From the IMG/VR virus record IMGVR_UViG_3300027833_000001, positions 1-64,000 of that record: a DNA stretch of 64,000 bases; one strand, given 5' to 3'. The stretch comes from a virus. A program made the translations under genes and the position numbers. Positions 1 through 64,000 of the stretch are shown here, piece by piece (positions within the stretch are counted from its first letter, which is position 1; the number at the start of each line of letters is the position of its first letter). Under the pieces are notes generated by a model, which searched no databases, had not been told where the DNA came from, and was given only the letters and a program-made list of their open reading frames with translations.

Positions 1-269
1 TCCCGTTCTATAAAGTTCTAGCAGGTTGGAGTGGTGGTTACTTGGATGGCTCCTCATGGAGAATGAATAGTGGTATTACTCTTGTGTTTGATCGTGAAGA
101 TGAATTTCATTTCCATGGTGAAAGCGGTTCACTCTACAGATGCCCTAAAGGAGCCTACGGACTTAAAATGAGTACTGCTGGTATCTATAAGGATTTGTGT
201 TCACAGCAACACTTTAAGGGCCAGATTATATTGATGCCAGAAGATACCGACTGGATGGAGTTGATATGA
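1..269 (+). CDS. Hypothetical phage protein, 5' end probably outside the window
   Basis: ORF track gives 42..269; the frame appears open back to the window edge; stop overlaps the next start (ATGA). Confidence 0.6.
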   Translation, partial: PFYKVLAGWSGGYLDGSSWRMNSGITLVFDREDEFHFHGESGSLYRCPKGAYGLKMSTAGIYKDLCSQQHFKGQIILMPEDTDWMELI

Positions 270-817
270 AAATTAAAATAGGCAAGTATCCAACACATAG
301 ATGGTATCACAACTTTCTATATGAAAAGTTTGGTATCGGTAATGAGCCTAAAGTATCTGTGCATATAGATGACTTTGATACCTGGAGTATGGATCATACG
401 TTAGCACATATCATTGAGCCGATGCTGAAGCAACTCAAACTTACCAAGCACGGTGCTCCTTACGTATATCCAGAAGATGTGCCAGCAAAGTTGCGCCCTA
501 CTAAGAAAGAACTAACAGCATACACTAAAAATGGTGATACTGATCCTAAGTTCTTTGAGCGTTGGGATTGGGTATTAGATGAAATGATTTTTGCCTTTGA
601 GAGCAAACATACAGACTGGGAAACCCAGTTTTCATCCGGTGAACATGACATTCAGTGGGTTAAACTAATTGAAGGTAAACTCAAAGGTCATAGTAAAATG
701 GTCAAAGGTCCTAACGACACATATGAGGTTGATTGGGAAGGGCGTACAGCATACCAAGAGCGTATCTCAAACGGCTTCAAATTGTTTGGCAAGTATTATG
801 AAAATCTTTGGGATTAG
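266..817 (+). CDS. Hypothetical phage protein
   Basis: 183 aa ORF with coupled start and phage-like composition; no recognised motif. Confidence 0.75.
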   Translation: MKIKIGKYPTHRWYHNFLYEKFGIGNEPKVSVHIDDFDTWSMDHTLAHIIEPMLKQLKLTKHGAPYVYPEDVPAKLRPTKKELTAYTKNGDTDPKFFERWDWVLDEMIFAFESKHTDWETQFSSGEHDIQWVKLIEGKLKGHSKMVKGPNDTYEVDWEGRTAYQERISNGFKLFGKYYENLWD

Positions 818-872
818 AGCAAGCGAGAGATTTCACGCATATATAGTATAACATTAGTAAAGGAAAATTGTA

Positions 873-1190
873 ATGCCAACATATAGTTTCAAGAATAAAG
901 AAACTGGTGAAGAATGGGAAGAGTTTATGTCCATATCTGCTAGTGAAGAATTGGTAGAAAATAGTAACGGAAATATACATAAACTCCCAACAACCATGGC
1001 AATTATTGGTGGTACGGGTGATTCTGTCAAACCAAAAGGAGACTTTAAAGAAGTTCTCTCACGTATCGCTGATCAAAATCCATACGCACCAATAGCGAAT
1101 GAGTATGGCAAGAAAGATCCAACTTCAGTCAAACTCAGAAATGTGGTAGACAATGTTAGAAAGAAAGTGGGTCCAGCAATTGATAGTTAA
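873..1190 (+). CDS. FmdB-like putative regulatory protein (T4-like phage family, Cys-less)
   Basis: N-terminus MPTYSFKNKETGEEWEEFMSIS is typical of this family; SD AAGGA. Confidence 0.6.
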   Translation: MPTYSFKNKETGEEWEEFMSISASEELVENSNGNIHKLPTTMAIIGGTGDSVKPKGDFKEVLSRIADQNPYAPIANEYGKKDPTSVKLRNVVDNVRKKVGPAIDS

Positions 1191-1416
1191 ATTCCTTAAA
1201 AAGATAGCTGATTGGATAGACCCTAGTTATTGGGCAGACAAAATTGGCGATAAAACTGGTGCGTATGACAAAGCGAATGATAGTTCTCTAGCAGAATGGT
1301 CAAGAAACCTTACCGGATGGAAATGGTGGGCTTGGCAATTACTTGGGGGTTTTATCGGATTGATAATTATAGAAATCTTATTAAACATGATAGGTATGAC
1401 AATTATACCATGGTAA
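1153..1416 (+). CDS. Small membrane protein (true start probably near 1180)
   Basis: C-terminal hydrophobic helix WWAWQLLGGFIGLIIIEILL. Confidence 0.6.
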   Translation: MLERKWVQQLIVKFLKKIADWIDPSYWADKIGDKTGAYDKANDSSLAEWSRNLTGWKWWAWQLLGGFIGLIIIEILLNMIGMTIIPW

Positions 1417-1445
1417 GAGTTTCGTAGAATAGGAAACACATAAAT

Positions 1446-1913
1446 ATGACTGAATATTATGATATCGAAAGTGACGTTGGTCCTAATTTGGAATTAAATG
1501 ACGCACTACCAGAAATGGCAAAAAAGTCTGAAGAAGAGCGTTATCAAGATGAAAGAGTTCGGGTGCTACAAGAAGCACTAAGAGTTGATTATATAGAGAA
1601 GTTTGATATATATGCTAAACTTATTGTTACTCAGCGAGAACTAGCAGAGACTACAATACATAGAGACAAACTTCAAAATGTTAAAAACCTTTTGGATTTG
1701 AACAACAAAGCCCTCACAAAAGAAATTGTTGAATTGAAAGGTATAGCCAGAGACTTGAAAGCAAAAAAAGAAAAATTGCAACAAGCGGCTAAGAAGAAAA
1801 AAGAGTCTTTTGCACCCTCCGAATCTTATGTAGAAGAGGAAGTAGAAGTACAGAAACCCAAACGCGCCGTTGTAAAACGGACAAGAGCGAAGAAAGCAAA
1901 AGAAGAAGAATGA
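1446..1913 (+). CDS. Coiled-coil hypothetical protein with basic tail
   Basis: 155 aa, heptad-rich core, SD AGGA. Confidence 0.7.
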   Translation: MTEYYDIESDVGPNLELNDALPEMAKKSEEERYQDERVRVLQEALRVDYIEKFDIYAKLIVTQRELAETTIHRDKLQNVKNLLDLNNKALTKEIVELKGIARDLKAKKEKLQQAAKKKKESFAPSESYVEEEVEVQKPKRAVVKRTRAKKAKEEE

Positions 1914-3163
1914 AAAGATTTTCAACATTTCTAACCGAAGACGCAAATGGCAAAAACTTGCATTTGGAGCATCTCGAGGACGAAATTATTAATTCTGGAA
2001 TTGGCGGTGCTAGAGGCGCAGTCAACTTTCTTCGGTCATTAAGAGATATGATGGCTGGCAACTCACGTAGTTCCATTAACATGACTGTTAAATGGGATGG
2101 AGCTCCAGCTATTTTCGCGGGTATAGATCCTGCAGACGGTAAATTCTTTGTAGCTAAAAAGAGCGTGTTCAATAAGACACCTTTACTGTATAAGACTGCA
2201 AAAGAAATAGATTCCGATGCAAGATTACCCGCATCACTAAAACCCAAATTCAAGATTGCTCTCACAGAATTTAGTAAATTGGGTATCAAGAACGTCCTAC
2301 AGGGTGACTTGATGTATACGTCTGCCGATTTAGAAACGGACAAAATAGACGGTCAAACATATACAACATTTCAGCCCAACACAATCGTTTACGCAATTCC
2401 TAAAGGTTCATTTTTAGAGAGAAAGATGAAAGCCGCTAAGATCGGTGTAGTTTGGCACACTACATATACAGGAACGTCACTAGAAAACATGAAAGCATCA
2501 TTCGGTGCAGATACGAAGAGTCTTAGAAAACCTACGTCTATCTGGATGGATGATGCCACTTACAAAGATGAAAGTGGAACAGCCACATTTACTAAAGCAG
2601 AGACAGATCAAGTAACAGCTAAATTGTCTGAAGTTGGAAAAGCATTTGCCAAAATATCTTCTGCGGAATTAACAAAATTTTTAAGAATACAAGCATCAAT
2701 GGAAGGTAAATTTGTTGGCGCTAGTATAAAAACATATACAAATTCTAAAGTAAGAGTCGGTCAAGAAATTACTAATCCTAGTGAACACGCAAAAGGTTAC
2801 CTTACCTGGGTTGAAGAAAAATTCGACAAAGAAGCGGGAAAGGTTAAAACTGATAAAACGAAGAAAGCGATTGAGGACAAGAAGACAGCGACCCTCCGCG
2901 ATCTACGTAAGCTAACAGGCTTACTTGTAAACGTCATCATCTTCCAGAACTTACTAATATCTGCGAAGATGATGATAGTTTCCAAACTTAATAAGATAAA
3001 ACAATTAACTAACACATTTGTCAGAACTCCTAATGGATTTAAAGTAGTGAATCCTGAAGGATATGTTGCTATCGACAGAACATCTGGTCGGGCAGTAAAG
3101 CTAGTTGACCGAATGGAGTTTAGTTACAACAACTTCACCGCAATCAAGGCTTGGGACAGATAG
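1910..3163 (+). CDS. RNA-ligase-like covalent nucleotidyltransferase (DUF6267-like), probably head-packaged
   Basis: Ligase-superfamily-like motifs TVKWDG (K61), LQGD, PEGYV and AVKLV; N-terminus MKRFSTFLTE resembles the T4 capsid-targeting sequence. Confidence 0.6.
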   Translation: MKRFSTFLTEDANGKNLHLEHLEDEIINSGIGGARGAVNFLRSLRDMMAGNSRSSINMTVKWDGAPAIFAGIDPADGKFFVAKKSVFNKTPLLYKTAKEIDSDARLPASLKPKFKIALTEFSKLGIKNVLQGDLMYTSADLETDKIDGQTYTTFQPNTIVYAIPKGSFLERKMKAAKIGVVWHTTYTGTSLENMKASFGADTKSLRKPTSIWMDDATYKDESGTATFTKAETDQVTAKLSEVGKAFAKISSAELTKFLRIQASMEGKFVGASIKTYTNSKVRVGQEITNPSEHAKGYLTWVEEKFDKEAGKVKTDKTKKAIEDKKTATLRDLRKLTGLLVNVIIFQNLLISAKMMIVSKLNKIKQLTNTFVRTPNGFKVVNPEGYVAIDRTSGRAVKLVDRMEFSYNNFTAIKAWDR

Positions 3164-3176
3164 TTTATTTTTGTCT

Positions 3177-3184
3177 TATAAATA
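3177..3184 (+). promoter_or_regulatory. T4-type late promoter TATAAATA
   Basis: Exact gp55 consensus in the intergenic gap before 3221. Confidence 0.85.
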
Positions 3185-3220
3185 GTATATAGAATACTAA
3201 TTAGTAAGAGAATTTAAACC

Positions 3221-3856
3221 ATGAACCTTAGAACAATACACGAAGAACGAGAAAAGCGAATAGTTTTTGCTTTTGGTCGACTAAACCCTCCAACTGCTGG
3301 TCATAGCAAGTTAGTCGATAAAGTGAAGAGTGAAGCCCAGAAACGTAGGGCAGATCACAGAGTAATAGTGAGTCATTCTCAAGACAAGCATAAAAATCCT
3401 CTTACAGCACAAGATAAAATTACATACCTAAAAAGTATTCATCCTGGCACGAAATTCCAAGCCTCCTCTAAAGCACAACCACACTTTATTGCACATCTAA
3501 CAAAGATGAATAAAGAAGGATTTACCCATGTGGTAATGATAGCAGGTTCAGATAGAGTACAAGAGTTTCAAAAAATAGCAGATAAATACAATGGTAAAGA
3601 CTACAACTTTAAAGAGATAGCAATAGTATCTGCTGGCGAAAGAGACCCAGACGCTGAAGGTGTGACTGGAATTAGTGGTACTAAGATGAGATCATTTGTC
3701 AGTAACAATGATTTTACATCATTCAAGAAAGGACTGAATCAACGAGCATCACAAGCAAGTGCAAAGAAGCTATTTGATGCGGTACGTAAAGGTATGCAAC
3801 TCAAAGAGGGTGAAAGTCGCCCCTCTTTTTCAAATTTTTTAAGGGAAAGTAAATGA
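3221..3856 (+). CDS. HxGH-superfamily nucleotidyltransferase (phage cytidyltransferase / PPAT / NMNAT-like)
   Basis: FGRLNPPTAGH, KNPL, IAGSDR and ISGTKMR motifs. Confidence 0.8.
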   Translation: MNLRTIHEEREKRIVFAFGRLNPPTAGHSKLVDKVKSEAQKRRADHRVIVSHSQDKHKNPLTAQDKITYLKSIHPGTKFQASSKAQPHFIAHLTKMNKEGFTHVVMIAGSDRVQEFQKIADKYNGKDYNFKEIAIVSAGERDPDAEGVTGISGTKMRSFVSNNDFTSFKKGLNQRASQASAKKLFDAVRKGMQLKEGESRPSFSNFLRESK

Positions 3857-4296
3857 ACAGAGAAGCAGTTTTTGAGCAACTAAAAATCGATGAGGGAGTT
3901 GTGTATGAAATTTATAAAGACCATTTGGGCTACCCAACTTTCGGAGTTGGACACTTGGTCCTCGAGTCTGATCCAGAATTTGGACAAGCAGATGGCACAC
4001 CAGTCTCAGAAGAACGAGTTAGAGAATGCTTTGAACGTGACCTTGACACATCAATCTCAGAGTGTGTTGCACTATATAAAGCACAATTTAATACATGGCC
4101 GGGGACAGTACAGGAAGTCCTAGTAAACATGATGTTCAATATGGGCAGAACACGCCTAGGTAAGTTTCAGAACTTCCGTAAAGCACTAGAAGAGTGTGAT
4201 TGGAAACAAGCTGGCATCGAAGGTAGAGATTCTAGATGGCACGATCAAGTTACAAATCGTGCGGAAAGGTTAATGATAAAATTGGAAGAAACATGA
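3853..4296 (+). CDS. T4-type lysozyme (GH24)
   Basis: Catalytic E-x8-D-x5-T in IDEGVVYEIYKDHLGYPTFGVGH; NMMFNMG; SRWHDQVTNRAERL. Confidence 0.9.
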   Translation: MNREAVFEQLKIDEGVVYEIYKDHLGYPTFGVGHLVLESDPEFGQADGTPVSEERVRECFERDLDTSISECVALYKAQFNTWPGTVQEVLVNMMFNMGRTRLGKFQNFRKALEECDWKQAGIEGRDSRWHDQVTNRAERLMIKLEET

Positions 4297-4297
4297 G

Positions 4298-4756
4298 ATG
4301 AATTCTTGTGTTGTGGTAATAGACGCATGGAAGTATTGCTCACAAGAAGACTTAAACAAATTTCCGTGGTTATTAAAAGAAAATAAATTATTTGGATCAT
4401 TTTTAGACCTACAATTATCCAACATAAAACAAAAATATAATTATGATGTTATACACCAATGTGGAGGTCATCGACCAGAGCAAGTAATGGAAGAAATACA
4501 AACTAAAGACTTGGTTATAGAGGATTTAAGAGAAATACCTACATATGACTACTATTATTTTTGCGGATTTCATTTAGGCAGATGTTTAAACCAGTCTGTT
4601 AGAGTTTTGAATAAATCTAACTGTGGTATTGTATACAATTTAAGCCTGATATTTCCAGAAGACACATATGGTCACGTTATTGGTAAAAACTTTTCCAATA
4701 ATTATATGTATAGCTATAGCAAAGGTTTTGAAAAAATAACAATGGAGGAAGCATGA
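4298..4756 (+). CDS. Hypothetical protein, possible cysteine-hydrolase (isochorismatase-like) fold
   Basis: VVVIDAW near the N-terminus and FCGFHLGRC resemble the Asp and Cys catalytic motifs. Confidence 0.4.
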   Translation: MNSCVVVIDAWKYCSQEDLNKFPWLLKENKLFGSFLDLQLSNIKQKYNYDVIHQCGGHRPEQVMEEIQTKDLVIEDLREIPTYDYYYFCGFHLGRCLNQSVRVLNKSNCGIVYNLSLIFPEDTYGHVIGKNFSNNYMYSYSKGFEKITMEEA

Positions 4757-5118
4757 AACACGGATTATTAATAATAGCAACTTTACTTACACTGTCTGGT
4801 TGCGCCAACTTATTCTCAGATAGATTTGACAACGTAGAGTATGGTATGCTAGTACAACTTAATGTTGACTCAATTACTCAACGAACTGATTGTCCAATCA
4901 AACTGGATACATACAAGAAATCACTAGCACTCAAGATATACTCTGAAGGTACAATGAACGATACCAGTAAAGATATATACAATGAGATACATGGGTTAGT
5001 AGATGAATTCTACACAAGAGAAAACCCGTCTCCTGTATATTGCGGACTTAAATGGGATAACATACAAGACGCAACTACAAGAGCAATTGAACTTACAGGA
5101 TCACGCATTAAAAAATAA
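4753..5118 (+). CDS. Predicted lipoprotein
   Basis: Signal peptide ending in lipobox LSGC. Confidence 0.75.
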   Translation: MKHGLLIIATLLTLSGCANLFSDRFDNVEYGMLVQLNVDSITQRTDCPIKLDTYKKSLALKIYSEGTMNDTSKDIYNEIHGLVDEFYTRENPSPVYCGLKWDNIQDATTRAIELTGSRIKK

Positions 5119-5127
5119 CTTGGAGAC

Positions 5128-5355
5128 ATGACAATGCAAGAAGCAGAACACGAATTATTTGAGGAATACTCTCTCAAAATTACCCAATTACAAGAGTACC
5201 TGAGTACGAATGCTATTACCCGTAGCGAATATGATGAACTAGTAAACGATTTCTCTGATGTTGAAGCAATACGTGACAGCATCAAAGATGAGAAGTTGAA
5301 AATTCACGCAGAGAATTTAGTCTCAGCACTTACCAAGGTATTAGCTTTAGTCTAA
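5128..5355 (+). CDS. Small acidic helical hypothetical protein
   Basis: 75 aa ORF with SD GGAG. Confidence 0.65.
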   Translation: MTMQEAEHELFEEYSLKITQLQEYLSTNAITRSEYDELVNDFSDVEAIRDSIKDEKLKIHAENLVSALTKVLALV

Positions 5356-5356
5356 G

Positions 5357-5364
5357 TATAAATA
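5357..5364 (+). promoter_or_regulatory. T4-type late promoter TATAAATA
   Basis: Exact consensus 5 nt before the ATG at 5370. Confidence 0.85.
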
Positions 5365-5369
5365 GTCTT

Positions 5370-7196
5370 ATGAACAAAACATTCGTAGATTTTCTTGACC
5401 CGCGACCACTTGAAGAGGGTATAAATGACCCTGGAATTTTCAAGGCAGTTTTCCTTGCTGGAGGACCTGGCAGTGGTAAATCTTTTATTGTGGGACAAAC
5501 ATCCCTTCAGTCGTTTGGGCTAAAATTAATTAATAGCGATGACGCATTTGAAAGAGCATTAGCCAAAGTTGGGCTAGAAGCAACACCAGAAAACATTTAT
5601 TCTAGTAAAGGTCAGTCCATACGAGACAGAGCCAAGCTCCTCACTAAGATGAGACAAGAGCAATGGATTGATAGTAGGCTTGGTCTAGTAATTGATGGTA
5701 CTGGTAAAGACTTCACAAAAATTAATAACCAAGTAAATAAACTCAGATCAATTGGTTACGATGTTGCGATGATATTTGTCAACACTGACCTAGAAACAGC
5801 AAAAACAAGAAACCAATCAAGAGCCAGAACTCTTCCAGATAACGTAGTATCAGATATGTGGAATGATGTTCAGAAAAACATCGGTAAATTCCAAAACTTG
5901 TTTGGTAGATATATGTATATTGTCGATAACTCAGATGGTGCAAACTATCAGGGTGCTACCATGTCAATCTACAGAAGAATTGGTGCATGGACAAGAGAGC
6001 CAGTTGCAAATCATAGAGCGAGAGCCTGGGTAAGAAGCCAGAAAAAATTACGCGGAATCAAAGAAGAAGACATAGGCAGAACTCGCACAACGATGCGAAA
6101 TCGTCTTGGTAAGTCTTCAATGCAACTGAAAGCAGAAAAGCGCAGAGCAAAACTTACTATTAAAAACCCAAAGGCTCCTAAAGAACTGGGTAAATTAGAA
6201 GAAGCAGAACTTGATGAAGCACCGAGATGGATGCTTGATCCTCTAGCCAAGACAGTGTATAGACACCAGTATGCAGTAGCCGCAAAACTATTAAAACAGA
6301 TATACGATAAAAAGAAAAAAGAAGGTGGCGGCAGGACCAGACATGGTATTGAGTGGTATGCCCATAGTGTAGCTGGACAAATTTCAAACCGAGTTGATGC
6401 AAGAACTTTGGCTAATATGGTCAAAGAATCTTATAACGCAGATGTGCATCAATGGGGAACACCAGAAGGCACTCAGTTATATAAAGATATGACTCCTGGT
6501 CAAGGCGATGATGTATATAAAAAGAGCAACGCCGATGACGCAGTAACAGATGCTCCCAATGCATTCGTTTTCTCAGAAGTAGAAATACTTCAGATGGAAG
6601 ATGAAATTGGTATGATGAGTTTCGAAGATATGGTCGATCTTGGAATGTATGACGAAGATGAGTTGCTTGATTTCCAAGACATTGAAAACATTCCAGATGA
6701 TGGTGAATTGGATGATCTAGATTTAGACGAAGAAACACTTGATGAAGTATTATCTGTACAAGGTAGAATGAAGCGCAGATTTGCGGCTAGAAGAAACAGA
6801 CAGAAACTTAAAGTTGCTAGAATGAGAGCATCTAGAAGAGCCGCTGATCCAGCTAGAATCAAGAAGAGAGCGCAACGTGGTGCAAGAAACATAATCAAGC
6901 AGAGATTTGCTAGAGGTCGAGATGTAAGTAAAATGCCTCCACAAGAGAAAGCACGTATCGAAGGCATGGCAAAGAAGATGGCGCCACTCGTATCTCGTTT
7001 GGCTATTCGTATGATGCCACTCGTAAGAAAGAATGAATTACAAAGAATCAAATCTGGCGGTGGTGGAAAGAAGCAAGCCGCAAAGAAATTTAAAGTAACT
7101 AAAGGCGGTTCTGCTAGTAAGTATACTGCAAAGAAATTTAAAGTCAAAGCACCTAAAAAAGCCAAGAAAGCTAAAGCTCCAGCCAAAAAGAAGTAG
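5370..7196 (+). CDS. P-loop kinase (zeta-toxin/AAA_33/PNK-like) with long acidic and basic extensions, probably head-packaged
   Basis: FLAGGPGSGKS Walker A, INSDD, GLVIDGTG and RNQSRAR lid; N-terminus MNKTFVDFL..LEE; many (L/I/V)xE sites. Confidence 0.75.
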   Translation: MNKTFVDFLDPRPLEEGINDPGIFKAVFLAGGPGSGKSFIVGQTSLQSFGLKLINSDDAFERALAKVGLEATPENIYSSKGQSIRDRAKLLTKMRQEQWIDSRLGLVIDGTGKDFTKINNQVNKLRSIGYDVAMIFVNTDLETAKTRNQSRARTLPDNVVSDMWNDVQKNIGKFQNLFGRYMYIVDNSDGANYQGATMSIYRRIGAWTREPVANHRARAWVRSQKKLRGIKEEDIGRTRTTMRNRLGKSSMQLKAEKRRAKLTIKNPKAPKELGKLEEAELDEAPRWMLDPLAKTVYRHQYAVAAKLLKQIYDKKKKEGGGRTRHGIEWYAHSVAGQISNRVDARTLANMVKESYNADVHQWGTPEGTQLYKDMTPGQGDDVYKKSNADDAVTDAPNAFVFSEVEILQMEDEIGMMSFEDMVDLGMYDEDELLDFQDIENIPDDGELDDLDLDEETLDEVLSVQGRMKRRFAARRNRQKLKVARMRASRRAADPARIKKRAQRGARNIIKQRFARGRDVSKMPPQEKARIEGMAKKMAPLVSRLAIRMMPLVRKNELQRIKSGGGGKKQAAKKFKVTKGGSASKYTAKKFKVKAPKKAKKAKAPAKKK

Positions 7197-7203
7197 GATA
7201 AAA

Positions 7204-7683
7204 ATGATAACATTTTCAGAAGGTAATAAAAAAGGTTTGTGGGATAACATCCACGCAAAGAGAAAAAGAATTAAAGGCGGATCTGGCGAGAAGATGCGTA
7301 AGCCAGGAAGTGAGGGAGCACCATCTAAATCTGATTTAGAGAACTCTCGGACTGAAGAAGTTTGTTGCAGTGAATGCGAAGCAATGAACGAAGATTTAAT
7401 ATCAGAAGATATTGTAATTATGGAAGAAGGCGAGAAAAAGAAAGTTGCGCTAAATAAAGTTCAACGTGGTGGTTCAAAGAAATTTTACGTGTATGTCAAA
7501 AACGACAAAGGCAATGTAGTTAAAGTTTCATTTGGTGATCCAAACATGGAAATTAAACGAGATGACCCAAAAGCAAGAGCAAGTTTCAGAGCCAGACATG
7601 ACTGTGCAAACAAAAAAGACAGAACTAAAGCAGGATACTGGAGTTGTAGACAGTGGCGTGGTGGTGCGAAAGTCGAGGATTAA
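7204..7683 (+). CDS. Conserved T4-like phage protein (DUF6321-like C-terminal domain)
   Basis: KKFYVYVKN..KVSFGDP..SFRARHDC..AGYWSC recognised from T4-like marine phages. Confidence 0.6.
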   Translation: MITFSEGNKKGLWDNIHAKRKRIKGGSGEKMRKPGSEGAPSKSDLENSRTEEVCCSECEAMNEDLISEDIVIMEEGEKKKVALNKVQRGGSKKFYVYVKNDKGNVVKVSFGDPNMEIKRDDPKARASFRARHDCANKKDRTKAGYWSCRQWRGGAKVED

Positions 7684-7918
7684 AGAATGGTGGCTCAGAT
7701 TCTGGTTAGAAGAATATGAGTTGACTATTTTCTTTCCTGGCAAGACAACCATAATGCCCGATGGTGCAAGAATTACAGAGGGCGCACCTAAAACATGGCG
7801 CGTAGCTAAGATTAAAAAGCTATCTCCTAAAAATATTGTGTTCATAGATACCGACAAGAGAAAACATGAAATAAAGACGGTTGAACCAGTAGGATATAAT
7901 CTTACTAAAATATATTAG
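7658..7918 (+). CDS. Hypothetical protein (start uncertain; ORF open from 7532)
   Basis: Fills the gap to 7928; GTG starts overlap the end of the previous gene. Confidence 0.55.
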   Translation: MVVRKSRIKEWWLRFWLEEYELTIFFPGKTTIMPDGARITEGAPKTWRVAKIKKLSPKNIVFIDTDKRKHEIKTVEPVGYNLTKIY

Positions 7919-7927
7919 AGTTACATT

Positions 7928-9541
7928 ATGGCAGTAGACGTACTACTTTTTACGGGTATCTCCGCATATTCGTATGAAGTAACAAATATGAGTACCTCAC
8001 CTTCTTATGAAATGGCGATGCGAACATCAGGCACGTATCGAGTTGCCACCTACCTCAGAGAAACATATGATCTAAACGTAGAAGTTGTTGACTATCTACA
8101 CTCATGGACATATGAAGAACTAGTCGAAATCGTTGATAGTAGAGTAGACCGCAATACCAAACTAGTTGGTGTTGGAGGCATCTTCTATTTAAACACTCCC
8201 AATATAGCAAGTATATTTCAATACGTCAAGGAAAACTATGACGTAGTAACAGTGGCTGGCAGCCAAGGATTGTGGTCTATTGCATCCATACCCAACATAG
8301 ACTATGCCATAGTAGGATACGGAGAACTGGGTATCAGCGCAGTACTTGCTGGTAATCCAATATACTCAGAGAAATCAGTTTATCCTGGTGGACCAACGGT
8401 AAAAGTTGTTGAGTGTATGGACACAAAAGAGTACAATGCATTCCCTTGGAAAAATATTGGAATTGGATATGAAAAGCGAGACTTTGTAAGACCAGAAGAG
8501 ACACTATCATTTGAGACTTCAAGAGGATGTCGTTTTCAATGTGCATATTGTAACTTTCCTATTCTTGGTGTGAAAGATGACCACACAAGATCAGCCGAAG
8601 ACTTTGAACGCGATCTCAAGCGCAACTATGACACATGGGGTACAACAGATTACATTGTTACAGATGATACTTTTAATGATTACACAGACAAGATAACAAA
8701 GTACGCTGATGTAGTACAAGATTTATCATTTGAGGTTGACTTTACAGGATATATCCGTGCTGATTTAATGACACAGAGAAAGGGTGATTTAGAACAACTT
8801 GCTAGGATGAGATTCAATAGTCACTTATATGGAATTGAGTCAACAAACAGAGAATCAGCTAAAGCAATGGGTAAAGGTGGCGATCCTAAAAAGATTCTTG
8901 ATGGCATATTAGAAGCAAAAGAATATATGTTAAAGCAGACTGGGTACTATAGAGGTGAGATGAGTTTCATATGGGGGCTGCCGTACGAGACAAGAGAAAC
9001 GCTTGACTGGACATTTGATTGGATAGATAAAAATTGGCAGGGAGAAGCAATGTCAATGTTTGATCTCAGTATACCAATGGCAGGTCCACACGCTATTATT
9101 CGTAGCAATATACTCTCCACAAACCTAGATAAATACAATTATAGAAAGGCTCAACCAATAGAAATATCTAACATTGATGTTCAACTACAACAAATTTTAG
9201 ATGACCCTAATGTTGATGATTTCAATAAGAATAGAATGCGTTTGATGAAACCGGATCCAAATGATCCATTGTATCAGATACACACGGTACTATGGAAAAA
9301 CGAACACTGGGATATGATTAGTGCGTGGTTAGGATGTCAAACAGAGTTATATGGCAACAAACGATACTGGGATAGAGGCATTCCAATCTTCAATCAAGCC
9401 AACTGGACATCGGTAGGATACAAAAAAACTGACTTATTGAAGTCATTTAGGGAACTTGGACTGACAATGCACCCACCTATAGAAAAAAGAAGAGCGGTTA
9501 TTGAAGAATACAAGCAGAATAAACTTTCCTGGGTATCTTAG
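7928..9541 (+). CDS. Radical SAM enzyme with B12-binding-like N-terminal region (class B-like architecture)
   Basis: ETSRGCRFQCAYC, VTDDTF, YGIES, IDYAIVGYGE and FIWGLPYET. Confidence 0.85.
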   Translation: MAVDVLLFTGISAYSYEVTNMSTSPSYEMAMRTSGTYRVATYLRETYDLNVEVVDYLHSWTYEELVEIVDSRVDRNTKLVGVGGIFYLNTPNIASIFQYVKENYDVVTVAGSQGLWSIASIPNIDYAIVGYGELGISAVLAGNPIYSEKSVYPGGPTVKVVECMDTKEYNAFPWKNIGIGYEKRDFVRPEETLSFETSRGCRFQCAYCNFPILGVKDDHTRSAEDFERDLKRNYDTWGTTDYIVTDDTFNDYTDKITKYADVVQDLSFEVDFTGYIRADLMTQRKGDLEQLARMRFNSHLYGIESTNRESAKAMGKGGDPKKILDGILEAKEYMLKQTGYYRGEMSFIWGLPYETRETLDWTFDWIDKNWQGEAMSMFDLSIPMAGPHAIIRSNILSTNLDKYNYRKAQPIEISNIDVQLQQILDDPNVDDFNKNRMRLMKPDPNDPLYQIHTVLWKNEHWDMISAWLGCQTELYGNKRYWDRGIPIFNQANWTSVGYKKTDLLKSFRELGLTMHPPIEKRRAVIEEYKQNKLSWVS

Positions 9542-9544
9542 ATT

Positions 9545-9552
9545 TATAAATA
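9545..9552 (+). promoter_or_regulatory. T4-type late promoter TATAAATA
   Basis: Exact consensus upstream of SD AGGAG and the ATG at 9585. Confidence 0.85.
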
Positions 9553-9584
9553 TGATTACAAATAAAATCTTTAGGAGATAACCG

Positions 9585-11678
9585 ATGTCAATTGAAAGAC
9601 GCATTAAAGATATTATGTCGGGCGATAACCAACTGCAAGAAGCTGATCAATCCAGGCGTCTAGATATGTTGGTTCGTCAGGGCTTAATGTCTCCTGCTAA
9701 GTTACCTATTTTAAAAAGAGGTTTAGCAAAATTGAATGATGGTAAGGCTATGGCACCAAATGAAAGAGATGCCGTAAAGTCGTTACTTAATAGTTTCATG
9801 TTTATAGTGCTTGGAGATGATGCAGTCTTTAACAGGGCAAAACAGAATACTCAAAAGAACAAATACCAGCAAGAAGATGTCCAAGAGTATGTAGAAGAAT
9901 CTTGTTCTTGCTGTGATAACAAAATCGAATCTGATGGAACTTGTGGTTGTGACGAATCTTGTGACCATTGTGGTGGACAACATAACGTATCAGAAGAATT
10001 TAAAGCACATGATATGTGGGATCCTAAAACTGGTGAAAAGAAATTAGCCAAAACAGAGAAAGAGCATCTAGCATTAAAAGATAAGGGTTGGGAACATGAA
10101 GATCCTAATCAGAAAGAAGAGCAAAAAGATTTCAATGAAGCCATCGATCCTGAAGAAGACGAAGCACTGACTGATGAAGAAATGGAAGCAATTCTCAGTG
10201 ATGACTCCATTGATACTGATTTGAGTGAAGATTACAAAACTGGTCACAAATCATACACAGATGCAGTCAATACTGCATTCTCACATCATGCCAAAAGAGA
10301 TAACATTCACTCTACACCAGATCACAAGGCAGATCATATTGGATTAAATTCTAAGAAGCCAGGTAGTGGTAAAACAACTCGCGTGAACATTCCTGCTACA
10401 CACAAAGAAACTGGCAAGAAACACATGATTCATATGCAAGTACACAATAAAGGTGGATCACACCCGTACGAGTTAAACACATACTCTAGTAAACTGCCAC
10501 GTAAAGATCAGAAAGAATCAGTTGATGAAGCTGTGTTCGATAGAGATGCTAATTCTAATTCATTTAACAGACTAAAATCAAAAACTACTAAAGTAAAAAC
10601 AGGCGAGAAGCGTAACCCAAAAACTGGTAAAATGGAACCAGTAATGGGAACGACTACTACGCCACAGGGGAACCCATCTATGAGCATTAAAAAAGAACAC
10701 GTTGGTCCATCACCACTGGATGTATGGAAAACACATCAAGATAAATTGTCAGAAGGTGGTTTCAAGACCATGGCTACTGATGCCTCAGAAACTGCTAGAT
10801 TAGCCAAAAAGAAAAAAGTTGGCGACATGAATCCTGCTGAAAAATCAGCTAATGATTCAAGACGCAAAGAGTACAACGATTATCAAAAATCTAAGCGCAA
10901 CGAAGAAGTTGAAGAACAGGGCGAGACTCTGCAAGAGGGCGGAGAAGTTCAATCAGCATCTGGCGCATCAATGAATAAGAAAAATCAAATGGACAAACCA
11001 GTTGGTTATGGTATTCCTGGTGTTAAAAAGCCTAAGAAAGATACGCTTGTAGCTAATCCTAAATCAGGAAGAGTTCGCAAAGTAACTAAGAATCGTGCCG
11101 CTTCAGCCGTTAAGAAAGGCTTTGTATATGCAGAAGAGTGGACTACGGAAGACCTTGAAGCACTGTTTGAAATGGACTACAAAGAAAAGTTCCAAGCAAT
11201 GCTTAAAAAGACTGGTAAATCACTTGCAGATATGTCTGACGAAGATAAGAAGAAATTCTTTGGTGCAGTAGATGCCGCTCATTCAGCTAAGAACGAAGAC
11301 TTTGAAGAATTTACTATGGACTCCTTCAATGAGTTTACTGCTGAACAAGAACAGTTAGCAATTGAAGAAGGTGCCGCAGAAGATGCTAGAAGAGATGCTC
11401 GGAAAGATAGCAGAGGTTTAGCACCTACTAAGCAAGATAAACCAGATGTATCACATAATGCAAAGACGGACAAGAGCGTAGAGCATATTGTTCCTCAGTT
11501 AAGAAAAGCAATGTCTATTGGAAAGAAAGTAACTTTTCAAGACGGAAAATCCCATACAATTAGCAAGGGACATGCCGCTAAATTCTTATCTAAATATATG
11601 ACTGGCAAACCAGCAGACAAAGAAAGAATGCAGAGTCACGGTCATACATCACACGAACATTTTAAAAAACACGTATAA
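9585..11678 (+). CDS. Large late protein, probable head-internal multi-module protein
   Basis: Late promoter; alternating acidic linkers and small basic modules separated by (L/V/I)xE sites; Cys cluster. Confidence 0.6.
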   Translation: MSIERRIKDIMSGDNQLQEADQSRRLDMLVRQGLMSPAKLPILKRGLAKLNDGKAMAPNERDAVKSLLNSFMFIVLGDDAVFNRAKQNTQKNKYQQEDVQEYVEESCSCCDNKIESDGTCGCDESCDHCGGQHNVSEEFKAHDMWDPKTGEKKLAKTEKEHLALKDKGWEHEDPNQKEEQKDFNEAIDPEEDEALTDEEMEAILSDDSIDTDLSEDYKTGHKSYTDAVNTAFSHHAKRDNIHSTPDHKADHIGLNSKKPGSGKTTRVNIPATHKETGKKHMIHMQVHNKGGSHPYELNTYSSKLPRKDQKESVDEAVFDRDANSNSFNRLKSKTTKVKTGEKRNPKTGKMEPVMGTTTTPQGNPSMSIKKEHVGPSPLDVWKTHQDKLSEGGFKTMATDASETARLAKKKKVGDMNPAEKSANDSRRKEYNDYQKSKRNEEVEEQGETLQEGGEVQSASGASMNKKNQMDKPVGYGIPGVKKPKKDTLVANPKSGRVRKVTKNRAASAVKKGFVYAEEWTTEDLEALFEMDYKEKFQAMLKKTGKSLADMSDEDKKKFFGAVDAAHSAKNEDFEEFTMDSFNEFTAEQEQLAIEEGAAEDARRDARKDSRGLAPTKQDKPDVSHNAKTDKSVEHIVPQLRKAMSIGKKVTFQDGKSHTISKGHAAKFLSKYMTGKPADKERMQSHGHTSHEHFKKHV

Positions 11679-11701
11679 ACAAAAACTAGGAGAATACAAT
11701 C

Positions 11702-12478
11702 ATGTCCGCATGGGGAAAAACAGACGATAAGACTAGTTCAGGTACTATAGCACTTACTACTGCAGGTGCTGTTACTGGAACTAGCACAGCTTTCACTACT
11801 GAAAGCGCAATTGGTGACACTCTCACCGCAAACGCAATCGATTTCAGAATCACTGCAATAGCATCTGATACTGCCGCTACGGTAGTAAATGCTAATGCTT
11901 CTGGTACTGCTATTGTAGCACAATCTGCAGGCGCCGCTTACACATTGAGCGAAAAGCCTAAATCTATTGGTTCTAATTCGGTTGGTGGTTACACCTCTGA
12001 AACTACATTTGGTGTAGATGAGAACGAAATGGCAGCCAACCCAGATATTGGTGCTGGTCATGCTGGATGGGTTCACGTAAGAACTAACGGATCTCGTAAA
12101 ATCTCAGAAACATTAGTAGCATTATCTAAGAATGGTATTACTGGCGATGCTGAAGATACAGAATTCGAAGATTACTTACTGTCTATCACTACTCAGCCAT
12201 CTAATAGCACTAAAGCTACTGGAGAAGCAGAGTCATTCACTGTAGTAGCCGCATCTACTGGAACTGGTGGTACGATTACGTTCCAATGGCAGTTGCAGAC
12301 AGGCGGTACAGGATCATTTGGTAACATATCAAATGCCGGTGTATACACTACAGCAACAACAGCTACTTTGAATATTTCAGACAACACAGGTCTTGGCACT
12401 AACAAGTACCGTTGTGTAGTTAGTAAAACAGGCGCAGATGATGTAACATCTACCGCTGCCACACTGACTGAAAGCTAA
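11702..12478 (+). CDS. Virion structural protein with C-terminal Ig-like domain (Hoc/decoration-like)
   Basis: MSAWGKTD N-terminus; Thr/Ala/Gly rich; ITTQP..FQWQ..YRCVV Ig pattern. Confidence 0.7.
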   Translation: MSAWGKTDDKTSSGTIALTTAGAVTGTSTAFTTESAIGDTLTANAIDFRITAIASDTAATVVNANASGTAIVAQSAGAAYTLSEKPKSIGSNSVGGYTSETTFGVDENEMAANPDIGAGHAGWVHVRTNGSRKISETLVALSKNGITGDAEDTEFEDYLLSITTQPSNSTKATGEAESFTVVAASTGTGGTITFQWQLQTGGTGSFGNISNAGVYTTATTATLNISDNTGLGTNKYRCVVSKTGADDVTSTAATLTES

Positions 12479-12486
12479 TATAAATA
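12479..12486 (+). promoter_or_regulatory. T4-type late promoter TATAAATA
   Basis: Exact consensus directly after the stop codon at 12478. Confidence 0.8.
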
Positions 12487-12511
12487 CTTTTAACAACAGG
12501 AGTATTTTTAA

Positions 12512-12955
12512 ATGGCTGATTCGAAAGTAAGTGAACTCACAGCGGCAACGTCAGTTGCCGCAGTGGACAACCTTTATCTGGTAAAAGGTGGAGCTAGTAA
12601 CAAGATTACAATAGCTAACCTTTTTGCCGATGTTCCAACCCCGGCATCCTTTTCAGGAAAAGTTAGTATTGCTGGTACAGATACTATCACTGCACCGGGT
12701 GCCATCTCAGTTGCAACTAATACCACGCTTATTACAAATCCTTCCTCAGCAGGGAATTTGAACATAATTGCTGGTGTAACTGGGCAGATCAAAATTATTA
12801 TAATGACATCGAATAGTGCTGGACATATTGTTAGTTTAATTGACTCACAATTAGCCCACGCATCGATTGCGTTTTCATCCGCTGGTGACACTGCCCAACT
12901 TATTTACTTAGCTGACAAGTGGTATTGCATTGGAGGTACGGCTACCGTATCGTAA
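12512..12955 (+). CDS. Putative virion fibre/decoration protein
   Basis: MADSKVSELTAATS..LYLV..NKITIANL N-terminus is common in phage fibre proteins; beta-rich C-terminus. Confidence 0.6.
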   Translation: MADSKVSELTAATSVAAVDNLYLVKGGASNKITIANLFADVPTPASFSGKVSIAGTDTITAPGAISVATNTTLITNPSSAGNLNIIAGVTGQIKIIIMTSNSAGHIVSLIDSQLAHASIAFSSAGDTAQLIYLADKWYCIGGTATVS

Positions 12956-12973
12956 CATAAAAAGACTTACTTA

Positions 12974-13357
12974 ATGATAGAATTGAATGAAGATACTTTT
13001 TTGGTATTTGCTCTAAAGAATTATAATAACCCAGAATGTACGGGAATGGACGATTTTGAAGAGGATACTAAAAGATTCAAGTATCTAAAAAGATTATTTA
13101 ACAGATATGAAAGCAGTGGTATTTTAAAAGACAGATTGATTATTAACCATTTAATAGTCCTATATAATGTGTTTGATAAAGCCGCTACACCAATGTTATT
13201 CTACAAGATAGATAGAGAACATTGGTCCATATTAAAGACTTTCCTTGTGTTCTTGAATAGAATGCCAATGGAACAGATCGTTACTGGTGGGGTATCAATC
13301 GAGGAGACTGATATCCAACTAAATTTCGATATAATAAACATACTTAGGAAGATTTAA
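12974..13357 (+). CDS. Conserved T4-like hypothetical protein
   Basis: KNYNNPEC..DTKRFKYLKRLF..RLIINHLIVLYNVF, a family usually found upstream of the primase. Confidence 0.7.
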   Translation: MIELNEDTFLVFALKNYNNPECTGMDDFEEDTKRFKYLKRLFNRYESSGILKDRLIINHLIVLYNVFDKAATPMLFYKIDREHWSILKTFLVFLNRMPMEQIVTGGVSIEETDIQLNFDIINILRKI

Positions 13358-13884
13358 TGTCACGCACGATTGATGCACTTATTGTTTACCGAATTCTTAG
13401 GTTGTTCGCAACCAAGATCGAAGACTTTGATGCTTTCAAATTCGGCATTATTGACGCCAACGGAAAGAAATTAAAGAATCCGAAAACAGAGGAAGAGAGA
13501 AACTCTTGGACAATGCTAGTTCGCTTTGTCCTAAAGGTCAAGAGCAGTCTTCTTAAATCTTCAGATATGAATGCACGTAGACTATTGACATTTGCCGCGG
13601 CAGTTGCTATACTACGAGAACATGGAGAAGATGCAGAGGAGCATTTAGACTTACTAGAACTGTATATGACAGATGAGGCTGTTATTAAAGAAGCTAGTCT
13701 ATTAGAGAACTACAATCTGATGACGTTTAAGTCATTCCTCACAGATGAAGCGGCAATGTCAGTAGGAGCCGGAGGAGTTGCTGGAATAGGAACAGGTCCA
13801 GCATCACAAAGAGAACCGGGCAGAGATCCAGTATTCATGCCCATGGTCCGCAGAAAAAAGAAGAAAAAAGATGCCACCAAATAA
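13357..13884 (+). CDS. Conserved T4-like protein (gp61.1-like)
   Basis: YRILRL..DAFKFGIIDANGK motif and position upstream of gene 61. Confidence 0.55.
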   Translation: MSRTIDALIVYRILRLFATKIEDFDAFKFGIIDANGKKLKNPKTEEERNSWTMLVRFVLKVKSSLLKSSDMNARRLLTFAAAVAILREHGEDAEEHLDLLELYMTDEAVIKEASLLENYNLMTFKSFLTDEAAMSVGAGGVAGIGTGPASQREPGRDPVFMPMVRRKKKKKDATK

Positions 13885-14371
13885 TACGGAAACTGTAGAA
13901 ACTAAGGTTGCAATCTTACAGAACGACATGAAACAAATGTCAGGATTGTTTCAAAGACTTGACGATGCCATAGAGAAGATGAGTGAGGTGTCTAATTGTA
14001 TTAATAAATTATTAGCCGTACATGAGGTGCAATTAGCCCAAGCGGCAACGGATACTGGAGAACTTTTCAACTTGGTAGAAACACGTAGAGTAGAGCAGGA
14101 TGCAATGGAGAAAGAATTGCATTCTCGTATTACGACTCAGAGTAGAGAAATCAAAGAAGAACTCAGAGATGACTATAAAAGGCTGGTGGATTCCATTGGC
14201 GAACTAAAGATCATGCTAGGCACGGCTGTAAAAGACGCTGACGATCAACGGATGCGACAGGAAGAACGTATCAAGATCATTGAACGTAAGCAATGGCTCA
14301 TTATGGGTGGTGCTTTGGCTGGTGGATTCATACTTGGCAATTTAATTGATTTATTGGCAATTTTTGCTTGA
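13871..14371 (+). CDS. Coiled-coil protein with C-terminal membrane anchor
   Basis: Heptads followed by WLIMGGALAGGFILGNLI. Confidence 0.7.
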   Translation: MPPNNTETVETKVAILQNDMKQMSGLFQRLDDAIEKMSEVSNCINKLLAVHEVQLAQAATDTGELFNLVETRRVEQDAMEKELHSRITTQSREIKEELRDDYKRLVDSIGELKIMLGTAVKDADDQRMRQEERIKIIERKQWLIMGGALAGGFILGNLIDLLAIFA

Positions 14372-14396
14372 CATACGAATAAACACCTGCTATAAT
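14368..14396 (+). promoter_or_regulatory. Sigma70-type promoter (primase)
   Basis: TTGACA-17-TATAAT with extended -10 TG. Confidence 0.85.
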
Positions 14397-14421
14397 GTAG
14401 TCTAATTAGCAGGGTTATATT

Positions 14422-15441
14422 ATGAGTCTTTATATTGATATCAAGTACCTTAACTTGATCTCCCACAGATTTGAATTATTCAAACGAAAAGATGACAATC
14501 TCTGGAATGTGAGATGTCCAATCTGTGGCGATTCCCAAAAGAAAAAGACCAAGATGCGTGGCTATTTTTATCGCAAAGAAAATGGACTATTCTACAAGTG
14601 CCACAATTGCGATTTTGGTACAAATTTTGGTAATATGTTAGAGAAGCTAGACACCCTATCCTATAAAGAATATGTTCTGGAAAGATACAGCAATGGACAG
14701 AGCAAATTCACCTCCCATAAGAAACCCGTACTACCAGATTTCAAGCCTAAATTCAAGCCTAAGTCCGTTATAGATAGTTTAATGGATAGACTTGATACTC
14801 TCCCCTATGACCATGAAGCGGTCAAGTATTGTGAGTCAAGGGCTATACCCAAAGACACTTATGATAGATTGTATTACATAGACAATATCAAAAATGTAAT
14901 TCAACTTAATGATAAGTATAAAGAGTCAATAAGAACTGAAGAACCACGGCTTGCTATTCCATTTTTTGATGGTAATGGTAGACTTTTATCCGTTGCACTT
15001 AGAGCAATTCGTGGGGAAGCATTACGTTATATAATTATTAAGGTGCATGAAGACGCACCAACTGTATTCGGTCTTGATAAGATCGATGTGAATGAGCAAA
15101 TCACAGTGGTTGAAGGACAACTTGATAGCTTATTTTTGGACAATGCGATCTCTGTATCGGGAACTAGTTTCTCAAAGATAGAGAGTCTCAATTTGCCCAA
15201 AGAACGGTTGAATATCGTTTTTGATAATCAACCAAAGAATACTGAAATCTGTAGATTGATGAAGAAATATATAGACTTACAGTATTCCATTTGTATCTGG
15301 CCAGAAGATATTAACGGCAAAGATATTAATGAAATGGTACTGAGCGGGTTGACAAGACAATGTGTTTCTGATATAATAGTCAAAAATACATTTAAAGGTC
15401 TTCAAGCGCAGATGAAACTATCTTCATGGAAAAAATGTTAG
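14422..15441 (+). CDS. 61: DNA primase, T4 gp61
   Basis: Zn finger RCPICGDS..YKCHNC; TOPRIM motifs VVEGQLDSLF, FDNQP and KDINEM. Confidence 0.95.
   Translation: MSLYIDIKYLNLISHRFELFKRKDDNLWNVRCPICGDSQKKKTKMRGYFYRKENGLFYKCHNCDFGTNFGNMLEKLDTLSYKEYVLERYSNGQSKFTSHKKPVLPDFKPKFKPKSVIDSLMDRLDTLPYDHEAVKYCESRAIPKDTYDRLYYIDNIKNVIQLNDKYKESIRTEEPRLAIPFFDGNGRLLSVALRAIRGEALRYIIIKVHEDAPTVFGLDKIDVNEQITVVEGQLDSLFLDNAISVSGTSFSKIESLNLPKERLNIVFDNQPKNTEICRLMKKYIDLQYSICIWPEDINGKDINEMVLSGLTRQCVSDIIVKNTFKGLQAQMKLSSWKKC
15349..15377 (+). promoter_or_regulatory. Sigma70-type promoter inside the primase 3' end
   Basis: TTGACA-17-TATAAT; positioned to drive 15454 and the thyX/nrd cluster. Confidence 0.75.
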
Positions 15442-15453
15442 GAGAAATATAGC

Positions 15454-15747
15454 ATGACGATTTGGCAAAAGATCAAAGCCTTTTTTGGTGTAGTCGAAGA
15501 TAAACTAGACTATAACAAAGACGGTGTAGTATCCTCTCAAGATGCAAAAGATGCGTTAAAGGATGCTAAAGGAAAAGTAAATGAAGTCAAAGCCGAGACT
15601 AAGCGTAGAGTTAAAAGAGTCAAGGAAGAGATTTCTGACGTAGCAGAAGCCGCTAAAGATGTCGCTGAACAAGCTGGCGATGTTGTCGATGCAGTCAAAG
15701 GTAAGACAAGACGCGGTAGACCAAAAAAGAAAGCGACTAAAAAGTAA
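15454..15747 (+). CDS. Small protein with EF-hand-like loop, LEA-like helix and AT-hook-like tail
   Basis: DYNKDGVVSSQD loop; RRGRPKK tail; SD AGGAG. Confidence 0.6.
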   Translation: MTIWQKIKAFFGVVEDKLDYNKDGVVSSQDAKDALKDAKGKVNEVKAETKRRVKRVKEEISDVAEAAKDVAEQAGDVVDAVKGKTRRGRPKKKATKK

Positions 15748-15773
15748 ACCACAACCCTTAACAGGAATATATT

Positions 15774-16457
15774 ATGTATCAAGAAGTGAATTTGATAGGT
15801 TTAACTACCCCGAGTGCTAACACAGGGTGTAACACGGCAGAAGAGTTAGTCGCTTATGCCGCCCGTGTTAGCAATCCGGGGAATCAAAGTAACAAACTCT
15901 CAGCACCAAAACTATTAGGGTATCTAATCAAAGAAAACCATTGGTCTCCTTTTGAGATGGTGTCTGTGACGTTGGAGATTAAAACTACAAGAGACATATC
16001 TAGACAGATTGTTCGCCATCGTAGTTTTAGTTTTCAAGAGTTTAGTCAACGGTATGCGGTATCTGAAGATTTCGTAACCCGTGAAGCACGACTACAAGAC
16101 AAGAAGAATCGACAGAATAGTATAGCTATTGACCGCTCAGATGTCAAGCAAATTGAACTTGCTGAAGAGTGGAATATGCAACAGATCAAACTAACAGAAA
16201 AAGTTAAAAAACTATACAAGTGGGCATTAGACAATGGCATAGCAAAAGAACAAGCACGTGCCATTCTGCCAGAAGGCAACACAGTGACTACATTGTATAT
16301 GTCTGGTACACTCAGAAGCTGGATACATTATTGTCAGTTGCGTATGGCAAATGGTACACAAGCAGAGCATATGGAAATTGCTCAACTCGCTTGGAATATA
16401 CTTGAAGGGCATTTCCCAAACACTACAACCGCAGTACGGGAACTAGATAATGATTGA
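15774..16457 (+). CDS. thyX: FAD-dependent thymidylate synthase
   Basis: HWSPFE, RHRSFSFQEFSQRY and EQARAILP. Confidence 0.95.
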   Translation: MYQEVNLIGLTTPSANTGCNTAEELVAYAARVSNPGNQSNKLSAPKLLGYLIKENHWSPFEMVSVTLEIKTTRDISRQIVRHRSFSFQEFSQRYAVSEDFVTREARLQDKKNRQNSIAIDRSDVKQIELAEEWNMQQIKLTEKVKKLYKWALDNGIAKEQARAILPEGNTVTTLYMSGTLRSWIHYCQLRMANGTQAEHMEIAQLAWNILEGHFPNTTTAVRELDND

Positions 16458-17313
16458 TAGAATTTACATACCGACTGTTCGTAGAGCAGACAATCAGATT
16501 ACTTTTGATAATCTTCCTAAAGAACTGCAAAAGCGAGTTGTTATGGTTGTCGAGCCAGGTGAAAGACACCTATACAATTACGACTGTGAGTATCTTGAGA
16601 TACCAGAAGAGTTTGTCGGTACGTGGACTCAATTAGCACAGACTAGACACTTCATTCACAAACACGCTGGATCTATTAAATATTGTGTTGCGGATGATGA
16701 TATCATTATTAGAAAAAGAAATTCTAGGTACTGGTCTGACATTTCTGATATGGAAAAGTCCAAGAGAAATGCTACCCAAGAAGAAATACTTAGATTATAT
16801 GAAACAGCAGATAAATGGTTTGATGAACACGATATTGGTGTTGTTGGTCTTTCAGATGCTGGAAGCCATCCAGGATTTGACGAATACCATGATACTAAAG
16901 ATGTGTACTCATACATATTCTATGATGGAAGAATGCTTTCAGAAGTCATTGATGACATAGACATATGTTCGTTGAGAATTGCAGAAGATGTTTTGTTTCT
17001 ATATGAAGTTTTATCTAGAGGAATAAACACTAGACGGTCTACGGAATTCATGTACGATAATAGAAGTATGGTAGACAAGAAACTTAAAAATACACGCGAA
17101 GTATGGACTGGTATGTATGAAAAAGAAGAAGATAGACCAGACAACTTTTACCAAAGCAAAGAACATTATGACGCTATGAGATATATTCAACAAAAGTATC
17201 CTCATGGAGTAAAGATTTTCGAAAAAGATGGAAAGATGAAGAACGTCAAGTATTGGAAAAAAGTTTATAACCCACATACTAAGCCATCTTTATCAGATTT
17301 ACTAGGAGAATAG
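16450..17313 (+). CDS. GT-A glycosyltransferase, TET-associated (TAGT)/GREB1-like
   Basis: IYIPTVRR, VVEPGE, VADDDI (DxD) and AEDVLFLYEVLSRG. Confidence 0.65.
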   Translation: MIDRIYIPTVRRADNQITFDNLPKELQKRVVMVVEPGERHLYNYDCEYLEIPEEFVGTWTQLAQTRHFIHKHAGSIKYCVADDDIIIRKRNSRYWSDISDMEKSKRNATQEEILRLYETADKWFDEHDIGVVGLSDAGSHPGFDEYHDTKDVYSYIFYDGRMLSEVIDDIDICSLRIAEDVLFLYEVLSRGINTRRSTEFMYDNRSMVDKKLKNTREVWTGMYEKEEDRPDNFYQSKEHYDAMRYIQQKYPHGVKIFEKDGKMKNVKYWKKVYNPHTKPSLSDLLGE

Positions 17314-17314
17314 T

Positions 17315-18190
17315 ATGAAAATTGGATCAGACACAACCTTTGATGTATTGCGCGAAGGCGATGATATTGAACACCACAGAAACACCGTGCATGAATATGC
17401 TCAAGGATGGTGGGTAAACAAAGACGATGATATTCCTGGTGTTAAGGAAGCTATTCGATATTCAAATAAACGTGCATTAAAATTCAAAGAGCCTTATGTG
17501 ACTCCATGGTTTTCTACTGACGCTGAAGATGTGTGGTTAAAAAATATGGAAGAAAAACCAGAAATAATGGCAGACTATGGTTGGGCAGATCCAGATAATC
17601 AAATCATCTACAACTTCAATTCAAATGGATTTAGAGATGAAGAACTCACCGACTACGATGATTGTTGGCTTGCTGTAGGAGAATGTTTTACTTTTGGTTC
17701 AGGACTGCATGACGAAAATATCTGGGTAAGAAGAGTTGAAAAACATTTTGGTACAAAAATTTGGAATTTAGCACACTGTACAACTGGATTTGATTATACT
17801 TTTAGAGTAATTTTAGGGTTACTAGATGAATTGAAGCCATCTAAAGTATTAGTGTTAGAACCAGTTCCAATAACTCGGGAAGTTTATGTAGACGGTAAAC
17901 CAGAATGGCCAGGGGATTGGTCAGACGATCACTGGATGAGAAATATTGCTGGTGACAAAGTAGAACGCTATGTTTCCAGAGTAAAAAATTATTTTGCATT
18001 GAAGCATTTTTTAGAATCACGAGGAGTAGAACTTGTTTTCGTATCCTCAGATGAAAGACATAACATGGCAATGCAATCATGGGAAGAAAAGAGTAGTGGT
18101 TTCGGTGCGGCAGCCAGAGATTTGATGCATCCGGGAAATCACTTTCACGAATTATTATTACAACATTGGAAGAAAAAACTTGGAGAATAA
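17315..18190 (+). CDS. SGNH-like protein (Cys at the catalytic Ser position)
   Basis: NSNGFR, VGECFTFG, WNLA and RDLMHPG. Confidence 0.55.
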   Translation: MKIGSDTTFDVLREGDDIEHHRNTVHEYAQGWWVNKDDDIPGVKEAIRYSNKRALKFKEPYVTPWFSTDAEDVWLKNMEEKPEIMADYGWADPDNQIIYNFNSNGFRDEELTDYDDCWLAVGECFTFGSGLHDENIWVRRVEKHFGTKIWNLAHCTTGFDYTFRVILGLLDELKPSKVLVLEPVPITREVYVDGKPEWPGDWSDDHWMRNIAGDKVERYVSRVKNYFALKHFLESRGVELVFVSSDERHNMAMQSWEEKSSGFGAAARDLMHPGNHFHELLLQHWKKKLGE

Positions 18191-18194
18191 ATTA

Positions 18195-18467
18195 ATGAAG
18201 AAGAATGATATAATTTCAGTAGTGACAGCGGCAGGTGAGTTTATTGGTAAATTTGAGGATGAAGACACTTCAAGATTAACTATCAATGATCCTCGTATGC
18301 TGATCAATACACCAGAAGGTATGGGATTTGCTAGAGGTGTTTGTGTGAGTGGCGTAGAAAATCCTAATTCAATGGCTTTTTACACAGGTGGTATCGTTTT
18401 CGTTGCGCCCACAAATGAAGACATTCAGAAGTCATATAGACAAGCAGTTAGCGGCATAATCACATAG
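18195..18467 (+). CDS. Small beta-rich (Sm-like) conserved phage protein
   Basis: DIISVVTAAGEFIGKF..INDPR; SD GGAG. Confidence 0.6.
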   Translation: MKKNDIISVVTAAGEFIGKFEDEDTSRLTINDPRMLINTPEGMGFARGVCVSGVENPNSMAFYTGGIVFVAPTNEDIQKSYRQAVSGIIT

Positions 18468-18478
18468 GGTAGATACAC

Positions 18479-20278
18479 ATGGCAAAGCAAGAATATTTAG
18501 GACTACAGATAGATCCATCGCGGGATAGTCTATTCGATAAACTGGGACTGGCGCGACTGAAAGAAAGTTATATGCGGGATGACGAAGATAGTCCTCAACA
18601 GAGATTTGCCTATGTAAGTAAGCAGTTCGCTAGTAATCCAGAACACGCGCAAAGATTGTATGAATATAGCAGTAAGCATTGGCTATCATACTCTACACCA
18701 ATTCTATCTTATGGTAAATCAAAGAAAGGTATGCCAATATCATGCTTTTTAAATTACATCAACGACACTGCGGAGGGATTGGTTGAGAATTTATCGGAAA
18801 CAAACTGGCTTAGTATGCTCGGCGGTGGTGTGGGGATCGGTTTTGGTATCCGTGCTGCCGATGACAAATCTGTTGGCGTCATGCCTCATCTTAAAACCTA
18901 CGACTCAAGTAGTCTCGCATATCGACAAGGAAAAACTAGACGAGGAAGTTATGCCGCATACCTCGATATCAGTCATCCAGACATTACCATGTTTTTGGAA
19001 ATGCGTAAAGGCACCGGTGATCAGAATGTTCGATGTTTGAATCTGCACCACGGTGTCAATGTAACAGATCGATTTATGGATGTCATAGAACGATGTATGT
19101 TGGACCCCGAGGCTGATGATGGTTGGAATCTATGTGACCCACACACGGGTGAAGTCAGAGAGACAGTATCAGCAAAAGCATTATGGCAAAGAATATTAGA
19201 AATGCGAATGGAAACTGGTGAACCCTACATTCACTACATCGATACTAGTAACAGACATTTGAATCAGTTTCAAAAAGATTTGGGACTAAAGATACACCAG
19301 AGTAATCTATGCTCAGAGATTATCTTACCTACAAACAAAGACAGAACAGCCGTATGCTGTTTATCATCTGTCAACTTAGAACACTATGACGCTTGGAGTA
19401 AGGATAGCTTATTTCTAAGAGACATGGCTGAAATGTTGGACAATGTATTGCAATTCTTTATTGATAATGCACCAGCTGAAGTGAGTCGAGCAGTATTTTC
19501 GGCAACACAAGAGCGTAGTATTGGCATAGGTGCCTTAGGCTTTCACGCTTACTTACAGAAGAAAGGACTACCATGGGAAAGCGCACTAACAACTGGTGCT
19601 AATCTCAGGATGTTCAAACTAATAAGGAGTAGATTAGATGAAGCAAACATTCAACTTGGCACGGAACGAGGTGAAGCTATTGATGCAAGAGGCACCGGAA
19701 GACGGTTTAGTCATGTTATGGCTATTGCTCCCAATGCTAGTAGTAGCATTATTATGGGAAACACTTCTCCGTCTATTGAACCCTATCGTGCAAATGCTTA
19801 CAGACAGGATACCATCAGTGGAGCGTTTCTCAATAAGAATAAGCATTTGGATATCCTTATTAAGGATAAAATTAAAGATGATCCTAAGCTGGACTATGAA
19901 GAAATTTGGTCGTCAATAATTGCCAATGATGGATCAGCACAGCACCTCAAATGTCTTGATGAAAATGAGAAGTTAGTGTATAAGACTGCAATGGAGATAG
20001 ACCAGAGATGGGTGATTGAACACGCATCAAAACGTCAAGCATTTATCGACCAAGCACAGTCACTTAACCTGTTCTTTAGACCTGATGTAAATATCAAGTA
20101 CCTTCATGCAGTACATTTCCTAGCATGGAAACAAGGACTGAAGACATTATATTATTGCCGTTCAGAGAAACTTGGTAAAGCCGATAAGGTAGCCAATCGA
20201 ATTGAGCGCAGAATTACGAAAGAACTTGACATGACCGCACTAGCAAATGACGAAGAATGTCTGGCATGTGAAGGTTGA
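18479..20278 (+). CDS. nrdA: Ribonucleotide reductase class I alpha subunit (short, no ATP cone)
   Basis: PISCFL, QSNLCSEI, AVCCL, IAPNASSS, IDQAQSLN, KTLYY and C-terminal CLAC. Confidence 0.95.
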   Translation: MAKQEYLGLQIDPSRDSLFDKLGLARLKESYMRDDEDSPQQRFAYVSKQFASNPEHAQRLYEYSSKHWLSYSTPILSYGKSKKGMPISCFLNYINDTAEGLVENLSETNWLSMLGGGVGIGFGIRAADDKSVGVMPHLKTYDSSSLAYRQGKTRRGSYAAYLDISHPDITMFLEMRKGTGDQNVRCLNLHHGVNVTDRFMDVIERCMLDPEADDGWNLCDPHTGEVRETVSAKALWQRILEMRMETGEPYIHYIDTSNRHLNQFQKDLGLKIHQSNLCSEIILPTNKDRTAVCCLSSVNLEHYDAWSKDSLFLRDMAEMLDNVLQFFIDNAPAEVSRAVFSATQERSIGIGALGFHAYLQKKGLPWESALTTGANLRMFKLIRSRLDEANIQLGTERGEAIDARGTGRRFSHVMAIAPNASSSIIMGNTSPSIEPYRANAYRQDTISGAFLNKNKHLDILIKDKIKDDPKLDYEEIWSSIIANDGSAQHLKCLDENEKLVYKTAMEIDQRWVIEHASKRQAFIDQAQSLNLFFRPDVNIKYLHAVHFLAWKQGLKTLYYCRSEKLGKADKVANRIERRITKELDMTALANDEECLACEG

Positions 20279-20292
20279 TAGTTTCGACTTTT

Positions 20293-20910
20293 ATGAAATT
20301 ATACATATCAGTACCAGCAGAAAAAAGAATTGCAGTAGTTGTTTCTGGTGGTTGGGATAGCGCCTGTCTTTGGTATATGGTAAAGAGTATTTGTCTCAAA
20401 AGAGGACAAGAATGTACTGCTTACACCGTACCTAAAATAGATGGCGCTGAACATTATGCCAACCTCGTATTGAAATGGGCAAGTGAGAAGTTAGGATATG
20501 GATTTGAGCCTACCCGCATTGTCGGTAAGATAACCTCAGAAAATCCTTCAGACTACGTAACGAGTGGCGCACATGAAATTTTTGATAAGGGATACGCAGA
20601 CTATCTCTTTAATGGAATGAATGCATACCCACCAAATCAAAGGGAAATGATGCCATCTGGCTATCCAATGCCCAATGATAGGTTTACACCAACAGAGAAT
20701 GAACGTAAATATGTAGGACATCCGTTCGCAGATTTAACAAAAGATCAGACCATACAGTTAGGCTTTGAATTAGGCATAGCAGAAGATATTATGCCTATTA
20801 CACATAGCTGTACAGAACAAGATCGTGGTCGATGTAATGATTGTTGGTGGTGCAAGGAGCGTGAATGGGGTTTTAATCAAATAGGCAAAAAGGACAAAGG
20901 AAATGAGTAA
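20293..20910 (+). CDS. QueC-like PP-loop ATPase
   Basis: VSGGWDS PP-loop, HPFADLTK and THSC..RCNDCWWCKER zinc motif. Confidence 0.7.
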   Translation: MKLYISVPAEKRIAVVVSGGWDSACLWYMVKSICLKRGQECTAYTVPKIDGAEHYANLVLKWASEKLGYGFEPTRIVGKITSENPSDYVTSGAHEIFDKGYADYLFNGMNAYPPNQREMMPSGYPMPNDRFTPTENERKYVGHPFADLTKDQTIQLGFELGIAEDIMPITHSCTEQDRGRCNDCWWCKEREWGFNQIGKKDKGNE

Positions 20911-21115
20911 AGTTTTAATTAAGAGCAGGGATGATTGCCGTTATTGTAGTGATGCGAAAATGTTTTTAGAAGGCATGGAAGTAGAGTACGAAGAACAGCA
21001 CCAAGCAGAGGGAACAGTCCCCCAAATCTCCATTGGAGATTACCAAATAGGCGGATATAACGACCTAGTGGAGTTCGCCACAACAAACGATTTTGATCAA
21101 CTAATTAACCAATAA
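20903..21115 (+). CDS. nrdC: Glutaredoxin
   Basis: CRYC, TVPQI and IGGY; lies between nrdA and nrdB. Confidence 0.9.
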   Translation: MSKVLIKSRDDCRYCSDAKMFLEGMEVEYEEQHQAEGTVPQISIGDYQIGGYNDLVEFATTNDFDQLINQ

Positions 21116-21126
21116 GGAAGCAATAA

Positions 21127-22107
21127 ATGTCACCAAAGCTAGGACTTCAGGACAAGAGAGAGTATTTTAAACCATTTAACTACCCATGGGCGTATGATGC
21201 ATGGCTTAAACATGAGCAATCACATTGGTTGCACACTGAAGTTCCAATGTCAGAAGATGTAAAAGACTGGAAGAATAAACTGACTGACTCAGAGAAGGGA
21301 TTCCTTACAAACATCTTTAGATTCTTTACTCAGGGTGATATCGATGTAGCAAGTGGATACGTAGATAACTATCTACCACACTTTCCACAACCAGAAGTAA
21401 GAATGATGCTTATGGGTTTTGCCGCACGGGAAGCACTCCACGTAGCCGCGTATAGTCATTTGATTGAGACTCTTGGTATGCCAGAGTCAACTTACAATGA
21501 GTTTCTTGAATATCAAGCCATGGCAGACAAGCACGAATACTTTAAAGAACTCTCAGCCGCAAATGGTGACAGAGCAAGCATCGCTACCAACATTGCGGCA
21601 TTCAGTGCATTCACTGAGGGTATGCAGTTGTTCTCCTCATTCATTATGCTACTGAACTTCCCAAGACATGGTAAGATGAAGGGTATGGGGCAGATCATTA
21701 CATGGTCAATCGTAGATGAGACAATGCACGCCGAGTCCATGATCAAGTTGTTTAGATCGTACATCGATGAGAACTTGGACATCTGGAACGATGATACAAA
21801 GGGCAAGATATACACTATAGCTGAAAAGATGGTAGAACTTGAAGATAAGTTCATCGACTTAGCATTTGCTATGGGTCCAATGGAAGGGTTGACCTCAGAA
21901 GAAGTCAAAAAGTATATCAGATATATTGCTGACCGTAGATTGATTAGTTTAGGCATGAGAGGAATCTTCAAAGTTAAGAAGAATCCAGTGCCATGGGTAG
22001 AAGAGATGATCAATGCTCCTACTCATACAAATTTCTTTGAGAACAGAAGCACAGACTACGCCCGTGGCGCCCTTGGCGGTGATTGGGCAGATGTGTGGGC
22101 AGCCTAA
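21127..22107 (+). CDS. nrdB: Ribonucleotide reductase class Ia beta subunit
   Basis: FFTQGD, EALHVAAY, FTEG, DETMH and NFFE..TDY. Confidence 0.95.
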   Translation: MSPKLGLQDKREYFKPFNYPWAYDAWLKHEQSHWLHTEVPMSEDVKDWKNKLTDSEKGFLTNIFRFFTQGDIDVASGYVDNYLPHFPQPEVRMMLMGFAAREALHVAAYSHLIETLGMPESTYNEFLEYQAMADKHEYFKELSAANGDRASIATNIAAFSAFTEGMQLFSSFIMLLNFPRHGKMKGMGQIITWSIVDETMHAESMIKLFRSYIDENLDIWNDDTKGKIYTIAEKMVELEDKFIDLAFAMGPMEGLTSEEVKKYIRYIADRRLISLGMRGIFKVKKNPVPWVEEMINAPTHTNFFENRSTDYARGALGGDWADVWAA

Positions 22108-22275
22108 ATGAAGAAGCTATCTTATCTCTGGAAAATCTGGGCAATGTCTTTAGGTGAGAAAGCATCTGAAGACTCTAAGGAAGCCGATAGAGTAGCCCTC
22201 ATACGTACAGTTGTAGTACTTGTTAATTTCATCACTTGTTTTTTTATTATTGCAGGAAATATACATAATTGGTAA
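22108..22275 (+). CDS. Small membrane protein, 55 aa (not in ORF track)
   Basis: Hand translation MKKLSYLWKIWAMSLGEKASEDSKEADRVALIRTVVVLVNFITCFFIIAGNIHNW; abuts the nrdB stop. Confidence 0.7.
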   Translation: MKKLSYLWKIWAMSLGEKASEDSKEADRVALIRTVVVLVNFITCFFIIAGNIHNW

Positions 22276-22282
22276 CATACAT

Positions 22283-22693
22283 ATGAACGAGAAGTACATT
22301 AAGTATTTTCACACTATTGCTTTAGAGACAGCAATGCTCTCTACCGCTACAAAGCTAAAGGTAGGGTGCATTATCGTAAAAGGTACTCGCATCCTATCTA
22401 TTGGCTACAATGGCACACCAGCTGGCTGGGATAACGAATGTGAAGTAAACGGAAAGACCAAGCCAGAAGTACTCCATGCAGAAGCAAATGCATTGATGAA
22501 ACTGGCACAGTCAACGGAAAGTTCAAAAGATGCGGTATTGTTCATCACGCATTTTCCCTGTATAGAATGTGCTAAACTAATTTACCAAGCAGGCATATCT
22601 AAAGTTTATTATGGACAATTTTATGAAGCATCGAAAGGATGCGGTGAATCTTTTTTAAAGAAGGCAGGGATAGAACTATATGCAAAAACCTAA
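22283..22693 (+). CDS. cd: dCMP deaminase
   Basis: SIGYNGTP, LHAEANA and PCIECAKLI. Confidence 0.92.
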   Translation: MNEKYIKYFHTIALETAMLSTATKLKVGCIIVKGTRILSIGYNGTPAGWDNECEVNGKTKPEVLHAEANALMKLAQSTESSKDAVLFITHFPCIECAKLIYQAGISKVYYGQFYEASKGCGESFLKKAGIELYAKT

Positions 22694-22877
22694 AACATTA
22701 GAATGTATGGAATGCGATGCAGTGTTCGATATTAAACACGAAATGTCAGAAACCCATTACACACCACAATATTGCGTATTTTGTGGTGAACACTTAGAGA
22801 TCGAACTGAGTTTACCCACAGAGGATGAATTCGATGAGTTTGATGATAATTCAATTGACCTAGAACAGGAATGGTAG
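22680..22877 (+). CDS. Small zinc-ribbon protein with acidic tail
   Basis: CMEC...CVFCG. Confidence 0.7.
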   Translation: MQKPKTLECMECDAVFDIKHEMSETHYTPQYCVFCGEHLEIELSLPTEDEFDEFDDNSIDLEQEW

Positions 22878-22886
22878 GAGAAACCA

Positions 22887-23333
22887 ATGAAGGACTTTTT
22901 AAGAATAGTAGGATTTGTTATCATAGGAATGTGGATTGGTGCGGCATACGGCACACCAAATGCAGAGATTTACGATTTTCCAATCACAAGAGTTATTGAT
23001 GGAGACACCGTAGCATTTGAAGCATCATTCTTACCAGCACCATTGAAGCAAGAGTTGTCTATACGAGTATATGGAGTGGACACACCTGAGAAATCTTGGC
23101 GCGGGTCATGCGACTATGAGAAAGATTTAGGTGAGCAAGCATCCAAATTTACAGAGAATATGCTGTTTCATGGCGAGAAAGATATCAAAGTAATGATTAT
23201 GAAATGGGACAAGTTTGGTGGTAGAGTATTGGGTGATGTGATCGTTGATGGTGTGTCTCTCAGAGAAGCACTATTGGAAAATGGTTACGCAAGAGAATAT
23301 TTTGGAGACAAGAAGGAATCATGGTGTGAGTAA
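22887..23333 (+). CDS. Thermonuclease (SNase) family nuclease with N-terminal signal/TM segment
   Basis: RVIDGDT, IRVYGVDTPE, DKFGGRVLG and LLENGYA. Confidence 0.88.
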   Translation: MKDFLRIVGFVIIGMWIGAAYGTPNAEIYDFPITRVIDGDTVAFEASFLPAPLKQELSIRVYGVDTPEKSWRGSCDYEKDLGEQASKFTENMLFHGEKDIKVMIMKWDKFGGRVLGDVIVDGVSLREALLENGYAREYFGDKKESWCE

Positions 23334-23541
23334 AGGTAGCAAACAGAGACCCACTTCCAAAGAAGCCTTTGATAAGAACTACGAGATTATCTTTAACAAA
23401 AAGGCAATGGACCAATTAAAAGTCGATTTGGAAAATAGTGAGAAAAACTATAAGATCATTCAACAAGATCAAACGGAACTTAACGGTGACGGCAACAGAG
23501 AGCGTGGTAGATACGGGGAAGACGAGTCTGTAGATGAATAG
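23326..23541 (+). CDS. Small conserved phage protein
   Basis: GTG start overlapping the upstream stop; SKGSKQRP..FDKNYEIIF. Confidence 0.55.
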   Translation: MSKGSKQRPTSKEAFDKNYEIIFNKKAMDQLKVDLENSEKNYKIIQQDQTELNGDGNRERGRYGEDESVDE

Positions 23542-24316
23542 ACTCTTTACTTTTGGCTGTAGCTTTACACACTATCACTGGCAAACTTGGGTAGATTCTA
23601 TTGCAGATCAATTTGATAAAACCTATAATTGGGGTATGCCAGGTTCTGGTAATCAGTCGATAGCAATAAGACTCACACAGTGCCACAAGTCATTTAATAT
23701 TACCAAAGATGATACTGTTCTTATCATGTGGACAAATATCTCAAGAGAAGATAGATGGTCAACTAACGGTTGGGAATGTGCTGGTAACATATCATCGCCT
23801 AAACATAAAAAACTTCCAGATATTGAAGATTTACAATGGTATGCCCTAAGAGACTATTCAACGATAACAAATACAGTATGGTTGTTAAATCATTTGGGAT
23901 GTAAGCATGAAATGTATAGCATGGTACCCTATTACCAAGCAGACCAGTATGAAGATGGACCAATATATGATAGAGGTAAAACTATATCAAATGTTTTTGG
24001 AAATGAGTTAGAACAAATCAAACCAAGTGTACTAGATGTCTTATACAATGGTATATGGCCACAAGACAGAAGAGATATGCACCCTTATCCAAGTGAACAT
24101 TTAAAATATATGGACCTAGTATCATCATATACACCATCTGAATCTGCAAGAAAAATAGCATACGAACAAGATATATGGATCAAAGACAAAATAGAAAGTT
24201 TTGGTAATAGTAAGAAGATGCTAGGTGTAGATGAACTATCTAAAATTAGAGAGAATAAGAAAAACCATAGAACAGCCATGGTTGGCTTACAGCATTATGA
24301 ATTAGTATCCTACTAG
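23534..24316 (+). CDS. SGNH-like protein
   Basis: FTFGCSFT, NWGMPGSGN, IMWT..RED and RDMHP. Confidence 0.6.
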   Translation: MNRLFTFGCSFTHYHWQTWVDSIADQFDKTYNWGMPGSGNQSIAIRLTQCHKSFNITKDDTVLIMWTNISREDRWSTNGWECAGNISSPKHKKLPDIEDLQWYALRDYSTITNTVWLLNHLGCKHEMYSMVPYYQADQYEDGPIYDRGKTISNVFGNELEQIKPSVLDVLYNGIWPQDRRDMHPYPSEHLKYMDLVSSYTPSESARKIAYEQDIWIKDKIESFGNSKKMLGVDELSKIRENKKNHRTAMVGLQHYELVSY

Positions 24317-24319
24317 CAC

Positions 24320-24327
24320 TATAAATA
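24320..24327 (+). promoter_or_regulatory. T4-type late promoter TATAAATA
   Basis: Exact consensus in the gap before 24357. Confidence 0.85.
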
Positions 24328-24356
24328 GTAGTATCATTAATTATTATGGTGCTATT

Positions 24357-24695
24357 ATGGCAGTGAAGAAAAAGAAGCGCAAGGCAAAAGAACCCAAAGT
24401 ACACCGAGTGTACTGTACATATTTCCCAGACGGTAAATACTACATCGGGTACTCTTGTAAGACAGAAAAACTTTATGAAAAGTATTTTGGTAGTTCTAAG
24501 TATGTTACCGAGTACGAAGGTGATCTAAAGAAAGAGACTCTAGCAACATATACGCAAAAGTCTTATGCTAAGATGCAAGAATTTTTATTGCAATGGCAAC
24601 AGAGAGAAGACCCCAATTGCCTAAACGATATGTTGAATATCAGATTGCGAAGGAGTCACCTCTCCGATTTTAAACCAATTAAGTGGAAACCATAA
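24357..24695 (+). CDS. Short GIY-YIG (Seg-like) nuclease
   Basis: VYCTYFPDGKYYIG, YFGSS, a conserved Glu helix and LN motif. Confidence 0.6.
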   Translation: MAVKKKKRKAKEPKVHRVYCTYFPDGKYYIGYSCKTEKLYEKYFGSSKYVTEYEGDLKKETLATYTQKSYAKMQEFLLQWQQREDPNCLNDMLNIRLRRSHLSDFKPIKWKP

Positions 24696-25667
24696 ATGGC
24701 ATTTTTATTACTACTCATAACCTCAGCACTAGCAGTATCATTTGTAGCTGGCTGGTTCTCAATTGTAGGATTGATGGCTATATTTCCAACAGCCGCATTC
24801 TCTATCATGGTTATGGGCATTGTATTAGAGATAGCAAAACTAGTAACCGCTTCTTGGTTGTATCGTAACTGGCAAAAAGCTGGTTATATCATGCGTACAT
24901 ATTTCACAACAGCAGTCATAGTTTTATCAGTAATAACCTCAATGGGTATCTTCGGATATCTTTCTAAAGCACACATCGAACAGACCGTATTGACGGGAGG
25001 TGGCAATGCCTTACAAATCTCCAATTTGGAAAGAAAGATTGTTGTTGAAGAGAATAAGATTACAACAGCACAGCGCCAAACTGACCAGCTTAATACGGCA
25101 GTTGAAACCCTCATTGACTACGATAGAATACGAGGTAGGGGTGGTGCTACAGCGTTACGTAAAGCACAAGAACCAGAAAGGGCATCGCTCAGTCAGTCAA
25201 TTGACACATCGATAGAGACAATTGAGACATACCAAGAAGAACTATTACCACTCAAGACAAGTAAAATACTACTGGAAGCAGAGGTAGGTCCCCTAAAGTA
25301 CATAGCAGAATTAATATATGGTGAATCTAGTACAGAAGTACTTGACAGGGCTGTGAGATTTGTTATAATGATGCTTGTATTTGTATTTGATCCATTGGCA
25401 ATCCTGCTTGTGATCGCGGCTAACATGAATATTATGGAGCGTAGAGGTGAAAGCATTACTTTTATTGGCGAAAAAGATTTTGAGAAAACTGAAGAAAATT
25501 TCGGAATTGGACCCGAATCACCCAGACCCCCGCCTACATTTACTGGGAATTCAGAAGAACAACCCTCATTTACCGAAGATGACACAGAGCAGTTCAAGCG
25601 ACTCGACCGAGGTCTGAGGAAAAAGATGGAATGGATAATAGACAAGAAACCTGAAGAAAAGACTTGA
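24696..25667 (+). CDS. Multi-pass membrane protein with coiled-coil insert
   Basis: Three N-terminal TM helices, coiled coil, EVGPLKYIA and C-terminal TM VFDPLAILL. Confidence 0.75.
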   Translation: MAFLLLLITSALAVSFVAGWFSIVGLMAIFPTAAFSIMVMGIVLEIAKLVTASWLYRNWQKAGYIMRTYFTTAVIVLSVITSMGIFGYLSKAHIEQTVLTGGGNALQISNLERKIVVEENKITTAQRQTDQLNTAVETLIDYDRIRGRGGATALRKAQEPERASLSQSIDTSIETIETYQEELLPLKTSKILLEAEVGPLKYIAELIYGESSTEVLDRAVRFVIMMLVFVFDPLAILLVIAANMNIMERRGESITFIGEKDFEKTEENFGIGPESPRPPPTFTGNSEEQPSFTEDDTEQFKRLDRGLRKKMEWIIDKKPEEKT

Positions 25668-25692
25668 CAAGTGGTTAATATGGTGCTATACT
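25664..25692 (+). promoter_or_regulatory. Sigma70-type promoter
   Basis: TTGACA-17-TATACT with extended TG. Confidence 0.8.
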
Positions 25693-25718
25693 AAGTCAAA
25701 ATATAGCGAGGTTTATAT

Positions 25719-26042
25719 ATGATGAATTTTAGTGGTTCTTTACGCTATGATATGAACGGTCGTAAGCGTAAAGCATACAAGAAGAACAACCCAACTGTTA
25801 AGAAAGCAAAGCCCATCAAATCTACTAAAGAATTAGTACAGAATCCCATACAACAGCGTATTGAAGATGAGCGTAAGAAGTATCCATCTATGAACGATAT
25901 GCACGGCACTGGTGGTCAGAAGAATCACCTATGGGAAAAAGAGAAGCTGGATATCAGTCAAGGCTACACTGTAGCACCTGCATATAACAAGGGTGCTTAT
26001 CAAGTGATAGGCAAATCAAGCATCAAGGACATTGGCAAATGA
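25719..26042 (+). CDS. Conserved T4-like basic protein
   Basis: YTVAPAYNKGAYQVI motif; SD GAGG. Confidence 0.65.
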   Translation: MMNFSGSLRYDMNGRKRKAYKKNNPTVKKAKPIKSTKELVQNPIQQRIEDERKKYPSMNDMHGTGGQKNHLWEKEKLDISQGYTVAPAYNKGAYQVIGKSSIKDIGK

Positions 26043-26455
26043 TAGTAGGATTTACCTGCTCGGCATTTGATCTGCTTCATGCAGGACACGTACAAATGTT
26101 AAGAGATGCAAAACAACAATGTGAATTTCTGGTGTGTGGATTACAAGTTGATCCTCGTATCGACAGACCAGAGAAGAATAGCCCAATCCAATCCGTAGTG
26201 GAGAGGTATACTCAATTGAAGGCTATTCGCTATGTGGATGAAATAATTCCATATAGTACTGAAAAAGACTTAGAGGACATATTATCCATGTATTCATTGG
26301 ATGTAAGAATTCTAGGGGAAGAGTATAGAGAAAAGGACTTTACAGGTAAAGATATCTGCAAACAGCGTGATATCACCCTGTATTTTAATAAGCGGGATCA
26401 CCGCTTTTCAACCAGCGACCTACGTAGTCGCGTATGTACAGAAGGAATTATATAA
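26039..26455 (+). CDS. tagD: Glycerol-3-phosphate cytidylyltransferase-like
   Basis: AFDLLHAGH, RYVDEII and R..STS. Confidence 0.8.
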   Translation: MIVGFTCSAFDLLHAGHVQMLRDAKQQCEFLVCGLQVDPRIDRPEKNSPIQSVVERYTQLKAIRYVDEIIPYSTEKDLEDILSMYSLDVRILGEEYREKDFTGKDICKQRDITLYFNKRDHRFSTSDLRSRVCTEGII

Positions 26456-26691
26456 TGACAAAAGATAACTATGTGAAACAGTTGCAATCAGGCACTAAGA
26501 AAATTACATTCACGAAAGTGGATGGGACTCAACGTGTGATGAATGCGACTCTAGACCCTGCTGTGTTGTCCAAAATGTACGGTGAGCAAATCACTGCTAC
26601 TCAGCGCAATGACACAACTCTTACCGTATTTGATACGGATAAGCAGGACTGGCGCGCCATGAGATTAGAATCAATTCAATCTTTTGAATAA
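26455..26691 (+). CDS. SH3/WYL_2-like small protein (DUF2693-like)
   Basis: TFTKVDGTQRVMNATL..VFDTDKQDWRAMR. Confidence 0.7.
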   Translation: MTKDNYVKQLQSGTKKITFTKVDGTQRVMNATLDPAVLSKMYGEQITATQRNDTTLTVFDTDKQDWRAMRLESIQSFE

Positions 26692-26697
26692 AAAGAC

Positions 26698-26726
26698 TTG
26701 ACATTTGGTCGGACTCCTGTTAATAT
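26698..26726 (+). promoter_or_regulatory. Sigma70-type promoter overlapping an SD-sequestering inverted repeat
   Basis: TTGACA-17-TAATAT with extended TG. Confidence 0.65.
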
Positions 26727-26759
26727 ATACTAATACAAAATATAAACAGGAGTCCTATC

Positions 26760-27296
26760 ATGGCAAAATCTAAAATCAAGTACGAAGAATTTCGTAAAGA
26801 ACCAAAGAAAATACGCAAGAAGCGTAAACCAATGACTGAAGAGCAGAAGGCTGCCGCAGTTGAGCGACTTGCAAAAGCACGTGCGGCTCGCGCACTGAAG
26901 AACCCACCCAAGCATTCCGGCATTGCCGCTTCGGTTGTAGCATTACCAGATGACGATCCATTTTCACTAGTTAGTGTTAGGGGTTGGATTAAGTCTAACA
27001 AAGAGAAACTTACTGGTGCTAGACAAGAAGAGAAATCTGGTCTGAAGGGTGCAATAGCTAAAGTGGCTTCCCTTGATGGTTACATAAGAAACATGGAAAC
27101 TTACATTCGCACAGGTGTGTGGAATGATCTGTTCTATGGTGAACACCGTAACAACAAGATTCGCCAGTCGTGTATTGCAATGGCATACCATGAAGATGGC
27201 ACACCTAAAAGATCAATTGGTGTATTCTATGCAGACATTGGCATGACATGGCAAGGTGAAGAAGCATATGAAGAGAGAATGGAGGAACTAGCATGA
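26760..27296 (+). CDS. Conserved T4-like hypothetical protein, basic N-terminus
   Basis: 178 aa; KPMTEEQKAAAVERLAKAR; SD AGGAG. Confidence 0.7.
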   Translation: MAKSKIKYEEFRKEPKKIRKKRKPMTEEQKAAAVERLAKARAARALKNPPKHSGIAASVVALPDDDPFSLVSVRGWIKSNKEKLTGARQEEKSGLKGAIAKVASLDGYIRNMETYIRTGVWNDLFYGEHRNNKIRQSCIAMAYHEDGTPKRSIGVFYADIGMTWQGEEAYEERMEELA

Positions 27297-28183
27297 TTGT
27301 TGTAGATTATTCGCAGACCGCAATCAGTAACTTTATGGCTGAGATAAATCACCGTAAAGATTCATCCATTGAAGTGAATGTACCACTCATACGACATATG
27401 ATTCTCAATACCCTGCGCTCATACAGAACTAAGTATGGTGCAGAGTATGGTGAACTTGTAATTGCCTGTGATAACAGACACTATTGGCGTAGAGAAATCT
27501 TTCCACAGTACAAAGCTGGACGTAAGAAAGGCAGAGATGACAGTGGACTGGATTGGAACTCCATCTTTGAAGCACTCAATGCGGTGCGTGATGAGATTGA
27601 TGAATTCATGCCTTATCCTGTAATCAATGTTCATGGTGCTGAAGCTGATGATGTAATTGGTGCGTTAGCTACATATAGTCAGACTAACGACTTGACGGAC
27701 CATCCATTGTTTCAAGAGCCAAAGCCATTTATGATCATCTCTGGTGACCATGACTTCAATCAGTTGCAGAAGTACAGCAACGTGGCTCAGTACTCACCTG
27801 GTAAGAAACGCTTGGTAAAGATTACAGAACCAGCAGATCATGTAATCATGGAACATATTATCATTGGAGACAAAGGTGATGGTGTACCAAACATATTGTC
27901 AGATGATGATACATTTGTTACTGACAAGCGCCAGAGACCTATTCGTAAAACTCTATTAGCAGAGTGGAAGAAATCACCACCAGAGCAGTGGATCACAGGT
28001 GACATGGCACATGGCTACACACGCAATAAAGCATTAGTCGATCTCTCCATGACTCCTACAGCTATCTGTGAAGAGATAGTTGAGAGTTACGAGTCACAGT
28101 TAGGACAGGGCAGACAAGAGATGTTTAATTATTTCGTCAAATACCAATTAACCGGCATGATGGGTGTCATACAGGATTTCTAA
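27293..28183 (+). CDS. rnh: T4-type RNase H (5'-3' exonuclease)
   Basis: IVVDYSQ, YWRREIFPQYKAGR, EADDVI, SGDHDFNQL and GDKGDGVPNI. Confidence 0.93.
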   Translation: MIVVDYSQTAISNFMAEINHRKDSSIEVNVPLIRHMILNTLRSYRTKYGAEYGELVIACDNRHYWRREIFPQYKAGRKKGRDDSGLDWNSIFEALNAVRDEIDEFMPYPVINVHGAEADDVIGALATYSQTNDLTDHPLFQEPKPFMIISGDHDFNQLQKYSNVAQYSPGKKRLVKITEPADHVIMEHIIIGDKGDGVPNILSDDDTFVTDKRQRPIRKTLLAEWKKSPPEQWITGDMAHGYTRNKALVDLSMTPTAICEEIVESYESQLGQGRQEMFNYFVKYQLTGMMGVIQDF

Positions 28184-28275
28184 TGGATTATATTCAAATA
28201 GGGTCATACATCTTTTTTGGTGCAGTGTTTATAGTTTGGTGGATTATAAAATACGATGATTACCATGATGACTAA
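28183..28275 (+). CDS. 30 aa single-TM peptide (not in ORF track)
   Basis: TAATG coupling; MDYIQIGSYIFFGAVFIVWWIIKYDDYHDD. Confidence 0.5.
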   Translation: MDYIQIGSYIFFGAVFIVWWIIKYDDYHDD

Positions 28276-28312
28276 ATAGTAATGTTATTATTAAACTACC
28301 AGTGGAGTTAGT

Positions 28313-28804
28313 ATGAAGAAATTTAGACAAGTTGATGAAGGTTTAGTATGGGTACTTGAAGGAGTATCCATCGATGATCAAGTCAGTAGATTAAAAGAAT
28401 GGGCAAAGTCAACCCAGTGTTTAGTACCAGTTGTTAGAATTGGTGTCGGAGCAGAAAAAGTAGACTTCGGTATACCAGAAGGTATGCCAGACCTCGCAAA
28501 ACTCAAAGAAGATATTCCAGCAGGGATGGGGCATTCTACCATCAATCTAGAATGGCGTAGGATTTCTGGTTTTACGCAAGCTGATAGCCCAATTCACAAA
28601 ATCACCCAAGCAAAGCGTGAAAACGTATGGGTACAAATACTAGAGGGATTACACCATACAGAAGCTAAGGTGCTTACTGCGGTAAAAGATGGTAAACTTC
28701 TAGGACTCTATCCAAAGCTGGAAAGAATTTTGCCGGCATTGGGTATAACAGAATACAACAAGCCAAAAGCTAAACGGAAAACTAAAGCTAAGAAGGAGAA
28801 GTAA
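28313..28804 (+). CDS. Conserved T4-like protein downstream of rnh (DUF6433-like)
   Basis: KRENVWVQILEGLHHTEAKVLTAVKD; ACTAAATA late-promoter variant at 28271-28278. Confidence 0.65.
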   Translation: MKKFRQVDEGLVWVLEGVSIDDQVSRLKEWAKSTQCLVPVVRIGVGAEKVDFGIPEGMPDLAKLKEDIPAGMGHSTINLEWRRISGFTQADSPIHKITQAKRENVWVQILEGLHHTEAKVLTAVKDGKLLGLYPKLERILPALGITEYNKPKAKRKTKAKKEK

Positions 28805-29094
28805 TGAAGATTGAGATTGTCAAGGCGGCTAGAGCGTATTTTGAAGGTGCTAAGTCTAAGCACGTATTGAATGCACTCCTGATATTGGAGAAACCAGCGG
28901 CAGTTGCAGAACACCCTGATATGATTGAGACACTAGAAGTAGAACTTGGAAAGGTAGCGCACTACAATGATATGCTAGATGCATTAGGTGAAGTGGCTCC
29001 TAGAAATGTTCAACAAACTCTAGTTGAAGCAGGAATGGATGGTGTGATAGGTGCATTAGGTCAAGAATTCCTAGACAAAGACGAAGGTCTATAG
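28804..29094 (+). CDS. Conserved small phage protein
   Basis: VAEHPDMIETLEVEL; coupled start. Confidence 0.65.
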   Translation: MKIEIVKAARAYFEGAKSKHVLNALLILEKPAAVAEHPDMIETLEVELGKVAHYNDMLDALGEVAPRNVQQTLVEAGMDGVIGALGQEFLDKDEGL

Positions 29095-29597
29095 GGGTCA
29101 TAAAAGCGACCCCATTGCCAACCTTCTGGCAATACAAATTCAAGTAATACAAGGTGCCTCTTGCCGTTCGGTTCAACGCACCATTTTCTTTTGGGTCTTT
29201 GAAAAGCCTTTAGACGTATTTTATTAATGGTATCTTGGGTGTGTTTGCGCCCATACATAGGATTAAATTCACCACCTCTGGTGCCAGTCATAGTTGCAGA
29301 GATTCTCCTCTTATGATCCTCTTTCAATCCATTAGCGGCAGGATGCTTCTTTCCCAGTTTCGCTTGGCGTATCCTCTCACGACCTTCTGGTGTATGCCAC
29401 TCAGTTCTATCACGACACTTATCTACAATGGGGAAATTGGCTGTATTCAAGGAGATCACATAGTCCCGCACATCCTCTACAGTAGACTTTTTGATGATCA
29501 GTTCTCTAGGTTTGGGTACTGTCTGAAGTGAGTCTTCATCTACTATCCAGAACTCATTTCGGTGCTGAAAGAGGAAGAAACGTGTGGCACGTGGCAT
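29061..29597 (-). CDS. NUMOD3-repeat DNA-binding protein (homing-endonuclease related)
   Basis: HTPEGRERIRQAKLG, EDHKRRIS and NPMYGRKHTQDTINKI; own late promoter. Confidence 0.7.
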   Translation of the reverse strand: MPRATRFFLFQHRNEFWIVDEDSLQTVPKPRELIIKKSTVEDVRDYVISLNTANFPIVDKCRDRTEWHTPEGRERIRQAKLGKKHPAANGLKEDHKRRISATMTGTRGGEFNPMYGRKHTQDTINKIRLKAFQRPKRKWCVEPNGKRHLVLLEFVLPEGWQWGRFYDPYRPSSLSRNS

Positions 29598-29636
29598 TAT
29601 ATGGTCAATCCTATAATAATATTGTCAACTTTCTTC

Positions 29637-29644
29637 TATTTATA
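29637..29644 (-). promoter_or_regulatory. T4-type late promoter (minus strand)
   Basis: TATTTATA on + reads TATAAATA on -, upstream of 29597. Confidence 0.8.
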
Positions 29645-29656
29645 TGCAAAAAAGGG

Positions 29657-29685
29657 TTGACTTTTACCTCAAAATGGTGCATAAT
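29657..29685 (+). promoter_or_regulatory. Sigma70-type early promoter
   Basis: A-tract followed by TTGACT-17-CATAAT; GA-rich leader. Confidence 0.75.
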
Positions 29686-29712
29686 ATACTAGTAAATGAG
29701 AGAGGAGATCAA

Positions 29713-29994
29713 ATGTTAATAGATTATATAAGTGCTAATGAGGGTGGAATCCAGTTCTTTGGGGGTGAGCCTACTAAAGATTGGGATATGATTGGATTCG
29801 GTAAGACTCCAGCAGAATGCCAAGCTATCATTATGGAAAATGGACTTTCTGAAGATGGTGTTTTTGCTTCTTCTTCAATGGACTTTGCTAGTGAGTATGG
29901 CTTTGCTGAAAACGATGACGCGAATACCATGTGGTACGAAGCTATCAAGAATTGCACCCAAGACAATTGGAAATCTATCTCAGTAGGAATATAA
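29713..29994 (+). CDS. Early hypothetical protein
   Basis: SD GAGGAG; SSSMDFASEYGF. Confidence 0.7.
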   Translation: MLIDYISANEGGIQFFGGEPTKDWDMIGFGKTPAECQAIIMENGLSEDGVFASSSMDFASEYGFAENDDANTMWYEAIKNCTQDNWKSISVGI

Positions 29995-29996
29995 TT

Positions 29997-30539
29997 ATGA
30001 AAATTGTAATCAATACTCAAATCAAAGAAAACTACGGTGCCCACGACTGGGATGGCGTTGGTACTTGCCCTCAGTACTGGAAGTTCAAAGGTGGTCGCAC
30101 GTTTGTTATATCCAATGTGTCTGTAGAGCAGGCACAAGATATTCCTTTCTGGGATAACGCTATCGATGCTGTTACCTGCTCGGACGAGTACTACGAGGAG
30201 TACGTATTACAGTCGGAACTGTTAGATGATGGTGCTACCGTCGATATAGAGCCATGGGAGACTGTTATCTCATTAGAGAAGGACATCTTCACTGATGGTT
30301 TTGTAGCATTGCAGACTGTGGTCAACGACCGCTATGCAAGCATGAAGTTTCCAATCGCTAAGAAGTTTAACCGTTGGTTACAGATATCTGGTGAGCAGAT
30401 TGATTACTCTTGCTCCTACGAGTTTGCAAATGGTCATGTTCTACCTTACAAGGAAGCTATGGAATACCTTGCTAAGATCGATGACAACAACTACGAATTA
30501 CAAATATTTGAGGATGATGCACAATGTGTAACGGCATAG
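29997..30539 (+). CDS. Early hypothetical protein
   Basis: MKIVINTQIKENYGAHDWDG..PQYWKFKGG; SD AGGA. Confidence 0.7.
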   Translation: MKIVINTQIKENYGAHDWDGVGTCPQYWKFKGGRTFVISNVSVEQAQDIPFWDNAIDAVTCSDEYYEEYVLQSELLDDGATVDIEPWETVISLEKDIFTDGFVALQTVVNDRYASMKFPIAKKFNRWLQISGEQIDYSCSYEFANGHVLPYKEAMEYLAKIDDNNYELQIFEDDAQCVTA

Positions 30540-30727
30540 ATCAGATGGACGTTGAATGGGAAGAGGTCAAGTACCTGTTTCCACCTAAAATTCAAATTGG
30601 TCTGAAAGGTTTCAAACAAACTTTCGAAACAGAGGAGTTAGCCATTGACTTCTTTGGTGCAATCGAGTATAATGCTATTAAGAATGGCACTCATTCAGAA
30701 TACTGGTTTAAGGAGGTATATAATTGA
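30524..30727 (+). CDS. Hypothetical protein
   Basis: 67 aa with overlapping start and stop. Confidence 0.55.
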   Translation: MCNGIDQMDVEWEEVKYLFPPKIQIGLKGFKQTFETEELAIDFFGAIEYNAIKNGTHSEYWFKEVYN

Positions 30728-31311
30728 ACGTATTTTATTTAGATAAACAGCCGACAGATTGTGCTAAATTCCATGTGGACAAGCACGTAGTCAAAATGAA
30801 CGTAGAGTATGCACAACTACTCTCAACAGCACACCGCGTATTAGACGGTGAATTATGGTATGACAAGACCGCTAATGGTAGAAGCATCAAGCGATGGCGA
30901 CATACCGACCAATGGCGTGATGATATCCTATACAAAGCATCTCATGTCAATCACCCTTCCAATATCTGGTGCAGAGCATCAAAAGACAATTACGATTGGC
31001 TCTACCAGCTATTTCTTGCTACCCTTGATGAGTACACATATCGTTATGGTAAAATCCATGGTTGTGCTAAAATGGTGCACGTACTCAGAGAAGCACCTCA
31101 GAATATCCCTGATGTCGGCTTCACACAGCCCACACCAGCTATGCCAGACCAGTACAAAACAAGTGACGCAATACAAGCGTATCGACAGTACTACATTGGT
31201 GAGAAGTCTGGTTTCGCAGTATGGAAGAATCGTGAGACTCCTGCGTGGTTTTTAGAAGAGAATTACAAGAAAGTGCTTGACAATGCGGAGAATCCTGCTA
31301 TAATAACTTAG
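30724..31311 (+). CDS. Pyrimidine dimer DNA glycosylase / endonuclease V-like family
   Basis: MNVFYLD..DKHVVKM..AQLLSTAH, HVNHPSNIW, EYTYRYGKIH and AMPDQYK..AYRQYY; TTG start with SD AAGGAGG. Confidence 0.75.
   Translation: MNVFYLDKQPTDCAKFHVDKHVVKMNVEYAQLLSTAHRVLDGELWYDKTANGRSIKRWRHTDQWRDDILYKASHVNHPSNIWCRASKDNYDWLYQLFLATLDEYTYRYGKIHGCAKMVHVLREAPQNIPDVGFTQPTPAMPDQYKTSDAIQAYRQYYIGEKSGFAVWKNRETPAWFLEENYKKVLDNAENPAIIT
31277..31304 (+). promoter_or_regulatory. Sigma70-type early promoter
   Basis: TTGACA-16-TATAAT followed by a TGAGAGAGG leader. Confidence 0.75.
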
Positions 31312-31329
31312 TAAATTGAGAGAGGAAAT

Positions 31330-31494
31330 ATGACAGTAAAAAATTATGAAGCCGCCATTGCCAAATACGAGGTTATGCTACGAAACGCTGACCTCACCAT
31401 TTCACAGTATGTGGCAATCAAACGTGAAAGCGACAGAGTTCGCCTCGAACTAGCCGAGTTGAAGCTAGGAGGAACTGGATATGCAAGAATCTAA
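31330..31494 (+). CDS. 54 aa early protein (not in ORF track)
   Basis: SD GAGG; MTVKNYEAAIAKYEVMLRNADLTISQYVAIKRESDRVRLELAELKLGGTGYARI. Confidence 0.65.
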   Translation: MTVKNYEAAIAKYEVMLRNADLTISQYVAIKRESDRVRLELAELKLGGTGYARI

Positions 31495-32104
31495 TAGCCC
31501 AGATAAATTCATACTGGTCGATTGTGATGGAGTATGTCTGGACTGGGAACAAGCATTCTATATGTGGATGCTACACAAGACCATCCAACCCGCAGTAGAG
31601 AACTACAAAGAACTCTACAACGTGAACGAGTGGTACGGACTTGACAAAGAGCAGGGCAAGAGACTGGTCACTGAATTCAATGCTAGTGCCGCTATGGGGT
31701 TCTTACCTCCTCTGCGTGATTCTCAATGGTACATCAAGATGCTGGCTGAGAAGCATGGTTACCGATTTGTAGCAGTCACCAGTCAAAGCGATGATCCATT
31801 CGCACAACAACTCCGTATCAGCAATCTGAAGAAGTTATTTGGAGAAGACACCTTTGCAGAGTATCACATCCTAGGGTGTGGAGATGACAAAGATGAAATC
31901 TTGTTGGAGCTCCAAGATAAATATGCTGGATGCTACTGGATAGAAGATAAGCCTAAGAATGCCATAGTAGGACACAACTTAGGGTATCGAACTATGCTGG
32001 TAGAACACACCCATAATATGCAGATGGAGATTCCAGAAGGAATCGAAGTCGTTAGAACTTGGGAAGATATATACAACAGCGTAATAGGAATTGATAAATG
32101 GTAG
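31481..32104 (+). CDS. HAD-superfamily phosphatase/nucleotidase (T4 gp30.2-like)
   Basis: ILVDCDGV, AVTS and WIEDKPKN. Confidence 0.8.
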   Translation: MQESNSPDKFILVDCDGVCLDWEQAFYMWMLHKTIQPAVENYKELYNVNEWYGLDKEQGKRLVTEFNASAAMGFLPPLRDSQWYIKMLAEKHGYRFVAVTSQSDDPFAQQLRISNLKKLFGEDTFAEYHILGCGDDKDEILLELQDKYAGCYWIEDKPKNAIVGHNLGYRTMLVEHTHNMQMEIPEGIEVVRTWEDIYNSVIGIDKW

Positions 32105-32343
32105 AAGCGTTTAGTCTAGAAGTAAAAGAATTAGTGTTTTTGTGTGTATTCGCAGTCGGTATTACCTGTTCATATATTTCAGGTAGATCATATGGTATGT
32201 CCATTGGTGGTACTGTGGGTATGAATCTTATGAAAGAGTTTTTCAAGACTCGCCTTGGTTCAGAAAAAGTTGAAGAACTGTGTGAACAGGGACCATGGAA
32301 TTTTGAAAATTGGTTGGTTAAACTACAAAAAGATAAATCATAA
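32098..32343 (+). CDS. Small membrane protein
   Basis: N-terminal TM segment. Confidence 0.6.
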   Translation: MVEAFSLEVKELVFLCVFAVGITCSYISGRSYGMSIGGTVGMNLMKEFFKTRLGSEKVEELCEQGPWNFENWLVKLQKDKS

Positions 32344-33228
32344 ATGAAAACACTAGTCGGTAATGATACGTTCGGTAGAAGCAGTTCCGATGGAGCACAG
32401 CTAAAAGATCAACCCGAAATTCGTAAATGGTTCCCCTCTGATACAGAAGAGAATTGGGAACACCTGATGTCCAATGAAAAAACGAGACAAATCAGTATCG
32501 ACAATGGATGGGTAAAGCGCAATCCAGATGATACCTGGTCAAACGATCCTAAAGAAATCTTATATAGAATCAATAAGCATGGCTTTAGGGCTGACCATTT
32601 TATGGCAAATAGACTCCAAGAAAAGTGTGCTATGTTCCTAGGATGCTCTAATATGTTTGGAGTGGGTATATACGAGAAGCACACCATACCTTACCTATTT
32701 TCACAGAAACTTGCATCAACTGACATGAAGCAGTTACACTGTATTAACATGGGACAACCTGGTGGATCACTGGATGCGGCTACCAGAGTAGCGATGACAT
32801 GGGCACCTATATTTAAACCTAAACTCATTGTATTACTATTACCTCCAGGACTCAGAAGAGAGTATTGGACATCTGCATTGATGAATGAAGATATGGTAGA
32901 TAATGGCAACAGATGGATTCAATATGGGATTAACAAAGCCAGTGGTACATCCAGCCCTGCTTGGGGTGAACTTATAGAACAGATTTTTATAACACCACAG
33001 GAAGAGATGGTCAGTACAGCACGTAATATGTGGGCACTCAAAGGATTGGCACTACACCTGGGAGCAAGGTTCCTAGTTGCAGATGGTATGCAAGTACCTA
33101 CAAAATTAAGTAAAGAAACAATATTAAAGGCACGTGATATGAAGCACTATTCTGCCAAATGGCATGAGTGGTTAACCGAGTATTACTTTGATCAATATAT
33201 GAATAACAATACAAGTTATTGCCCGTAA
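32344..33228 (+). CDS. SGNH-like protein
   Basis: INKHGFR, FLGCSNMFG, NMGQPGGS and ARDMKH. Confidence 0.6.
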   Translation: MKTLVGNDTFGRSSSDGAQLKDQPEIRKWFPSDTEENWEHLMSNEKTRQISIDNGWVKRNPDDTWSNDPKEILYRINKHGFRADHFMANRLQEKCAMFLGCSNMFGVGIYEKHTIPYLFSQKLASTDMKQLHCINMGQPGGSLDAATRVAMTWAPIFKPKLIVLLLPPGLRREYWTSALMNEDMVDNGNRWIQYGINKASGTSSPAWGELIEQIFITPQEEMVSTARNMWALKGLALHLGARFLVADGMQVPTKLSKETILKARDMKHYSAKWHEWLTEYYFDQYMNNNTSYCP

Positions 33229-33240
33229 CACAGGAAACGA

Positions 33241-33552
33241 ATGGAAAAACTACTCAGAGTGACATTCACCGTCACACTCATGCTTATATTCTTTTGGACA
33301 TGGCCAGCAAGGCTATTCACTGACAAGAGCAACTGTTATTTCTGGACACTAGAACGGCTCATCGTAGAAGGTGGTCGTGCTAAATGGTATAATTCACAGC
33401 GATGGTTTGGACATCATGTGATATGGATAGACAAAGCAGGACAAGGATGGGAGTATACGATACCTAGAATGCGTAGGAATACTCCATGGTGGAAGATGTT
33501 ATACTACGCTGGTACAGTCAGAAAGTTTAAGCAGTCACGCAAAGACCAGTAG
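33241..33552 (+). CDS. Hypothetical protein, Trp-rich
   Basis: 103 aa with SD AGGA. Confidence 0.6.
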   Translation: MEKLLRVTFTVTLMLIFFWTWPARLFTDKSNCYFWTLERLIVEGGRAKWYNSQRWFGHHVIWIDKAGQGWEYTIPRMRRNTPWWKMLYYAGTVRKFKQSRKDQ

Positions 33553-33563
33553 TCTTGAACTAG

Positions 33564-33869
33564 ATGGAGTCCACCTCAAGAAAGTGTATAGGAATCTGTA
33601 AGCTAGATGAAATGGATACCTGTATTGGATGTAATCGAACGATAGAAGAGATAACTATGGAAGGTAAGAAAGCTAAAAAAGTACCTACACGACCAGCGAA
33701 AACAAAATTCGCAAGTCTCACCGATTTCAGGAACTGGCTTGAAAAGAACACCAAAGAAAGAGTGGTAAGTTTTGATGGTCTGCACCTGGTAATGAGGCGT
33801 GGAAGAAAGCATATCACATATGGCATGGTCGATTCTGAAGTCATAGAACACGGACAGGAAAAGTTATGA
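33564..33869 (+). CDS. DUF1289-like Cys4 domain fused to a basic domain
   Basis: CIGICKLD..CIGCNRTIEEI. Confidence 0.55.
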   Translation: MESTSRKCIGICKLDEMDTCIGCNRTIEEITMEGKKAKKVPTRPAKTKFASLTDFRNWLEKNTKERVVSFDGLHLVMRRGRKHITYGMVDSEVIEHGQEKL

Positions 33870-34702
33870 GCGAAGTATGGTTTGATGTAGAAGACGATGA
33901 GCCACGCTACTATAAGACGATGGTAGTCAGCGGTGGCTTTGATCCTCTTCATAGTGGACACATAGACTATCTAGAGTCAGCATCAAGTCATGGAGACGAA
34001 TTGGTAGTTCTCCTCAACTCAGACGAATGGCTCATACGGAAGAAGGGCACAGCATTCATGCCATTCGCAGAACGCAAAGCGATCCTAGAAAGCCTCGCTT
34101 GCAACCCTCGCGTATTCGCACATGACGATAGTGACGGTTCAGCAAGGAAAGGGCTAGAGAATCTGGTGAGCGACAAGCGATGGTCAGATATTATCACATT
34201 CTGCAATGGTGGTGACAGGACAGTAGACAATATACCAGAAGGAAACATCGTAGGTATAGAGTATCTGTTCAACGTAGGTGGAGAGAAAACGGAAAGTTCG
34301 TCAGGAATTCTCAGCAAATACCTCAATAATACAGCAAGTCTCGTCACGGTAAAGCGCACCTGGGGTCATTACTCAGTGCTATGGGAAGACGATAGCGTCA
34401 AGGTAAAGGAACTGGTGATCAAGCCCAACAGTGGAATCAGTATGCAACGCCATAGAAAACGCTCAGAGCAGTGGTTTATCAGTAAGGGAACAGCTAAAGT
34501 CAAAATGGGATTGCCCACGAATCCCGAATATCGCCAAACAATAGAACTCAAAGAAGCGCAATTCTTTCAGGTACGAGTAGGCTCATGGCATCAATTATAC
34601 AACGAATCGAGTACAGATGTCCATGTGATAGAGATCCAATACGGTGAGGACACCAGAGAGGATGACATCGAAAGACATTCATTTTACGGAGAAGAGCCAT
34701 GA
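33866..34702 (+). CDS. Cytidylyltransferase (RfaE/TagD-like) fused to a type II mannose-6-phosphate isomerase cupin
   Basis: SGGFDPLHSGH, LNSDEWL and NGGDR, followed by RTWGHY, SMQRHRKRSEQW and EIQYG..EDDIER. Confidence 0.85.
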   Translation: MSEVWFDVEDDEPRYYKTMVVSGGFDPLHSGHIDYLESASSHGDELVVLLNSDEWLIRKKGTAFMPFAERKAILESLACNPRVFAHDDSDGSARKGLENLVSDKRWSDIITFCNGGDRTVDNIPEGNIVGIEYLFNVGGEKTESSSGILSKYLNNTASLVTVKRTWGHYSVLWEDDSVKVKELVIKPNSGISMQRHRKRSEQWFISKGTAKVKMGLPTNPEYRQTIELKEAQFFQVRVGSWHQLYNESSTDVHVIEIQYGEDTREDDIERHSFYGEEP

Positions 34703-34902
34703 ACAGAAGAAGGATGATTCGCAAGCAAAACGAAGAAAAAGAGCAGTGGTATTACATGATGTTCCAAGAGAACTGTAAGGAGAGGGAAGACAATCAAGAA
34801 GATATCTACACCTTCCAAGAGTATCTCACTCGGTGCGCTAGTTTTCTAAACGAGGAATGGGAGGAATATTGTGAAAAGAATAACACGCGGAGACTATCAT
34901 AG
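34699..34902 (+). CDS. Hypothetical protein
   Basis: 67 aa with coupled start. Confidence 0.55.
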   Translation: MNRRRMIRKQNEEKEQWYYMMFQENCKEREDNQEDIYTFQEYLTRCASFLNEEWEEYCEKNNTRRLS

Positions 34903-35293
34903 ACACATATGGTGGTTGGAAGAGAACAATAAAGAACTTATATCGTGGGAACAGTATAAGCATATGAAACAAAAAGGACTACCTATGGGTGATGATACAG
35001 ATAAGACAGTAAAGATACTCGCATACAGTATAACATTGATAGTAGTATTCAGTATTCTATTGCTATACTTCATAGTAACAAAAGATAACAACATCCCTGG
35101 ATATATGGGTACACCTATGAGTGAAGACCTTTATAGGGATCATCCTGCTGACCGAGTTAAACCATCTCCGATACCAGTAAGACCATCCACAGAGCAGATG
35201 GACCGTACGTTGGAGAGATGTTTTCGTAGGGGAACTGATAGTTGTATACTTGAATTAGATTCCAGTGCCTCCATGAGAAAGCACCTAGTATAA
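34871..35293 (+). CDS. Hypothetical membrane-anchored protein
   Basis: Central TM ILAYSITLIVVFSILLLYFIV; start uncertain. Confidence 0.5.
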   Translation: MKRITRGDYHRHIWWLEENNKELISWEQYKHMKQKGLPMGDDTDKTVKILAYSITLIVVFSILLLYFIVTKDNNIPGYMGTPMSEDLYRDHPADRVKPSPIPVRPSTEQMDRTLERCFRRGTDSCILELDSSASMRKHLV

Positions 35294-35384
35294 ATGTGAG
35301 CGTCGGCTCCGTTTCCAGAAAGGTCCCGGAGATTTTACCTAGACAGCTACGGGGATCCGAGCATCCATAGCCTCCAAAACAGCT

Positions 35385-35413
35385 AGTATAACACAGGTAG
35401 CGCCAGAAGTCAA
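35385..35413 (-). promoter_or_regulatory. Sigma70-type promoter on the minus strand
   Basis: Reverse complement reads TTGACT-17-TATACT with extended TG. Confidence 0.65.
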
Positions 35414-35456
35414 GGGGTCCGTGCAAAATAAACATGAAATAAAGTGAAGAAAAGGG

Positions 35457-35484
35457 TTGACATTCCCTCCTAGCCGTGTATAAT
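35457..35484 (+). promoter_or_regulatory. Sigma70-type early promoter
   Basis: A-tract followed by TTGACA-16-TATAAT. Confidence 0.7.
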
Positions 35485-35569
35485 AGGGTGTGTAGCCCTT
35501 AAAGAATAGAACAACACTATATGGTTATACATTGTTTATACTGTTATAACAAATAAGTCTAAAAAAGAC

Positions 35570-35598
35570 TTGACATTCCCTTGGAAGTGTACTATAAT
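35570..35598 (+). promoter_or_regulatory. Sigma70-type early promoter
   Basis: TTGACA-17-TATAAT followed by AGTCTTGTAACAA. Confidence 0.85.
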
Positions 35599-35631
35599 AG
35601 TCTTGTAACAATGAGAGAAGAGAGAGAAATT

Positions 35632-35961
35632 ATGCAAAAAGAACTTGAAATGTTGAAAGAGAAGATCGTCCAAGACTATGCCAACTGGAACGCAAGGACT
35701 CCATATGGTGATGAAGACACCAAGGCTGAGCGAGTCGCAGAGTTTGCCGAGAAGATCCGCATAGAAGAGGGTCGTAAGTATATGAAGGTGATCACTGGTG
35801 GATCTGTCTGGGGTTTCGTAATGAAAGAAGCAGACAAGATGTTCCAACAGGGTGACATCCTTAAAGCCGCTGGTTGGGCTGCTCCTGCGCGAAACAAGCC
35901 ACGTGGAAACGTCTATACAGACTTCACATGGGTAAGATGGACTGGTCCAGAATATCTTTAA
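35632..35961 (+). CDS. Conserved early phage protein
   Basis: GRKYMKV..SVWGFV..GDILKAAGWAAPA..RGNV. Confidence 0.75.
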   Translation: MQKELEMLKEKIVQDYANWNARTPYGDEDTKAERVAEFAEKIRIEEGRKYMKVITGGSVWGFVMKEADKMFQQGDILKAAGWAAPARNKPRGNVYTDFTWVRWTGPEYL

Positions 35962-35979
35962 TTAAATCGTAATAAAGGG

Positions 35980-36008
35980 TTGACAAATGGTCGATCCTTT
36001 GTTATAAT
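35980..36008 (+). promoter_or_regulatory. Sigma70-type early promoter
   Basis: TTGACA-17-TATAAT followed by AGTCTTGTAACAA. Confidence 0.85.
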
Positions 36009-36040
36009 AGTCTTGTAACAAATTGAGAGAGAATCTATTT

Positions 36041-36394
36041 ATGGCATATGTATCACAAGAAATGAAGAAGTCCCTAGCACCTACCATCAAGGCTATCCTA
36101 AAGAAGTATAAGATGAAGGGTAGCATCTCAGTCCAGAATCATAGCACCCTCGTGGTGAATCTTAAAGAAGGTGCCATCGACTTCAAGGCACAAAACACCC
36201 ATTACCAAGTCAATGAGTACCATATAGAGTCTCAGTGGACTGGTGTTGCCAAGACATTTCTATTAGAGTTGTTAGATGCCATGAAGGGTCCAACATACTT
36301 TAACAATGATGACGCTATGACGGACTACTTCCATAGGAGTCACTACACTAGCATTAACGTAGGTAAATGGAACAAGGAGTATGCCCTTGTATAA
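36041..36394 (+). CDS. Early protein, LPD29-like
   Basis: C-terminal DDAMTDYFH..Y..INVG motif. Confidence 0.55.
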   Translation: MAYVSQEMKKSLAPTIKAILKKYKMKGSISVQNHSTLVVNLKEGAIDFKAQNTHYQVNEYHIESQWTGVAKTFLLELLDAMKGPTYFNNDDAMTDYFHRSHYTSINVGKWNKEYALV

Positions 36395-36590
36395 AGTAAA
36401 CAATGAGATCGCACGGATCTTTAACCGTGCAGTAACGTCAGAAGAGAATCAGGATACGAATGGTATCAATTGGAACTTTGTCCAAGCTGATTTCTATATA
36501 GATGCACCACTGCTAGACCTAGAGTTAGACAAAGCGTGGGACTTCCTAGTCTCCCAGTTTAACATGGCACCGCGAGATCGTCTAGGCTAA
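36381..36590 (+). CDS. Early hypothetical protein
   Basis: SD AAGGAG; INWNFVQAD. Confidence 0.65.
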   Translation: MPLYKVNNEIARIFNRAVTSEENQDTNGINWNFVQADFYIDAPLLDLELDKAWDFLVSQFNMAPRDRLG

Positions 36591-36724
36591 CCAAGCAGGG
36601 TGATCCGGGGTATGGGATTGGATTCCAACCGTATGGTCTTACAGGGGCATATGCATCGACCAGTGTTTTGACTGGTTAATGGTGGAGAAATTTGCCCAGA
36701 ATTTTTTTTGTGGAGAGAGAACCG

Positions 36725-37825
36725 ATGAAGAAGAACAAGGCTTTAGTAAACGTACACGCACTAGGTGATACAAAACAGTTCACCCCTAAAGATGTGGAAA
36801 CGTATAACCAAACGTGGGATACACAGCGAGAACTACGACCCGAGATATTCGGTGATGAGTGCGTTGGTGGTCTTCGATGGAGTACCACTCTACTGATCCC
36901 TATGGATAAGATTAACCCTAGAATTGATACTGTAGATAAGATACAGGGTGCAGTTCGATCAGGGTTAAATCCAGCTTCACTTGCTATCACTGCATCTATT
37001 GTACAGGGTGGATGGGATCTCCGTGAGTTAGCTATATGTGTTCAGAGAGATACTACTGATAGTCCATATGATTTTATTATAAGAGAAGGGTGTACACGAT
37101 ATCTTTCACTTGCTGGACTTGAGTTTAAGAATGTTATATGTGAAGTCTATGATCATGTCAATCCAGCAATTAATCCCGATTACTTCTCCGTCTATATGAA
37201 TTACTATGGGCAGCCACGTGGGAAGCAACAAGCGGCTGATTTACAATTGTTCATATCTTCAGAGATTACCTCGCAAGGTTATGATCTGAAGTCAATGTCG
37301 CATAAAGAGATTATGGATGTTACAGATGGAATCTTCACCCTTCTCAATCAAGACGTTACTCGGAAAGTAAAGAATGAACTTCGATATGATCTGATGACTG
37401 GTGCGGGGATTCGTCCATACGAGACTTTGGATAAGAAAGGATGTGATGCGCGATTAGAACCATTGAATAAAGAGGATGATAATTATGTGTATATATCCAT
37501 GGGATCTGATCCCGACAACCTCAGATTCTTGACTCGATACGTAAGAAATGAGCCAGAGTCTGAGAAGCATAAGATGCTCCGCTTTGTACCTTTTAAAGGA
37601 AAACTCTCTGTCGAGAAGTCTGAGGATGATTACTATGATCTAGCGGATGCTGGCGCAACTATGGTTGCTACGCTTCGCGCTATTGTGAACATTGCAAGTA
37701 GAATAGATGATACGACTGGTATCTTCCCGCAACTACCCTCTTTATGGGATAAGTACGAAAAGGGTAAGTTGATTACGATTGCACCAGATACCAACCTAAA
37801 AGAAATGGTTGACTCTCGTGGTTAA
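36725..37825 (+). CDS. Hypothetical protein, possible ParB/Srx-like domain
   Basis: SIVQGGW..AICV..FIIREGCTRYLSL resembles the ParB G-x-x-R motif. Confidence 0.5.
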   Translation: MKKNKALVNVHALGDTKQFTPKDVETYNQTWDTQRELRPEIFGDECVGGLRWSTTLLIPMDKINPRIDTVDKIQGAVRSGLNPASLAITASIVQGGWDLRELAICVQRDTTDSPYDFIIREGCTRYLSLAGLEFKNVICEVYDHVNPAINPDYFSVYMNYYGQPRGKQQAADLQLFISSEITSQGYDLKSMSHKEIMDVTDGIFTLLNQDVTRKVKNELRYDLMTGAGIRPYETLDKKGCDARLEPLNKEDDNYVYISMGSDPDNLRFLTRYVRNEPESEKHKMLRFVPFKGKLSVEKSEDDYYDLADAGATMVATLRAIVNIASRIDDTTGIFPQLPSLWDKYEKGKLITIAPDTNLKEMVDSRG

Positions 37826-38432
37826 GTATGATACGATACTGAGTATGACTGCCCATTGGGACTTCGATGAATTTGTAGAGATGTTACCTCAAGAAGGTAA
37901 TCTATTAGAGATTGGAAGTTTCGTGGGTAAGTCCACAGTATGTTGGGCTAAGACTTTTGAGAAGTATCAGAAGAATTGGTCCATTCATACTGTCGATGCT
38001 TTTGCTGGAATTATGTCGCCTGCTTTTTATATGCCACGAAAGGGTGGCGATCTGTACGATATGACACCATCTGAAAAGAAAGGTTTCTTAGAGTTGATGG
38101 AACCATTTAATATGGATTCTAAGAAGCAGATGGCAATGTTCCTAGAGAACATAGAAGGATGGGATAATATCACTTGGGAAAAAAGATGGCTTGGTCATAC
38201 GAAACAATATGTGCCACCAGTAAAACCCACAGCAATGTTCTATGATGGTGATCACGGTTACAGAGGTATGAAAGCATTGTTTGATTCTCTAGGGGATACA
38301 CCATACATCTTTGTTGACGATTGCACACCACAGTTTCCGCAGTCCATTCAAGTGTTAGAAGAATTGAATAGACCTTATAGTATAAACGAATATGGCATAG
38401 GAGTGATCCATGAAGAATTCTTTACCAACTGA
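37809..38432 (+). CDS. Class I SAM-dependent methyltransferase (Methyltransf_24-like)
   Basis: LLEIGSFVGKST, TVDAF, FYDGDH and FVDD; start may lie further downstream. Confidence 0.8.
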   Translation: MTLVVKYDTILSMTAHWDFDEFVEMLPQEGNLLEIGSFVGKSTVCWAKTFEKYQKNWSIHTVDAFAGIMSPAFYMPRKGGDLYDMTPSEKKGFLELMEPFNMDSKKQMAMFLENIEGWDNITWEKRWLGHTKQYVPPVKPTAMFYDGDHGYRGMKALFDSLGDTPYIFVDDCTPQFPQSIQVLEELNRPYSINEYGIGVIHEEFFTN

Positions 38433-38925
38433 TTGTATGGCACCCGATGTGGTGTCAATGAAGGAAGAATATATTGAAGAGTTACAATTAAAACTTGTTG
38501 CGGCGCGCCAAGATGTAACTCTTGCTAAGATGGGTGACATCCTGAAGAAACATAATCCCAGTGAACCAGAATTGTTTATTGATTTCTCTTGCCCTGGCAA
38601 ATTAATTGGCGTCTACATTATAGGGCATATGGATGGAAGCATAGCAGATATTGGACAGGGTAGAATCATGAGCCGTGTTTCGTTGAAGCGCCAGTTTCTA
38701 ATGCAGAAGCAACGTAAGCTAGATAAAACAAAAGACTATCGAGTAGCGGAACAGATTGTCAATTACGACCCTGACCCAGAACAGTGGTGGGTACAGTACA
38801 TTCCATTCTATGGTCTTACTGCTAAAGATGAAGCAAGAGCATATGAAGAGAGAATTCACCAGAGATATATTGTAGAAGATAACGCACCAATGTTTGCGTC
38901 ACTACATATGGTAGGTGTTGGATGA
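38410..38925 (+). CDS. Hypothetical protein, possible divergent GIY-YIG
   Basis: GVYII..DIGQG..SR..ARAYEE. Confidence 0.45.
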   Translation: MKNSLPTDCMAPDVVSMKEEYIEELQLKLVAARQDVTLAKMGDILKKHNPSEPELFIDFSCPGKLIGVYIIGHMDGSIADIGQGRIMSRVSLKRQFLMQKQRKLDKTKDYRVAEQIVNYDPDPEQWWVQYIPFYGLTAKDEARAYEERIHQRYIVEDNAPMFASLHMVGVG

Positions 38926-38996
38926 TATCAGCTAAAGTAATGAGACAGTTAGGTGCTACCCATGCAGGTCACCTATCATTTAAGAGGAGAGAGAAT

Positions 38997-40118
38997 ATGA
39001 TATTTAAATTACCCACGTTATACAAGAGAGATTCAAAAGGCAAGATACGTGAATTAACAATTGAGTGGCAATCCGACGAGCCTGCTACTAGGTCCATTGC
39101 TGGAATAAAAGATGGCAAACTTGTTATGTCTGGTTGGAATAAATCAGAAGCAAAGAATGAGGGTAGAGCCAATGCAACTACCGCTGTCGAACAAGCAGAG
39201 AAAGAAGCTAAGGCTGATTGGGATAAGAAAGTTGAGAAAGAGTACTTTGAAGATATTACTCAAATTGATTCCTATGATAAGTTCAAACCACAACTAGCAA
39301 ATGACTATACAAAGAAGCCACAGTCTAGTGGCATTAGTCAACCTAAGTTAGATGGTATCAGATGTATTGCGAGAAAAGATGGACTCTATACAAGACAGGG
39401 TAAAGACATTACCACTTGTGATCATATCTTCAATGCACTGAAGCCTTTCTTTGAGTTACACCCAGATGCAATTCTAGATGGTGAATTATACAATCACGAA
39501 CTAAAAGATGACTTCAACAAAATTACAAGTCTAGTTCGTAAAGTAAAACCTACAAAGGGTGAGGAGCTTGAATGTGCTTTACTTGTTGAGTATCATGTAT
39601 ATGATATGTCTGGCACTTCACTGTATTGGAAAGAACTGGCATTCTGGGATAGAATCACAATCATCAAAGCGATGGCATGGGGCTTAGTTTGGAAGCACCC
39701 TGTTGTAGTTGTTGATACTCAAAAATGTGACAACCAAGAAGAACTTGATGCTTTGTATTCTAAGTACACCGAACAAGGTTACGAAGGACAAATGGTCCGT
39801 AATGATTCTTTATATGAAAACAAAAGAAGTCACAACCTTCTCAAGCGAAAAGAGTTTATTACTGAAGAGTTCGATGTAGTAGAAGTATTAGAAGGATCTG
39901 GAAACTGGGCAGGATATGCCAAACACTTTCAACTAGAGTTGGGTGATGGTAGAACTTTCCATAGTGGTGTTAGAGGCAACCAAGCAATCTTAAAGGAATT
40001 GCTCAATCAGCCTGTCAAACCAAATTGGGTTACTGTTAGATACTTTGAGAAAACTCCTGATGGAGTTCCAAGGTTCCCTGTCGTTATAGATTGGGGAACT
40101 GGTAACAGAGTAGACTAA
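38997..40118 (+). CDS. lig: ATP-dependent DNA ligase
   Basis: QPKLDGIR, LDGELY, YHVYD, YEGQMVR, LLKRK and PRFP. Confidence 0.93.
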   Translation: MIFKLPTLYKRDSKGKIRELTIEWQSDEPATRSIAGIKDGKLVMSGWNKSEAKNEGRANATTAVEQAEKEAKADWDKKVEKEYFEDITQIDSYDKFKPQLANDYTKKPQSSGISQPKLDGIRCIARKDGLYTRQGKDITTCDHIFNALKPFFELHPDAILDGELYNHELKDDFNKITSLVRKVKPTKGEELECALLVEYHVYDMSGTSLYWKELAFWDRITIIKAMAWGLVWKHPVVVVDTQKCDNQEELDALYSKYTEQGYEGQMVRNDSLYENKRSHNLLKRKEFITEEFDVVEVLEGSGNWAGYAKHFQLELGDGRTFHSGVRGNQAILKELLNQPVKPNWVTVRYFEKTPDGVPRFPVVIDWGTGNRVD

Positions 40119-40145
40119 ATAATACCACATAGCAAGGAGAATACA

Positions 40146-40478
40146 ATGAAGCAAACAACACTAAAAGAACTAGGTGAAGTTGTTAAGAACAATCGTACCT
40201 ATGTCGTTAAAGATGATGAGTCTATGGAGACTATGGTCGTAAGCACCACCAGACTCTTCCCTGGCAAAGAGACAACTGGGCATAAACATGATGACCAAGA
40301 AGAGGTGTACGTCTTTGTAGAGGGTTCTGGTAAGATAATTATAGATGATGTCGAACATGATGTCCGGATGGGCAATGTTGTGATGATCGCTAAGGGTGAA
40401 CACCACAAGGTAATCAACGACTCCGACAACGATGAGATGTTCTTTTTCTGTGTTTTCCCTGGTAAGCGAGAAAATTAA
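40146..40478 (+). CDS. Cupin domain protein
   Basis: GHKHDDQEEVYVFVEGSG and GEHHKVIN; ACTAAATA at 40114-40121. Confidence 0.85.
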   Translation: MKQTTLKELGEVVKNNRTYVVKDDESMETMVVSTTRLFPGKETTGHKHDDQEEVYVFVEGSGKIIIDDVEHDVRMGNVVMIAKGEHHKVINDSDNDEMFFFCVFPGKREN

Positions 40479-40532
40479 TTTAATTTATTTTTAAAGTCGT
40501 TTAATATCAGTAACTTACAGACGTAAATAAAC

Positions 40533-40561
40533 TTGACATTTGGTCTGATATATCGTATAAT
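40533..40561 (+). promoter_or_regulatory. Sigma70-type early promoter
   Basis: TTGACA-17-TATAAT with TGAGAGAGG leader. Confidence 0.85.
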
Positions 40562-40595
40562 ATGTATATATTGAATGATTGAGAGAGGATATAAT

Positions 40596-40859
40596 ATGAG
40601 TTCATTTGTTGAAGAGTCTGTTGTTTGGTGCATTGAGATACCATCTATCACTGAGTATACTGGTGGAATTCCTGCTGGTTATGATCTCGTTGAGTACGAA
40701 GCTGGTACTGACCCATATCAAGAAGGAATGGTGTTGTACGGTTTTGATGAAGTTGGTATGTTTGAGTTCAACTGTCCCCAACACGCCTTTGTAAACGGTA
40801 CTTTGGCTGAACTAGTTCTTGACCGCAGTAAGCCTGCTAAGATTGTAAAAGTTCAATGA
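40596..40859 (+). CDS. Early hypothetical protein
   Basis: SD GAGG; acidic composition. Confidence 0.65.
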   Translation: MSSFVEESVVWCIEIPSITEYTGGIPAGYDLVEYEAGTDPYQEGMVLYGFDEVGMFEFNCPQHAFVNGTLAELVLDRSKPAKIVKVQ

Positions 40860-41320
40860 AACTTTCCTCTCGAGGAGGTACAAAGTTTCAACGCCATGTG
40901 GTCGATGTTGCTGGTGTCTTTATGTGCAAGCAACTCGGTCTCACTCGCTACCCTTCATTGGAAGTTGTAGTGAAGATAAAGAAAGTCGATGACGGCTTTA
41001 ACGGATATTGTTATCCGACTGAATACGGTGATATCATTAGTAAGCCTAGAGATATCACAGTCGAGGTATCCAAATCTTTGGACCTCTATAGTTTCATTAG
41101 AACCATCTGTCACGAATTTGTCCACGTGAAGCAGTATGTGAAGGGCGAGATTCGGGAAGATTTAATAAACGGTTCTTCTATGTGGAAGAAAGGTCGAGTG
41201 CCACAAGGAACTCCTTACTTGGAGCAACCTTGGGAGAAAGAAGCATTTAGACTTGAGAATCAATATGCATTGGATGTTATTATCAATGTAGAAATCGCAA
41301 TGAATGGAGAAACATTATGA
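40856..41320 (+). CDS. HExxH zinc metallopeptidase-like protein
   Basis: TICHEFVHVKQY and QPWEKEA. Confidence 0.75.
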   Translation: MKLSSRGGTKFQRHVVDVAGVFMCKQLGLTRYPSLEVVVKIKKVDDGFNGYCYPTEYGDIISKPRDITVEVSKSLDLYSFIRTICHEFVHVKQYVKGEIREDLINGSSMWKKGRVPQGTPYLEQPWEKEAFRLENQYALDVIINVEIAMNGETL

Positions 41321-41511
41321 TACGATTACTTACTGGCTTATTTTTAATACTTGGTGCTGTTGGTCGTGATGACGCATGGCTTGCTTGTCACGCCGCGGCT
41401 GACTGTTTAGCTGGTCCCGCTCCGACTATTACTAGTCTTTTAACATACTCTTCTATTGGTCTTGCTCTATGTATGTGGGCAGCCGTTGACTTGAATAAGC
41501 AGTATTCATAA
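41317..41511 (+). CDS. Small two-TM membrane protein
   Basis: Two hydrophobic segments; SD GGAG. Confidence 0.6.
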   Translation: MIRLLTGLFLILGAVGRDDAWLACHAAADCLAGPAPTITSLLTYSSIGLALCMWAAVDLNKQYS

Positions 41512-41732
41512 TGTTGGTGAATAGATTATTTGCTTTGCGAGTTATCTCTTGTGATGACCCTAACAAATGGTATGCAGATAAAGTAGGACAAATAGTTCCT
41601 TACATAGCAGACCAATCTGAGTCTGAGTGGAAAAGTTTACAAGATGATGGTGTTGCACCAGGACATCGATTTACAAATTTCATCACAAAGAAAGATGCCG
41701 TTCTGGAGGAACTGTACGATGTATTTGACTAA
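41511..41732 (+). CDS. Hypothetical protein
   Basis: Coupled start; 73 aa. Confidence 0.6.
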   Translation: MLVNRLFALRVISCDDPNKWYADKVGQIVPYIADQSESEWKSLQDDGVAPGHRFTNFITKKDAVLEELYDVFD

Positions 41733-42369
41733 ACTGGCAATAGCAACCACCGTGGTTGTTGCAAGTCTTGGCATTGCTGATTCTGTTGCAATTGGACAAG
41801 ATGATGATTTACGCCTCGTGCTTGAGCAACCTTTTTACAGGGCTGAGATAGGTCAGATCAGTGAGATTAGAGGATGGGCATTACATCCAACTGAACAAAT
41901 TGATACAATAGAAATCTATATTGATAATCAGTTCTACTCTATTGTTCCTGTCGGTGGACAGCGAGGTGATGTTTACAACGCATATCCCGATGCAGTAAGT
42001 TCTAGATATTCTGGTTATGCACAAACAGTAAACTTCAAGACTTTACCGCCTGGGTTTCATACCATGCAAGTTGTAGCATATACTGTTGAAGGTAGCTATA
42101 ACGCTATAACGTCCGAGTTCTGTGTGGATGGATTTACTGGTGAGTTTATCAGTGATTCTTCAAGTATAAATTTACAAACAGTAGCGCGATTACACACGGA
42201 TAAAAATGCTCTGATATTAGAAGGTATGGAAGTTGACGGATACCTATATAATGTCGAGTTGGTGTGGAACAAAGCCACGCAAGGATTTATCATTGAGCAA
42301 ACTACTCCTTACGAATATATCAATGGCGATTATTCTAAGCATTGTCGAGTATGCGCTCCAGATATGTAA
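41719..42369 (+). CDS. Exported protein with Ig-like (Big) domain
   Basis: Signal peptide; IRGWAL..IEIYID..RGDV..SGY..PGFHTMQVVA. Confidence 0.6.
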   Translation: MYLTKLAIATTVVVASLGIADSVAIGQDDDLRLVLEQPFYRAEIGQISEIRGWALHPTEQIDTIEIYIDNQFYSIVPVGGQRGDVYNAYPDAVSSRYSGYAQTVNFKTLPPGFHTMQVVAYTVEGSYNAITSEFCVDGFTGEFISDSSSINLQTVARLHTDKNALILEGMEVDGYLYNVELVWNKATQGFIIEQTTPYEYINGDYSKHCRVCAPDM

Positions 42370-42397
42370 TTTTTTTGACAATAAATACGATTGCCAC

Positions 42398-42426
42398 TTG
42401 ACTTTTACAACTGTTTAGTTTATAAT
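42398..42426 (+). promoter_or_regulatory. Sigma70-type promoter
   Basis: TTGACT-17-TATAAT. Confidence 0.8.
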
Positions 42427-42451
42427 GGCACACATCAATAGGGAGGCGCAA

Positions 42452-42520
42452 ATGACGAAAACAATAGTAATCGAACTTACGGTAGCTATAGCGTGTTTAA
42501 TAATTCTCGTTACACTATAA
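42452..42520 (+). CDS. 22 aa hydrophobic peptide (not in ORF track)
   Basis: Strong SD GGAGG and own promoter; MTKTIVIELTVAIACLIILVTL. Confidence 0.6.
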   Translation: MTKTIVIELTVAIACLIILVTL

Positions 42521-42657
42521 GCGTATATTATTAAACCTATGTCTCTTATTGGTCTGCTGGATTGCCGAAGAAAAAGATCCAGAGTTGTGTCGATTAAAAA
42601 GTCGTGGTGAACAGTCCGCGATTATTGAATACGAGGTAGATTTATAAGTTTTAGGTT

Positions 42658-42665
42658 TATAAATA
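42658..42665 (+). promoter_or_regulatory. T4-type late promoter TATAAATA
   Basis: Exact consensus immediately before the pseudoknot array. Confidence 0.85.
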
Positions 42666-42670
42666 GTATT

Positions 42671-42875
42671 AGAACAACCCGGTTGTAGTCCTGAGTAAAG
42701 ACTCCACCCTGTACTAAGTTAAACTGCTCCGTCAATAGAGCCAAATGCCATTGACGTTAAGCCATAGACTCCTGAGTAAGAGTATAAAACTTCTCCGGCT
42801 GTCACCTCTCTCAAAACACCGGCAGTCGTTAAACGGAGGGTCCTGGGCATGACGCTTAAACTGCCCAACTTTTTA
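42671..42875 (+). ncRNA. Putative structured RNA with three tandem H-type pseudoknots separated by hairpins
   Basis: Three units of stem-CTGRG(T/C)A loop-stem..AAACT(G/T)C(T/C)C with covarying pairs; about 200 nt with no ORF after a late promoter. Confidence 0.65.
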
Positions 42876-42894
42876 TAATGATCAAGTGGAGAAT

Positions 42895-43269
42895 ATGATG
42901 TCAGATGAAACACCCAAACCAGAAGTAGAAGAAAGTGCTGAGTATGAAAACTTTCTAGGACAGAAAGCGACTGAGTATGAAGCTCCTTCATTATCTGATG
43001 TCCTTGGAGTGGATCAAGAAGACTTACGTGGTAGTGTAAACCCAGTCAAAGATCATTGGGTAGGTATGCCAGAATACGAACATAAAAAAGATGCTGGTCC
43101 ATTTAAATCTATCAATGTACATTTTCGCAACGAAGAAGATTATCAAGCATTTGCTGAACTGCTAGGTACTGGTTTAACAAAGAGAACAAAAAGCATTTGG
43201 TATCCAAAACAATCTATTACAGCAAATTCATTAATGCGTTGGATGCAGGAAGATGATGCCGATGCGTAG
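42895..43269 (+). CDS. Conserved partner of phage GREB1/TAGT-like glycosyltransferases
   Basis: WVGMPEY..VHFRNEEDYQAFAELLG..TKSIWYP; overlaps the GT gene. Confidence 0.6.
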   Translation: MMSDETPKPEVEESAEYENFLGQKATEYEAPSLSDVLGVDQEDLRGSVNPVKDHWVGMPEYEHKKDAGPFKSINVHFRNEEDYQAFAELLGTGLTKRTKSIWYPKQSITANSLMRWMQEDDADA

Positions 43270-44197
43270 TAATCAATATCCAATTTACATAGTATCTAAG
43301 GGTAGACATGAATCCATGTTTACTTCTAGAAGTCTTGATAAGATGAATACGCAACATTACATTGCTATTGAACCACAAGACTATGACAACTATGTACAAG
43401 CGTTCGTAGAGTTCGGTATTACTACTGCTACTCTTTTAGTTCTACCCTTTAGCAATCATGGTGATGGACCTGGTCGCGCACGTAATTGGTGTTGGGATCA
43501 TTCGATGCAAAATGGCTTTGATGCTCATTGGGTACTTGATGATAACATACAATCATTCTATAGATTCAATGATAACATACGAATACGTGTGGGCTCAAGT
43601 GTATTCTTTAGAGTAATGGAGGATTTCTTTGACCGATACGATAATCTTTATATTGCTGGTCCTCAGTACCGCTTTTTTATTGCACCCAATCAGAGTTATC
43701 CGCCTTTTGTGGCGAACACTCGTATTTACTCTTGCCTTCTTATTAGGAATGATTGTTCTCACAGATGGCGAGGTAGATACAACGAAGATACGGACATCTG
43801 CTTGCGAGTTCTTAAGGACGGAGACTGCACAGTCCAATTTAACGCCTTCTTACAGGGCAAAGTTGCAACACAAACTGTAAAGGGGGGAAATTCCACTGAG
43901 TTCTATCATAAGGAGGGTATGGAAGAAGGGTTATCTGAAGAACAAGTTGCACAGATGACAAAGGAGAAAGGTGAAAGATATAACATCGATGGCACCATAA
44001 ATAAATCACAGATGCTGGAGGATATGCACCCAGATGTAGCCAGAGTAGTTTGGCGATACGGAAGGTGGCATCACTATGTTGATTATTCATCTTTTAAAAA
44101 GAATAAATTAATCTTGAAAGAAGGAGAAACATTGCCCAATGTGAAAGTAGATAACTATGGCATGAAGCTAGTTACCCTTGAAGAGAAAATAACTTAA
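43253..44197 (+). CDS. GREB1/TET-associated-like glycosyltransferase (putative DNA base glycosylation)
   Basis: YPIYIVSKGR, ARNWCWD, HWVLDDNI, YSCLLI, WRGRYNEDTD and KGGN. Confidence 0.7.
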   Translation: MMPMRSNQYPIYIVSKGRHESMFTSRSLDKMNTQHYIAIEPQDYDNYVQAFVEFGITTATLLVLPFSNHGDGPGRARNWCWDHSMQNGFDAHWVLDDNIQSFYRFNDNIRIRVGSSVFFRVMEDFFDRYDNLYIAGPQYRFFIAPNQSYPPFVANTRIYSCLLIRNDCSHRWRGRYNEDTDICLRVLKDGDCTVQFNAFLQGKVATQTVKGGNSTEFYHKEGMEEGLSEEQVAQMTKEKGERYNIDGTINKSQMLEDMHPDVARVVWRYGRWHHYVDYSSFKKNKLILKEGETLPNVKVDNYGMKLVTLEEKIT

Positions 44198-44215
44198 AAT
44201 AAAGTAAAAAAAGGG

Positions 44216-44244
44216 TTGACAAATGCAATCAAGCCTGCTATAAT
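44216..44244 (+). promoter_or_regulatory. Sigma70-type promoter
   Basis: A-tract followed by TTGACA-17-TATAAT with extended TG. Confidence 0.85.
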
Positions 44245-44309
44245 GTGTATTGTAAGTTGGAAAACTATTTACATTTCTGAAACTATATTATTGATAACGG
44301 AGAACGTCT

Positions 44310-44591
44310 ATGACAACTCAAACTGTAACTACTAAATCTAGCCAAGTCCTTTCTGCCTTTATGGCGGGTGAAGAACTTTCAGCTGGTCAATTGAAGCAAC
44401 GCTTTCAAGTCGGCAACCCTACTGCAACTGTTTCGGCACTGCGAATGAAGGGCTATGCTATTTACCTTAACCAAGGCACCAAAGACTCTAGGGGTCGACT
44501 CGGTGTCTCTAAGTATCGATTAGGTTCGCCTAGTCGTGCTGTAATTGCGGCTGGATATCAAGCACTAGCGGCTGCGGCAAAGACTGCATAG
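44310..44591 (+). CDS. Small winged-HTH DNA-binding protein
   Basis: GEELSAGQLKQRF..NPTATVSALRMKGYAIY. Confidence 0.7.
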   Translation: MTTQTVTTKSSQVLSAFMAGEELSAGQLKQRFQVGNPTATVSALRMKGYAIYLNQGTKDSRGRLGVSKYRLGSPSRAVIAAGYQALAAAAKTA

Positions 44592-44618
44592 TCTAGCCAT
44601 TATCCAACTTACAGCACT

Positions 44619-44648
44619 AAAGAGGGAGCTTAACGGCTCCCTTTTTTT
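44619..44648. terminator. Intrinsic terminator between convergent genes, likely bidirectional
   Basis: AGGGAGC-TTAACG-GCTCCCT followed by a T run and preceded by an A run. Confidence 0.85.
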
Positions 44649-45477
44649 ATGCAGTTTTGTAATGACTGTCTGGTAATTTTATCTGGTGTTCCATTACTAC
44701 AGCACTACCCTTTATAACAGGTCCTATATTATAAGGTGACTTCTTTACTGATTTGAATGTCATTGACATTGTTATCTGATACCCCTGGCTACCAGTAGGC
44801 TTCTTATTACGCTCTTCCAGTAAGAGAGCCTTAGAAACACCCTTAGACTGTATTCTGATTCTCAATACACATTTATGTGAACGACTCCACAAAGGAACTT
44901 TAGGTGCAGTACATTGCATCTTTGCTGGATCTTTACCTCCCAGTAAAAAGAATCCATGAGTTCCTACATTAATGTAGTACGTGTCTTTTAGGTTATAATA
45001 TTTTTCAATTGAGGTATCTGGTAAATCAAATAATATGTCCTTGCTATTTTCCAAGTCTTGTTTATATCGTTCTTCTACATTTGGTCGACCAGCTTTTTCC
45101 CATCGTTGGAGCCATTTAGCATCTCTGTCTTCTGCAATCCAAAGTCTCTTTTGACCCTGTAGCCATTTTCTCTTTATTGCAGTGAGTACTCCATTCTTTT
45201 CTCCAAGACTTTTCATAAATTCTTTTTCTTTAGAACCGCCAGTATCACCAATTCTAACATCATTCTTGGAGTTGTTATACTTTATCACAAGAGAGCCAGC
45301 ATCTGCTAGGTCTTTCTTTAGTTCGCATCCGTAGTCTACTCCATTTATGGTCAAGTCTAAGTCTGGTCTATCACTTGATGCACCAGCTGGAATATAGTTT
45401 TTCTTTACAAGCCCAAACTTTACCTTCTTGAGGGCATTTGCTACGTTAGCCTCATATAGAAATCCTTCTTGTGCCAT
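44647..45477 (-). CDS. PD-(D/E)xK nuclease-like protein
   Basis: YEANV..PDLDL..CELK motif order. Confidence 0.65.
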   Translation of the reverse strand: MAQEGFLYEANVANALKKVKFGLVKKNYIPAGASSDRPDLDLTINGVDYGCELKKDLADAGSLVIKYNNSKNDVRIGDTGGSKEKEFMKSLGEKNGVLTAIKRKWLQGQKRLWIAEDRDAKWLQRWEKAGRPNVEERYKQDLENSKDILFDLPDTSIEKYYNLKDTYYINVGTHGFFLLGGKDPAKMQCTAPKVPLWSRSHKCVLRIRIQSKGVSKALLLEERNKKPTGSQGYQITMSMTFKSVKKSPYNIGPVIKGSAVVMEHQIKLPDSHYKTA

Positions 45478-45623
45478 TATTTTCCTTGACCTCTGTATTT
45501 TTTATAGGATCTCTTTTTGGATTTATTCATGGAACTCATCTTCAAAGTTCCTCTACCAATACTAGTTCCTTTAATTGTAGGCTCTATTGTTACTTGCGCC
45601 CCGATGCCTCTTTGCTTTGCCAT
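45477..45623 (-). CDS. 48 aa basic conserved phage protein (not in ORF track)
   Basis: Hand translation MAKQRGIGAQVTIEPTIKGTSIGRGTLKMSSMNKSKKRSYKKYRGQGK; TAATG coupling to the next gene. Confidence 0.7.
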   Translation of the reverse strand: MAKQRGIGAQVTIEPTIKGTSIGRGTLKMSSMNKSKKRSYKKYRGQGK

Positions 45624-45624
45624 A

Positions 45625-46098
45625 TTACTGTCCTGCCAATGGGTTCTCTAATGCTAACTGAATTTGATCTGCAATAGACTTTCGGATATCAATCAACTCT
45701 TTACCGGTGTCTCTTTCAAGTTCATATAGTCTTTTGTCAGAACTTCTAAGATCCACAGAAAATCCACCTAAGTCTCCGTCGATTCTATTTATGCTTTCTC
45801 GCATCACGGAAAGATTAGTCTGCATTGCTTCAATCTTTGTGTCGTAAGATCCAATTATAGTATTCTGGCTTTCAACTGTTTCTTCTAGTACTGCTATTGA
45901 TTGATTTATAGCTGACAAGTCTGGTGCAACATATTCTTGGATAGTTTCTTTCATGTCCATGTAATCTTTATAGACTTCAAAACCTCCATATAACACACCA
46001 ACCGCGGACGATAGTGCAACTAGGATTCCAAATACTTTGCCTCCCTTAAATGAGATGCCACCGACCTCTATTTCCATTCCTTCTTTTTCTTTAGACAT
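45625..46098 (-). CDS. Membrane-anchored coiled-coil protein
   Basis: TM VFGILVALSSAVGVLYGGF, heptads, C-terminal ENPLA. Confidence 0.75.
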   Translation of the reverse strand: MSKEKEGMEIEVGGISFKGGKVFGILVALSSAVGVLYGGFEVYKDYMDMKETIQEYVAPDLSAINQSIAVLEETVESQNTIIGSYDTKIEAMQTNLSVMRESINRIDGDLGGFSVDLRSSDKRLYELERDTGKELIDIRKSIADQIQLALENPLAGQ

Positions 46099-48566
46099 TA
46101 ATATTGACTCCTAATTAATTGTTGTAGTGTACCGTGATTCTCTTTCGACAAATCATACATTGTTCTGTTGTTGTCTTTGAGTTGACCTCCCAGATACACT
46201 TGATCTTGTAAATAAACTTGATCGCTTGCTGTCATCGTGTTATTGTAGTATGCACTCAAGTCTGTTCCAACCGCAATAGACTGTAACGCGACTGTTTGCC
46301 CTTGAGCGGCAATGTTTGACTTCTCTTCTCTTGCTTTCTTGTTGGCATCTGCCATCTTTTCGGCTAATGACTTTACTGGTTCTATCTCTTGCATAATCAT
46401 ATCTGTTACTGGCTCTATAATAGAGAATCCAATAGGCGCTGAATCGCCCAATGCGACATTTTGCCCTATCTGTTCTATATTCATTGCGAACTGAGTGTTG
46501 GAAGACCCTGTACCATCGTCACCTCCGCTCTCTCCAGACATTTGTGTGAATAACTGAGTATCACTACCAAATATTGCGCTTGAATTCAACTCAACACCAA
46601 TTTGACCGCCGTTATTACCGGTATTGAACTGTTGCGAACCGTTATCAGAGCCGTCAGCGTACTGATTTGAGCCGTTATTTTGTGATCCTGCCGATCCATC
46701 GCTATTTTGTTGTTGATTTTGATTTGATTGACCGGAATTTTGATTCATATCTTGTACATTTCCGTTATTTTGACTATTATTAGAAACATTTCCGTTGCTT
46801 TGACTATTATTAGAAACATTTCCGTTGCCATTGTTGTTTTTACCCGCACTATTGCTAGAATTTGTCTCTATACTTGAAATTAATTTACTTGTTGTTGATA
46901 ATGAGAGTGATAAAGCTAACTTGTTGCCACCTTTTTTGCTTGGACTGCTTGGCTTTGATAATTCTTCCAGTGATCCCGGCTCTTCAAGTACTTCTTCCTC
47001 TGCTTCTTCTTCTCTGATATCTCTTTCCGCTCTAGATTCGTCAGGACGATCTTCTTCCAAGTCTGCAATGTCTTCAATTTCCTCAAATAGTTCTTCTTGT
47101 GGTTCTTCAAAACTTCTTTCAAAGTCTTGGATGTCTTCAAACTGTTCTTCAAAGAATGGTTCTTCCCTAGGCATAGGAAAATTTTCTGGTCTTTCTTGAT
47201 GTTCATGTGGAGCCAATCCTGGTAAATCTTCAGGTCGTTCTATCATTACCAGTTCGAAGGCTCCAGCTTCTTGAAATTCTTCTCCGGGTATGAACTCTTC
47301 GCTAATAGGGGGTGCGGGATAAAATGTCCCTTCTTCTGGAATGTCAAATCCGCCTTGAAAATCTTCTTGGTGTCCATCTGGTACGGACCCAAACGTGAAA
47401 AGAGATCCATCTGCATCTTCTCTAGGCATATCCCCTGTCTCATTGCTAAATCCATAAAATTCCTCCTCTGACACTCCGAAACTATCTTCAAATGATTGTC
47501 CGTCATCTTGACCACCATTATTGGATCCATCGAAAGGGTCATTATTAAAGTTGGGTTGTCCGTCATCTTGTCCGTCATCAGGTCCAAAAGCAAAATTGTC
47601 ATCTTCCCAGTAATCTTCAAAGTCATCCATCATATAGCCAGGACAGAACTGGTCAGATTGTGGATCGTTATTACATTCGTTTTCGTATACTGCTTCATCA
47701 TAGAACTCGCACTCTGAGTTTGATGTTTGATCATCATTACATTGTTGTGCAAATACGGCAGCCGCATATCCAGGACAAGTAGAATCATTCAATGCGTTAG
47801 AACAATCAACACTTGCTACTGAAGAGTAACCACCGTCTGTACCATACCATGCTCTACCACCCGGTACTGTCTCTGAATGAAAGTCTATATTAAATTCTGT
47901 AAAATTGCTATCTGCAAATTGTAGCTGATTCAACTCCGACTCGTTATCCTCATTTGCTGTTAAGTCACCAGTAAATCCAATAAACACATCGTGGTTTGTT
48001 ATATCAACTTCATCATATACAAAATCAAACGAATTGTCGGTATGTATATTGACTTGGAATGTGTTCTTGTTGTTATTATAGTATTCATTTACATTGTACC
48101 ACAGAAATGACGAACCTGAATTACTGGTTTCATAAAAGAATCCACTATTAGCACCATTAGTCTTGTCTATTATGTCAGTCCATAAAGGAGCTATCATATA
48201 ACTGTAGGGAGTTATATTACCACCCGCTGATTCTAATGCTTTAAGATTAAGTCCATCACAACACAAACTTCGGTTAAAGTTATTGATCGAGGCATTTCCT
48301 AATCTGCTATTACCAATTCCAGATGATGAATCATAGAACATAAGAAAACCATTAGTTGACATCCATGCATCATTAAATGTGCCACCATAGTATGTGAATG
48401 AATGTCCTAAAGATATCTTCATAATAGAGTCATCAAAATTTTGTCCATCCATAACTTGCGTCATACCAGAAGGGCTTAATAGGTCTGGAGACGCATGAGT
48501 ATTATTGCCAAATGTGCCTACCAAAAGATAGGCTAGAAAAAATAACCCTGCAAACCAATTACGCAT
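46098..48566 (-). CDS. Large exported protein: NIDO-like domain, Cys repeats, acidic and Asn/Gln-rich regions
   Basis: Signal peptide; FTYYG..STNGFL..IAPLWTD..NTFQ; three C-x8/9-C repeats ending CPGY/CEFY. Confidence 0.65.
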   Translation of the reverse strand: MRNWFAGLFFLAYLLVGTFGNNTHASPDLLSPSGMTQVMDGQNFDDSIMKISLGHSFTYYGGTFNDAWMSTNGFLMFYDSSSGIGNSRLGNASINNFNRSLCCDGLNLKALESAGGNITPYSYMIAPLWTDIIDKTNGANSGFFYETSNSGSSFLWYNVNEYYNNNKNTFQVNIHTDNSFDFVYDEVDITNHDVFIGFTGDLTANEDNESELNQLQFADSNFTEFNIDFHSETVPGGRAWYGTDGGYSSVASVDCSNALNDSTCPGYAAAVFAQQCNDDQTSNSECEFYDEAVYENECNNDPQSDQFCPGYMMDDFEDYWEDDNFAFGPDDGQDDGQPNFNNDPFDGSNNGGQDDGQSFEDSFGVSEEEFYGFSNETGDMPREDADGSLFTFGSVPDGHQEDFQGGFDIPEEGTFYPAPPISEEFIPGEEFQEAGAFELVMIERPEDLPGLAPHEHQERPENFPMPREEPFFEEQFEDIQDFERSFEEPQEELFEEIEDIADLEEDRPDESRAERDIREEEAEEEVLEEPGSLEELSKPSSPSKKGGNKLALSLSLSTTSKLISSIETNSSNSAGKNNNGNGNVSNNSQSNGNVSNNSQNNGNVQDMNQNSGQSNQNQQQNSDGSAGSQNNGSNQYADGSDNGSQQFNTGNNGGQIGVELNSSAIFGSDTQLFTQMSGESGGDDGTGSSNTQFAMNIEQIGQNVALGDSAPIGFSIIEPVTDMIMQEIEPVKSLAEKMADANKKAREEKSNIAAQGQTVALQSIAVGTDLSAYYNNTMTASDQVYLQDQVYLGGQLKDNNRTMYDLSKENHGTLQQLIRSQY
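46756..46828. repeat. 30-bp coding tandem repeat (about 2.4 copies)
   Basis: ACATTTCCGTTRYTTTGACTATTATTAGAA at 46756, 46786 and 46816; encodes NGNVSNNSQ. Confidence 0.9.
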
Positions 48567-48568
48567 GG

Positions 48569-49708
48569 CTACTTACAGACCTGTTCTTCTGGATATGATG
48601 CACAAAATTCAGGTTTTTTCCAAACTCTATATTCCATATTTTTATTAGATTTGATTGTTGTTCCGTTTGTCTTATCGAACACTCCATCAGGCATTCTTTC
48701 TGGTGATTGTTGCCATCTTGTTAAAGCATCATCGCCAATCTCTCCTTGGAATGGGCAAGGAGTTCCTGCCATTCGCATTGCGCTCCAGACTCTTTTGTCT
48801 TGGCACATTAAAGATACTGCGGCTACTTTCATGCCCATATCATACATTGTTTTGGAAAGTTTTATTCTCTCACAATTCATATCTCTTACAGACTTACCAG
48901 CAGACACACCGAATATTTGCGTCTGCACTGCACCACTGATTCCAGTTGTACATAAGTCTTGTGAGTATGATGAGCCAATACTAGGTGCGATTGCACTAGG
49001 AGGTGGAGACTTGATAGTAGTCTCTGATTTGTTTATATTCTCGTTTCTATTTGTATTCTCGTTCTTACTGTTGATATCAGATTTACTTTCTGATTTAGAG
49101 TTGTTGTTATTGGTGTTAGTATTATCCGAAGTACTATCACTTTTAACATTCTGGTCTACAGTTGAGTTCGAATTGGAATTAGAAGTTGAGTTCGAATTTA
49201 CCGTACTGTTGTTATTGTTATTGTTGGTGCTAGTACTGTTGATAGTGCTGGCATTTGTATTGGTATTATTGTTGGTATTATTCGAGGTGCTGTTGCTAGT
49301 ATTATTATTGGTATTAGTATTTGCACTAGTACTGTTAATAACACTAGTATTATTGTTGTTATTAGTATTTGTACTTGTGGAAGTATTTACATTATTGTTG
49401 TTATTGGTGTTCGTATTTGTGGACGTGTTGTTATTGGTGTTCGTATTTGTGTTTACACCAGTATACGTAGTTGCATTAGTATTAGTATTGTTGTTTGTGG
49501 ACGTATTAGTATTGGTATTGTTATTGGTGTTCGTTCCAGTGACCGTAGACGTTGTAGCCGTCGTGTTATTGATGTTAGTGGTCGATGAACTTTCCTCACA
49601 ATACTGTGTACCTGCAGTACACGTACCTGTCTGTGCGCCAAAAGCCATTGGAATAGCAAAAGCTGTTGCGGTTGCAAAGAATACGCCTATGATAGTATTC
49701 CGCTTCAT
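48569..49708 (-). CDS. Exported Asn/Thr/Ser-rich protein with conserved Cys-containing C-terminal domain
   Basis: Signal peptide; about 190 aa N/T/S tract; PPPSAIAP..DLC..NCERIKLSK..LMCQD..GTPCP; SD AAGGAG. Confidence 0.8.
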   Translation of the reverse strand: MKRNTIIGVFFATATAFAIPMAFGAQTGTCTAGTQYCEESSSTTNINNTTATTSTVTGTNTNNNTNTNTSTNNNTNTNATTYTGVNTNTNTNNNTSTNTNTNNNNNVNTSTSTNTNNNNNTSVINSTSANTNTNNNTSNSTSNNTNNNTNTNASTINSTSTNNNNNNSTVNSNSTSNSNSNSTVDQNVKSDSTSDNTNTNNNNSKSESKSDINSKNENTNRNENINKSETTIKSPPPSAIAPSIGSSYSQDLCTTGISGAVQTQIFGVSAGKSVRDMNCERIKLSKTMYDMGMKVAAVSLMCQDKRVWSAMRMAGTPCPFQGEIGDDALTRWQQSPERMPDGVFDKTNGTTIKSNKNMEYRVWKKPEFCASYPEEQVCK

Positions 49709-49793
49709 TGTATCTCCTTAATAAGATTAGTAACAGCCGAGTGCTGTACTCTGACATGATAATCAAATCACTTATTATAAAGAGAAATTCCGC

Positions 49794-49822
49794 TTGACAT
49801 AATGAGTTCCATGGTGTATAAT
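49794..49822 (+). promoter_or_regulatory. Sigma70-type promoter
   Basis: TTGACA-17-TATAAT upstream of the desaturase operon. Confidence 0.75.
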
Positions 49823-49824
49823 GC

Positions 49825-49845
49825 TATTTATAACCGTAATAAATA
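49825..49845. promoter_or_regulatory. Back-to-back late promoters (TATAAATA on - at 49825-49832; AATAAATA on + at 49838-49845)
   Basis: Consensus matches in the divergent intergenic region. Confidence 0.7.
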
Positions 49846-49877
49846 CAAGTAGAAAGAGTAGAACTATGGTGATATAA

Positions 49878-50609
49878 ATGAGAAAAGCAGTACTTAAACA
49901 AAACAATTCCTGGGCACCCATCACATTGTTGATTAGCCAACTGATCGCTCAGGTGTCATTGATACCTATGATCATGTACGCACAGTCTTGGCAATGGATA
50001 CCATTCATCGCTGTCTATTGCGCTATGATGTTAGGTGTTACAATGGGATATCATCGATACTGGTCACACCATGCATTCAAGTGCAATAAAGTTATTGAGT
50101 ATGTTATGATGTTCTTTGCTCACGTTATGATGATCGGTCCAGCAATTACTTGGGCAGCCAATCATAGAGAACATCATAGATATGCTGATACGGAAAAAGA
50201 TCCACATTCACCTCACTATAGAGGTTGGCTTCTTGCATACTTTGGACAAGTTCTTATTAATATAAACTTCAAGTATGCCCGAGACTTATTGAAGCAGAAG
50301 TTATGTCGAGATCAGGTAAAGTATTATTGGCACGTTATAGGAGCATATGCTCTCTTGTTAGTTTTGATTGATCCGTTTGCTTTAATATATGCTTGGTTAG
50401 CACCAGCAGGTGCCGCTAAGTTGATTGGCTCTTTCGTATTTACATTTTCACATAGAGGCAAAGAAGCGCATAGTGATACTTGGTTAGGAATTATAACACT
50501 TGGTGAAGGTTTTCATAAAGCACACCATGATCACGGTAACAGACAAATTCTTTGGCATAAACTTGACCTTGGAGGACAGTTAATCAGACTTATTGATAAA
50601 ACTGCTTAA
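49878..50609 (+). CDS. Fatty acid (delta-9-type) desaturase
   Basis: His boxes HRYWSH, HREHH and GEGFHKAHH; DPHSP; TM helices. Confidence 0.92.
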   Translation: MRKAVLKQNNSWAPITLLISQLIAQVSLIPMIMYAQSWQWIPFIAVYCAMMLGVTMGYHRYWSHHAFKCNKVIEYVMMFFAHVMMIGPAITWAANHREHHRYADTEKDPHSPHYRGWLLAYFGQVLININFKYARDLLKQKLCRDQVKYYWHVIGAYALLLVLIDPFALIYAWLAPAGAAKLIGSFVFTFSHRGKEAHSDTWLGIITLGEGFHKAHHDHGNRQILWHKLDLGGQLIRLIDKTA

Positions 50610-50612
50610 ATT

Positions 50613-51311
50613 ATGAATTTTAAATATGTACCCTTTGTGGCTGATAGATTTGATTATGACTATTGTAGAAGACACCCGTATCGCAATCAATTAGAAGCAC
50701 ACCCAATCGCCAACGCAGATGATATGGCTTTACTCCATGAAAATCTTACGGACTGGGAAAAAGCTATTATCATTGCAGGAAGTTATTACTTTATTTGGGA
50801 TAGCTATGACCAGAAAAGAATAACAGAGCAATCAGACAAACTAATCAGCATTGAAGACTGTCAATTCTCTTCAGATGTCCATGCAAACTCTACCAGTCTT
50901 ATTAAAGAATATGTAGAAACATATCAAGGTACTTTTAGTTTCTTGATGGGTAACAATGACTACAGACCTAAAGCAGATAGCTACTTTAAACACGCACATC
51001 AACCTACAGAGATTGATGGCAAAACATATGAAGACACTTTCACGATTATCTATCCTATACATCTAGAAAATGACGTTATAGAAGAGTTCAAAATTTTCTA
51101 TGTGGAAGAAGAAGGAATCTACAAGCTATTAAAAGCACCATTGACTTATCCAGACGGAGATGTTAAAAGTGTAAGATTTCCTAAAAAGGGTGAAGCACTC
51201 TTGATACACTTTAATTCATGTAAGGGTATTCATTGGATAGACGGACTTACTAATAATAATTTTATGGCTCATGCATTTGATTCTGTCAATATGAGGAAAG
51301 AACTATGCTAA
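50613..51311 (+). CDS. Hypothetical protein, possible cupin/2OG-Fe(II) oxygenase fold
   Basis: FKHAH..TFTIIYP..LIHFNS..IHWI. Confidence 0.4.
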   Translation: MNFKYVPFVADRFDYDYCRRHPYRNQLEAHPIANADDMALLHENLTDWEKAIIIAGSYYFIWDSYDQKRITEQSDKLISIEDCQFSSDVHANSTSLIKEYVETYQGTFSFLMGNNDYRPKADSYFKHAHQPTEIDGKTYEDTFTIIYPIHLENDVIEEFKIFYVEEEGIYKLLKAPLTYPDGDVKSVRFPKKGEALLIHFNSCKGIHWIDGLTNNNFMAHAFDSVNMRKELC

Positions 51312-52003
51312 AGAAACGAGATTTGCCTGTTGTTGCTCCTATTCCAGGAATACGATTTAACTTGGATAAGATTAAAGAAGAACTTGCTAAGATAGAACAT
51401 CTATGGGAAGACATCTACAAAGCTAATCCCGGCATAACAAAATTACATGATCCATCTTTTGTTGATAATGCATATGCAAACTTAAAAGAGATTCCCTTGA
51501 TGGTAATGTCACCAGAGAATATGGCAAAAGCTGATGACTTTGAACTTGAAGATTTGGGTGCTACTCTTAGAGATAGAATTCGTAATAAGAAAGCGAAGGG
51601 TGATAACTTACCACCAACTGCAAATGAGATGTTGTGGGATTATCAGACTGATGCTTGTAGGGGTACTTACTTTGAAGAAGCATTAGCAGGACACTTTTCT
51701 GCACCAGTTTGTCGTGCTAGACTACACTTTCTTGCACCAGGTATGAGTTTACAACCACACATTGATTATGATCCATCTTATGGTGTTAGAATCGTCTGTC
51801 CTATATCTGGAACTGATGAATGTATCAATCAATTTTGGGTAAACGGTGAGTATCAAGAACATAATCTGCCAGCAGACGGAAGAGTTTGGTTTTTGAATAC
51901 TGGATTTAAACATGGCGTAGTAAATAATGGTACTGAGCCACGCATTGCATTATTAGCTACATTGAAGAGTCAGGAAGATATAGAATGTTTGAAATTAGTA
52001 TAG
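51305..52003 (+). CDS. Asp/Asn beta-hydroxylase-like 2OG-Fe(II) oxygenase
   Basis: LAPGMSLQPHID and WFLNTGFKHGVVNNGTEPRIAL. Confidence 0.8.
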   Translation: MLKKRDLPVVAPIPGIRFNLDKIKEELAKIEHLWEDIYKANPGITKLHDPSFVDNAYANLKEIPLMVMSPENMAKADDFELEDLGATLRDRIRNKKAKGDNLPPTANEMLWDYQTDACRGTYFEEALAGHFSAPVCRARLHFLAPGMSLQPHIDYDPSYGVRIVCPISGTDECINQFWVNGEYQEHNLPADGRVWFLNTGFKHGVVNNGTEPRIALLATLKSQEDIECLKLV

Positions 52004-52626
52004 TAGAGTATGATGGTTCTAAAATAGAAAGAGAACAGATAGAGAACTTTAGAGAGTTGTCTTTTAAAGAAGGTAATGATAGTTTAGCATATGACAAATA
52101 CGACCCAGACAAGACTGGTCAGACGTTTTTAAATTATGTTGATGGCAAGCTGGCTTCATTGAGTGTTATAGAGCCAAGTCATTACACGGGTGATCCAACT
52201 GTAGCCGCAAGAGGTTGCAGACTTCACATTGCTACTGAATTTAGACCTGCTTGGTTAGGATTGCTTCATGCACCTAAACAAATTATGTGGGCAAAAGAAA
52301 ATGGGTTTAAAGTATTCTTCTTTACGCATGATATTCGTAACAGAGCAATTAATGCAATGTATCAAAAACGAAGATTTGGTGGAGCAGTTACAGAGTTACA
52401 GAAACAGATGGAATGGATGTGGACTTCAGATTGGTATCAGGACTTGTCTCTTGATAGAAGACTATTATTTCAAGTCGATGAAAGGTCTGACTTATTACAG
52501 TATGTTTATTATTGGACATTAGAAGAAGGGTATGTCTGGAAACCACCTAGCAATGTTGTTTGGTATGACCACGATGGAAGAATAAAATCGAACGTAACAG
52601 AAAAGGAAATAATTAATGCACATTAG
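51985..52626 (+). CDS. Possible GNAT-fold acyltransferase
   Basis: DGKLASLS..RLHIATEFR..WAKENGFKVFF..N. Confidence 0.45.
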   Translation: MFEISIVEYDGSKIEREQIENFRELSFKEGNDSLAYDKYDPDKTGQTFLNYVDGKLASLSVIEPSHYTGDPTVAARGCRLHIATEFRPAWLGLLHAPKQIMWAKENGFKVFFFTHDIRNRAINAMYQKRRFGGAVTELQKQMEWMWTSDWYQDLSLDRRLLFQVDERSDLLQYVYYWTLEEGYVWKPPSNVVWYDHDGRIKSNVTEKEIINAH

Positions 52627-53227
52627 CGGTGAAGTAGTTGCCACTTGGTTTAACTTTCTTAGAGATAATCAAGATGATCCAGAAGTTTGTCGTAGATACT
52701 ACGAATGCTTTTGGGAAAGTCAATTGCAAAGTAAACAAGTAGTGTTGGACATGATTGATAGAATGGATGTGTATCAATGTTACATCTTTGGTGGATGGTA
52801 TGGGTTGCTTGCACAGATTTTACATGATTCAATCCGAAATCATCATCCTGTCGTTAGTGTTGATATAGACCCTAAGTGTGCTATTGTAATTAATAATTAT
52901 TTTAATCCTGAAGATGGTATTGTAGCACATACAGGTGATATGGCAACATATAAGTATATTATTAAGCCCGAACTTGTTATCAATTGTAGTACAGAACACG
53001 TTGATCAAAAAACATACGATGCTTGGTTTGATAGAATACCATTGAACACTGAGTACATTATTCAAGGTAATAATCTGGATATACCAGAGCATATAAGACT
53101 TGCAGATGATATTAATCATTTTAAAGATATTAATAGATGCACCAAAGTCATTGATAAGAGAGTTACTGACTGTCCTGGACCCAATGGAATCTTTCAGAGA
53201 TATACGATTAAGGGAATCAAAGTATAA
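52616..53227 (+). CDS. Class I SAM-dependent methyltransferase-like
   Basis: YIFGGWYG, SVDIDP, TGDM and VINCSTEH. Confidence 0.7.
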   Translation: MHISGEVVATWFNFLRDNQDDPEVCRRYYECFWESQLQSKQVVLDMIDRMDVYQCYIFGGWYGLLAQILHDSIRNHHPVVSVDIDPKCAIVINNYFNPEDGIVAHTGDMATYKYIIKPELVINCSTEHVDQKTYDAWFDRIPLNTEYIIQGNNLDIPEHIRLADDINHFKDINRCTKVIDKRVTDCPGPNGIFQRYTIKGIKV

Positions 53228-53230
53228 TAC

Positions 53231-54022
53231 ATGGACAAAAAAGTGATAGCAGTCCATCTAGGACTCAATAAAGAATATACTCTTAATATAGAACTCTTTG
53301 ATCACAGAGTGGCAAATCGAATATGGGAAATGATACGGGTAGCAGATGATGTAGACTTTGTTTCTCGTATGGAGTTTTATAAGTTTGGTAAAACTGAGTC
53401 ACAAGTAGAATCCGACTTATATGAAACAATAGAAGAACTAAAGCGATTAAAACCTGATACCTTTACACTAGATTATGATTTAAATAGATTACATGAAAAT
53501 TTTCCTGAGTTAGTACGCACAGAAACATCGTCATCGATAAAACACTGTTTGACAATGTTTAATTATCATCTGCATCATCTTGAAAGAATGCGTCAAGGTG
53601 GTGGAAGACAATTTTTATTCTGTAGCAACATTGAGTCAGAACCTTTACAAGATGAAGACTATGATCTTTTTACTATAGGCAATAAAGAAAACATTGCTTA
53701 TATGAACTATCCTCATGTGGGTAAGAGTGTTACAGAAATAGTACAACAAGAAGACACAGAAATTCCATCACAACATATTCTCCCTACAAGTGTAATCAAG
53801 CCAGATTTATTGTTTCACTTAGACGAAGATAGATGGATAGGGAACGAACAAACAATAGTAGAATACATAAACTCATGGCTTGTTAAGATACAACATAAGT
53901 TACCGTATCCTATTAACGATAAAAGATTGGCACTTGGACACATACCCATAGGTAAAATAATCGATCCAAATATAACTAGTATAACAGAGAATCAATACAT
54001 ACACAGCATAGAGGCTATATGA
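53231..54022 (+). CDS. Hypothetical protein
   Basis: 263 aa; LNRLHENF..NYHLHHLE..YPHVGK His motifs. Confidence 0.65.
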   Translation: MDKKVIAVHLGLNKEYTLNIELFDHRVANRIWEMIRVADDVDFVSRMEFYKFGKTESQVESDLYETIEELKRLKPDTFTLDYDLNRLHENFPELVRTETSSSIKHCLTMFNYHLHHLERMRQGGGRQFLFCSNIESEPLQDEDYDLFTIGNKENIAYMNYPHVGKSVTEIVQQEDTEIPSQHILPTSVIKPDLLFHLDEDRWIGNEQTIVEYINSWLVKIQHKLPYPINDKRLALGHIPIGKIIDPNITSITENQYIHSIEAI

Positions 54023-54570
54023 AAACTTTATCAATAGAAAGTTGGGGAACTCAAGCAGAATATATTCGTAGTGGTCTTAATCTGACGCTATTCGATAAAA
54101 ACCTAGCAGAGATAGTTGACAATGGTATTGATGCTTGTATTGTATGTACCTTCAACTTACTAAGCATTCCAAACTTTAAAGAGTTTCTTGATGTTATGTT
54201 GGAATTCAAGACTGTTGCATGGCTTCGTGGTGAAGGTAAGGTATCTTTGGACACTTTCCCAGTTCATAGTCATTATCATTTATCATCATTGATATTAGAT
54301 GATAAACAGCTTGACAACCTCCGCAATTTAGTGTATTATATGTCTAAATCTGTAGATGATAGGGATGTTACTAAATTTAACTCAATAGAGTTCGCTAAGT
54401 TTGAGCGAGTACTCACATGGGTTGAGGAGAATAGGTTTACTGGTGATGAATTAGTCAAGAATAGATTAGATTTTAAAAAGTTTATTGATGAACACGATAA
54501 GGAAAGGGGTACGAACTTTACCAAAACTTTTCCAGAATTGGAGTATTTCTACGAGATGTGTAATGGCTGA
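54019..54570 (+). CDS. Truncated paralog of the downstream radical SAM family (C-terminal half only)
   Basis: SIESWGTQAEYIRSGL, TFNLLSI and DKERGTNFTKTFPEL present, but no CxxxCxxC or GGEP. Confidence 0.7.
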   Translation: MKTLSIESWGTQAEYIRSGLNLTLFDKNLAEIVDNGIDACIVCTFNLLSIPNFKEFLDVMLEFKTVAWLRGEGKVSLDTFPVHSHYHLSSLILDDKQLDNLRNLVYYMSKSVDDRDVTKFNSIEFAKFERVLTWVEENRFTGDELVKNRLDFKKFIDEHDKERGTNFTKTFPELEYFYEMCNG

Positions 54571-55948
54571 AGAAGGCACTAATGAATATTGGATCAAAGA
54601 ATTAAAAGATAAAAGAATCAAGATAAATGAAATAAGTCCTTCTTTTTGTTCTGCTAAATGGTTACAGACTACTCTGATGTTACAGAATGGTTATAATCAT
54701 TCATGTCACCATCCATCCCCACACAAGATTCCTGTTGAAGAAGTCTTGGCAAATCCAGCGGCATTGCATAATAGTAATTATAAGAAAGTGCAAAGAGACA
54801 AGATGTTGTCTGGTGTTCGACCTAAAGAATGTGACTATTGTTGGAAGATAGAAGACTTAGACAAAGAGTATTTCTCTGACAGACATTACAAGACTGCTGA
54901 TTGGTGGGCTTGGGATAAAGTTGACATTATTGCAAAGAGCGATCCTTACGAAGATGTTTATCCTACTTACTTAGAAGTATCATTCAGTAATGCTTGCAAC
55001 TTTGCCTGTGCTTATTGCTCACCCGAAATATCTTCTGGGTGGATGAAAGACATTCAGAAAGATGGCGTGTATCCAGTTAAGTTTGGTTCACATGATTTGA
55101 ACTATCTTAAAGAAGTCGGCAAGTATCCATTCAAGAATAGTGATCCAAATCCTTATGTTGATGCATTTTGGAAATGGTTCCCAGAAGCATTTAAACATCT
55201 AAAAGTATTCCGCATTACTGGTGGTGAACCTACAATGTCAAAAGACTTTTGGAAAGCAGTCGATTATATTGTAGAACATCATCACGAAAATCCAGAACTT
55301 AAAATAGGAATCAATAGTAACTTAGGTACAGACCCACGTTTGATCGAAAGACTTATTGAGTCTGTTATAAGACTAGAATCACATGGCATTGATGTTGAGA
55401 TATTCACTAGCGCAGAAAGTACTGGTAATAAAGCCGAGTATGCTAGAGATGGTATTGTCTATGATGAATGGATAGCGAACATAGAACGTATGTTGACAGA
55501 AACAAATTGTCGTGTTGTTATTATGACAACGGTAAATATATTGTCGATATCTTCAATGGTTGAGTTTGTTCAAGATATAATGGACTTACGTATTAAGTTT
55601 AATCAGAACTTGGCGCATAATAGAATACCATTAAGTGTAAACTACTTACGTTATCCACCGCATTTACAGTGTACATTGTTGACACCTATTTACCGAGAGA
55701 CAATGGCTAATACATTAGAGGTATTTTGTGAGAGTTGGTTGAAGTATGATTCACCTGACAAATTTGCTAGATTGTACTTAGAAGAATTTGACCAAGTTAA
55801 AAGACTTTGTGACTATCTGAGATCGGAGCCTACCGCAGATAAATACAGAGAAGACTTTGCAAACTTTATTAAAGAATACGATAGGCGAAGAGGAAAGAAC
55901 TTTAAAAATACTTTCCCCGAATTGATTAAAGATATGGAGAAATGGTGA
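54563..55948 (+). CDS. Radical SAM enzyme with N-terminal Twitch/SPASM-like region (paralog 1)
   Basis: FCSAKW..SCHH..CDYC; CNFACAYC; TGGEP. Confidence 0.9.
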   Translation: MAEEGTNEYWIKELKDKRIKINEISPSFCSAKWLQTTLMLQNGYNHSCHHPSPHKIPVEEVLANPAALHNSNYKKVQRDKMLSGVRPKECDYCWKIEDLDKEYFSDRHYKTADWWAWDKVDIIAKSDPYEDVYPTYLEVSFSNACNFACAYCSPEISSGWMKDIQKDGVYPVKFGSHDLNYLKEVGKYPFKNSDPNPYVDAFWKWFPEAFKHLKVFRITGGEPTMSKDFWKAVDYIVEHHHENPELKIGINSNLGTDPRLIERLIESVIRLESHGIDVEIFTSAESTGNKAEYARDGIVYDEWIANIERMLTETNCRVVIMTTVNILSISSMVEFVQDIMDLRIKFNQNLAHNRIPLSVNYLRYPPHLQCTLLTPIYRETMANTLEVFCESWLKYDSPDKFARLYLEEFDQVKRLCDYLRSEPTADKYREDFANFIKEYDRRRGKNFKNTFPELIKDMEKW

Positions 55949-57456
55949 AAAAAGAACATGATTTAATTAAGTATCGGGAAGATATTCTTGATACCAAATC
56001 TAAAAGTTTTTGTGGTGCAAAGTGGTACAATGCTACTACTTGGTTGGGCAGTGGCACTACTGCTTCATGTCATCACCCGCCCGCGCATAAAATCCCACTA
56101 GACGAAATCAAAGTCGACCCATCTGCAATTCATAATACTAAGCATAAGAAAACTATGCGGAAGATGATGCAGAAAGGCGAACGTCCAAGAGAGTGTGAAT
56201 ACTGCTGGAAAGTAGAAGACATGGATACGGGTGCTGTTAGTGACCGTACATACAAGTCGATCATCTATTCAGAAGAAGAACTTCAAGCCGCATTTGAAAT
56301 GGACCCTGATGAGAGTGTTGATTTAAAAACATTTGAAATATCATTTGACCGTACTTGTCAGTTGGCTTGTTCTTATTGCAACTCAAGTTTCAGTACAACA
56401 TGGGCTAAAGATATTAATAAGAAAGGTCCATATCAGAATCTAGTATCTGATGGTGCTGGAGCATTCCAACATAACGGAGATTGGGCAGATCCATATGGCA
56501 AGAAAGAAACTAACCCGTATGTAACAGCATTCTGGGATTGGTGGAATGACGGACTATCTAAGAGTCTAGACGAATTGCGAGTTACTGGTGGTGAGCCGTT
56601 GATGTCAGATCAGGTATGGAAACTGTTTGACTGGTTTGGTGAGAATAAAACAGATATGAGATTTGCAATCAATTCAAACTTGATGGCAAAAGATTCTATC
56701 ATTGATGCGATGATTGCGAAGACACAGAAAGTAGATCAGTTCCATCTTTATACTAGTTGTGAAGCAACGGGATTACAAGCAGATTATATCCGCGACGGAT
56801 TACATTATGAAACTTGGAAAAATAATGTATACAAGATACTGACTAATGGTAGACTTAGTGGTTGTAATATTATGATGACTATTAATAGTTTATGTTTGTT
56901 TAGTATCACGGACTTTCTTGATGATGTATATGATATGAAAATACACACAGGAATGAAAGCACCTGTTGTTAGTTTAAACTTGTTACGTTTTCCTAGCTTT
57001 CAATCTCCTCTTGCTTTACCAGATCATCTTAAAGATCACTGTCGAAAGCAACTACAAGATTGGTGGGAAGAAAAGAAAGATTTAAAATTGTGGCATGAAT
57101 TTGAAAGGGCTAGTATAGAACGTCTTATTGACTATCTTGTTACTGTTGATGCACCACATAGACGTACAAGTGATAAGATGACTTTATGGAGAGACTTCAA
57201 AACTTTCTATGCTCAATACGATGAAAGAAGAGGGTTGTCATTATCTGTATTTCCTAAAATTCTTACTGACTGGGTAGAAACTATTCCTACTACAGAAACT
57301 ATTCCATTAAAAGAAATGATTGATGGTGATAGCACTAGACAGTATGACAATGACCCCGATTTACAAGAGACTGTATCGTTAGCGAATGAAGAGGGTTGGG
57401 TACTTGACCCAGATAGTGAGAATATTGATGAACCTTTAGCATCGTATGACGAATGA
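55942..57456 (+). CDS. Radical SAM enzyme (paralog 2)
   Basis: FCGAKW..SCHH..CEYC; CQLACSYC; TGGEP. Confidence 0.9.
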   Translation: MVKKEHDLIKYREDILDTKSKSFCGAKWYNATTWLGSGTTASCHHPPAHKIPLDEIKVDPSAIHNTKHKKTMRKMMQKGERPRECEYCWKVEDMDTGAVSDRTYKSIIYSEEELQAAFEMDPDESVDLKTFEISFDRTCQLACSYCNSSFSTTWAKDINKKGPYQNLVSDGAGAFQHNGDWADPYGKKETNPYVTAFWDWWNDGLSKSLDELRVTGGEPLMSDQVWKLFDWFGENKTDMRFAINSNLMAKDSIIDAMIAKTQKVDQFHLYTSCEATGLQADYIRDGLHYETWKNNVYKILTNGRLSGCNIMMTINSLCLFSITDFLDDVYDMKIHTGMKAPVVSLNLLRFPSFQSPLALPDHLKDHCRKQLQDWWEEKKDLKLWHEFERASIERLIDYLVTVDAPHRRTSDKMTLWRDFKTFYAQYDERRGLSLSVFPKILTDWVETIPTTETIPLKEMIDGDSTRQYDNDPDLQETVSLANEEGWVLDPDSENIDEPLASYDE

Positions 57457-58766
57457 CCAGTTCTTATTTTTGTACAGCACCATGGACACACACCTATGCC
57501 TCTCCTACTGGAGAGCGTAGGCTTTGTTGTGCAAGTAGAGAAGACGCATCGTTTCAAAAGCAATACATAGACTCTGGTAACAAAGCTGGAGAATTTAATC
57601 CTGTATCTTTGAAAGAACATTGGAACAGTGAGTACATGAAAGATATTCGCAAACGTATGCTTGCGGGTGAGAAAATAAAACAGTGTGAAGTATGTAATGA
57701 TAATATATTAAACTTACACACCTATAGAAAATACTTTACGGAAACATTGTTCCCACATAAAGTGGAAGATATAATAGCTAGAACAGAGCCAGATGGTCAT
57801 TACAACGATCTTCCTATTTCATATGACTATCGTATATCAAATCTTTGCAACTTCAAATGTAGAATGTGTGGTGATCAGTTGTCGAGCAGTTGGGAAGCAG
57901 AGAATAAGATAAATGGTAGAATGCAAACTCAACCATGGACACAAAAAGACACTAGAAAGAAAATAGATACATTTCAGAAAGAAGTGTTAGAAGAAGAACT
58001 TCAAGCCGCAGTAGATGAGCGTAGAATAGAAGAAATATATTGGGTAGGTGGTGAGCCTTTAATGTGGGAACGCCATTGGACTATCTTAGAACAATTAGTG
58101 TATGATGGACAAGCAAAGGATGTTACACTAAGATATAATACAAATTTAAGTAGAGTATCATACAAGGGTATTGAGTTGTTCGACTTACTTCCACATTTCA
58201 AGCACGTTAATCTATGTGCATCGATTGATGGAGCTGGTGAAGTCGGTGAGTATATTAGAACTGGTCTAAAGTGGGATGAGTGGCTAGATAATTTTAAAAA
58301 AGGTATTCCTTTAATAGAAAAATATGGCAATGATGCTATGGTGTTTGATGTTACATTGACAACTCCAGGATTGTTTGATTTAAAACGCCTGTTCGATGTT
58401 GTTACAGAATTGGATGTAAAATCGTACTTCAAGTTCACTTTTGCATTTGATCCATCTGTTGTTATGAGTCCTTTATGTTTGCCCAGAGAGATATTAGAAG
58501 AAACCGTTAACGATTTGATTGATTACATTACTCCTAGAATGACTGATAAGACCCATGTATATAAAACATCTCTTGTTAATCTTTTGACTAGACAGACATT
58601 TCAAGAACAGTGGCCAAGAAAGTATGAAGAAGGAATCAGAAGTGGTAAAGGACATATGAAATATCTTGATCGTATTAGAAACGATAATATTGTTTTTAGA
58701 GACACTCTATCTGATAGTGCAAAAATCTGGTGGGATGCAATACCAGAAAATGAGGATTTGCCATGA
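57453..58766 (+). CDS. Radical SAM enzyme (paralog 3)
   Basis: FCTAPWTH..LCC..CEVC; CNFKCRMC; VGGEP. Confidence 0.9.
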   Translation: MTSSYFCTAPWTHTYASPTGERRLCCASREDASFQKQYIDSGNKAGEFNPVSLKEHWNSEYMKDIRKRMLAGEKIKQCEVCNDNILNLHTYRKYFTETLFPHKVEDIIARTEPDGHYNDLPISYDYRISNLCNFKCRMCGDQLSSSWEAENKINGRMQTQPWTQKDTRKKIDTFQKEVLEEELQAAVDERRIEEIYWVGGEPLMWERHWTILEQLVYDGQAKDVTLRYNTNLSRVSYKGIELFDLLPHFKHVNLCASIDGAGEVGEYIRTGLKWDEWLDNFKKGIPLIEKYGNDAMVFDVTLTTPGLFDLKRLFDVVTELDVKSYFKFTFAFDPSVVMSPLCLPREILEETVNDLIDYITPRMTDKTHVYKTSLVNLLTRQTFQEQWPRKYEEGIRSGKGHMKYLDRIRNDNIVFRDTLSDSAKIWWDAIPENEDLP

Positions 58767-59956
58767 GTAAAACTTTTTGCCCTTTACCATGGACACATTT
58801 GGCTACACACCCCCAAGGTGAATTGACTCTTTGTTGTGAAGCGGATCATACAATGGGAATCTCTGAAGCATTTGATACTGATGAGTTTGGTCAACGTAAG
58901 CCGAGAACTCTTCATACAACTGAATATGATTTCGATGCAATACAGAACAGTGGTTCATTTAGTCGAGTCAGAAGAGAGATGCTTGACGGTAAGAAACCTC
59001 CTCAATGTACAAGATGTTTCGACTTAGAGAAAGTTGGAATAAAATCTAAACGTCAATATGAAAGCGACCGATTAAACTTTGATGAAACCAAAGCAATAGA
59101 AATAACAAATGCCGACGGAACAATCAATGAAGTTTCTTACGAGTTTGTTGAGTTACGTTTGGGTAATCATTGTAATCTAGCTTGTCGTTCTTGCAACCCA
59201 TTATCAACTAGCCGATGGACAAAAGATTGGAATGAAGTAAATCCTGATAATAAACTTTCAGTTACACAGAAGCTATTCAACTGGCCACTTGATACTGATT
59301 TCTGGGAGAAACTGTTAGAGCATTCTAATACACTTAGGTATGTTTATATTAACGGTGGAGAGCCATTACTAATTGATAAGCACTTGCAATTCTTAATTGA
59401 TCTTGTTAAGTGTGGTAGATCAAAAGATATTACTTTAGTTTATTCTACTAATTGCACTGTTGTTAACCACATATACGAAGACGTATGGCGACACTTCAAG
59501 CACGTACAGTTAATGGTATCTATTGATTGTCTAGCTGAAAGAAATTCGTTTATTCGCTCACCATCAAAGTGGGATGTTATACTACAGACATTAGAATGGA
59601 TAAAAGCAATATGTAAAGTAGATAATATATCATACAATATTATGCAAACGGTTTCTGTTTATAACATCTATTATATGAAAGAGTTCCATGAATTCTTTGA
59701 GTTTGCACCTTACGTATCGATGAACTTTGTGACTGATCCTTCTTATCTGGATCCTGCACTATTACCACAAGAGATAAAAGATGCTGTTATTGCTAAGTTC
59801 CCAAACCAGACAGTTATAGATTATTTGTCTAAAGGTGAATGCGCTGACAACATGAAAGAATTCCACAAGAAGAATGCTAAGATGGATGAATTGAGAAAAC
59901 AAGATTTCAAAGCAACATTCCCAGAACTATACGATATGGTGATTCCCTATGTCTGA
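58763..59956 (+). CDS. Radical SAM enzyme (paralog 4)
   Basis: FCPLPWTH..LCC..CTRC; CNLACRSC; NGGEP. Confidence 0.9.
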   Translation: MSKTFCPLPWTHLATHPQGELTLCCEADHTMGISEAFDTDEFGQRKPRTLHTTEYDFDAIQNSGSFSRVRREMLDGKKPPQCTRCFDLEKVGIKSKRQYESDRLNFDETKAIEITNADGTINEVSYEFVELRLGNHCNLACRSCNPLSTSRWTKDWNEVNPDNKLSVTQKLFNWPLDTDFWEKLLEHSNTLRYVYINGGEPLLIDKHLQFLIDLVKCGRSKDITLVYSTNCTVVNHIYEDVWRHFKHVQLMVSIDCLAERNSFIRSPSKWDVILQTLEWIKAICKVDNISYNIMQTVSVYNIYYMKEFHEFFEFAPYVSMNFVTDPSYLDPALLPQEIKDAVIAKFPNQTVIDYLSKGECADNMKEFHKKNAKMDELRKQDFKATFPELYDMVIPYV

Positions 59957-61145
59957 TAAATTTTTCTGTGTAGCACCATTTGTTCATCTTTATGGACACA
60001 CAACAGGAGCAATTAAAACTTGTTGTGTTGGTGAAAAAACTTACGGTGATACAAAAGTAAATTCACTTGAAGAAATATGGCACAATGATGAATTTAAAAA
60101 TCTTAGAAAAGAATTTATTGCTGGTGATATCACAGATAATATAGCTAAGAATTGTGCCACTTGTATTAACTTTGAAAAGTCTGGAGTGCATAGTTTACGT
60201 ACAGCTATGAATGACTCTTATATGCAGTTCGCTGACATAGAAGAAGATCCTGATTTAAACTTAATGTATATGGATTTTAGATTTAATAATTTTTGTAACT
60301 TTAAATGTCGAGGTTGTTACAACGAGTATAGTAGTTCTATTAATGATGAAGATCATGGAGAAAGACAAGATATTATTTTTGCGGGTAAAACTGATAGAGA
60401 CATATTCGATCAAATTTATCCGTTGTTAGAAGATGTACAGAAAATTTATTTTGCTGGTGGTGAGCCTCTCATACAATGGCAACATTGGGAAATACTTGAA
60501 AGACTAGTAGAGATTGGAAGAACTGATGTTACCCTAGTGTACAATACAAATTTCAGCACAATGAAATATAAGGGTGGTAAAAATGTTATTGACTACTGGA
60601 AGAAATTTACTGACATTCAACTCTTATTGAGTTTTGATGGTATAGACAAAGGAGCAGAATACTGGCGAAATGGTTCTGACTGGCCACGACTTGTTAAGAA
60701 TGTTCATCGAGTAGTAAATGAAGCACCTCATGTTAATGTAGGTTGTACTACTACAGTTGGTTGGGCTAATCTGTACACTGCTATGGATTTTATTGATTAT
60801 TGTTCAGATAACTCAAAGACATTTATTAATCCTGAAGGTATAAATATAAACGTATTGCAACACCCAGTACATTTTTGTGTGCAGACTCTTCCTGATTGGA
60901 AGAAAGAAGAACTTGAAATACGCATTAGAAAAACACTGCATAAATATGATAGTATGGGATATAAAGATTCCTTACTATCTCGTAATCTACACGCATTGAT
61001 CACTTTCATGTGGGCAGACCGAAACGATAAAGTAGTACTTAAAGGTGCATGGAAAAGGATTGTTACTAAAAGAGACAAACTTAGAAATGAAAACTTCTTT
61101 GAGACATTTCCAGAACATATAAACATGAAAGAGTTAGTTGAATGA
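59949..61145 (+). CDS. Radical SAM enzyme (paralog 5)
   Basis: FCVAPFVH..TCC..CATC; CNFKCRGC; AGGEP. Confidence 0.9.
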   Translation: MSDKFFCVAPFVHLYGHTTGAIKTCCVGEKTYGDTKVNSLEEIWHNDEFKNLRKEFIAGDITDNIAKNCATCINFEKSGVHSLRTAMNDSYMQFADIEEDPDLNLMYMDFRFNNFCNFKCRGCYNEYSSSINDEDHGERQDIIFAGKTDRDIFDQIYPLLEDVQKIYFAGGEPLIQWQHWEILERLVEIGRTDVTLVYNTNFSTMKYKGGKNVIDYWKKFTDIQLLLSFDGIDKGAEYWRNGSDWPRLVKNVHRVVNEAPHVNVGCTTTVGWANLYTAMDFIDYCSDNSKTFINPEGININVLQHPVHFCVQTLPDWKKEELEIRIRKTLHKYDSMGYKDSLLSRNLHALITFMWADRNDKVVLKGAWKRIVTKRDKLRNENFFETFPEHINMKELVE

Positions 61146-62410
61146 GTGATGATATTTTTCCAATAAAAACTGCTACAGCCTGTCAATTCAAATGGTCATG
61201 GAGTACAATATTCTTATCTAAGGGTACAACTACAAGTTGTCACCGTTGCAACCATTGGGAATTTGATTTAAGCACACTCAAAGACTTTCATAATCTTCCT
61301 GGAAAGATTGGTGATAGAGAGAAGATGCTTGATGGTTTATGGCCAGGGAATGGATGTGAGTATTGTAAGAAGATTGAAGATGTTGGTGGTTCTAGTGAAC
61401 GTACAGCTTGGATAAACAAAAAAGATTTGATACCACCTGAGATTCTTGCTGGTGATATGAAAGCAACTAAAGTTACTCCACGTTTATTAGAAGTTTACTT
61501 TACCAACGTATGTAATCAAGCCTGTGTCTATTGTACTCCCCAATTCAGTTCCCAAATCGAAGCAGAACTTAGAAAGCACGGAGAAATACCAGCTAATCCT
61601 AGCTACATGAATCATCCTAGTATTGGCGATAACTATCCATTGTATCTACAGAAATTTTGGGAGTGGATGGAAGAACACGGATCAAAACTGTATGAGTTTC
61701 AGACTCTTGGTGGCGAACCTATGTATCAAAAAGAGTTTGAGCAGTGTATAAACTTCTTTGATAAACATCCAAATCCAAATCTCATTTGGAGAATCTTCAG
61801 CAATCTAAAGCATGATGAAGAGAAATTTAAAAAGAAGATTCAAAAAGTTAATGATCTTATTGCAAACAAAAAGATACGAGAGTTTCATATTGTTGCAAGC
61901 CAAGATTGTTGGGGTCCTCAAGCAGAGTACGCCAGATATGGAATGAATCTAAAGAACTGGGAAGCTAATCTCAGATATTGTTTATCACAGGGTGTTCCCG
62001 TTAATATCCATATGACAATCAGCGCACTGACTATTCCTACTCTAGGAGATTTCATAGACAAGATTTACAGTCTACGTAAAGAATACAAAGCAGGATTATG
62101 GATTAGTTCTAACACTATTGTTAAACCTGAATGTTTAGATCCATATATTTTTGGTGATAAAATTGCATTTTACTTAGAAGATGTTCTTACTAAGCTAACT
62201 GATCCAAATGACAAAGATCAGAAAGAATGTTTAGAAGGCATTCTTGTAGGAATGAAGTCTAGTAAAGTAAATATAAAAGAAGTAAATGATTTTAAAAATT
62301 ATTTGGATGAGATTGATAGGAGACGAAATACGAATTGGCGAATTCTTTATCCTGTTATCAGTGATATAACGGAGACAATTACGGAGAATATAATTGGCAC
62401 GTCAAGATGA
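61142..62410 (+). CDS. Radical SAM enzyme (paralog 6)
   Basis: ACQFKW..SCHR..CEYC; CNQACVYC; LGGEP. Confidence 0.9.
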   Translation: MSDDIFPIKTATACQFKWSWSTIFLSKGTTTSCHRCNHWEFDLSTLKDFHNLPGKIGDREKMLDGLWPGNGCEYCKKIEDVGGSSERTAWINKKDLIPPEILAGDMKATKVTPRLLEVYFTNVCNQACVYCTPQFSSQIEAELRKHGEIPANPSYMNHPSIGDNYPLYLQKFWEWMEEHGSKLYEFQTLGGEPMYQKEFEQCINFFDKHPNPNLIWRIFSNLKHDEEKFKKKIQKVNDLIANKKIREFHIVASQDCWGPQAEYARYGMNLKNWEANLRYCLSQGVPVNIHMTISALTIPTLGDFIDKIYSLRKEYKAGLWISSNTIVKPECLDPYIFGDKIAFYLEDVLTKLTDPNDKDQKECLEGILVGMKSSKVNIKEVNDFKNYLDEIDRRRNTNWRILYPVISDITETITENIIGTSR

Positions 62411-63980
62411 GCCTTTAACTGCCAATCAGGGCGATAGGATAATATTACTTTTAGAACGTATTGCAGAAGCACTTGAACATCCAAAACTTAGCCACAATAC
62501 GACCACGATATCTAATACTATTCCTAGACCGAATCTTGGTAGATATGAACAGGCAGAGTATCCAGAAATTACTTTCAATGTATTCTTTGATAGATTCAAT
62601 GAGTCTGTTACTAACCCCAATGGTAATGGACAAGCACAATACCCTCCAAATGGAAGTTTAAAAGATCATATTTGGGATACTATTTTCCAAAGAATGAAAA
62701 CACATACGTTTGCAATAAGAGCATACGATGTAAAAGACTATGAAAGCGCATCAAAGTCATTTGATGAGAATGATGTCAATATTTTCCCAGTAGATTTGTG
62801 GGTAGATATGGAATTTGGCAAATCAATATCATCAATATCAGATAACGCAAAGAAGCTAATTGCAGACAAAAAACTATCACTGTTCTTATGTCTAATGGGT
62901 GAAGCGTTTGGATGTGATTATGAAGACTGGATAGCTAAACTCTCACAAGCAATTATAGGACATGGTCTTGCACAAGGTAAGATTGCAATATCATGTGCTG
63001 ACTTACGATTCCCAGAAAACTACGAAGAGTGGTCTAAAGACAATACTAAAATAACTTCCATGTTTAAATTTGAGAATATATTTCCATATGAATATTTTCA
63101 GTTGTTATATGCAGAACAATTTCAAGCAAGAACTGGTAGATGGTTACCTGAAGGCAAGCCAGCTAAATTCGGTAATATAGATGCACTAAGACCTATAAGC
63201 GAGGCTGAAGTCATGTTGAGTGTTCCTGATGGAACTACTAAGACTAAAGACTTCTTATGTATGAATGCCAGATCGAGACCACATAGAATTGCTATGGTAT
63301 CAGAACTGCATAGATTAGGATTAGATAATAACTTTATTAGTTTATTGTTTAGAGGTGATGATGTTGATAGTATTGTTAACCAAGATGGAATAATTAATTT
63401 TATCCGCAATGAATATATGGACACTGAAGCGAAACTAAATCACTTCAACACAATGTTTGTTAAGAATAGAAGTAAGAGAAAAATAATACTAGATGCAGAT
63501 GAAGCAGTCCATGCAGATGATAGAATACTTAATACCAAATATTTTGATGAGTCTTATTTTAGTCTTGTTACAGAAACAAATTTTGGAGTAACACTTGGTG
63601 AAGGTCAATTTCATCAAGAGTCATACAACACAACGATGTTTATTACAGAGAAGACATTTAAACCTATAGCGTATTTTCATCCTATTATTGTTTTAGGATC
63701 TCCTTATACATTAGCATTTTTAAAAGACGAGGGTTACGATACTTTCGAAGAGATGTTTGATGAGTCATATGATTTAATACTTGATCCACAAGAACGCTTT
63801 AACGCTGTTGTTACCCAAGTGAACAACTGGTGTAGAAAACCAGAAAAAGAAAAACGAGAGATATACGATTCAGTTAAGAAGAAGTTACATCACAATCATT
63901 GCCACTTTATCGGTAGATTTGATACACTGAGAAGAAGGGAGAAAAACTACTACAGGTATTTAGGGGCAAAATTAAGATGA
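62394..63980 (+). CDS. Putative GT-B glycosyltransferase-like protein (GT10/exostosin-like C-terminus)
   Basis: FLCMNARSRPHR, SYFSLVTET and FITEKTFKPI..PIIVLG; TTG start with SD GGAG. Confidence 0.55.
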   Translation: MARQDEPLTANQGDRIILLLERIAEALEHPKLSHNTTTISNTIPRPNLGRYEQAEYPEITFNVFFDRFNESVTNPNGNGQAQYPPNGSLKDHIWDTIFQRMKTHTFAIRAYDVKDYESASKSFDENDVNIFPVDLWVDMEFGKSISSISDNAKKLIADKKLSLFLCLMGEAFGCDYEDWIAKLSQAIIGHGLAQGKIAISCADLRFPENYEEWSKDNTKITSMFKFENIFPYEYFQLLYAEQFQARTGRWLPEGKPAKFGNIDALRPISEAEVMLSVPDGTTKTKDFLCMNARSRPHRIAMVSELHRLGLDNNFISLLFRGDDVDSIVNQDGIINFIRNEYMDTEAKLNHFNTMFVKNRSKRKIILDADEAVHADDRILNTKYFDESYFSLVTETNFGVTLGEGQFHQESYNTTMFITEKTFKPIAYFHPIIVLGSPYTLAFLKDEGYDTFEEMFDESYDLILDPQERFNAVVTQVNNWCRKPEKEKREIYDSVKKKLHHNHCHFIGRFDTLRRREKNYYRYLGAKLR

Positions 63981-64000
63981 AAATAAATTTATTCTATGAT
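63977..64000 (+). CDS. Start of next gene, truncated by the window end
   Basis: ATGA overlap with the previous stop; MKINLFYD. Confidence 0.5.

Follow-up and report, generated by a model that had tools for sequence, protein, structure and literature searches.

The genome considered here, IMG/VR record IMGVR_UViG_3300027833_000001, is the complete genome (165,127 bp) of an uncultured marine T4-like phage, and the window is the stretch of 64,000 nucleotides comprising its positions 1–64000. Genes of interest for DNA modification and nucleotide metabolism in the window are as follows.

15774–16457, plus strand: ThyX, flavin-dependent thymidylate synthase (PF02511, 3.4e-43)
16450–17313, plus strand: TAGT-family glycosyltransferase 1 (TAGT1; weak match to PF20691, 1.4e-8; phrog_842), overlapping the end of thyX
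20293–20910, plus strand: QueC-like PP-loop protein, of which the C-terminal part alone matches
43253–44197, plus strand: TAGT-family glycosyltransferase 2 (TAGT2; strong match to PF20691, 3.4e-44; phrog_842)

The gene row reads thyX-TAGT1-orf291-nrdA-QueC-like-nrdB, with the ThyX gene first. The phage also encodes radical SAM proteins of 487–537 aa.

The window contains 14 copies of GCWGC, listed below as 7-mers without strand; a flank is G at position −1 or C at position +1. Codons are given for some of the sites.

1–64000: purge of unflanked GCWGC (HGCWGCD), 0 observed against 43 ± 4.5 in codon-shuffled sequence
8258–8264: GGCAGCC, both flanks; GGC AGC, Gly–Ser, not Ala–Ala
8976–8982: GGCTGCC, both flanks; GGG CTG CCG, not Ala–Ala
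12031–12037: GGCAGCC, both flanks; ATG GCA GCC
12454–12460: CGCTGCC, 3' C flank only
18109–18115: GGCAGCC, both flanks
18853–18859: TGCTGCC, 3' C flank only
22098–22104: GGCAGCC, both flanks; TGG GCA GCC
26849–26855: GGCTGCC, both flanks
35877–35883: GGCTGCT, 5' G flank only
37209–37215: GGCAGCC, both flanks; GGG CAG CCA, not Ala–Ala
41478–41484: GGCAGCC, both flanks
44570–44576: GGCTGCG, 5' G flank only
47757–47763: GGCAGCC, both flanks
50153–50159: GGCAGCC, both flanks

The original prediction had named these 14 sites with their flanks, and its list is exact, the coordinates being the first base of each 7-mer; its statement that the window lacks HGCWGCD was likewise reproduced on recount (0 of 14). 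The whole genome contains 49 GCWGC, and G at −1 or C at +1 was found in 49 of 49. Under a first-order Markov model, the genome holds 0 unflanked sites versus 111 expected, 18 with one flank versus 47, and 31 with both flanks versus 4.9. The depletion holds against a codon-shuffled null (200 shuffles, preserving each protein and per-gene codon usage), in which 131 ± 7.6 unflanked HGCWGCD are expected genome-wide and none was observed; for one-flank sites 18 were observed and 51 ± 6.2 expected, for GGCWGCC 31 and 6.3 ± 2.4. The corresponding values for the window are 4 versus 20.5 ± 4.1 with one flank and 10 versus 2.3 ± 1.4 with both.

In-frame Ala–Ala pairs account for 45 of the 49 genome sites. 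Where the preceding codon ends in A, C or T, Ala–Ala is written GCS GCN 167 times, GCW GCC 11 times and GCW GCD never, in agreement with the original remark that GCCGCN and GCGGCN prevail; the Ala codons in common use being GCA and GCT, the sites were removed mostly by synonymous recoding. After a G-ending codon, the forms GCW GCC, GCW GCD and GCG GCD occur 26, 7 and 2 times, so that GCC makes up 74% of second Ala codons in this position against its usual 13%; C at +1 is selected even where −1 is already G. Three survivors that are not Ala–Ala are all GGCWGCC. The tetramer GGCC is also purged from the phage genome (18 versus 178 expected), 15 of the 18 copies being forced by Trp–Pro, and VGGCCB is absent from it.

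Survivors of other depleted palindromes in the window, again without strand, are given below.

1973–1978, others at 3961 and 40869: CTCGAG; C before or G after in 4 of 4 genome copies
2100–2105, second copy at 31907: GAGCTC; 3 of 3 genome copies read GGAGCTCC
2130–2135, others at 11760, 11925 and 49612: CTGCAG; 8 of 8 genome copies flanked
19473–19478, others at 22419, 44380 and 45384: CAGCTG; 11 of 11 genome copies flanked
31075–31080: GTGCAC; 4 in the genome versus 28 expected, 4 of 4 G- or C-flanked
33171–33176, others at 58506, 59462 and 63375: GTTAAC; 7 of 9 genome copies flanked
43811–43816: CTTAAG, the sole genome copy versus 50 expected; next base G

Across nine other depleted palindromes with G or C ends, the outer base is repeated outside the site in 41 of 43 survivors (null 13.7; p = 2e-18). 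The asymmetric motif GAGCT is present 31 times in the phage genome versus 250 expected, and 27 of these 31 copies are GGAGCT. Exempt contexts also include GGA, GGT, CCT and CCA. Rescue of other depleted palindromes by flanks, raised in the original prediction, is thus found, but its limitation to GGC/GCC is not: a depleted site of any kind is exempt if its outermost G or C is repeated just outside, which places a GG/CC step across the boundary of the site. The counts show that GCWGC and about a dozen other short palindromes were purged by host-restriction selection, mostly through synonymous recoding. Methylases and restriction enzymes specific for GCWGC occur in aquatic bacteria (PMC6329791).

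The same flank rule is common to uncultured T4-like relatives and to two cultured phages, the pelagiphage HTVC008M and the vibriophage KVP40. Different relatives purge different sites, and in several phages on different hosts the rule of the repeated outer base covers GATC, GTAC, GCATGC, GTGCAC, GTTAAC, CTTAAG, CTCGAG, CAGCTG, CTGCAG and GAGCT. HTVC008M contains 83 GATC versus 294 expected, all 83 of which are GGATC or GATCC, and in KVP40 18 of 18 survivors are flanked. Observed and expected GCWGC counts are 0 and 121 (unflanked) and 69 and 58 (one flank) in the relative G006, and 1 and 88, and 58 and 39, respectively, in G012. When 76 avoided genome/site pairs from 12 genomes are pooled, sites ending in G reach 0.09, 0.155 and 0.55 of expectation with zero, one and two flanks, and sites ending in C 0.014, 0.25 and 0.76; no gradient was detected there with any other flank base, and none at sites ending in A or T. 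Protection of GG/CC steps predicts that hexamer palindromes starting with GG or CC escape the purge; avoidance was seen in 2 of their 33 genome/site pairs, at a pooled ratio of observed to expected of 1.03, versus 64 of 145 for other hexamers with G or C ends.

Unrelated podophages purge GCWGC and GATC without the flank exemption. HTVC011P and HTVC019P, podophages isolated on the host of HTVC008M, contain no GATC versus 75 and 77 expected. In 31 GCWGC-avoiding podophage loci, the hosts of which may differ from that of the phage, no site remains of 130 expected with one flank and 11 with two; the same comparison of T4-like loci gives 13 of 108 and 10 of 10.6. GGCC forced by Trp–Pro is retained by T4-like phages and eliminated by podophages. 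In Ma-LMM01, another large myovirus, the 15 survivors include 5 with a flank, a proportion equal to the null in this small sample. Accordingly, the exemption does not stem from the restriction enzymes themselves, with the reservation that the hosts of the phage and of the podophage controls may differ.

The presence of the flank rule at the other purged sites of the phage and in T4-like relatives, together with its absence from unrelated phages, points to a shielding of the phage's own DNA at GG/CC steps. Such protection by the T4-like lineage is the best explanation and, as judged from genome sequences, has a slightly better than even chance of being correct. It would probably be a covalent change to a base or to the backbone at the GG/CC step, made after replication and dependent on sequence context. 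Purged sites would persist where their outermost G:C pair forms a GG/CC step with the neighbouring base; a site with one flank would be hemi-protected and a site with two flanks fully protected, which would account for the graded selection and for why GCC is actively chosen for the second Ala. GGCC and CCGG have GG/CC steps of their own yet are still purged with no rescue by flanks, which requires an added assumption, namely, that the enzymes concerned are insensitive or that two abutting steps are not both modifiable.

An alternative judged unlikely is an intrinsic flank effect combined with tolerance, whereby cutting is slower beside GG/CC, and T4-like phages, with efficient double-strand break repair and many genome copies, tolerate what small podophages cannot. 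This requires no undescribed enzyme and fits the difference between T4-like phages and podophages, including the fate of forced Trp–Pro GGCC, as well as the absence of modification genes. However, doubly flanked sites stand at about 1.0 of expectation, and one flank is already fully neutral in HTVC008M, G006 and G012, so an intrinsic effect would have to be all-or-none across many enzyme families. In addition, A–G flanks, which are also purine–purine steps, are not protective, and the rule is missing from the small Ma-LMM01 sample.

Some restriction enzymes, such as PspXI (VCTCGAGB), do not tolerate a particular base beside their site, and HGCWGCD would be a formal analogue. In this reading the phage DNA is unmodified and the host enzyme recognizes HGCWGCD, a G at −1 or a C at +1 preventing cleavage, with partial activity on sites with one flank; G006 and G012 display the exact footprint of such a 7-bp site. 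This reading is nevertheless very unlikely: the exclusion is common to many sites, including GATC, GTAC, GCATGC and GTGCAC, in several phages on different hosts, so many unrelated enzymes would have to share one quirk; it is specific to the phage lineage, podophages having no exemption either for GATC, in the two isolated on HTVC008M's own host, or for GCWGC, in the 31 loci; and C at +1 is selected despite G at −1. Thus, of the two alternatives originally proposed, a host enzyme cutting HGCWGCD and a phage base modified in GGC/GCC context, the former is disfavoured by the podophages and the many sites, and the latter is favoured as phage-side protection by flank context, but not in its restriction to GGC/GCC, since GGA, GGT, CCT and CCA are exempt too.

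Methylation of cytosines in GGC/GCC followed by TET oxidation and glycosylation by the two TAGT proteins, or an equivalent hmC route, is more improbable still. The phage shares TAGT glycosyltransferases with the TET/C5-MTase/TAGT cassette (PF20691, PF12851), and one of the two genes lies inside the nucleotide-metabolism row with thyX and nrdAB, but the defining methyltransferase and dioxygenase are absent. Genes of C5-MTase (PF00145) were not found in the complete genome, four relatives and HTVC008M, nor genes of TET/JBP (PF12851) in the complete 165-kb genome, a search for both in the rest of the genome having been proposed originally; dCMP hydroxymethylase of the ThyA family was not found in the phage genome, which has ThyX only. 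Conservation of TAGT2 extends to about 450 IMG/VR loci, from phages that avoid GCWGC and phages that do not; a TAGT1 homologue was not found in the incomplete records of the rule-followers G006, G011 and G012, and no TAGT homologue was found in HTVC008M or KVP40, both of which obey the rule. The assignment of both genes to the TAGT family in the original prediction is correct, but their role as modifiers is not borne out, their presence failing to track the protection phenotype; protection also extends to GGA, GGT, CCT and CCA.

Least credible is a codon conflict with GGCC avoidance, in which GGCWGCC at Ala–Ala is merely trapped and the flanks protect nothing: GGCC is indeed pushed to the limit permitted by the proteins, both GCC after a G-ending codon and GCG GCC create it, and the 5–6-fold enrichment of the two-flank class here arises because either one-step change out of G GCW GCC does so, but G GCG GCD is open as an alternative and used twice versus 33 GCW forms, the three survivors outside Ala–Ala are all GGCWGCC, the other depleted sites obey the same flank rule, and relatives with normal GGCC counts have the same exemption, such as G020 (observed/expected: GGCC 38/37; GCWGC 0/25 unflanked, 4/11 with one flank, 3/1.1 with both), which refutes the conflict as the sole cause.

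The protection of GG/CC steps may be compared with known modification systems. DpdA of phage CAjan, a precedent in favour of context-specific protection, modifies G to dPreQ0 in GA, GGC and GGT contexts only, the modification in phage iggy is confined to GA (PMC10484667), and DpdA2 is present in the T4-like vibriophage nt-1 (PMC6884629). The likeness lies in a short-context modification that shields overlapping restriction sites, with GGC and GGT among the known contexts and nt-1 as a T4-like carrier. Unlike these phages, neither the genome studied nor HTVC008M was found to contain TGT/DpdA (PF01702), QueD or FolE; a tblastn search with DpdA2 of nt-1 gave no match at E<1, although a very divergent form may escape it, and the preQ0 pathway is represented by the partial QueC-like match only. 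Moreover, sites containing GA, such as GATC, are unprotected here, and C-ended sites with a preceding C are protected too.

In T-even phages, part of the hmC is left unglucosylated in T2 and T6 (PMC2993671). Both TAGT proteins match the PHROG of the beta-glucosyl-HMC-alpha-glucosyltransferase of T2/T6, and in both cases the protecting group would sit on only part of the candidate residues, but the genome studied lacks dCMP hydroxymethylase; its heavy site avoidance indicates that most cytosines are not protected. For N6/N4-methyltransferases, the motif [DNST]PP[YFWH] was found in 0 of 207 ORFs, and a family search for PF01555 gave no match. The DNA-modification families tested yielded no candidate for a GG/CC-step modifying enzyme in the phage genome, a point against the modification reading. 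Phosphorothioates are known to occur at GpsG and CpsC; phosphorothioation (Dnd/Ssp) is a lead only, the QueC-like protein being the sole PP-loop protein found.

The DNA of T4-like phages lacking hmC, this phage, HTVC008M and KVP40 among them, is commonly taken to be unmodified. A review of T4 relatives describes those without hmC as probably carrying no major modifications (PMC2993671), which counts against the modification reading. Tentatively, and with a chance slightly below even, this phage, HTVC008M and KVP40 may carry an undescribed covalent GG/CC mark, made by an enzyme outside the known DNA-modification families, which would block many type II enzymes where the outer base pair lies in the step, and the specificity of which would show in the genome sequence by itself, as a purge conditional on flanks.

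Restriction-site avoidance in lytic dsDNA phages has been surveyed by Rusinov et al. 2018 (PMC6286503). The present case is similar in that palindromes of the R-M type are depleted, mostly by synonymous recoding, and the set of sites differs among relatives, but the purge hinges on the neighbouring base, and copies with the outer base repeated are neutral or enriched. While restriction-site avoidance as such is textbook knowledge, a purge that spares sites by one neighbouring base is not; a literature search found no paper describing such a flank-conditional purge. If the interpretation is true, one of the most abundant phage lineages of the ocean, HTVC008M and KVP40 included, has a DNA modification, or a shield of equal effect, that has escaped notice, and genome sequence alone would suffice to infer which sequences such a phage modification targets. 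The use of site-avoidance statistics for the prediction of phage hosts and host R-M systems would change, and the finding would bear on how T4 relatives with seemingly unmodified DNA evade the restriction systems of their hosts, a question raised previously (PMC2993671).

The window takes up the first 64 kb of G000, a complete record of 165,127 bp that has direct terminal repeats and a G+C content of 38%. For the major capsid protein, identity reaches 69% with Methylophilales phage Melnitz, 67% with Pelagibacter phage HTVC008M and ~62% with cyanomyophages; psbA was not found in the genome, and at least 12 marine metagenome studies contain the phage, as assembled contigs only. Accordingly, G000 is an uncultured marine T4-like phage. 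No close cultured relative was found by megablast and tblastn of the window genes against cultured phages.

The original prediction listed 14 GCWGC sites in the window, each preceded by G or followed by C (hereafter flanked; HGCWGCD is unflanked), and the recount returned exactly these. The whole genome contains 49 GCWGC sites, all 49 with G at -1 or C at +1. Against 200 codon shuffles, preserving each protein and per-gene codon usage, unflanked sites numbered 0 versus 131 +/- 7.6, singly flanked sites 18 versus 51 +/- 6.2 and doubly flanked sites (GGCWGCC) 31 versus 6.3 +/- 2.4, which upholds the depletion; first-order Markov expectations were in line with the shuffles.

Most of the sites (45 of 49) are in-frame Ala-Ala pairs, and the three non-Ala-Ala sites inside called genes are all GGCWGCC. 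Where the preceding codon does not end in G, Ala-Ala is written GCS GCD (GCC or GCG, then an Ala codon not ending in C) 162 times and GCW GCD never, as the remark on Ala-Ala recoding had implied. After a G-ending codon, GCW GCC was found 26 times, GCW GCD seven times and GCG GCD twice; C at +1 is present in 74% of these pairs, with a GCC share of Ala codons of just 13%. This distribution shows active selection. The 3-5 fold enrichment of GCCGC (110 versus 23) and GCGGC (76 versus 27) in G000 is a by-product of the recoding, and GGCSGC shows no such enrichment, since GGCC is excluded whereas a GCWGC preceded by G is permitted.

Two TAGT-family glycosyltransferase genes had been proposed as candidate modifiers:
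16450..17313, plus strand: TAGT1
43253..44197, plus strand: TAGT2
A search for TAGT2 homologues matched ~450 IMG/VR loci, and GCWGC avoidance is polymorphic among 80 fetched loci with a homologue.

GCWGC in uncultured T4-like relatives (IMG/VR records G001-G021), counted in whole records; observed/expected for unflanked, singly flanked and doubly flanked sites
G006: 0/121; 69/58; 21/6.9
G012: 1/88; 58/39; 4/4.2
G001 (closest relative): 0/62; 19/26; 17/2.6
G011: 0/61; 4/24; 7/2.2
G017, G018, G019 and G021, pooled: 0/154; 2/59; 7/5.5
G004 (non-avoider): 136/159; 117/78; 18/9.5
G010 (non-avoider): 199/105; 73/43; 6/4.2

Avoiding relatives invariably purge unflanked sites and spare doubly flanked ones, while tolerance of one flank ranges from complete to none. 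Loci with cyanophage-like gp23 avoid mainly GGCC, CCGG, CTAG and AGCT and are uninformative for the flank rule, under which a purged site survives when its outermost G or C is repeated just outside it.

Rescue of other depleted palindromes, proposed as a check for those overlapping GGC/GCC, was indeed seen, but its trigger is the repeated outer G or C, which is wider than such overlap. Nine further depleted G/C-ended palindromes of G000 (CAGCTG, CTCGAG, CTGCAG, CTTAAG, GAGCTC, GCATGC, GCTAGC, GTGCAC and GTTAAC) have 43 survivors, 41 of them flanked, against 13.7 under the null (p=2e-18). The asymmetric GAGCT/AGCTC is depleted ~8-fold (31 versus 250; examples in the window at 2100-2105 and 31907-31912), with GGAGCT accounting for 27 of the 31 survivors and HAGCTD at almost normal frequency, suggesting that a host enzyme recognises an asymmetric 5-bp site (GAGCT), with the same flank exemption. 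Pooling 76 avoided genome/site pairs from 12 genomes, with GCWGC left out, G-ended sites stood at 0.09, 0.155 and 0.55 of expectation with 0, 1 and 2 G/C flanks, and C-ended sites at 0.014, 0.25 and 0.76; no gradient was seen in these genomes with any other flank base or at A/T-ended sites. The seven GATC of G011 (341 expected) are GGATCC (five) and AGATCC (two), and all six GTGCAC of G004 (33 expected) lie in GGTGCACC. Of 33 genome/site pairs with a hexamer palindrome starting in GG or CC, only two show avoidance (ratio 1.03 when pooled); for the remaining G/C-ended hexamers it is 64 of 145.

The rule was also found in cultured T4-like phages. HTVC008M, whose host is SAR11 strain HTCC1062, carries 83 GATC (294 expected), all within GGATC or GATCC; its GTATAC follow the rule in 14 of 14 cases, and its surviving GANTC are GAGTC/GACTC preceded by G in 15 of 15. 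In the 100 kb of vibriophage KVP40, a distant T4 relative, that were counted, eight G...C hexamers are depleted and 18 of their 18 survivors are flanked, those of GTCGAC and GCATGC included. By contrast, GATC is missing altogether from HTVC011P and HTVC019P (75 and 77 expected), two podophages likewise isolated on HTCC1062. HTVC019P-like podophages were sampled at 80 IMG/VR loci: the 60 avoiding GATC hold 0/940 unflanked, 0/342 singly flanked and 0/29 doubly flanked copies (observed/expected), and the 31 avoiding GCWGC hold 0/358, 0/130 and 0/11; T4-like loci hold 0/275, 13/108 and 10/10.6 GCWGC, and 0/380, 122/188 and 67/23.5 GTAC. The unrelated large myovirus Ma-LMM01 of Microcystis follows no such rule (5 of 15 survivors flanked). 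Since T4-like phages show the rule and podophages and Ma-LMM01 do not, the exemption is a property of the T4-like lineage and not of restriction enzymes. A host enzyme specific to HGCWGCD, one of the two explanations first offered, is thus unlikely, as podophages avoiding GCWGC purge flanked copies too. The other, protection on the phage side, agrees with the lineage-bound exemption, but in a form not confined to GCWGC or to GGC/GCC. Taken together, the counts show a purge driven by restriction, with a flank exemption that holds generally among sites and is confined to the T4-like lineage.

As the most likely mechanism we infer a covalent mark on GG/CC steps of the phage DNA, which would prevent cleavage of any site with its outer base pair in such a step. 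By estimate, GG/CC steps take in about a fifth of G, and the marked species would be expected to make up a large share of G or C. One flank would give hemi-protection, sufficient against some enzymes (GATC in HTVC008M; GCWGC in G006 and G012) and not against others, and two flanks would give full protection. The exemption holds whether the second G of a GG step opens the site or the first G closes it, which would place the mark on both base pairs of the step or on the phosphate between them. A precedent is DpdA of phage CAjan, a short-context phage modification with contexts GA, GGC and GGT (PMC10484667). For phage 9g, the paper on that phage gives no support to a placement of its dG+ in GGC. 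The main rival is intrinsic slowing of cleavage beside GG/CC steps combined with T4-type break repair, but this would require an all-or-none effect common to many enzyme families.

GGCC and CCGG are exceptions to the rule, as flanks give no rescue. If the steps are marked, then, speculatively, such always-marked sites might be selected by insensitive enzymes only, or two abutting opposite-strand steps might not both be markable. G000 contains 18 GGCC (178 expected), 15 of them at unavoidable Trp-Pro (TGG CCN):
4097, 15299, 17907, 24057, 33302, 58612, 59283, 60682 and 61341: GGCC in the window, plus nine outside it
The Pro codons of the 15 are CCA (nine), CCC (five), CCG (one) and CCT (none, with CCT making up 34% of Pro codons), and Trp-Pro itself is under-represented (15 versus 27 expected). 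The SAR11 podophages HTVC011P and HTVC019P and the 80 related loci have no GATC and no GGCC whatever, and therefore no Trp-Pro dipeptide; here the purge reaches the protein level.

Because G|GCC and GCG|GCC both create GGCC, GGCWGCC Ala-Ala is mutationally trapped, which explains its 5-6 fold excess in G000; xxG-Ala-Ala channelled into the exempt form accounts for the excess, and a positive function for GGCWGCC is unneeded. The GGCC conflict was rejected as the cause of the exemption: G GCG GCD is available but hardly used, non-Ala-Ala survivors are doubly flanked, and relatives not avoiding GGCC (G018 and G020) have an identical exemption.

Neither C5-MTase nor TET/JBP, candidates for the rest of the genome, was found in complete G000, nor were TGT/DpdA, ThyA-type hydroxymethylase, QueD, FolE and N6/N4-MTase; amino-methyltransferase motif IV is absent from every ORF. 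TGT and C5-MTase were not found in HTVC008M and four relatives, nor N6/N4-MTase in HTVC008M and three of those four. The DpdA2 of vibriophage nt-1, itself T4-like, diverges too far to be picked up by ordinary searches (PMC6884629); no match to it was detected in G000, the relatives, HTVC008M or the 100 kb of KVP40 examined. Both genes are true TAGT members (PF20691) and fall in phrog_842, the family of the T2/T6 beta-glucosyl-HMC-alpha-glucosyltransferase, but as modifiers they were rejected, their presence being uncorrelated with the phenotype: TAGT2 is carried by GCWGC avoiders as well as non-avoiders, the incomplete records of rule-followers G006, G011 and G012 yielded no TAGT1, and no TAGT homologue was found in HTVC008M or KVP40, both rule-followers. 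Comparison of gene content between G000, the relatives, HTVC008M and part of KVP40 revealed no candidate enzyme, the common genes being only the T4 core and an unrelated row (ligase-like, nucleotidyltransferase, P-loop kinase).

Several gene rows were noticed alongside:
1910-7683: ligase-like 417-aa, 211-aa and 608-aa P-loop (zeta-toxin/AAA_33) kinase proteins, kept in HTVC008M gp127-gp131
7928-9541 and 49878-64000, running past the window: several radical SAM proteins, large at 487-537 aa, within or close to an extended operon of biosynthetic appearance
15774-22107: thyX, TAGT1, orf291, nrdA, QueC-like, nrdB
The 211-aa protein matches the N-terminal part of an annotated cytidyltransferase of HTVC008M, and its row may serve NAD salvage (NadR-like) or RNA repair rather than DNA modification. 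G001 and G002, the closest relatives, share the biosynthetic-looking operon at 63-100% identity, and three of the large radical SAM proteins weakly match one KVP40 radical SAM gene (21-25% identity). TAGT1, within the nucleotide-metabolism row, overlaps thyX by 8 nt, with no substrate pathway evident; orf291 has no family, and the QueC-like PP-loop protein is matched in its C-terminal part only. HTVC008M has three annotated endonuclease V genes, more than 12 2OG-Fe(II) oxygenase genes and, adjoining nrdAB, a cluster of glycosyltransferase, methyltransferase, carbamoyltransferase and PP-loop (annotated NAD synthetase) genes. KVP40 carries QueC-like, QueE-like and other radical SAM genes at 133.5-137.2 kb and 153.7-154.6 kb.

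No description of a flank-conditional purge was found in the literature searched. A review of T4 relatives regards those without hmC as probably free of major modifications and treats their escape from restriction as an open problem (PMC2993671). Two controls, one with same-host podophages and one specific to GCWGC sites, are new here, as is the ruling out of the TAGT, TET and DpdA routes.

Follow-up and report, generated by a model that had tools for sequence, protein, structure and literature searches.

In bacteriophage T4, Alt is already known as an injected enzyme. T4 Pnkp and Rnl1, which repair tRNA, are synthesised after infection and are not packaged. The N-terminus of T4 ipII/ipIII reads MKTYQEFIAE, and T4 gp23 is cut at FGSFLTE/A. 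In the T4 leader, positions 4 and 7 serve targeting and positions 8 and 10 processing, and fusions to this capsid-targeting sequence (CTS) reach the infected cell (PMC9026906). Furthermore, NMNAT-like/cytidylyltransferase proteins have been repeatedly reported in cyanophage virions, and their carriage into the cell has been proposed by the authors (PMC3037559, PMC9602691, PMC10665884).

The present study examines a 64,000-nucleotide stretch of DNA of a marine T4-like phage (the window; IMG/VR record IMGVR_UViG_3300027833_000001), for which an earlier note had proposed an injected end-healing and ligation kit of three tagged enzymes. The three ORFs are present with the termini described there, i.e., MKRFSTFLTE at the start of ORF 1910, MNLRTIHEE and SFSNFLRESK at the two ends of ORF 3221, and MNKTFVDFLDPRPLEE at the start of ORF 5370. 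The locus contains the following features.

1446-1913, plus strand: charged 155-aa ORF upstream of ORF 1910; no family match
1910-3163, plus strand: DUF6267 protein (417 aa, pI 9.7; Pfam PF19782, 4e-100)
1910-1939, plus strand: ten-residue, capsid-targeting-like leader MKRFSTFLTE, ending in a gp21-type L-x-E site
2090-2101, plus strand: motif I KWDG with candidate nucleotidyl-accepting lysine K61 (conservation and model)
3056-3112, plus strand: motifs IV and V, EGYV ... VKLVDR (conservation)
3177-3184, plus strand: TATAAATA late promoter, 37 nt upstream of ORF 3221
3221-3856, plus strand: (H/T)xGH adenylyltransferase-like enzyme (211 aa, pI 10.1; PF01467; phrog_3041, 7e-67)
3824-3847, plus strand: C-terminal tag copy SFSNFLRE, then SK; conserved at the C-terminus of stand-alone homologues
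5357-5364, plus strand: TATAAATA late promoter, just 5 nt upstream of the ORF 5370 ATG
5370-7196, plus strand: P-loop kinase (608 aa, pI 9.9; kinase part at about residues 17-232), its tail first acidic and then strongly basic
5370-5417, plus strand: sixteen-residue leader MNKTFVDFLDPRPLEE, abutting the conserved domain start GINDP
7204-7683, plus strand: basic 159-aa protein (phrog_16028, phrog_7595)

We propose that the leaders of the three enzymes, all basic (pI 9.7-10.1), would bind the prohead core during assembly and that the gp21-type protease would cleave behind the leader glutamate. The mature enzymes would remain with the DNA in the head and then enter the cell with it, like the T4 internal proteins and Alt. 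DUF6267 and the NMNAT/PPAT-like adenylyltransferase would form the core pair, and broken nucleic-acid ends may be joined or re-activated in the opening minutes of infection, with 5′-OH ends presumably phosphorylated by the kinase and the adenylyl donor supplied or regenerated by the adenylyltransferase. Leader cleavage, injection, and the substrate are what we infer. Taken whole, this proposal of packaged, injected, tagged enzymes acting early on nucleic-acid ends stands at about an even chance. Regarding the job, end joining is a tentative assignment a little short of that balance, and its tRNA-repair form is doubtful.

ORF 3221 proved to be a nucleotidyltransferase as supposed, with TAGH and ISGTKMR motifs; among curated families, none but the general PF01467 exceeded its cut-off. 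Its best Foldseek matches were NadD, PPAT, FAD synthetase, and NMNAT (2e-6, prob 1.0). Like NadD/NMNAT, PPAT (CoaD), and FAD synthetase, it has a Rossmann-like fold (TM 0.5-0.67) and both motifs, but it is only 11-18% identical to them and bears a capsid-targeting-like peptide. Judged from its model, ORF 3221 is NMN/pantetheine-adenylyltransferase-like. Its known relatives act on small molecules, which counts against the repair reading. ORF 5370 carries the predicted PNK/zeta-like P-loop (GGPGSGKS, residues 31-38) and matches the Zeta_toxin (36.4 bits) and AAA_33 (36 bits) profiles, phrog_12810, and phrog_505; its charge profile shows a lysine-rich tail. This kinase with a DNA-binding-like tail appears to be an accessory of the pelagiphage/methylophage branch.

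The genes are neighbours in Melnitz, HTVC008M, Syn1, and S-SM1. DUF6267-nucleotidyltransferase fusions exist in both orders, besides kinase-DUF6267 and kinase-nucleotidyltransferase-DUF5824 fusions. Thus, adjacency and natural fusions link the genes functionally. The C-terminal part of ORF 7204 resembles the DUF5824-type end that the Melnitz nucleotidyltransferase carries as a fusion (gene 18, PF01467 and PF19141); a DUF5824-type protein also adjoins the nucleotidyltransferase in HTVC008M, and the termini were compared with ORF 7204. DUF6267 and the nucleotidyltransferase are represented in 404 and 564 phage records, respectively, and the kinase in 17; it is missing in most phages having the pair, including nearly all such cyanophages. 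In addition, no 3′-end-healing enzyme was seen in the module, nor was a phosphatase/phosphoesterase partner found. With the kinase rare, no 3′-end-healing enzyme seen, and an adenylyltransferase similar to cofactor enzymes, the repair function of the supposed kit is only one of several readings, although its packaging is backed by the homologue proteomes described below.

Alternatively, the packaged enzymes could supply a nucleotide cofactor instead of repairing nucleic acids, so that NAD+ or a related dinucleotide would rise as infection begins. The adenylyltransferase and kinase would then be counterparts of the NMN adenylyltransferase and ribosylnicotinamide kinase of NadR, or of the PPAT and dephospho-CoA kinase of CoA synthase, and DUF6267 would use up the resulting dinucleotide as adenylyl donor. 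The Foldseek matches of ORF 3221 are in line with this, as are homologues labelled NMN/NaMN adenylyltransferase, dephospho-CoA kinase, or shikimate kinase, the NadR order of domains in kinase-nucleotidyltransferase fusions, and the standing of the nucleotidyltransferase as the tightest fusion partner of DUF6267. An NAD role is also favoured by the authors of the proteome papers. However, the NadR NMNAT model scored 16 bits on the nucleotidyltransferase against a cut-off of 341, the fold cannot discriminate substrates, and an NAD-binding Ia-type domain in DUF6267 was not shown. The absence of the kinase from nearly all cyanophages retaining the pair, and the dependence of a few dozen injected molecules on the pool of NMN/nicotinamide riboside, further make a cofactor supply unlikely.

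The ligase-superfamily motifs noticed earlier were located in order in ORF 1910 (KWDG 61-64, LQGD 130-133, EGYV 383-386, VKL 396-398). Across 106 sequences of 34-58% identity, conservation is complete or at least 90% at K61, D63, G64, D133, F154, E383, G384, and K397, and D400 and R401 of motif V are likewise invariant or nearly so. The structure model (pLDDT 91.9) predicts a nucleotidyltransferase fold of the ligase superfamily that resembles RNA ligases, residues 227-362 forming a helical insert; the K61 region is a loop between strands 56-61 and 67-72. The suggested comparison with Rnl1 and Rnl2 returned a ligase fold, with RNA ligases on top of the structural search (Z 6.6-8.2; VIA Z for 5cot, 6n0t, 2hvq, and 9do4 of 8.2, 7.5, 7.3, and 6.8, respectively) and DNA ligases further down (Z 5.6-6.2). 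The ATP-dependent RNA ligases compared were Naegleria NgrRnl (Rnl5, PDB 5COT), the fungal Trl1 ligase domain (6N0T), T4 Rnl2 (2HVQ, 1S68), T4 Rnl1 (9DO4), and T. brucei REL1 (1XDN). DUF6267 shares with them the nucleotidyltransferase fold over 170-200 aligned residues, motifs I, III, IIIa, IV, and V in order, and the conserved lysine. It shows no similarity to them in sequence, and it differs in having a helical insert of 135 residues that separates motif IIIa from motif IV, an N-terminal H-x-E-H that is conserved, and a single lysine in motif V. Sequence and profile searches found no connection between DUF6267 and ligases, hhalign against T4 Rnl2 gave a non-significant local match at EGYV, and the structural Z of 7-8 is modest. 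On the strength of the model, DUF6267 is likely to be an active ligase-type enzyme, a divergent member of the superfamily that should form a lysyl-nucleotide adduct at K61.

Such an enzyme might instead be an overlooked DNA ligase of marine T4-like phages, serving replication and repair, with the tag in some lineages as secondary pre-loading. According to a review, homologues of g30 (DNA ligase) are not found in cyanomyoviruses, where distant ones may have gone unrecognised (PMC2984593), and six-frame searches of Melnitz, Syn1, S-SM1, and S-CREM2 gave no ATP-/NAD-type ligase domain. Moreover, cyanophage DUF6267 lies between gp41/mazG and gp61/nrdA, and DNA ligases are among the structural matches. 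On the other hand, RNA ligases outscore them, DUF6267 has no OB domain, and T4-type replication can use host LigA (PMC2984593). This phage also has, at 38922-40118, a canonical ATP-dependent DNA ligase that includes an OB domain; hence DUF6267 and this ligase are not simply redundant. We consider a DNA ligase improbable.

Packaging, the other half of the proposal, draws on the tags, which had been called capsid-targeting-like and bear out that description. MKRFSTFLTE agrees with T4 MKTYQEFIAE at positions 4, 7, 8, and 10 (F4, F7, L8, E10), lies outside the domain in a stretch modelled as disordered (residues 1-12, pLDDT <50), and is kept in all but about 8 of 120 close homologues. Among diverse DUF6267 representatives, 35 of 118 have the strict tag, and 23 begin at the domain without a leader. 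The strict tag occurs once among the 212 ORFs of the phage. The looser [FY]xxF[LI] occurs 37 times in their 52,651 residues; ORFs 1910 and 5370 alone have it among their first 14 residues, and ORF 3221 alone among its last 14. About 1.5 N-terminal occurrences are expected by chance, and the tag count taken alone is near chance. Conservation of the motif in homologues nevertheless excludes a chance origin. Kinase homologues start with MIKFKRFIEE-GINDP, MKKFKKFISE-GVNDP, or MLEEGVNDP, and natural fusions carry the tag between domains (G-MKDFKTFLAE-D, NEAFEEFLDE-GVN, GKTFTDFITE-QKN). The C-terminal tag of ORF 3221, modelled as a low-confidence helix, occupies the position of the internal MKDFKTFLAE in NTase-DUF6321 fusions. 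These comparisons support T4-CTS-like tags that behave as detachable leaders.

The TATAAATA element was found ahead of ORFs 3221 and 5370, as had been noticed. Genome-wide, 23 of its 34 copies lie within 80 nt upstream of a same-strand ORF, among them those ahead of gp23 and of the genes at the gp18, gp19, and gp22 positions, which identifies it as the late promoter of the phage. ORF 1910 has no TATAAATA promoter of its own, which counts against packaging; it is probably co-transcribed with ORF 1446-1913, whose stop overlaps its start (ATGA). The locus was mistaken for a late region: it is mixed (lysis, nucleotide metabolism, radical SAM) and not structural. The phage encodes a gp21-type protease and gp23. 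In published proteomes of purified virions from three cyanophages, mass spectrometry detected tag-bearing nucleotidyltransferase homologues, namely S-SM1 SSM1_190 (MKKFSAFLNE), S-CREM2 gp154 (MKNFSSFLTE), and S-SCSM1 ORF91 (MKSFLQFLKE). The S-SM1 neighbours 191 and 192 are flagged as virion proteins too; the untagged S-SM1 DUF6267 carries no such flag. Counting against packaging, the ORF 5370 leader is a shifted variant with D instead of E two residues past FL, and cleavage at the clear, C-terminal tag of ORF 3221 would keep the tag on the enzyme. The sole T4 precedent for a C-terminal tag is the C-terminal trimming of Alt. Taken together, T4-like tags, a gp21-type protease, late promoters, and virion-detected homologues make it likely that the enzymes are packaged in the head, the proteomes being those of cyanophage nucleotidyltransferase homologues and this phage being known from sequence. 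The three enzymes are probably delivered with the DNA. Since the Syn1 and S-SM1 DUF6267 orthologues have no tag, the enzymes would also work if made after infection, and virion delivery is not essential to their function.

The motif could also serve docking in the cytoplasm, binding the enzymes to one another or to a partner, for instance the replisome clamp, and the proteins detected in virions would then be carry-over of abundant late products. Docking motifs typically occur, as this one does, at either terminus and in internal linkers; the cyanophage genes sit in the replication module, and the proteome papers' own authors allow that CsCl-purified virions may hold abundant late proteins as contaminants. 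However, the phage polymerase ends in a different, clamp-type motif (ASLMDLFV), and the tag fits the T4 CTS at four genetically tested positions as well as the site at which T4 gp23 is cut. In every case its last residues are [LI]-x-E, immediately ahead of a folded domain, the positional gp68 gene of the head module has MKTFRQFQEE from its fifth codon, and the tagged protein appears in three independent proteomes, with S-SM1 neighbours flagged. Docking is therefore quite improbable. Loading into the prohead to act (on packaging DNA or as core components) or be degraded only there, as gp21 mostly does with T4 core proteins bearing similar sites and as the L/I-x-E sites of ORF 5370 (residues 14, 230, 276, 281) would allow, is very improbable given the strongly conserved catalytic residues, the nucleotide substrates not expected in a mature head, and the delivery of T4 CTS fusions into the cell (PMC9026906).

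The proposed packaged end-joining enzymes can be compared with further known systems. As in T4 Pnkp with Rnl1, and in Trl1 (ligase-kinase-phosphodiesterase), a ligase-fold enzyme is tied to a P-loop kinase, as the kinase-DUF6267 fusion attests; unlike there, a 3′-end-healing domain was not found here and most DUF6267 phages lack the kinase. With T4 IPI, IPII, IPIII, and Alt, the locus shares a ten-residue leader (aromatic at 4, Phe 7, Leu/Ile 8, Glu 10), a gp21-type protease gene, late promoters, and basic cargo, Alt likewise being an enzyme. In contrast, the ligase-fold enzyme, adenylyltransferase, and kinase that would be carried here are unrelated to IPs/Alt, the tag is also C-terminal and between polyprotein domains, and the phage is known from its genes alone. 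ORF 3221 belongs to the same family as the virion NMNAT-like/cytidylyltransferase proteins of S-SM1, S-SCSM1, S-CREM2, and S-CBWM1, and the leader is common to the three homologues examined (S-SM1, S-SCSM1, S-CREM2). The claim that no example had been characterised is therefore too broad, as virion NMNAT-like proteins and the injection of Alt were already known; yet the published reports give no loading mechanism and no DUF6267 connection.

The phage is a marine T4-like myophage with a complete source record (165,127 bp, with terminal repeats), of which the window covers the first 64 kb; no near-identical DNA was found in the phage collection. An earlier note proposed that three tagged enzymes in a late region form a virion-delivered nucleic-acid repair kit. 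All three ORFs exist, with the termini described there.

Features of the window discussed in the text
1910-3163, + strand: ORF 1910, DUF6267 protein, ligase-like
3221-3856, + strand: ORF 3221, nucleotidyltransferase, the partner of DUF6267
3853-5355: late-transcribed cassette of an e-type lysozyme, a 152-aa ORF without known identity, a lipoprotein (LSGC lipobox) and a 75-aa ORF
5370-7196, + strand: ORF 5370, P-loop kinase with a basic tail
7928-9541: B12-binding-type radical SAM enzyme, directly after the module
9545-11678: 697-aa protein, highly charged and of low complexity, with TATAAATA ahead
26039-26455: cytidylyltransferase-like protein, 138 aa, untagged (PF01467 1.5e-12, LHAGH motif)
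38922-40118: canonical ATP-dependent DNA ligase (PF01068 plus OB domain PF14743)

ORF 1910 belongs to Pfam DUF6267 (4e-100) and PHROG 455, neither of which has an assigned function. Its nearest cultured relatives are in Methylophilales phages Melnitz (67% amino-acid identity); Pelagibacter phage HTVC008M comes next, together with several hundred cyanomyoviruses at about 40%. With at least 8,000 clusters matched at 90% identity and 2,567 representatives at 50% identity, DUF6267 is among the most widespread uncharacterised phage proteins of the ocean. ORF 1910 has no ligase Pfam match, and both phmmer and a profile search of it against PDB sequences gave spurious matches only, with no link to ligases. 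The hhalign comparisons of DUF6267 with T4 Rnl2 and with the phage's own DNA ligase were not significant (probabilities below 1%), a protein-atlas look-up returned nothing but unnamed viral clusters, and a full-text literature search for DUF6267 found no paper.

The AlphaFold model of ORF 1910, built on an alignment of 106 sequences with 34-58% identity, has a mean pLDDT of 91.9, residues 1-12 alone falling below 50. Foldseek of the whole model against the PDB gave nothing below 1e-3, ligases being scattered in weak rows. The exhaustive structure aligner VIA-align placed RNA ligases on top, with at least 14 ligase entries in its best 45 rows covering residues 12-410, at scores that are modest and with helical proteins matching the insert 227-362 intermixed among the ligases. 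The best ligase match was Naegleria NgrRnl (5COT; Z 8.2, rmsd 3.8, 187 aligned residues), followed by the Trl1 ligase domain (6N0T; 7.5), T4 Rnl2 (7.3 and 7.1), T4 Rnl1 (6.8) and REL1 (6.6); DNA ligases scored Z 5.6-6.2. The match to ligases is moderate. Motif I (KxDG) is followed in order by motifs III, IIIa, IV and V, and across the 106 sequences conservation is complete or at least 90% at K61, D63, G64, D133, F154, E383, G384 and K397. Motif V holds a single lysine instead of the two of covalent nucleotidyltransferases (ligases and capping enzymes). Because of the motif order and its location in a loop between two strands, K61 is the candidate equivalent of the catalytic lysine. A ligase fold for ORF 1910 is moderately supported by the model.

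ORF 3221 carries TAGH (residues 25-28) and ISGTKMR (151-157), which fit (H/T)xGH and ISxTxxR on a Rossmann-like fold. It matches PF01467 (24.5 bits; cut-off 21), and by Foldseek (2e-6, probability 1.0) its fold resembles NadD, PPAT, NMNAT and FAD synthetase with no substrate class preferred; the NadR-type NMN adenylyltransferase model TIGR01526, whose cut-off is 341 bits, gave 16.4. The cytidylyltransferase-like protein at 26039-26455 is the second in the window and is unrelated to ORF 3221. ORF 5370 has the Walker A motif GGPGSGKS in a zeta-toxin/AAA_33 P-loop kinase domain (about residues 17-232; Zeta_toxin 36.4, cut-off 22.3; AAA_33 36, cut-off 27), after which come an acidic stretch and a tail with a net charge of about +40. 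The pI values of the three proteins are 9.7-10.1. Profiles made from the kinase and nucleotidyltransferase alignments found no informative match among PDB sequences. The kinase domain is weakly similar (26% identity, E 9e-6) to part of a protein of the siphovirus cyanophage P-SS2 (18959-19396) whose annotation is minor head or head-morphogenesis protein.

The three genes are not equally linked. DUF6267 and the nucleotidyltransferase, a cyanomyovirus core gene, stand side by side in Syn1 and S-SM1, lie near each other in Melnitz and HTVC008M, and at least 9 of 29 long representatives are fusions of the two, in both orders. We found one kinase-DUF6267 fusion and many fusions of kinase, nucleotidyltransferase and DUF5824. 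HTVC008M has, in order, a tagged ORF, DUF6267, a small basic protein, the kinase, the nucleotidyltransferase and a DUF5824-like protein; the window holds the same genes, interrupted by a lysis cassette. The kinase is missing from most DUF6267 phages. It turned up in 17 phage records, while DUF6267 has 404 and the nucleotidyltransferase 564; given this rarity, the conserved unit is the pair.

RNA repair by the ligase-fold protein and the kinase is possible, as a ligase-fold protein linked to a Pnk-like kinase recalls T4 Pnkp/Rnl1 and Trl1. This reading is weakened because the kinase is rare, no 3'-end-healing enzyme was found in the module and the obligate partner resembles a cofactor adenylyltransferase. 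The T4 Pnkp-Rnl1 and Trl1 pathways combine a kinase and a ligase with a 3'-end-healing phosphatase or phosphodiesterase; a search of the ORFs between 1446 and 9541 found no phosphoesterase family. Cofactor supply, NadR-like or CoA-synthase-like, is another reading, which would account for the adenylyltransferase partner and the kinase but leaves the ligase fold unexplained. DUF6267 could also be the missing DNA ligase of cyanomyoviruses, as cyanomyoviruses are reported to lack a g30 homologue (PMC2984593) and our six-frame searches of Melnitz, Syn1, S-SM1 and S-CREM2 gave neither an ATP- nor a NAD-type ligase domain. It speaks against this as a complete account that the phage also has a canonical DNA ligase with an OB domain (38922-40118), which rules out DUF6267 as its sole ligase.

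In the T4 record, ipII and ipIII begin MKTYQEFIAE, the capsid-targeting sequence (CTS), and the gp23 maturation site is FGSFLTE/A. According to a review, the first ten residues are sufficient for loading, positions 4 and 7 serve targeting and 8 and 10 processing, and CTS fusions reach the infected cell (PMC9026906). The ORF 1910 leader has F4, F7, L8 and E10 where the CTS has Y4, F7, I8 and E10. The pattern M-x-x-[FL]-x-x-[FY]-[LI]-x-E is retained by the 120 closest homologues with about eight exceptions. The strict tag occurs in 35 of 118 diverse representatives, and its frequencies are lower bounds since the regular expression misses variants such as the MEKSFKDFVPLEE type; 23 of the 118 lack a leader and start straight at the domain's conserved N-x-H-x-E-H. 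Of the phage's 212 ORFs, ORF 1910 is the only one with the strict pattern, in a single copy. Predicted to be disordered, placed outside the domain and present in only some orthologues, the leader has the appearance of a targeting peptide.

The other two enzymes carry the motif differently. In the kinase family, MIKFKRFIEE, MKKFKKFISE or MEKSFKDFVPLEE stands immediately ahead of G-[VI]-N-D-P, and other members begin at MLEEGVNDP; the leader of ORF 5370, MNKTFVDFLDPRPLEE, is longer than those of its homologues and is a shifted variant of the T4 CTS. ORF 3221 bears the motif C-terminally. The N-termini of its stand-alone relatives are short and untagged, but R-x-S-F-x-x-F-[LI]-x-E, with a few further residues, nearly always closes these proteins, and 288-residue relatives with a second domain (DUF6321) have G-MKDFKTFLAE-D between the domains, at the position of the C-terminal tag. 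Kinase/DUF6267 polyproteins have the junctions NEAFEEFLDE-GVN and GKTFTDFITE-QKN. On the simplest reading, the motif would have a double role, as a prohead-core docking peptide and as a protease site for splitting polyproteins into their parts; if so, the C-terminal SFSNFLRESK of ORF 3221 would be the counterpart of a polyprotein junction. Apart from the C-terminal trimming of Alt, we know of no tested precedent in T4 for a C-terminal tag. Docking to a clamp or another partner is an unlikely alternative: the tag fits the T4 targeting and cleavage positions, and ASLMDLFV, the end of the phage's own DNA polymerase, is a classical clamp-type motif unlike the tag. On the latter ground, clamp binding is rejected as the principal reading.

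The phage encodes gp23 and a gp21-type prohead protease (genome 126846-127298; PF03420, E 8.5e-42). The small gene at the gp68 position of the head module (genome 126037-126399, flanked by gp21 and the gene at the gp67 position), which lies outside the window, has a CTS-like start, MKTFRQFQEE from its fifth codon. Homologues of ORF 3221 were detected in CsCl-purified virions in three cyanophage proteomes, and we took their N-termini from each phage's genome record.

Homologues of ORF 3221 reported in virions, with their N-terminal tags
S-SM1: SSM1_190, MKKFSAFLNE (PMC3037559)
S-CREM2: gp154, MKNFSSFLTE (PMC10665884)
S-SCSM1: ORF91, MKSFLQFLKE (PMC9602691)

The proteomic support concerns the nucleotidyltransferase homologues only, and the reports give no N-terminal peptides (PMC3037559, PMC9602691, PMC10665884). 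As one natural control, with no statistic, the untagged S-SM1 neighbour SSM1_189 (DUF6267) has no virion-protein flag, whereas SSM1_191 and SSM1_192 do. In the gene-cluster table of supplementary file 3 of PMC3037559, in the portion available, the S-SM1 coordinate column is off by one row at higher cluster numbers; rows were matched via the cluster numbers of the GenBank record, and SSM1_191 and SSM1_192 are flagged under either reading. The virion-detected S-SCSM1 ORF93 (36627-36836; DUF3008, 69 aa) ends TFKEFLEYIE, a C-terminal tag copy. Virion-borne NMNAT-like proteins were already proposed by the authors of two reports, who conceded possible contamination (PMC10665884, PMC9602691); the available text of all three gives no loading signal and does not mention DUF6267. 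Packaging via a T4-type leader is likely, and the prediction is mechanistically specific.

The sequence TATAAATA was located at 3177 and 5357, before ORFs 3221 and 5370, as the earlier note had it. Genome-wide, 23 of its 34 copies lie at most 80 nt upstream of a same-strand ORF start, including those of gp23 and the gp18, gp19 and gp22 genes (gp21 and gp23 are identified, the latter three assigned by position), and on this placement TATAAATA is the putative late promoter of the phage. No such site precedes ORF 1910 or ORF 1446; the ATG of ORF 1910 overlaps the stop of ORF 1446-1913. The surroundings are not a late structural region, but hold the e-type lysozyme, the lipoprotein, small ORFs and the B12-type radical SAM gene, whose best NCBIfam matches (P-methyltransferase and lipid-ladder types) are far below cut-offs. 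The cassette at 3853-5355 lies between the tagged nucleotidyltransferase and kinase genes, its lysozyme overlapping the nucleotidyltransferase stop; in T4, ipIII and ipII adjoin gene e. The 697-aa protein, which has no family match, may be another head-internal protein. Before ORF 5370 (window 5357-5372) and three other ORFs (genome 82875, 89034 and 159302), TATAAATA ends just 5-6 nt before the ATG. In T4, late transcription begins about 6 nt past the late promoter; if the same applies here, these four late mRNAs would have no leader or almost none.

The orthologues in Syn1 are untagged, which shows that the enzymes would also act when made after infection. On the most far-reaching reading, DUF6267 and its partner adenylyltransferase would be a head-carried, self-contained strand-sealing system of marine T4-like phages. 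DUF6267, pre-charged or charged from a partner-made dinucleotide, would seal nicks or broken ends of the incoming genome, or host or phage RNA, before phage gene expression, and in many relatives without a canonical ligase it would be the long-missing cyanomyovirus DNA ligase. We regard this reading as improbable. The ligase fold, the T4-type loading tag and the protease sites allow simple tests of enzyme entry into these virions, of what virion-borne NMNAT-like proteins do and of whether cyanomyoviruses truly lack a ligase. The set is a variant of the T4 internal-protein system, not described as such and partly anticipated by the proteomic reports. It suggests that T4-type heads are a general enzyme delivery vehicle, recognisable in sequence from a ten-residue leader.

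Follow-up and report, generated by a model that had tools for sequence, protein, structure and literature searches.

The window, the whole 64-kb stretch of DNA analysed here, is the first part of a complete IMG/VR virus record of 165,127 bp. Since this genome encodes a capsid protein of the T4 Gp23 type (E 5e-140), it is plausible that the sequence TATAAATA acts as a late promoter in this phage, and six of its seven plus-strand copies in the window are placed 6-40 nt before the start of an open reading frame. One copy precedes a series of three pseudoknot units that alternate with two hairpins, followed by an orphan open reading frame (ORF) of 124 amino acids and a gene for a TET-associated glycosyltransferase (TAGT). 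The features of the locus are the following:

42398..42426, plus strand: sigma-70-like promoter matching 11/12 consensus positions, upstream of a 31-aa ORF
42658..42665, plus strand: TATAAATA, T4-type late promoter box, kept in 10/10 related elements
42681..42709, plus strand: hairpin of unit 1, with stem 1 formed by 42687-42690 and 42700-42703 and a loop at 42691-42699
42681-42685 with 42705-42709, plus strand: imperfect helix extending stem 1 of unit 1, covarying
42687..42729, plus strand: pseudoknot unit 1, with stem 2 formed by 42693-42697 and 42725-42729 (5/5 pairs)
42730..42762, plus strand: spacer hairpin 1, a 7-bp stem of 42730-36 with 42750-56, followed by UUAAGC
42768..42795, plus strand: pseudoknot unit 2, with stem 1 formed by 42768-71 and 42780-83
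42796..42834, plus strand: spacer hairpin 2, a stem of 42796-803 with 42821-28, followed by UUAAAC
42840..42866, plus strand: pseudoknot unit 3, with stem 1 formed by 42840-42 and 42851-53
42870..42874, plus strand: run of U residues, 3 nt past unit 3
42886..43269, plus strand: Shine-Dalgarno (SD) sequence (GGAG, 42888-91) and 124-aa orphan ORF
43253..44197, plus strand: TAGT gene (PF20691), a neighbour lying outside the RNA

Every coordinate and string given in the preliminary description of this locus, from TATAAATA through the three units and two hairpins to the U-run, is present in the sequence. The 124-aa ORF probably starts at the ATG at position 42898, which is conserved in relatives; it belongs to no family in Pfam, PHROGs or PADLOC, and in the ESM Atlas it is surrounded exclusively by orphan viral proteins. 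A search of the source genome for a TET/JBP domain, run without a positive control, found none, and neither this locus nor a unit-rich locus matched GenBank phages by BLAST. Early transcripts starting at the sigma-70-like promoter could extend into the region of the three units. Coding function of that region itself is unlikely, as the small ORFs at 42745-42852 (plus strand) and 42719-42991 (minus strand) are not conserved, the relatives carrying indels that are not multiples of three and lacking the start codon.

Taken together, these features very probably represent a non-coding RNA of ~210 nt, presumably extending from ~42670 to ~42875, that is transcribed from a T4-type late promoter and consists of three pseudoknot modules and two hairpins. 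Each unit begins with the hairpin of stem 1, whose loop starts with CU; the next five bases pair with a 5-mer located past an A-rich linker that ends in AAAC. In the window the units measure 27-43 nt and share this core, while stem 1 and the length of the linker differ, and the intervening spacers of 38 and 44 nt carry unrelated hairpins. Unit 1 has a long linker ending in UUAAAC, and the helix that extends its stem 1 shows GC, UA and AU at one pair across the related elements and different complementary arms in L090 and L091. In unit 2, stem 2 (42774-78 with 42791-95) forms four of its five pairs and contains one U-U mismatch, whereas in unit 3 all five pairs of stem 2 (42845-49 with 42862-66) are present in the variant form GGGCA/UGCCC. 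The first spacer hairpin retains a CGUC...GACG frame around an inner stem and loop that vary between lineages. The second has an 8-bp stem including two G-U pairs and a CU-rich loop of 17 nt, with compensatory changes in L002, L087 and L091. The U-run is possibly the 3' end of the RNA or a weak terminator; a U-rich tract follows unit 3 in eight of the ten related elements.

A descriptor of the unit, applied to the whole 165-kb genome, retrieved the three units and only two weak look-alikes, compared to 0-4 matches (mean ~1) in shuffled genomes. As the descriptor was derived from the units themselves, the independent tests described below carry more weight. Nested-only folding of the whole region gave a structure no more stable than those of shuffled sequences (z = 0.04), which is to be expected from a program that cannot form pseudoknots and lends no thermodynamic support. 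A covariance model of the module (R1), defined by a stem 1 closed by C:G, CU, GRGYA paired to UKYYC and a linker ending in AAAC, describes the units of the window. It scored unit 3 at 25.7 bits (E 4.6e-5) and unit 2 at 20 bits; unit 1, which the model breaks up at its long linker, nevertheless conforms to the descriptor. Over the entire source genome, model R1 found the module nowhere outside the three-unit RNA.

Protein-anchored and pattern scans recovered ten distinct versions of the three-unit element, the one in the window included. Six further versions are located upstream of the 124-aa ORF (L002, L092, L087, L089, L090 and L091), and the others are L105, L111 (identical to L101, with L367 as a further variant) and L110. 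All ten retain TATAAATA, the three units and the two hairpins. Stem 1 occurs in the compensatory variants AGUC/GACU, AGAC/GUCU, CGAC/GUCG, GCC/GGC and GGAAC/GUUCC, and stem 2 as GAGUA/UGCUC, GGGCA/UGCCC, AAGUA/UGCUU and AGGCA/UGCCU, with all five stem-2 pairs formed in 27 of the 30 units. Among seven elements analysed with RNAalifold, double changes affect unit 1 in its extended stem 1, units 2 and 3 in their stem 2, and also hairpin 2. The covariation in homologs that had been anticipated is thus borne out by compensatory changes of both stems in ten distinct elements. The proposal of three covarying pseudoknots holds in that both stems covary between units as well as across the ten elements; it needs qualification for unit 2 on account of the U-U mismatch. 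RNAalifold also suggested a long-range helix joining the tail of unit 1 to the CGGAGGG ahead of unit 3; this helix was discarded, as it shows zero covariation and competes with stem 2.

The surroundings of the element differ between the versions. In several relatives a TTGACA-17-TATAAT-like promoter overlaps TATAAATA, and in L089-L091 a second promoter-like site and a hairpin separate unit 3 from the ORF. L105 and L111 have a strong terminator upstream of an overlapping sigma-70-like promoter and TATAAATA, and their element reaches into the 3' end of a convergently oriented gene with no same-strand gene after it, so that there is nothing on its own strand for it to regulate. The genes flanking this type of element have no homologue in the source genome, while the phage that bears it is also T4-like and 165 kb in size. 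L110 resides in a complete phage genome of 48 kb that lacks Gp23. The unrelated flanks, the element's own promoters and the context of L110 lead us to conclude that the RNA moves without being tied to the glycosyltransferase operon. In the window, unit 3 nonetheless stands at the usual 5'-UTR spacing to the ORF, its end lying 28-31 nt before the start codon, as is common for single units.

The module is by no means confined to this arrangement. A scan of IMG/VR that required TATAAATA together with one unit yielded at least 93 distinct strict units in the loci listed, with as many as six in 10 kb and almost all of them on the coding strand. We further scanned prokaryotes, taking one genome each for about 186,000 species, with a pattern of the invariant letters, for which we estimate about 60 chance matches. 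The matches listed come from Saccharibacteria, Parcubacteria, Omnitrophota, Chloroflexi, Bacteroidota, Firmicutes, Actinobacteria, Alpha- and Betaproteobacteria and Cyanobacteria, as well as from Methanobrevibacter and Bathyarchaeia, and include the cultured organisms Ligilactobacillus salitolerans, Lacticaseibacillus hegangensis, Brucella daejeonensis and Nocardia nova. The module is thus found in phages, prophages and plasmid-like DNA, in bacteria of many phyla and in two archaeal groups. It occurs singly or in arrays of 2-6 units, and such arrays are present in unrelated phages, some with similar hairpin spacers. On a 63-kb fragment of another phage nine units are dispersed, whereas in two complete T4-like genomes the module is restricted to the three-unit RNA; in the second of these, the sole R1 match is on the strand of the three-unit RNA. 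The spread of the module through mobile elements, rather than its being peculiar to one locus, lay beyond the view of the preliminary description and makes the finding larger than was thought.

From these sequences the module emerges, with high confidence, as a previously uncatalogued RNA motif widespread in mobile elements, a pseudoknot of the classical H-type with a length of 26-30 nt (~27). A variable stem 1 of 3-5 bp is closed by C:G and followed by the loop CUGAGYAW, an A-rich linker ending in AAAC and UGCUC. Stem 2 consists of 5 nearly invariant pairs between GAGYA and UGCUC, and a single W nucleotide (A or U) lies between the stems. In total, ~17 positions hardly vary between hosts that are only remotely related, a pattern rather to be expected of a ribozyme, an aptamer or a site of specific binding. 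With this geometry, stem 2 can take up the CU loop in its deep groove and stem 1 the A-rich linker in its shallow groove, and the module presumably adopts a triplex fold. The sequence of stem 2 also resembles a common tRNA D-stem sequence, which we treat as coincidence.

To assess the two stems more quantitatively, we made use of candidate sets in which the respective pairing had been left free. The prokaryote pattern left stem 1 unconstrained beyond its closing pair, and a stem 1 of at least 3 bp is formed in 97 of the 115 distinct matches listed (84%), compared to 12 of 115 (10%) after a 3-nt shift of the 5' strand; at least 12 different types of the inner triplet of stem 1 occur among the matches listed. 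In candidates picked without any requirement on stem 2, 110 of 168 are fully paired (5 pairs) in a bimodal distribution, and whenever the 5' strand of stem 2 departs from the usual sequence, the 3' strand departs in the complementary way. Aligned without gaps, 138 units contain 191 double-change cells where 65 are expected, a number reached in none of 500 shuffles. As these 138 units had been selected for pairing, the pattern-only test of stem 1 and the test without stem-2 requirement are the fair ones. At one position of stem 2, 38 of the 138 units have a G-U pair, which identifies the folding strand as the transcript, or gene, strand.

We searched for the module among known RNA families. With Rfam 15, no match was obtained for the whole window at the gathering score, for 500 nt at E values up to 10 or for the canonical unit, nor at the units in 20 bacterial loci, where the matches are to neighbours only (DUF2800, hammerhead, tRNA and nhaA-I). 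The models of preQ1-I, skipping-rope and other phage-linked motifs gave no match with cmscan, either at the gathering score or at E up to 10. Skipping-rope, type III antitoxin and preQ1 were the Rfam models that the preliminary description had singled out for comparison, and none of them matched. The known self-cleaving ribozymes in Rfam (hammerhead, pistol, twister, hatchet and HDV-like) likewise did not match the units, the hammerhead found in L248 lying beside the unit and not over it. Mapping the hammerhead, pistol and HDV-like architectures onto the module by eye failed. A match to the Proteo-phage-1 RNA (RF03044) with 14.4 bits, against a gathering score of 42, and an E value of 6.3 stems from 13 nt of the loop and 3' arm of hairpin 2 aligned to the 3' end of the model; it shows no structural agreement and was attributed to chance. 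Keyword searches of the open-access literature found no description of the module, even though an unindexed description may exist, and a search by sequence strings returned primers only. Likewise, Weinberg 2017 (PMC5737381) makes no mention of the module.

The placement of the module with respect to genes follows distinct preferences. Stem 1 most often begins 5-6 nt after a stop codon; among the prokaryotic cases listed this distance amounts to 3-11 nt in 36 of 60 and is never below 3 nt. Such a spacing roughly matches the point at which the mRNA entrance of a terminating ribosome ends. The next start codon follows at a broad range of distances (12-41 nt). In several phages the module lies 4-9 nt before tRNA-Asp, and in L248 and L310 it directly borders on a type III hammerhead, whose cleavage would create a new 3' end a few nucleotides away from the knot. 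At four loci of Firmicutes a DUF2800 RNA begins at the base right after the module. In many phages the module starts about 6-13 nt past TATAAATA, near the 5' end of late transcripts, and a subset of units directly precedes a U-tract. The neighbouring genes are of the mobile-element type (DUF3768, ArdA, ArdC, KilAC antirepressor, YolD, scaffold, minor capsid and resolvase), and those downstream of the module include scaffold, ArdC, MerR, resolvase and tRNA genes; PHROG and Pfam searches of the neighbours in other loci revealed no common partner gene. The placement preferences could partly reflect tight gene packing.

The stop spacing also fits the 5-9 nt expected for a recoding signal, and in having the module 5-9 nt downstream of a decoding site, as a compact H pseudoknot of presumed triplex type that would offer mechanical resistance to a translocating machine, it is reminiscent of the frameshift pseudoknots of luteoviruses (BWYV), the readthrough pseudoknot of MuLV and viral xrRNAs. 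A readthrough or frameshift function was rejected, however, as there is no long open frame past the stop: reading frames through the module extend by a median of 8, 4 and 7.5 codons in the three frames without enrichment, the in-frame median being 8 codons. In contrast to the recoding pseudoknots, the module has no slippery site and is also encountered at 5' ends and before tRNAs.

The reading that we place first, with a probability of about 0.35, is that each module is a compact, triplex-stabilised knot serving as an RNA 'end cap' or punctuation mark. The module would be nuclease-resistant, block exonucleases and shield a nearby 5' end, so that transcripts or processed fragments starting or ending at a module would survive. 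In other phages it is positioned as near behind the stop codon as the terminating ribosome allows, a few nucleotides before cleavage sites of RNase P or a hammerhead, or at the 5' end of late transcripts. In the phage studied here, three modules in series would produce a very stable small RNA or 5' leader, with either the variable hairpin loops or the downstream 124-aa/TAGT message as cargo. In favour of this reading are the location of modules shortly after stop codons, ahead of cleavage sites and at 5' ends, their serial arrangement in arrays, and the requirement that they function whatever the host. Two observations strain it. The near-invariance of stem 2, the CU loop and AAAC from phages to archaea suggests recognition or chemistry and not mere stability, and the modules of the source genome are not at the ends of protein-coding messages, which stretches the cap idea to that of a 'stable sRNA or leader'.

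RNA ends are known to be defined and protected by the intercistronic RNase III hairpins of T7, the ompA leader and the stabiliser of phage SP82. These too are structured elements between cistrons or at transcript ends of polycistronic phage RNAs and carry out the function that is proposed for the module; they are, however, simple hairpins that depend on host-specific enzymes, whereas the module is a pseudoknot conserved in sequence over many phyla and into the archaea. If this holds, a portable knot protecting RNA ends, or attracting a universal factor, would account for the way in which phages punctuate polycistronic messages and would be of use in synthetic biology. Because the module has only ~27 nt with about 17 near-invariant positions, it lends itself easily to probing, crystallography and nuclease assays, and because cultured strains carry it, end-mapping is feasible. 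The module would then constitute a new and very common class of structured RNA, joining hammerhead and twister in the small set that mobile elements share across bacterial phyla and archaea.

As the main alternative, though on balance this appears somewhat unlikely, the module could serve as a site to which a conserved protein or RNP (the ribosome, a ribonuclease, a mobile-element or a host factor) binds specifically, with the array in T4-like phages acting as a multivalent decoy, which agrees with the protein sponge considered in the preliminary description. About 17 nucleotides that hardly change in very distant hosts speak for such a site, as do the recurrence of 2-6-unit arrays elsewhere and the presence of both early-type and late promoters on the element in relatives. 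The contrast between units dispersed over other phages (nine in 63 kb) and one dedicated RNA in T4-like genomes favours this explanation and provides a handle on whether the module functions in cis or in trans. A precedent is offered by CsrB and RsmZ, which titrate CsrA through repeats of a motif found in target mRNAs, and with which the three-unit RNA has in common that several copies of a short structured motif are combined in one RNA and occur singly elsewhere. Here, in contrast, the motif is absent from the phage's own messages and the partner is hypothetical; being common to many bacterial phyla and archaea, this partner would have to be universal, and the genes flanking the module are heterogeneous. 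In a related and more doubtful combination, the module would be a universally functional RNA, either a minimal ribozyme or a knot for RNase P or the ribosome, and the T4-like array a trans-acting decoy directed against the host or competing elements.

Improbable, in our estimate, is that the module is a processing signal, be it a new small self-cleaving ribozyme or a pseudoknot resembling a tRNA acceptor that is cut by RNase P or RNase Z. Polycistronic transcripts of mobile elements would then be punctuated by cleavage, and the array would give rise to unit-length products. The spread over domains and mobile elements matches that of hammerhead and twister ribozymes, hammerheads, tRNAs and the DUF2800 RNA directly adjoin units, and the topology equals that of the TYMV-type acceptor pseudoknot. 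In a tRNA-like acceptor, the discriminator and CCA come after the 3' strand. In the module, a U precedes the first G of stem 2, the first pair is G:C, an A follows stem 2 in 70-85% of the units (70% of the phage units), and ACC is the commonest 3' triplet. This triplet, however, follows only 21 of 138 units (15%), and a T-loop mimic is absent. The loop has Y where a hammerhead requires the catalytic G8, and no ribozyme in Rfam matched. To our knowledge, no natural self-cleaving class is as small as twenty-seven nucleotides, so that the module, at 27 nt, would fall below any known one.

It is very unlikely that the units are tandem ligand-sensing aptamers resembling preQ1-I that act cooperatively on the 124-aa/TAGT operon. 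Like preQ1-I (RF00522), the module is a minimal H-type pseudoknot of ~30 nt with a short stem 1 and a first loop of 2 nt, sometimes in tandem, whose stem 2 is formed by the hairpin loop and the 3' tail while an A-rich 3' linker would occupy the groove of stem 1. Several riboswitch classes are known to include tandem aptamers, and the genes downstream modify DNA. The conserved nucleotides, however, differ from those of preQ1-I, there is no overlap with an SD sequence and no link to queuosine genes, and the module is found in dozens of unrelated gene contexts. No riboswitch model matched, and an expression platform is missing, SD and start codon being located 12-41 nt past the unit and not forming part of it. 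Moreover, the module neighbours diverse genes (structural, anti-restriction and tRNA genes), either A or U can stand at the single loop position between the stems, and some arrays have no downstream gene.

Less likely still is a cis-acting leader in which CTCCAC (42702-07) pairs with GTGGAG (42886-91) and masks the SD of the 124-aa ORF. The complementarity between 42702-42707 and 42886-42891 that had been pointed out initially is indeed present, and it is kept in five of the seven relatives that have the ORF, but the sequestration of the SD is not supported. CCACC is no less conserved in L105 and L111, where, in the absence of that ORF, it pairs locally with GGUUG as the covarying extension of stem 1, and SD masking thereby loses its basis; L090 and L091 have retained GTGGAG without CTCCAC, and in L089-L091 a promoter lies between the two sites. 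A dedicated cis-regulator of the glycosyltransferase operon, as had also been considered, is at odds with the occurrence of the RNA between non-homologous genes in another T4-like phage and with the second promoter-like site before the ORF in L089-L091. What stands of the initial proposal is a structured RNA of repeated pseudoknots with variable hairpin spacers behind a T4-type late promoter.

Finally, a type III antitoxin or a phage-borne mimic that neutralises a ToxN-like endoribonuclease, another function initially envisaged, is extremely improbable: a promoter-driven tandem of short pseudoknot units with a U-rich end in phages and plasmids does resemble the ToxI, CptI and TenpI loci, and phage-encoded pseudo-ToxI is established, but the repeats of type III antitoxins are near-identical, contiguous head-to-tail units of 34-45 nt that precede a ToxN-family gene and are cut by the toxin, whereas the units described here share the core only and are spaced by unrelated hairpins. 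No ToxN/AbiQ-like gene was found nearby, the 124-aa ORF does not belong to that family, L105 and L111 have no downstream same-strand gene at all, and the module is usually single, occurring in this form hundreds of times in messages of unrelated elements.

The sequence flanking the module is poor in G, with much A on the upstream side and much C/U on the downstream side. A CUCUCAA-like motif is encountered repeatedly behind units and is also present in the loop of hairpin 2 in the window.

Beyond the window, the 26-30-nt pseudoknot unit occurs next to other structured RNAs and a tRNA gene, in an extended array and within a phage terminus, at the following loci (L-numbers; G003 is a complete 48-kb phage that also holds a three-unit relative, L110).

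L248 7321-7622, minus strand, Polynucleobacter MAG: unit followed directly by a type III hammerhead ribozyme, twice within 300 nt
L310 5367-5398, minus strand, Saccharimonadales MAG: unit followed directly by a type III hammerhead ribozyme, once
L343 882-1071, and also L270, L294 and L348: DUF2800 RNA (RF02960, 140-157 bits) starting at the first base past the unit
L141 2562-2667, L143 2076-2185, L156 9532-9643, L161 12518-12629, and L191: unit 4-9 nt 5' of a phage tRNA-Asp gene
L371 1342-1564 and 1706-1732: six-unit array in an operon leader, with CU-rich spacers of 9-10 nt
G003 40-73 and 48064-48097: canonical unit (39.9 bits) within the direct terminal repeat

The pseudoknot lying 5' of the DUF2800 RNA may be a so far unrecognised partner of the published motif. 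Among the phages in which the unit is linked to tRNA-Asp, stem 1 covaries from one phage to another, and in the L371 array every other unit carries a variant stem 2 bearing one mismatch.

A CU-rich, CUCUCAA-like motif is found in the loop (window 42804-42820) of hairpin 2, the spacer between units 2 and 3, as well as in the hairpin-1 loop of the three-unit relatives L089 and L090, and single units in other phages have such a motif 5-12 nt downstream. This recurring motif may constitute a second functional element.

The search against Rfam returned a weak match to Proteo-phage-1 (RF03044; 14.4 bits, window 42762-42827), which stems from a 13-nt identity with the 3' end of the model and is probably due to chance.

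Directly 5' of the three-unit element lies the following feature.

Window 42398-42520: near-consensus sigma-70 promoter (11/12), GGAGG Shine-Dalgarno sequence and 31-aa hydrophobic ORF

The three-unit relative L002 is approximately 85% conserved with respect to the window over a stretch upstream of the element that reaches 42650. On the downstream side, L089, L090 and L091 contain an extra segment between unit 3 and the orphan 124-aa ORF, approximately 40-100 nt 5' of the latter, with a TTGACA...ATAAT-like promoter overlapping a perfect 6-bp inverted repeat; the window does not carry this promoter-bearing segment.

Elsewhere in the window, three successive ORFs of 437-504 aa (54485-58766) give weak matches to the radical-SAM family and belong to a run of ORFs in the same orientation (49878-63980), a cluster that is unusual for a T4-like phage.
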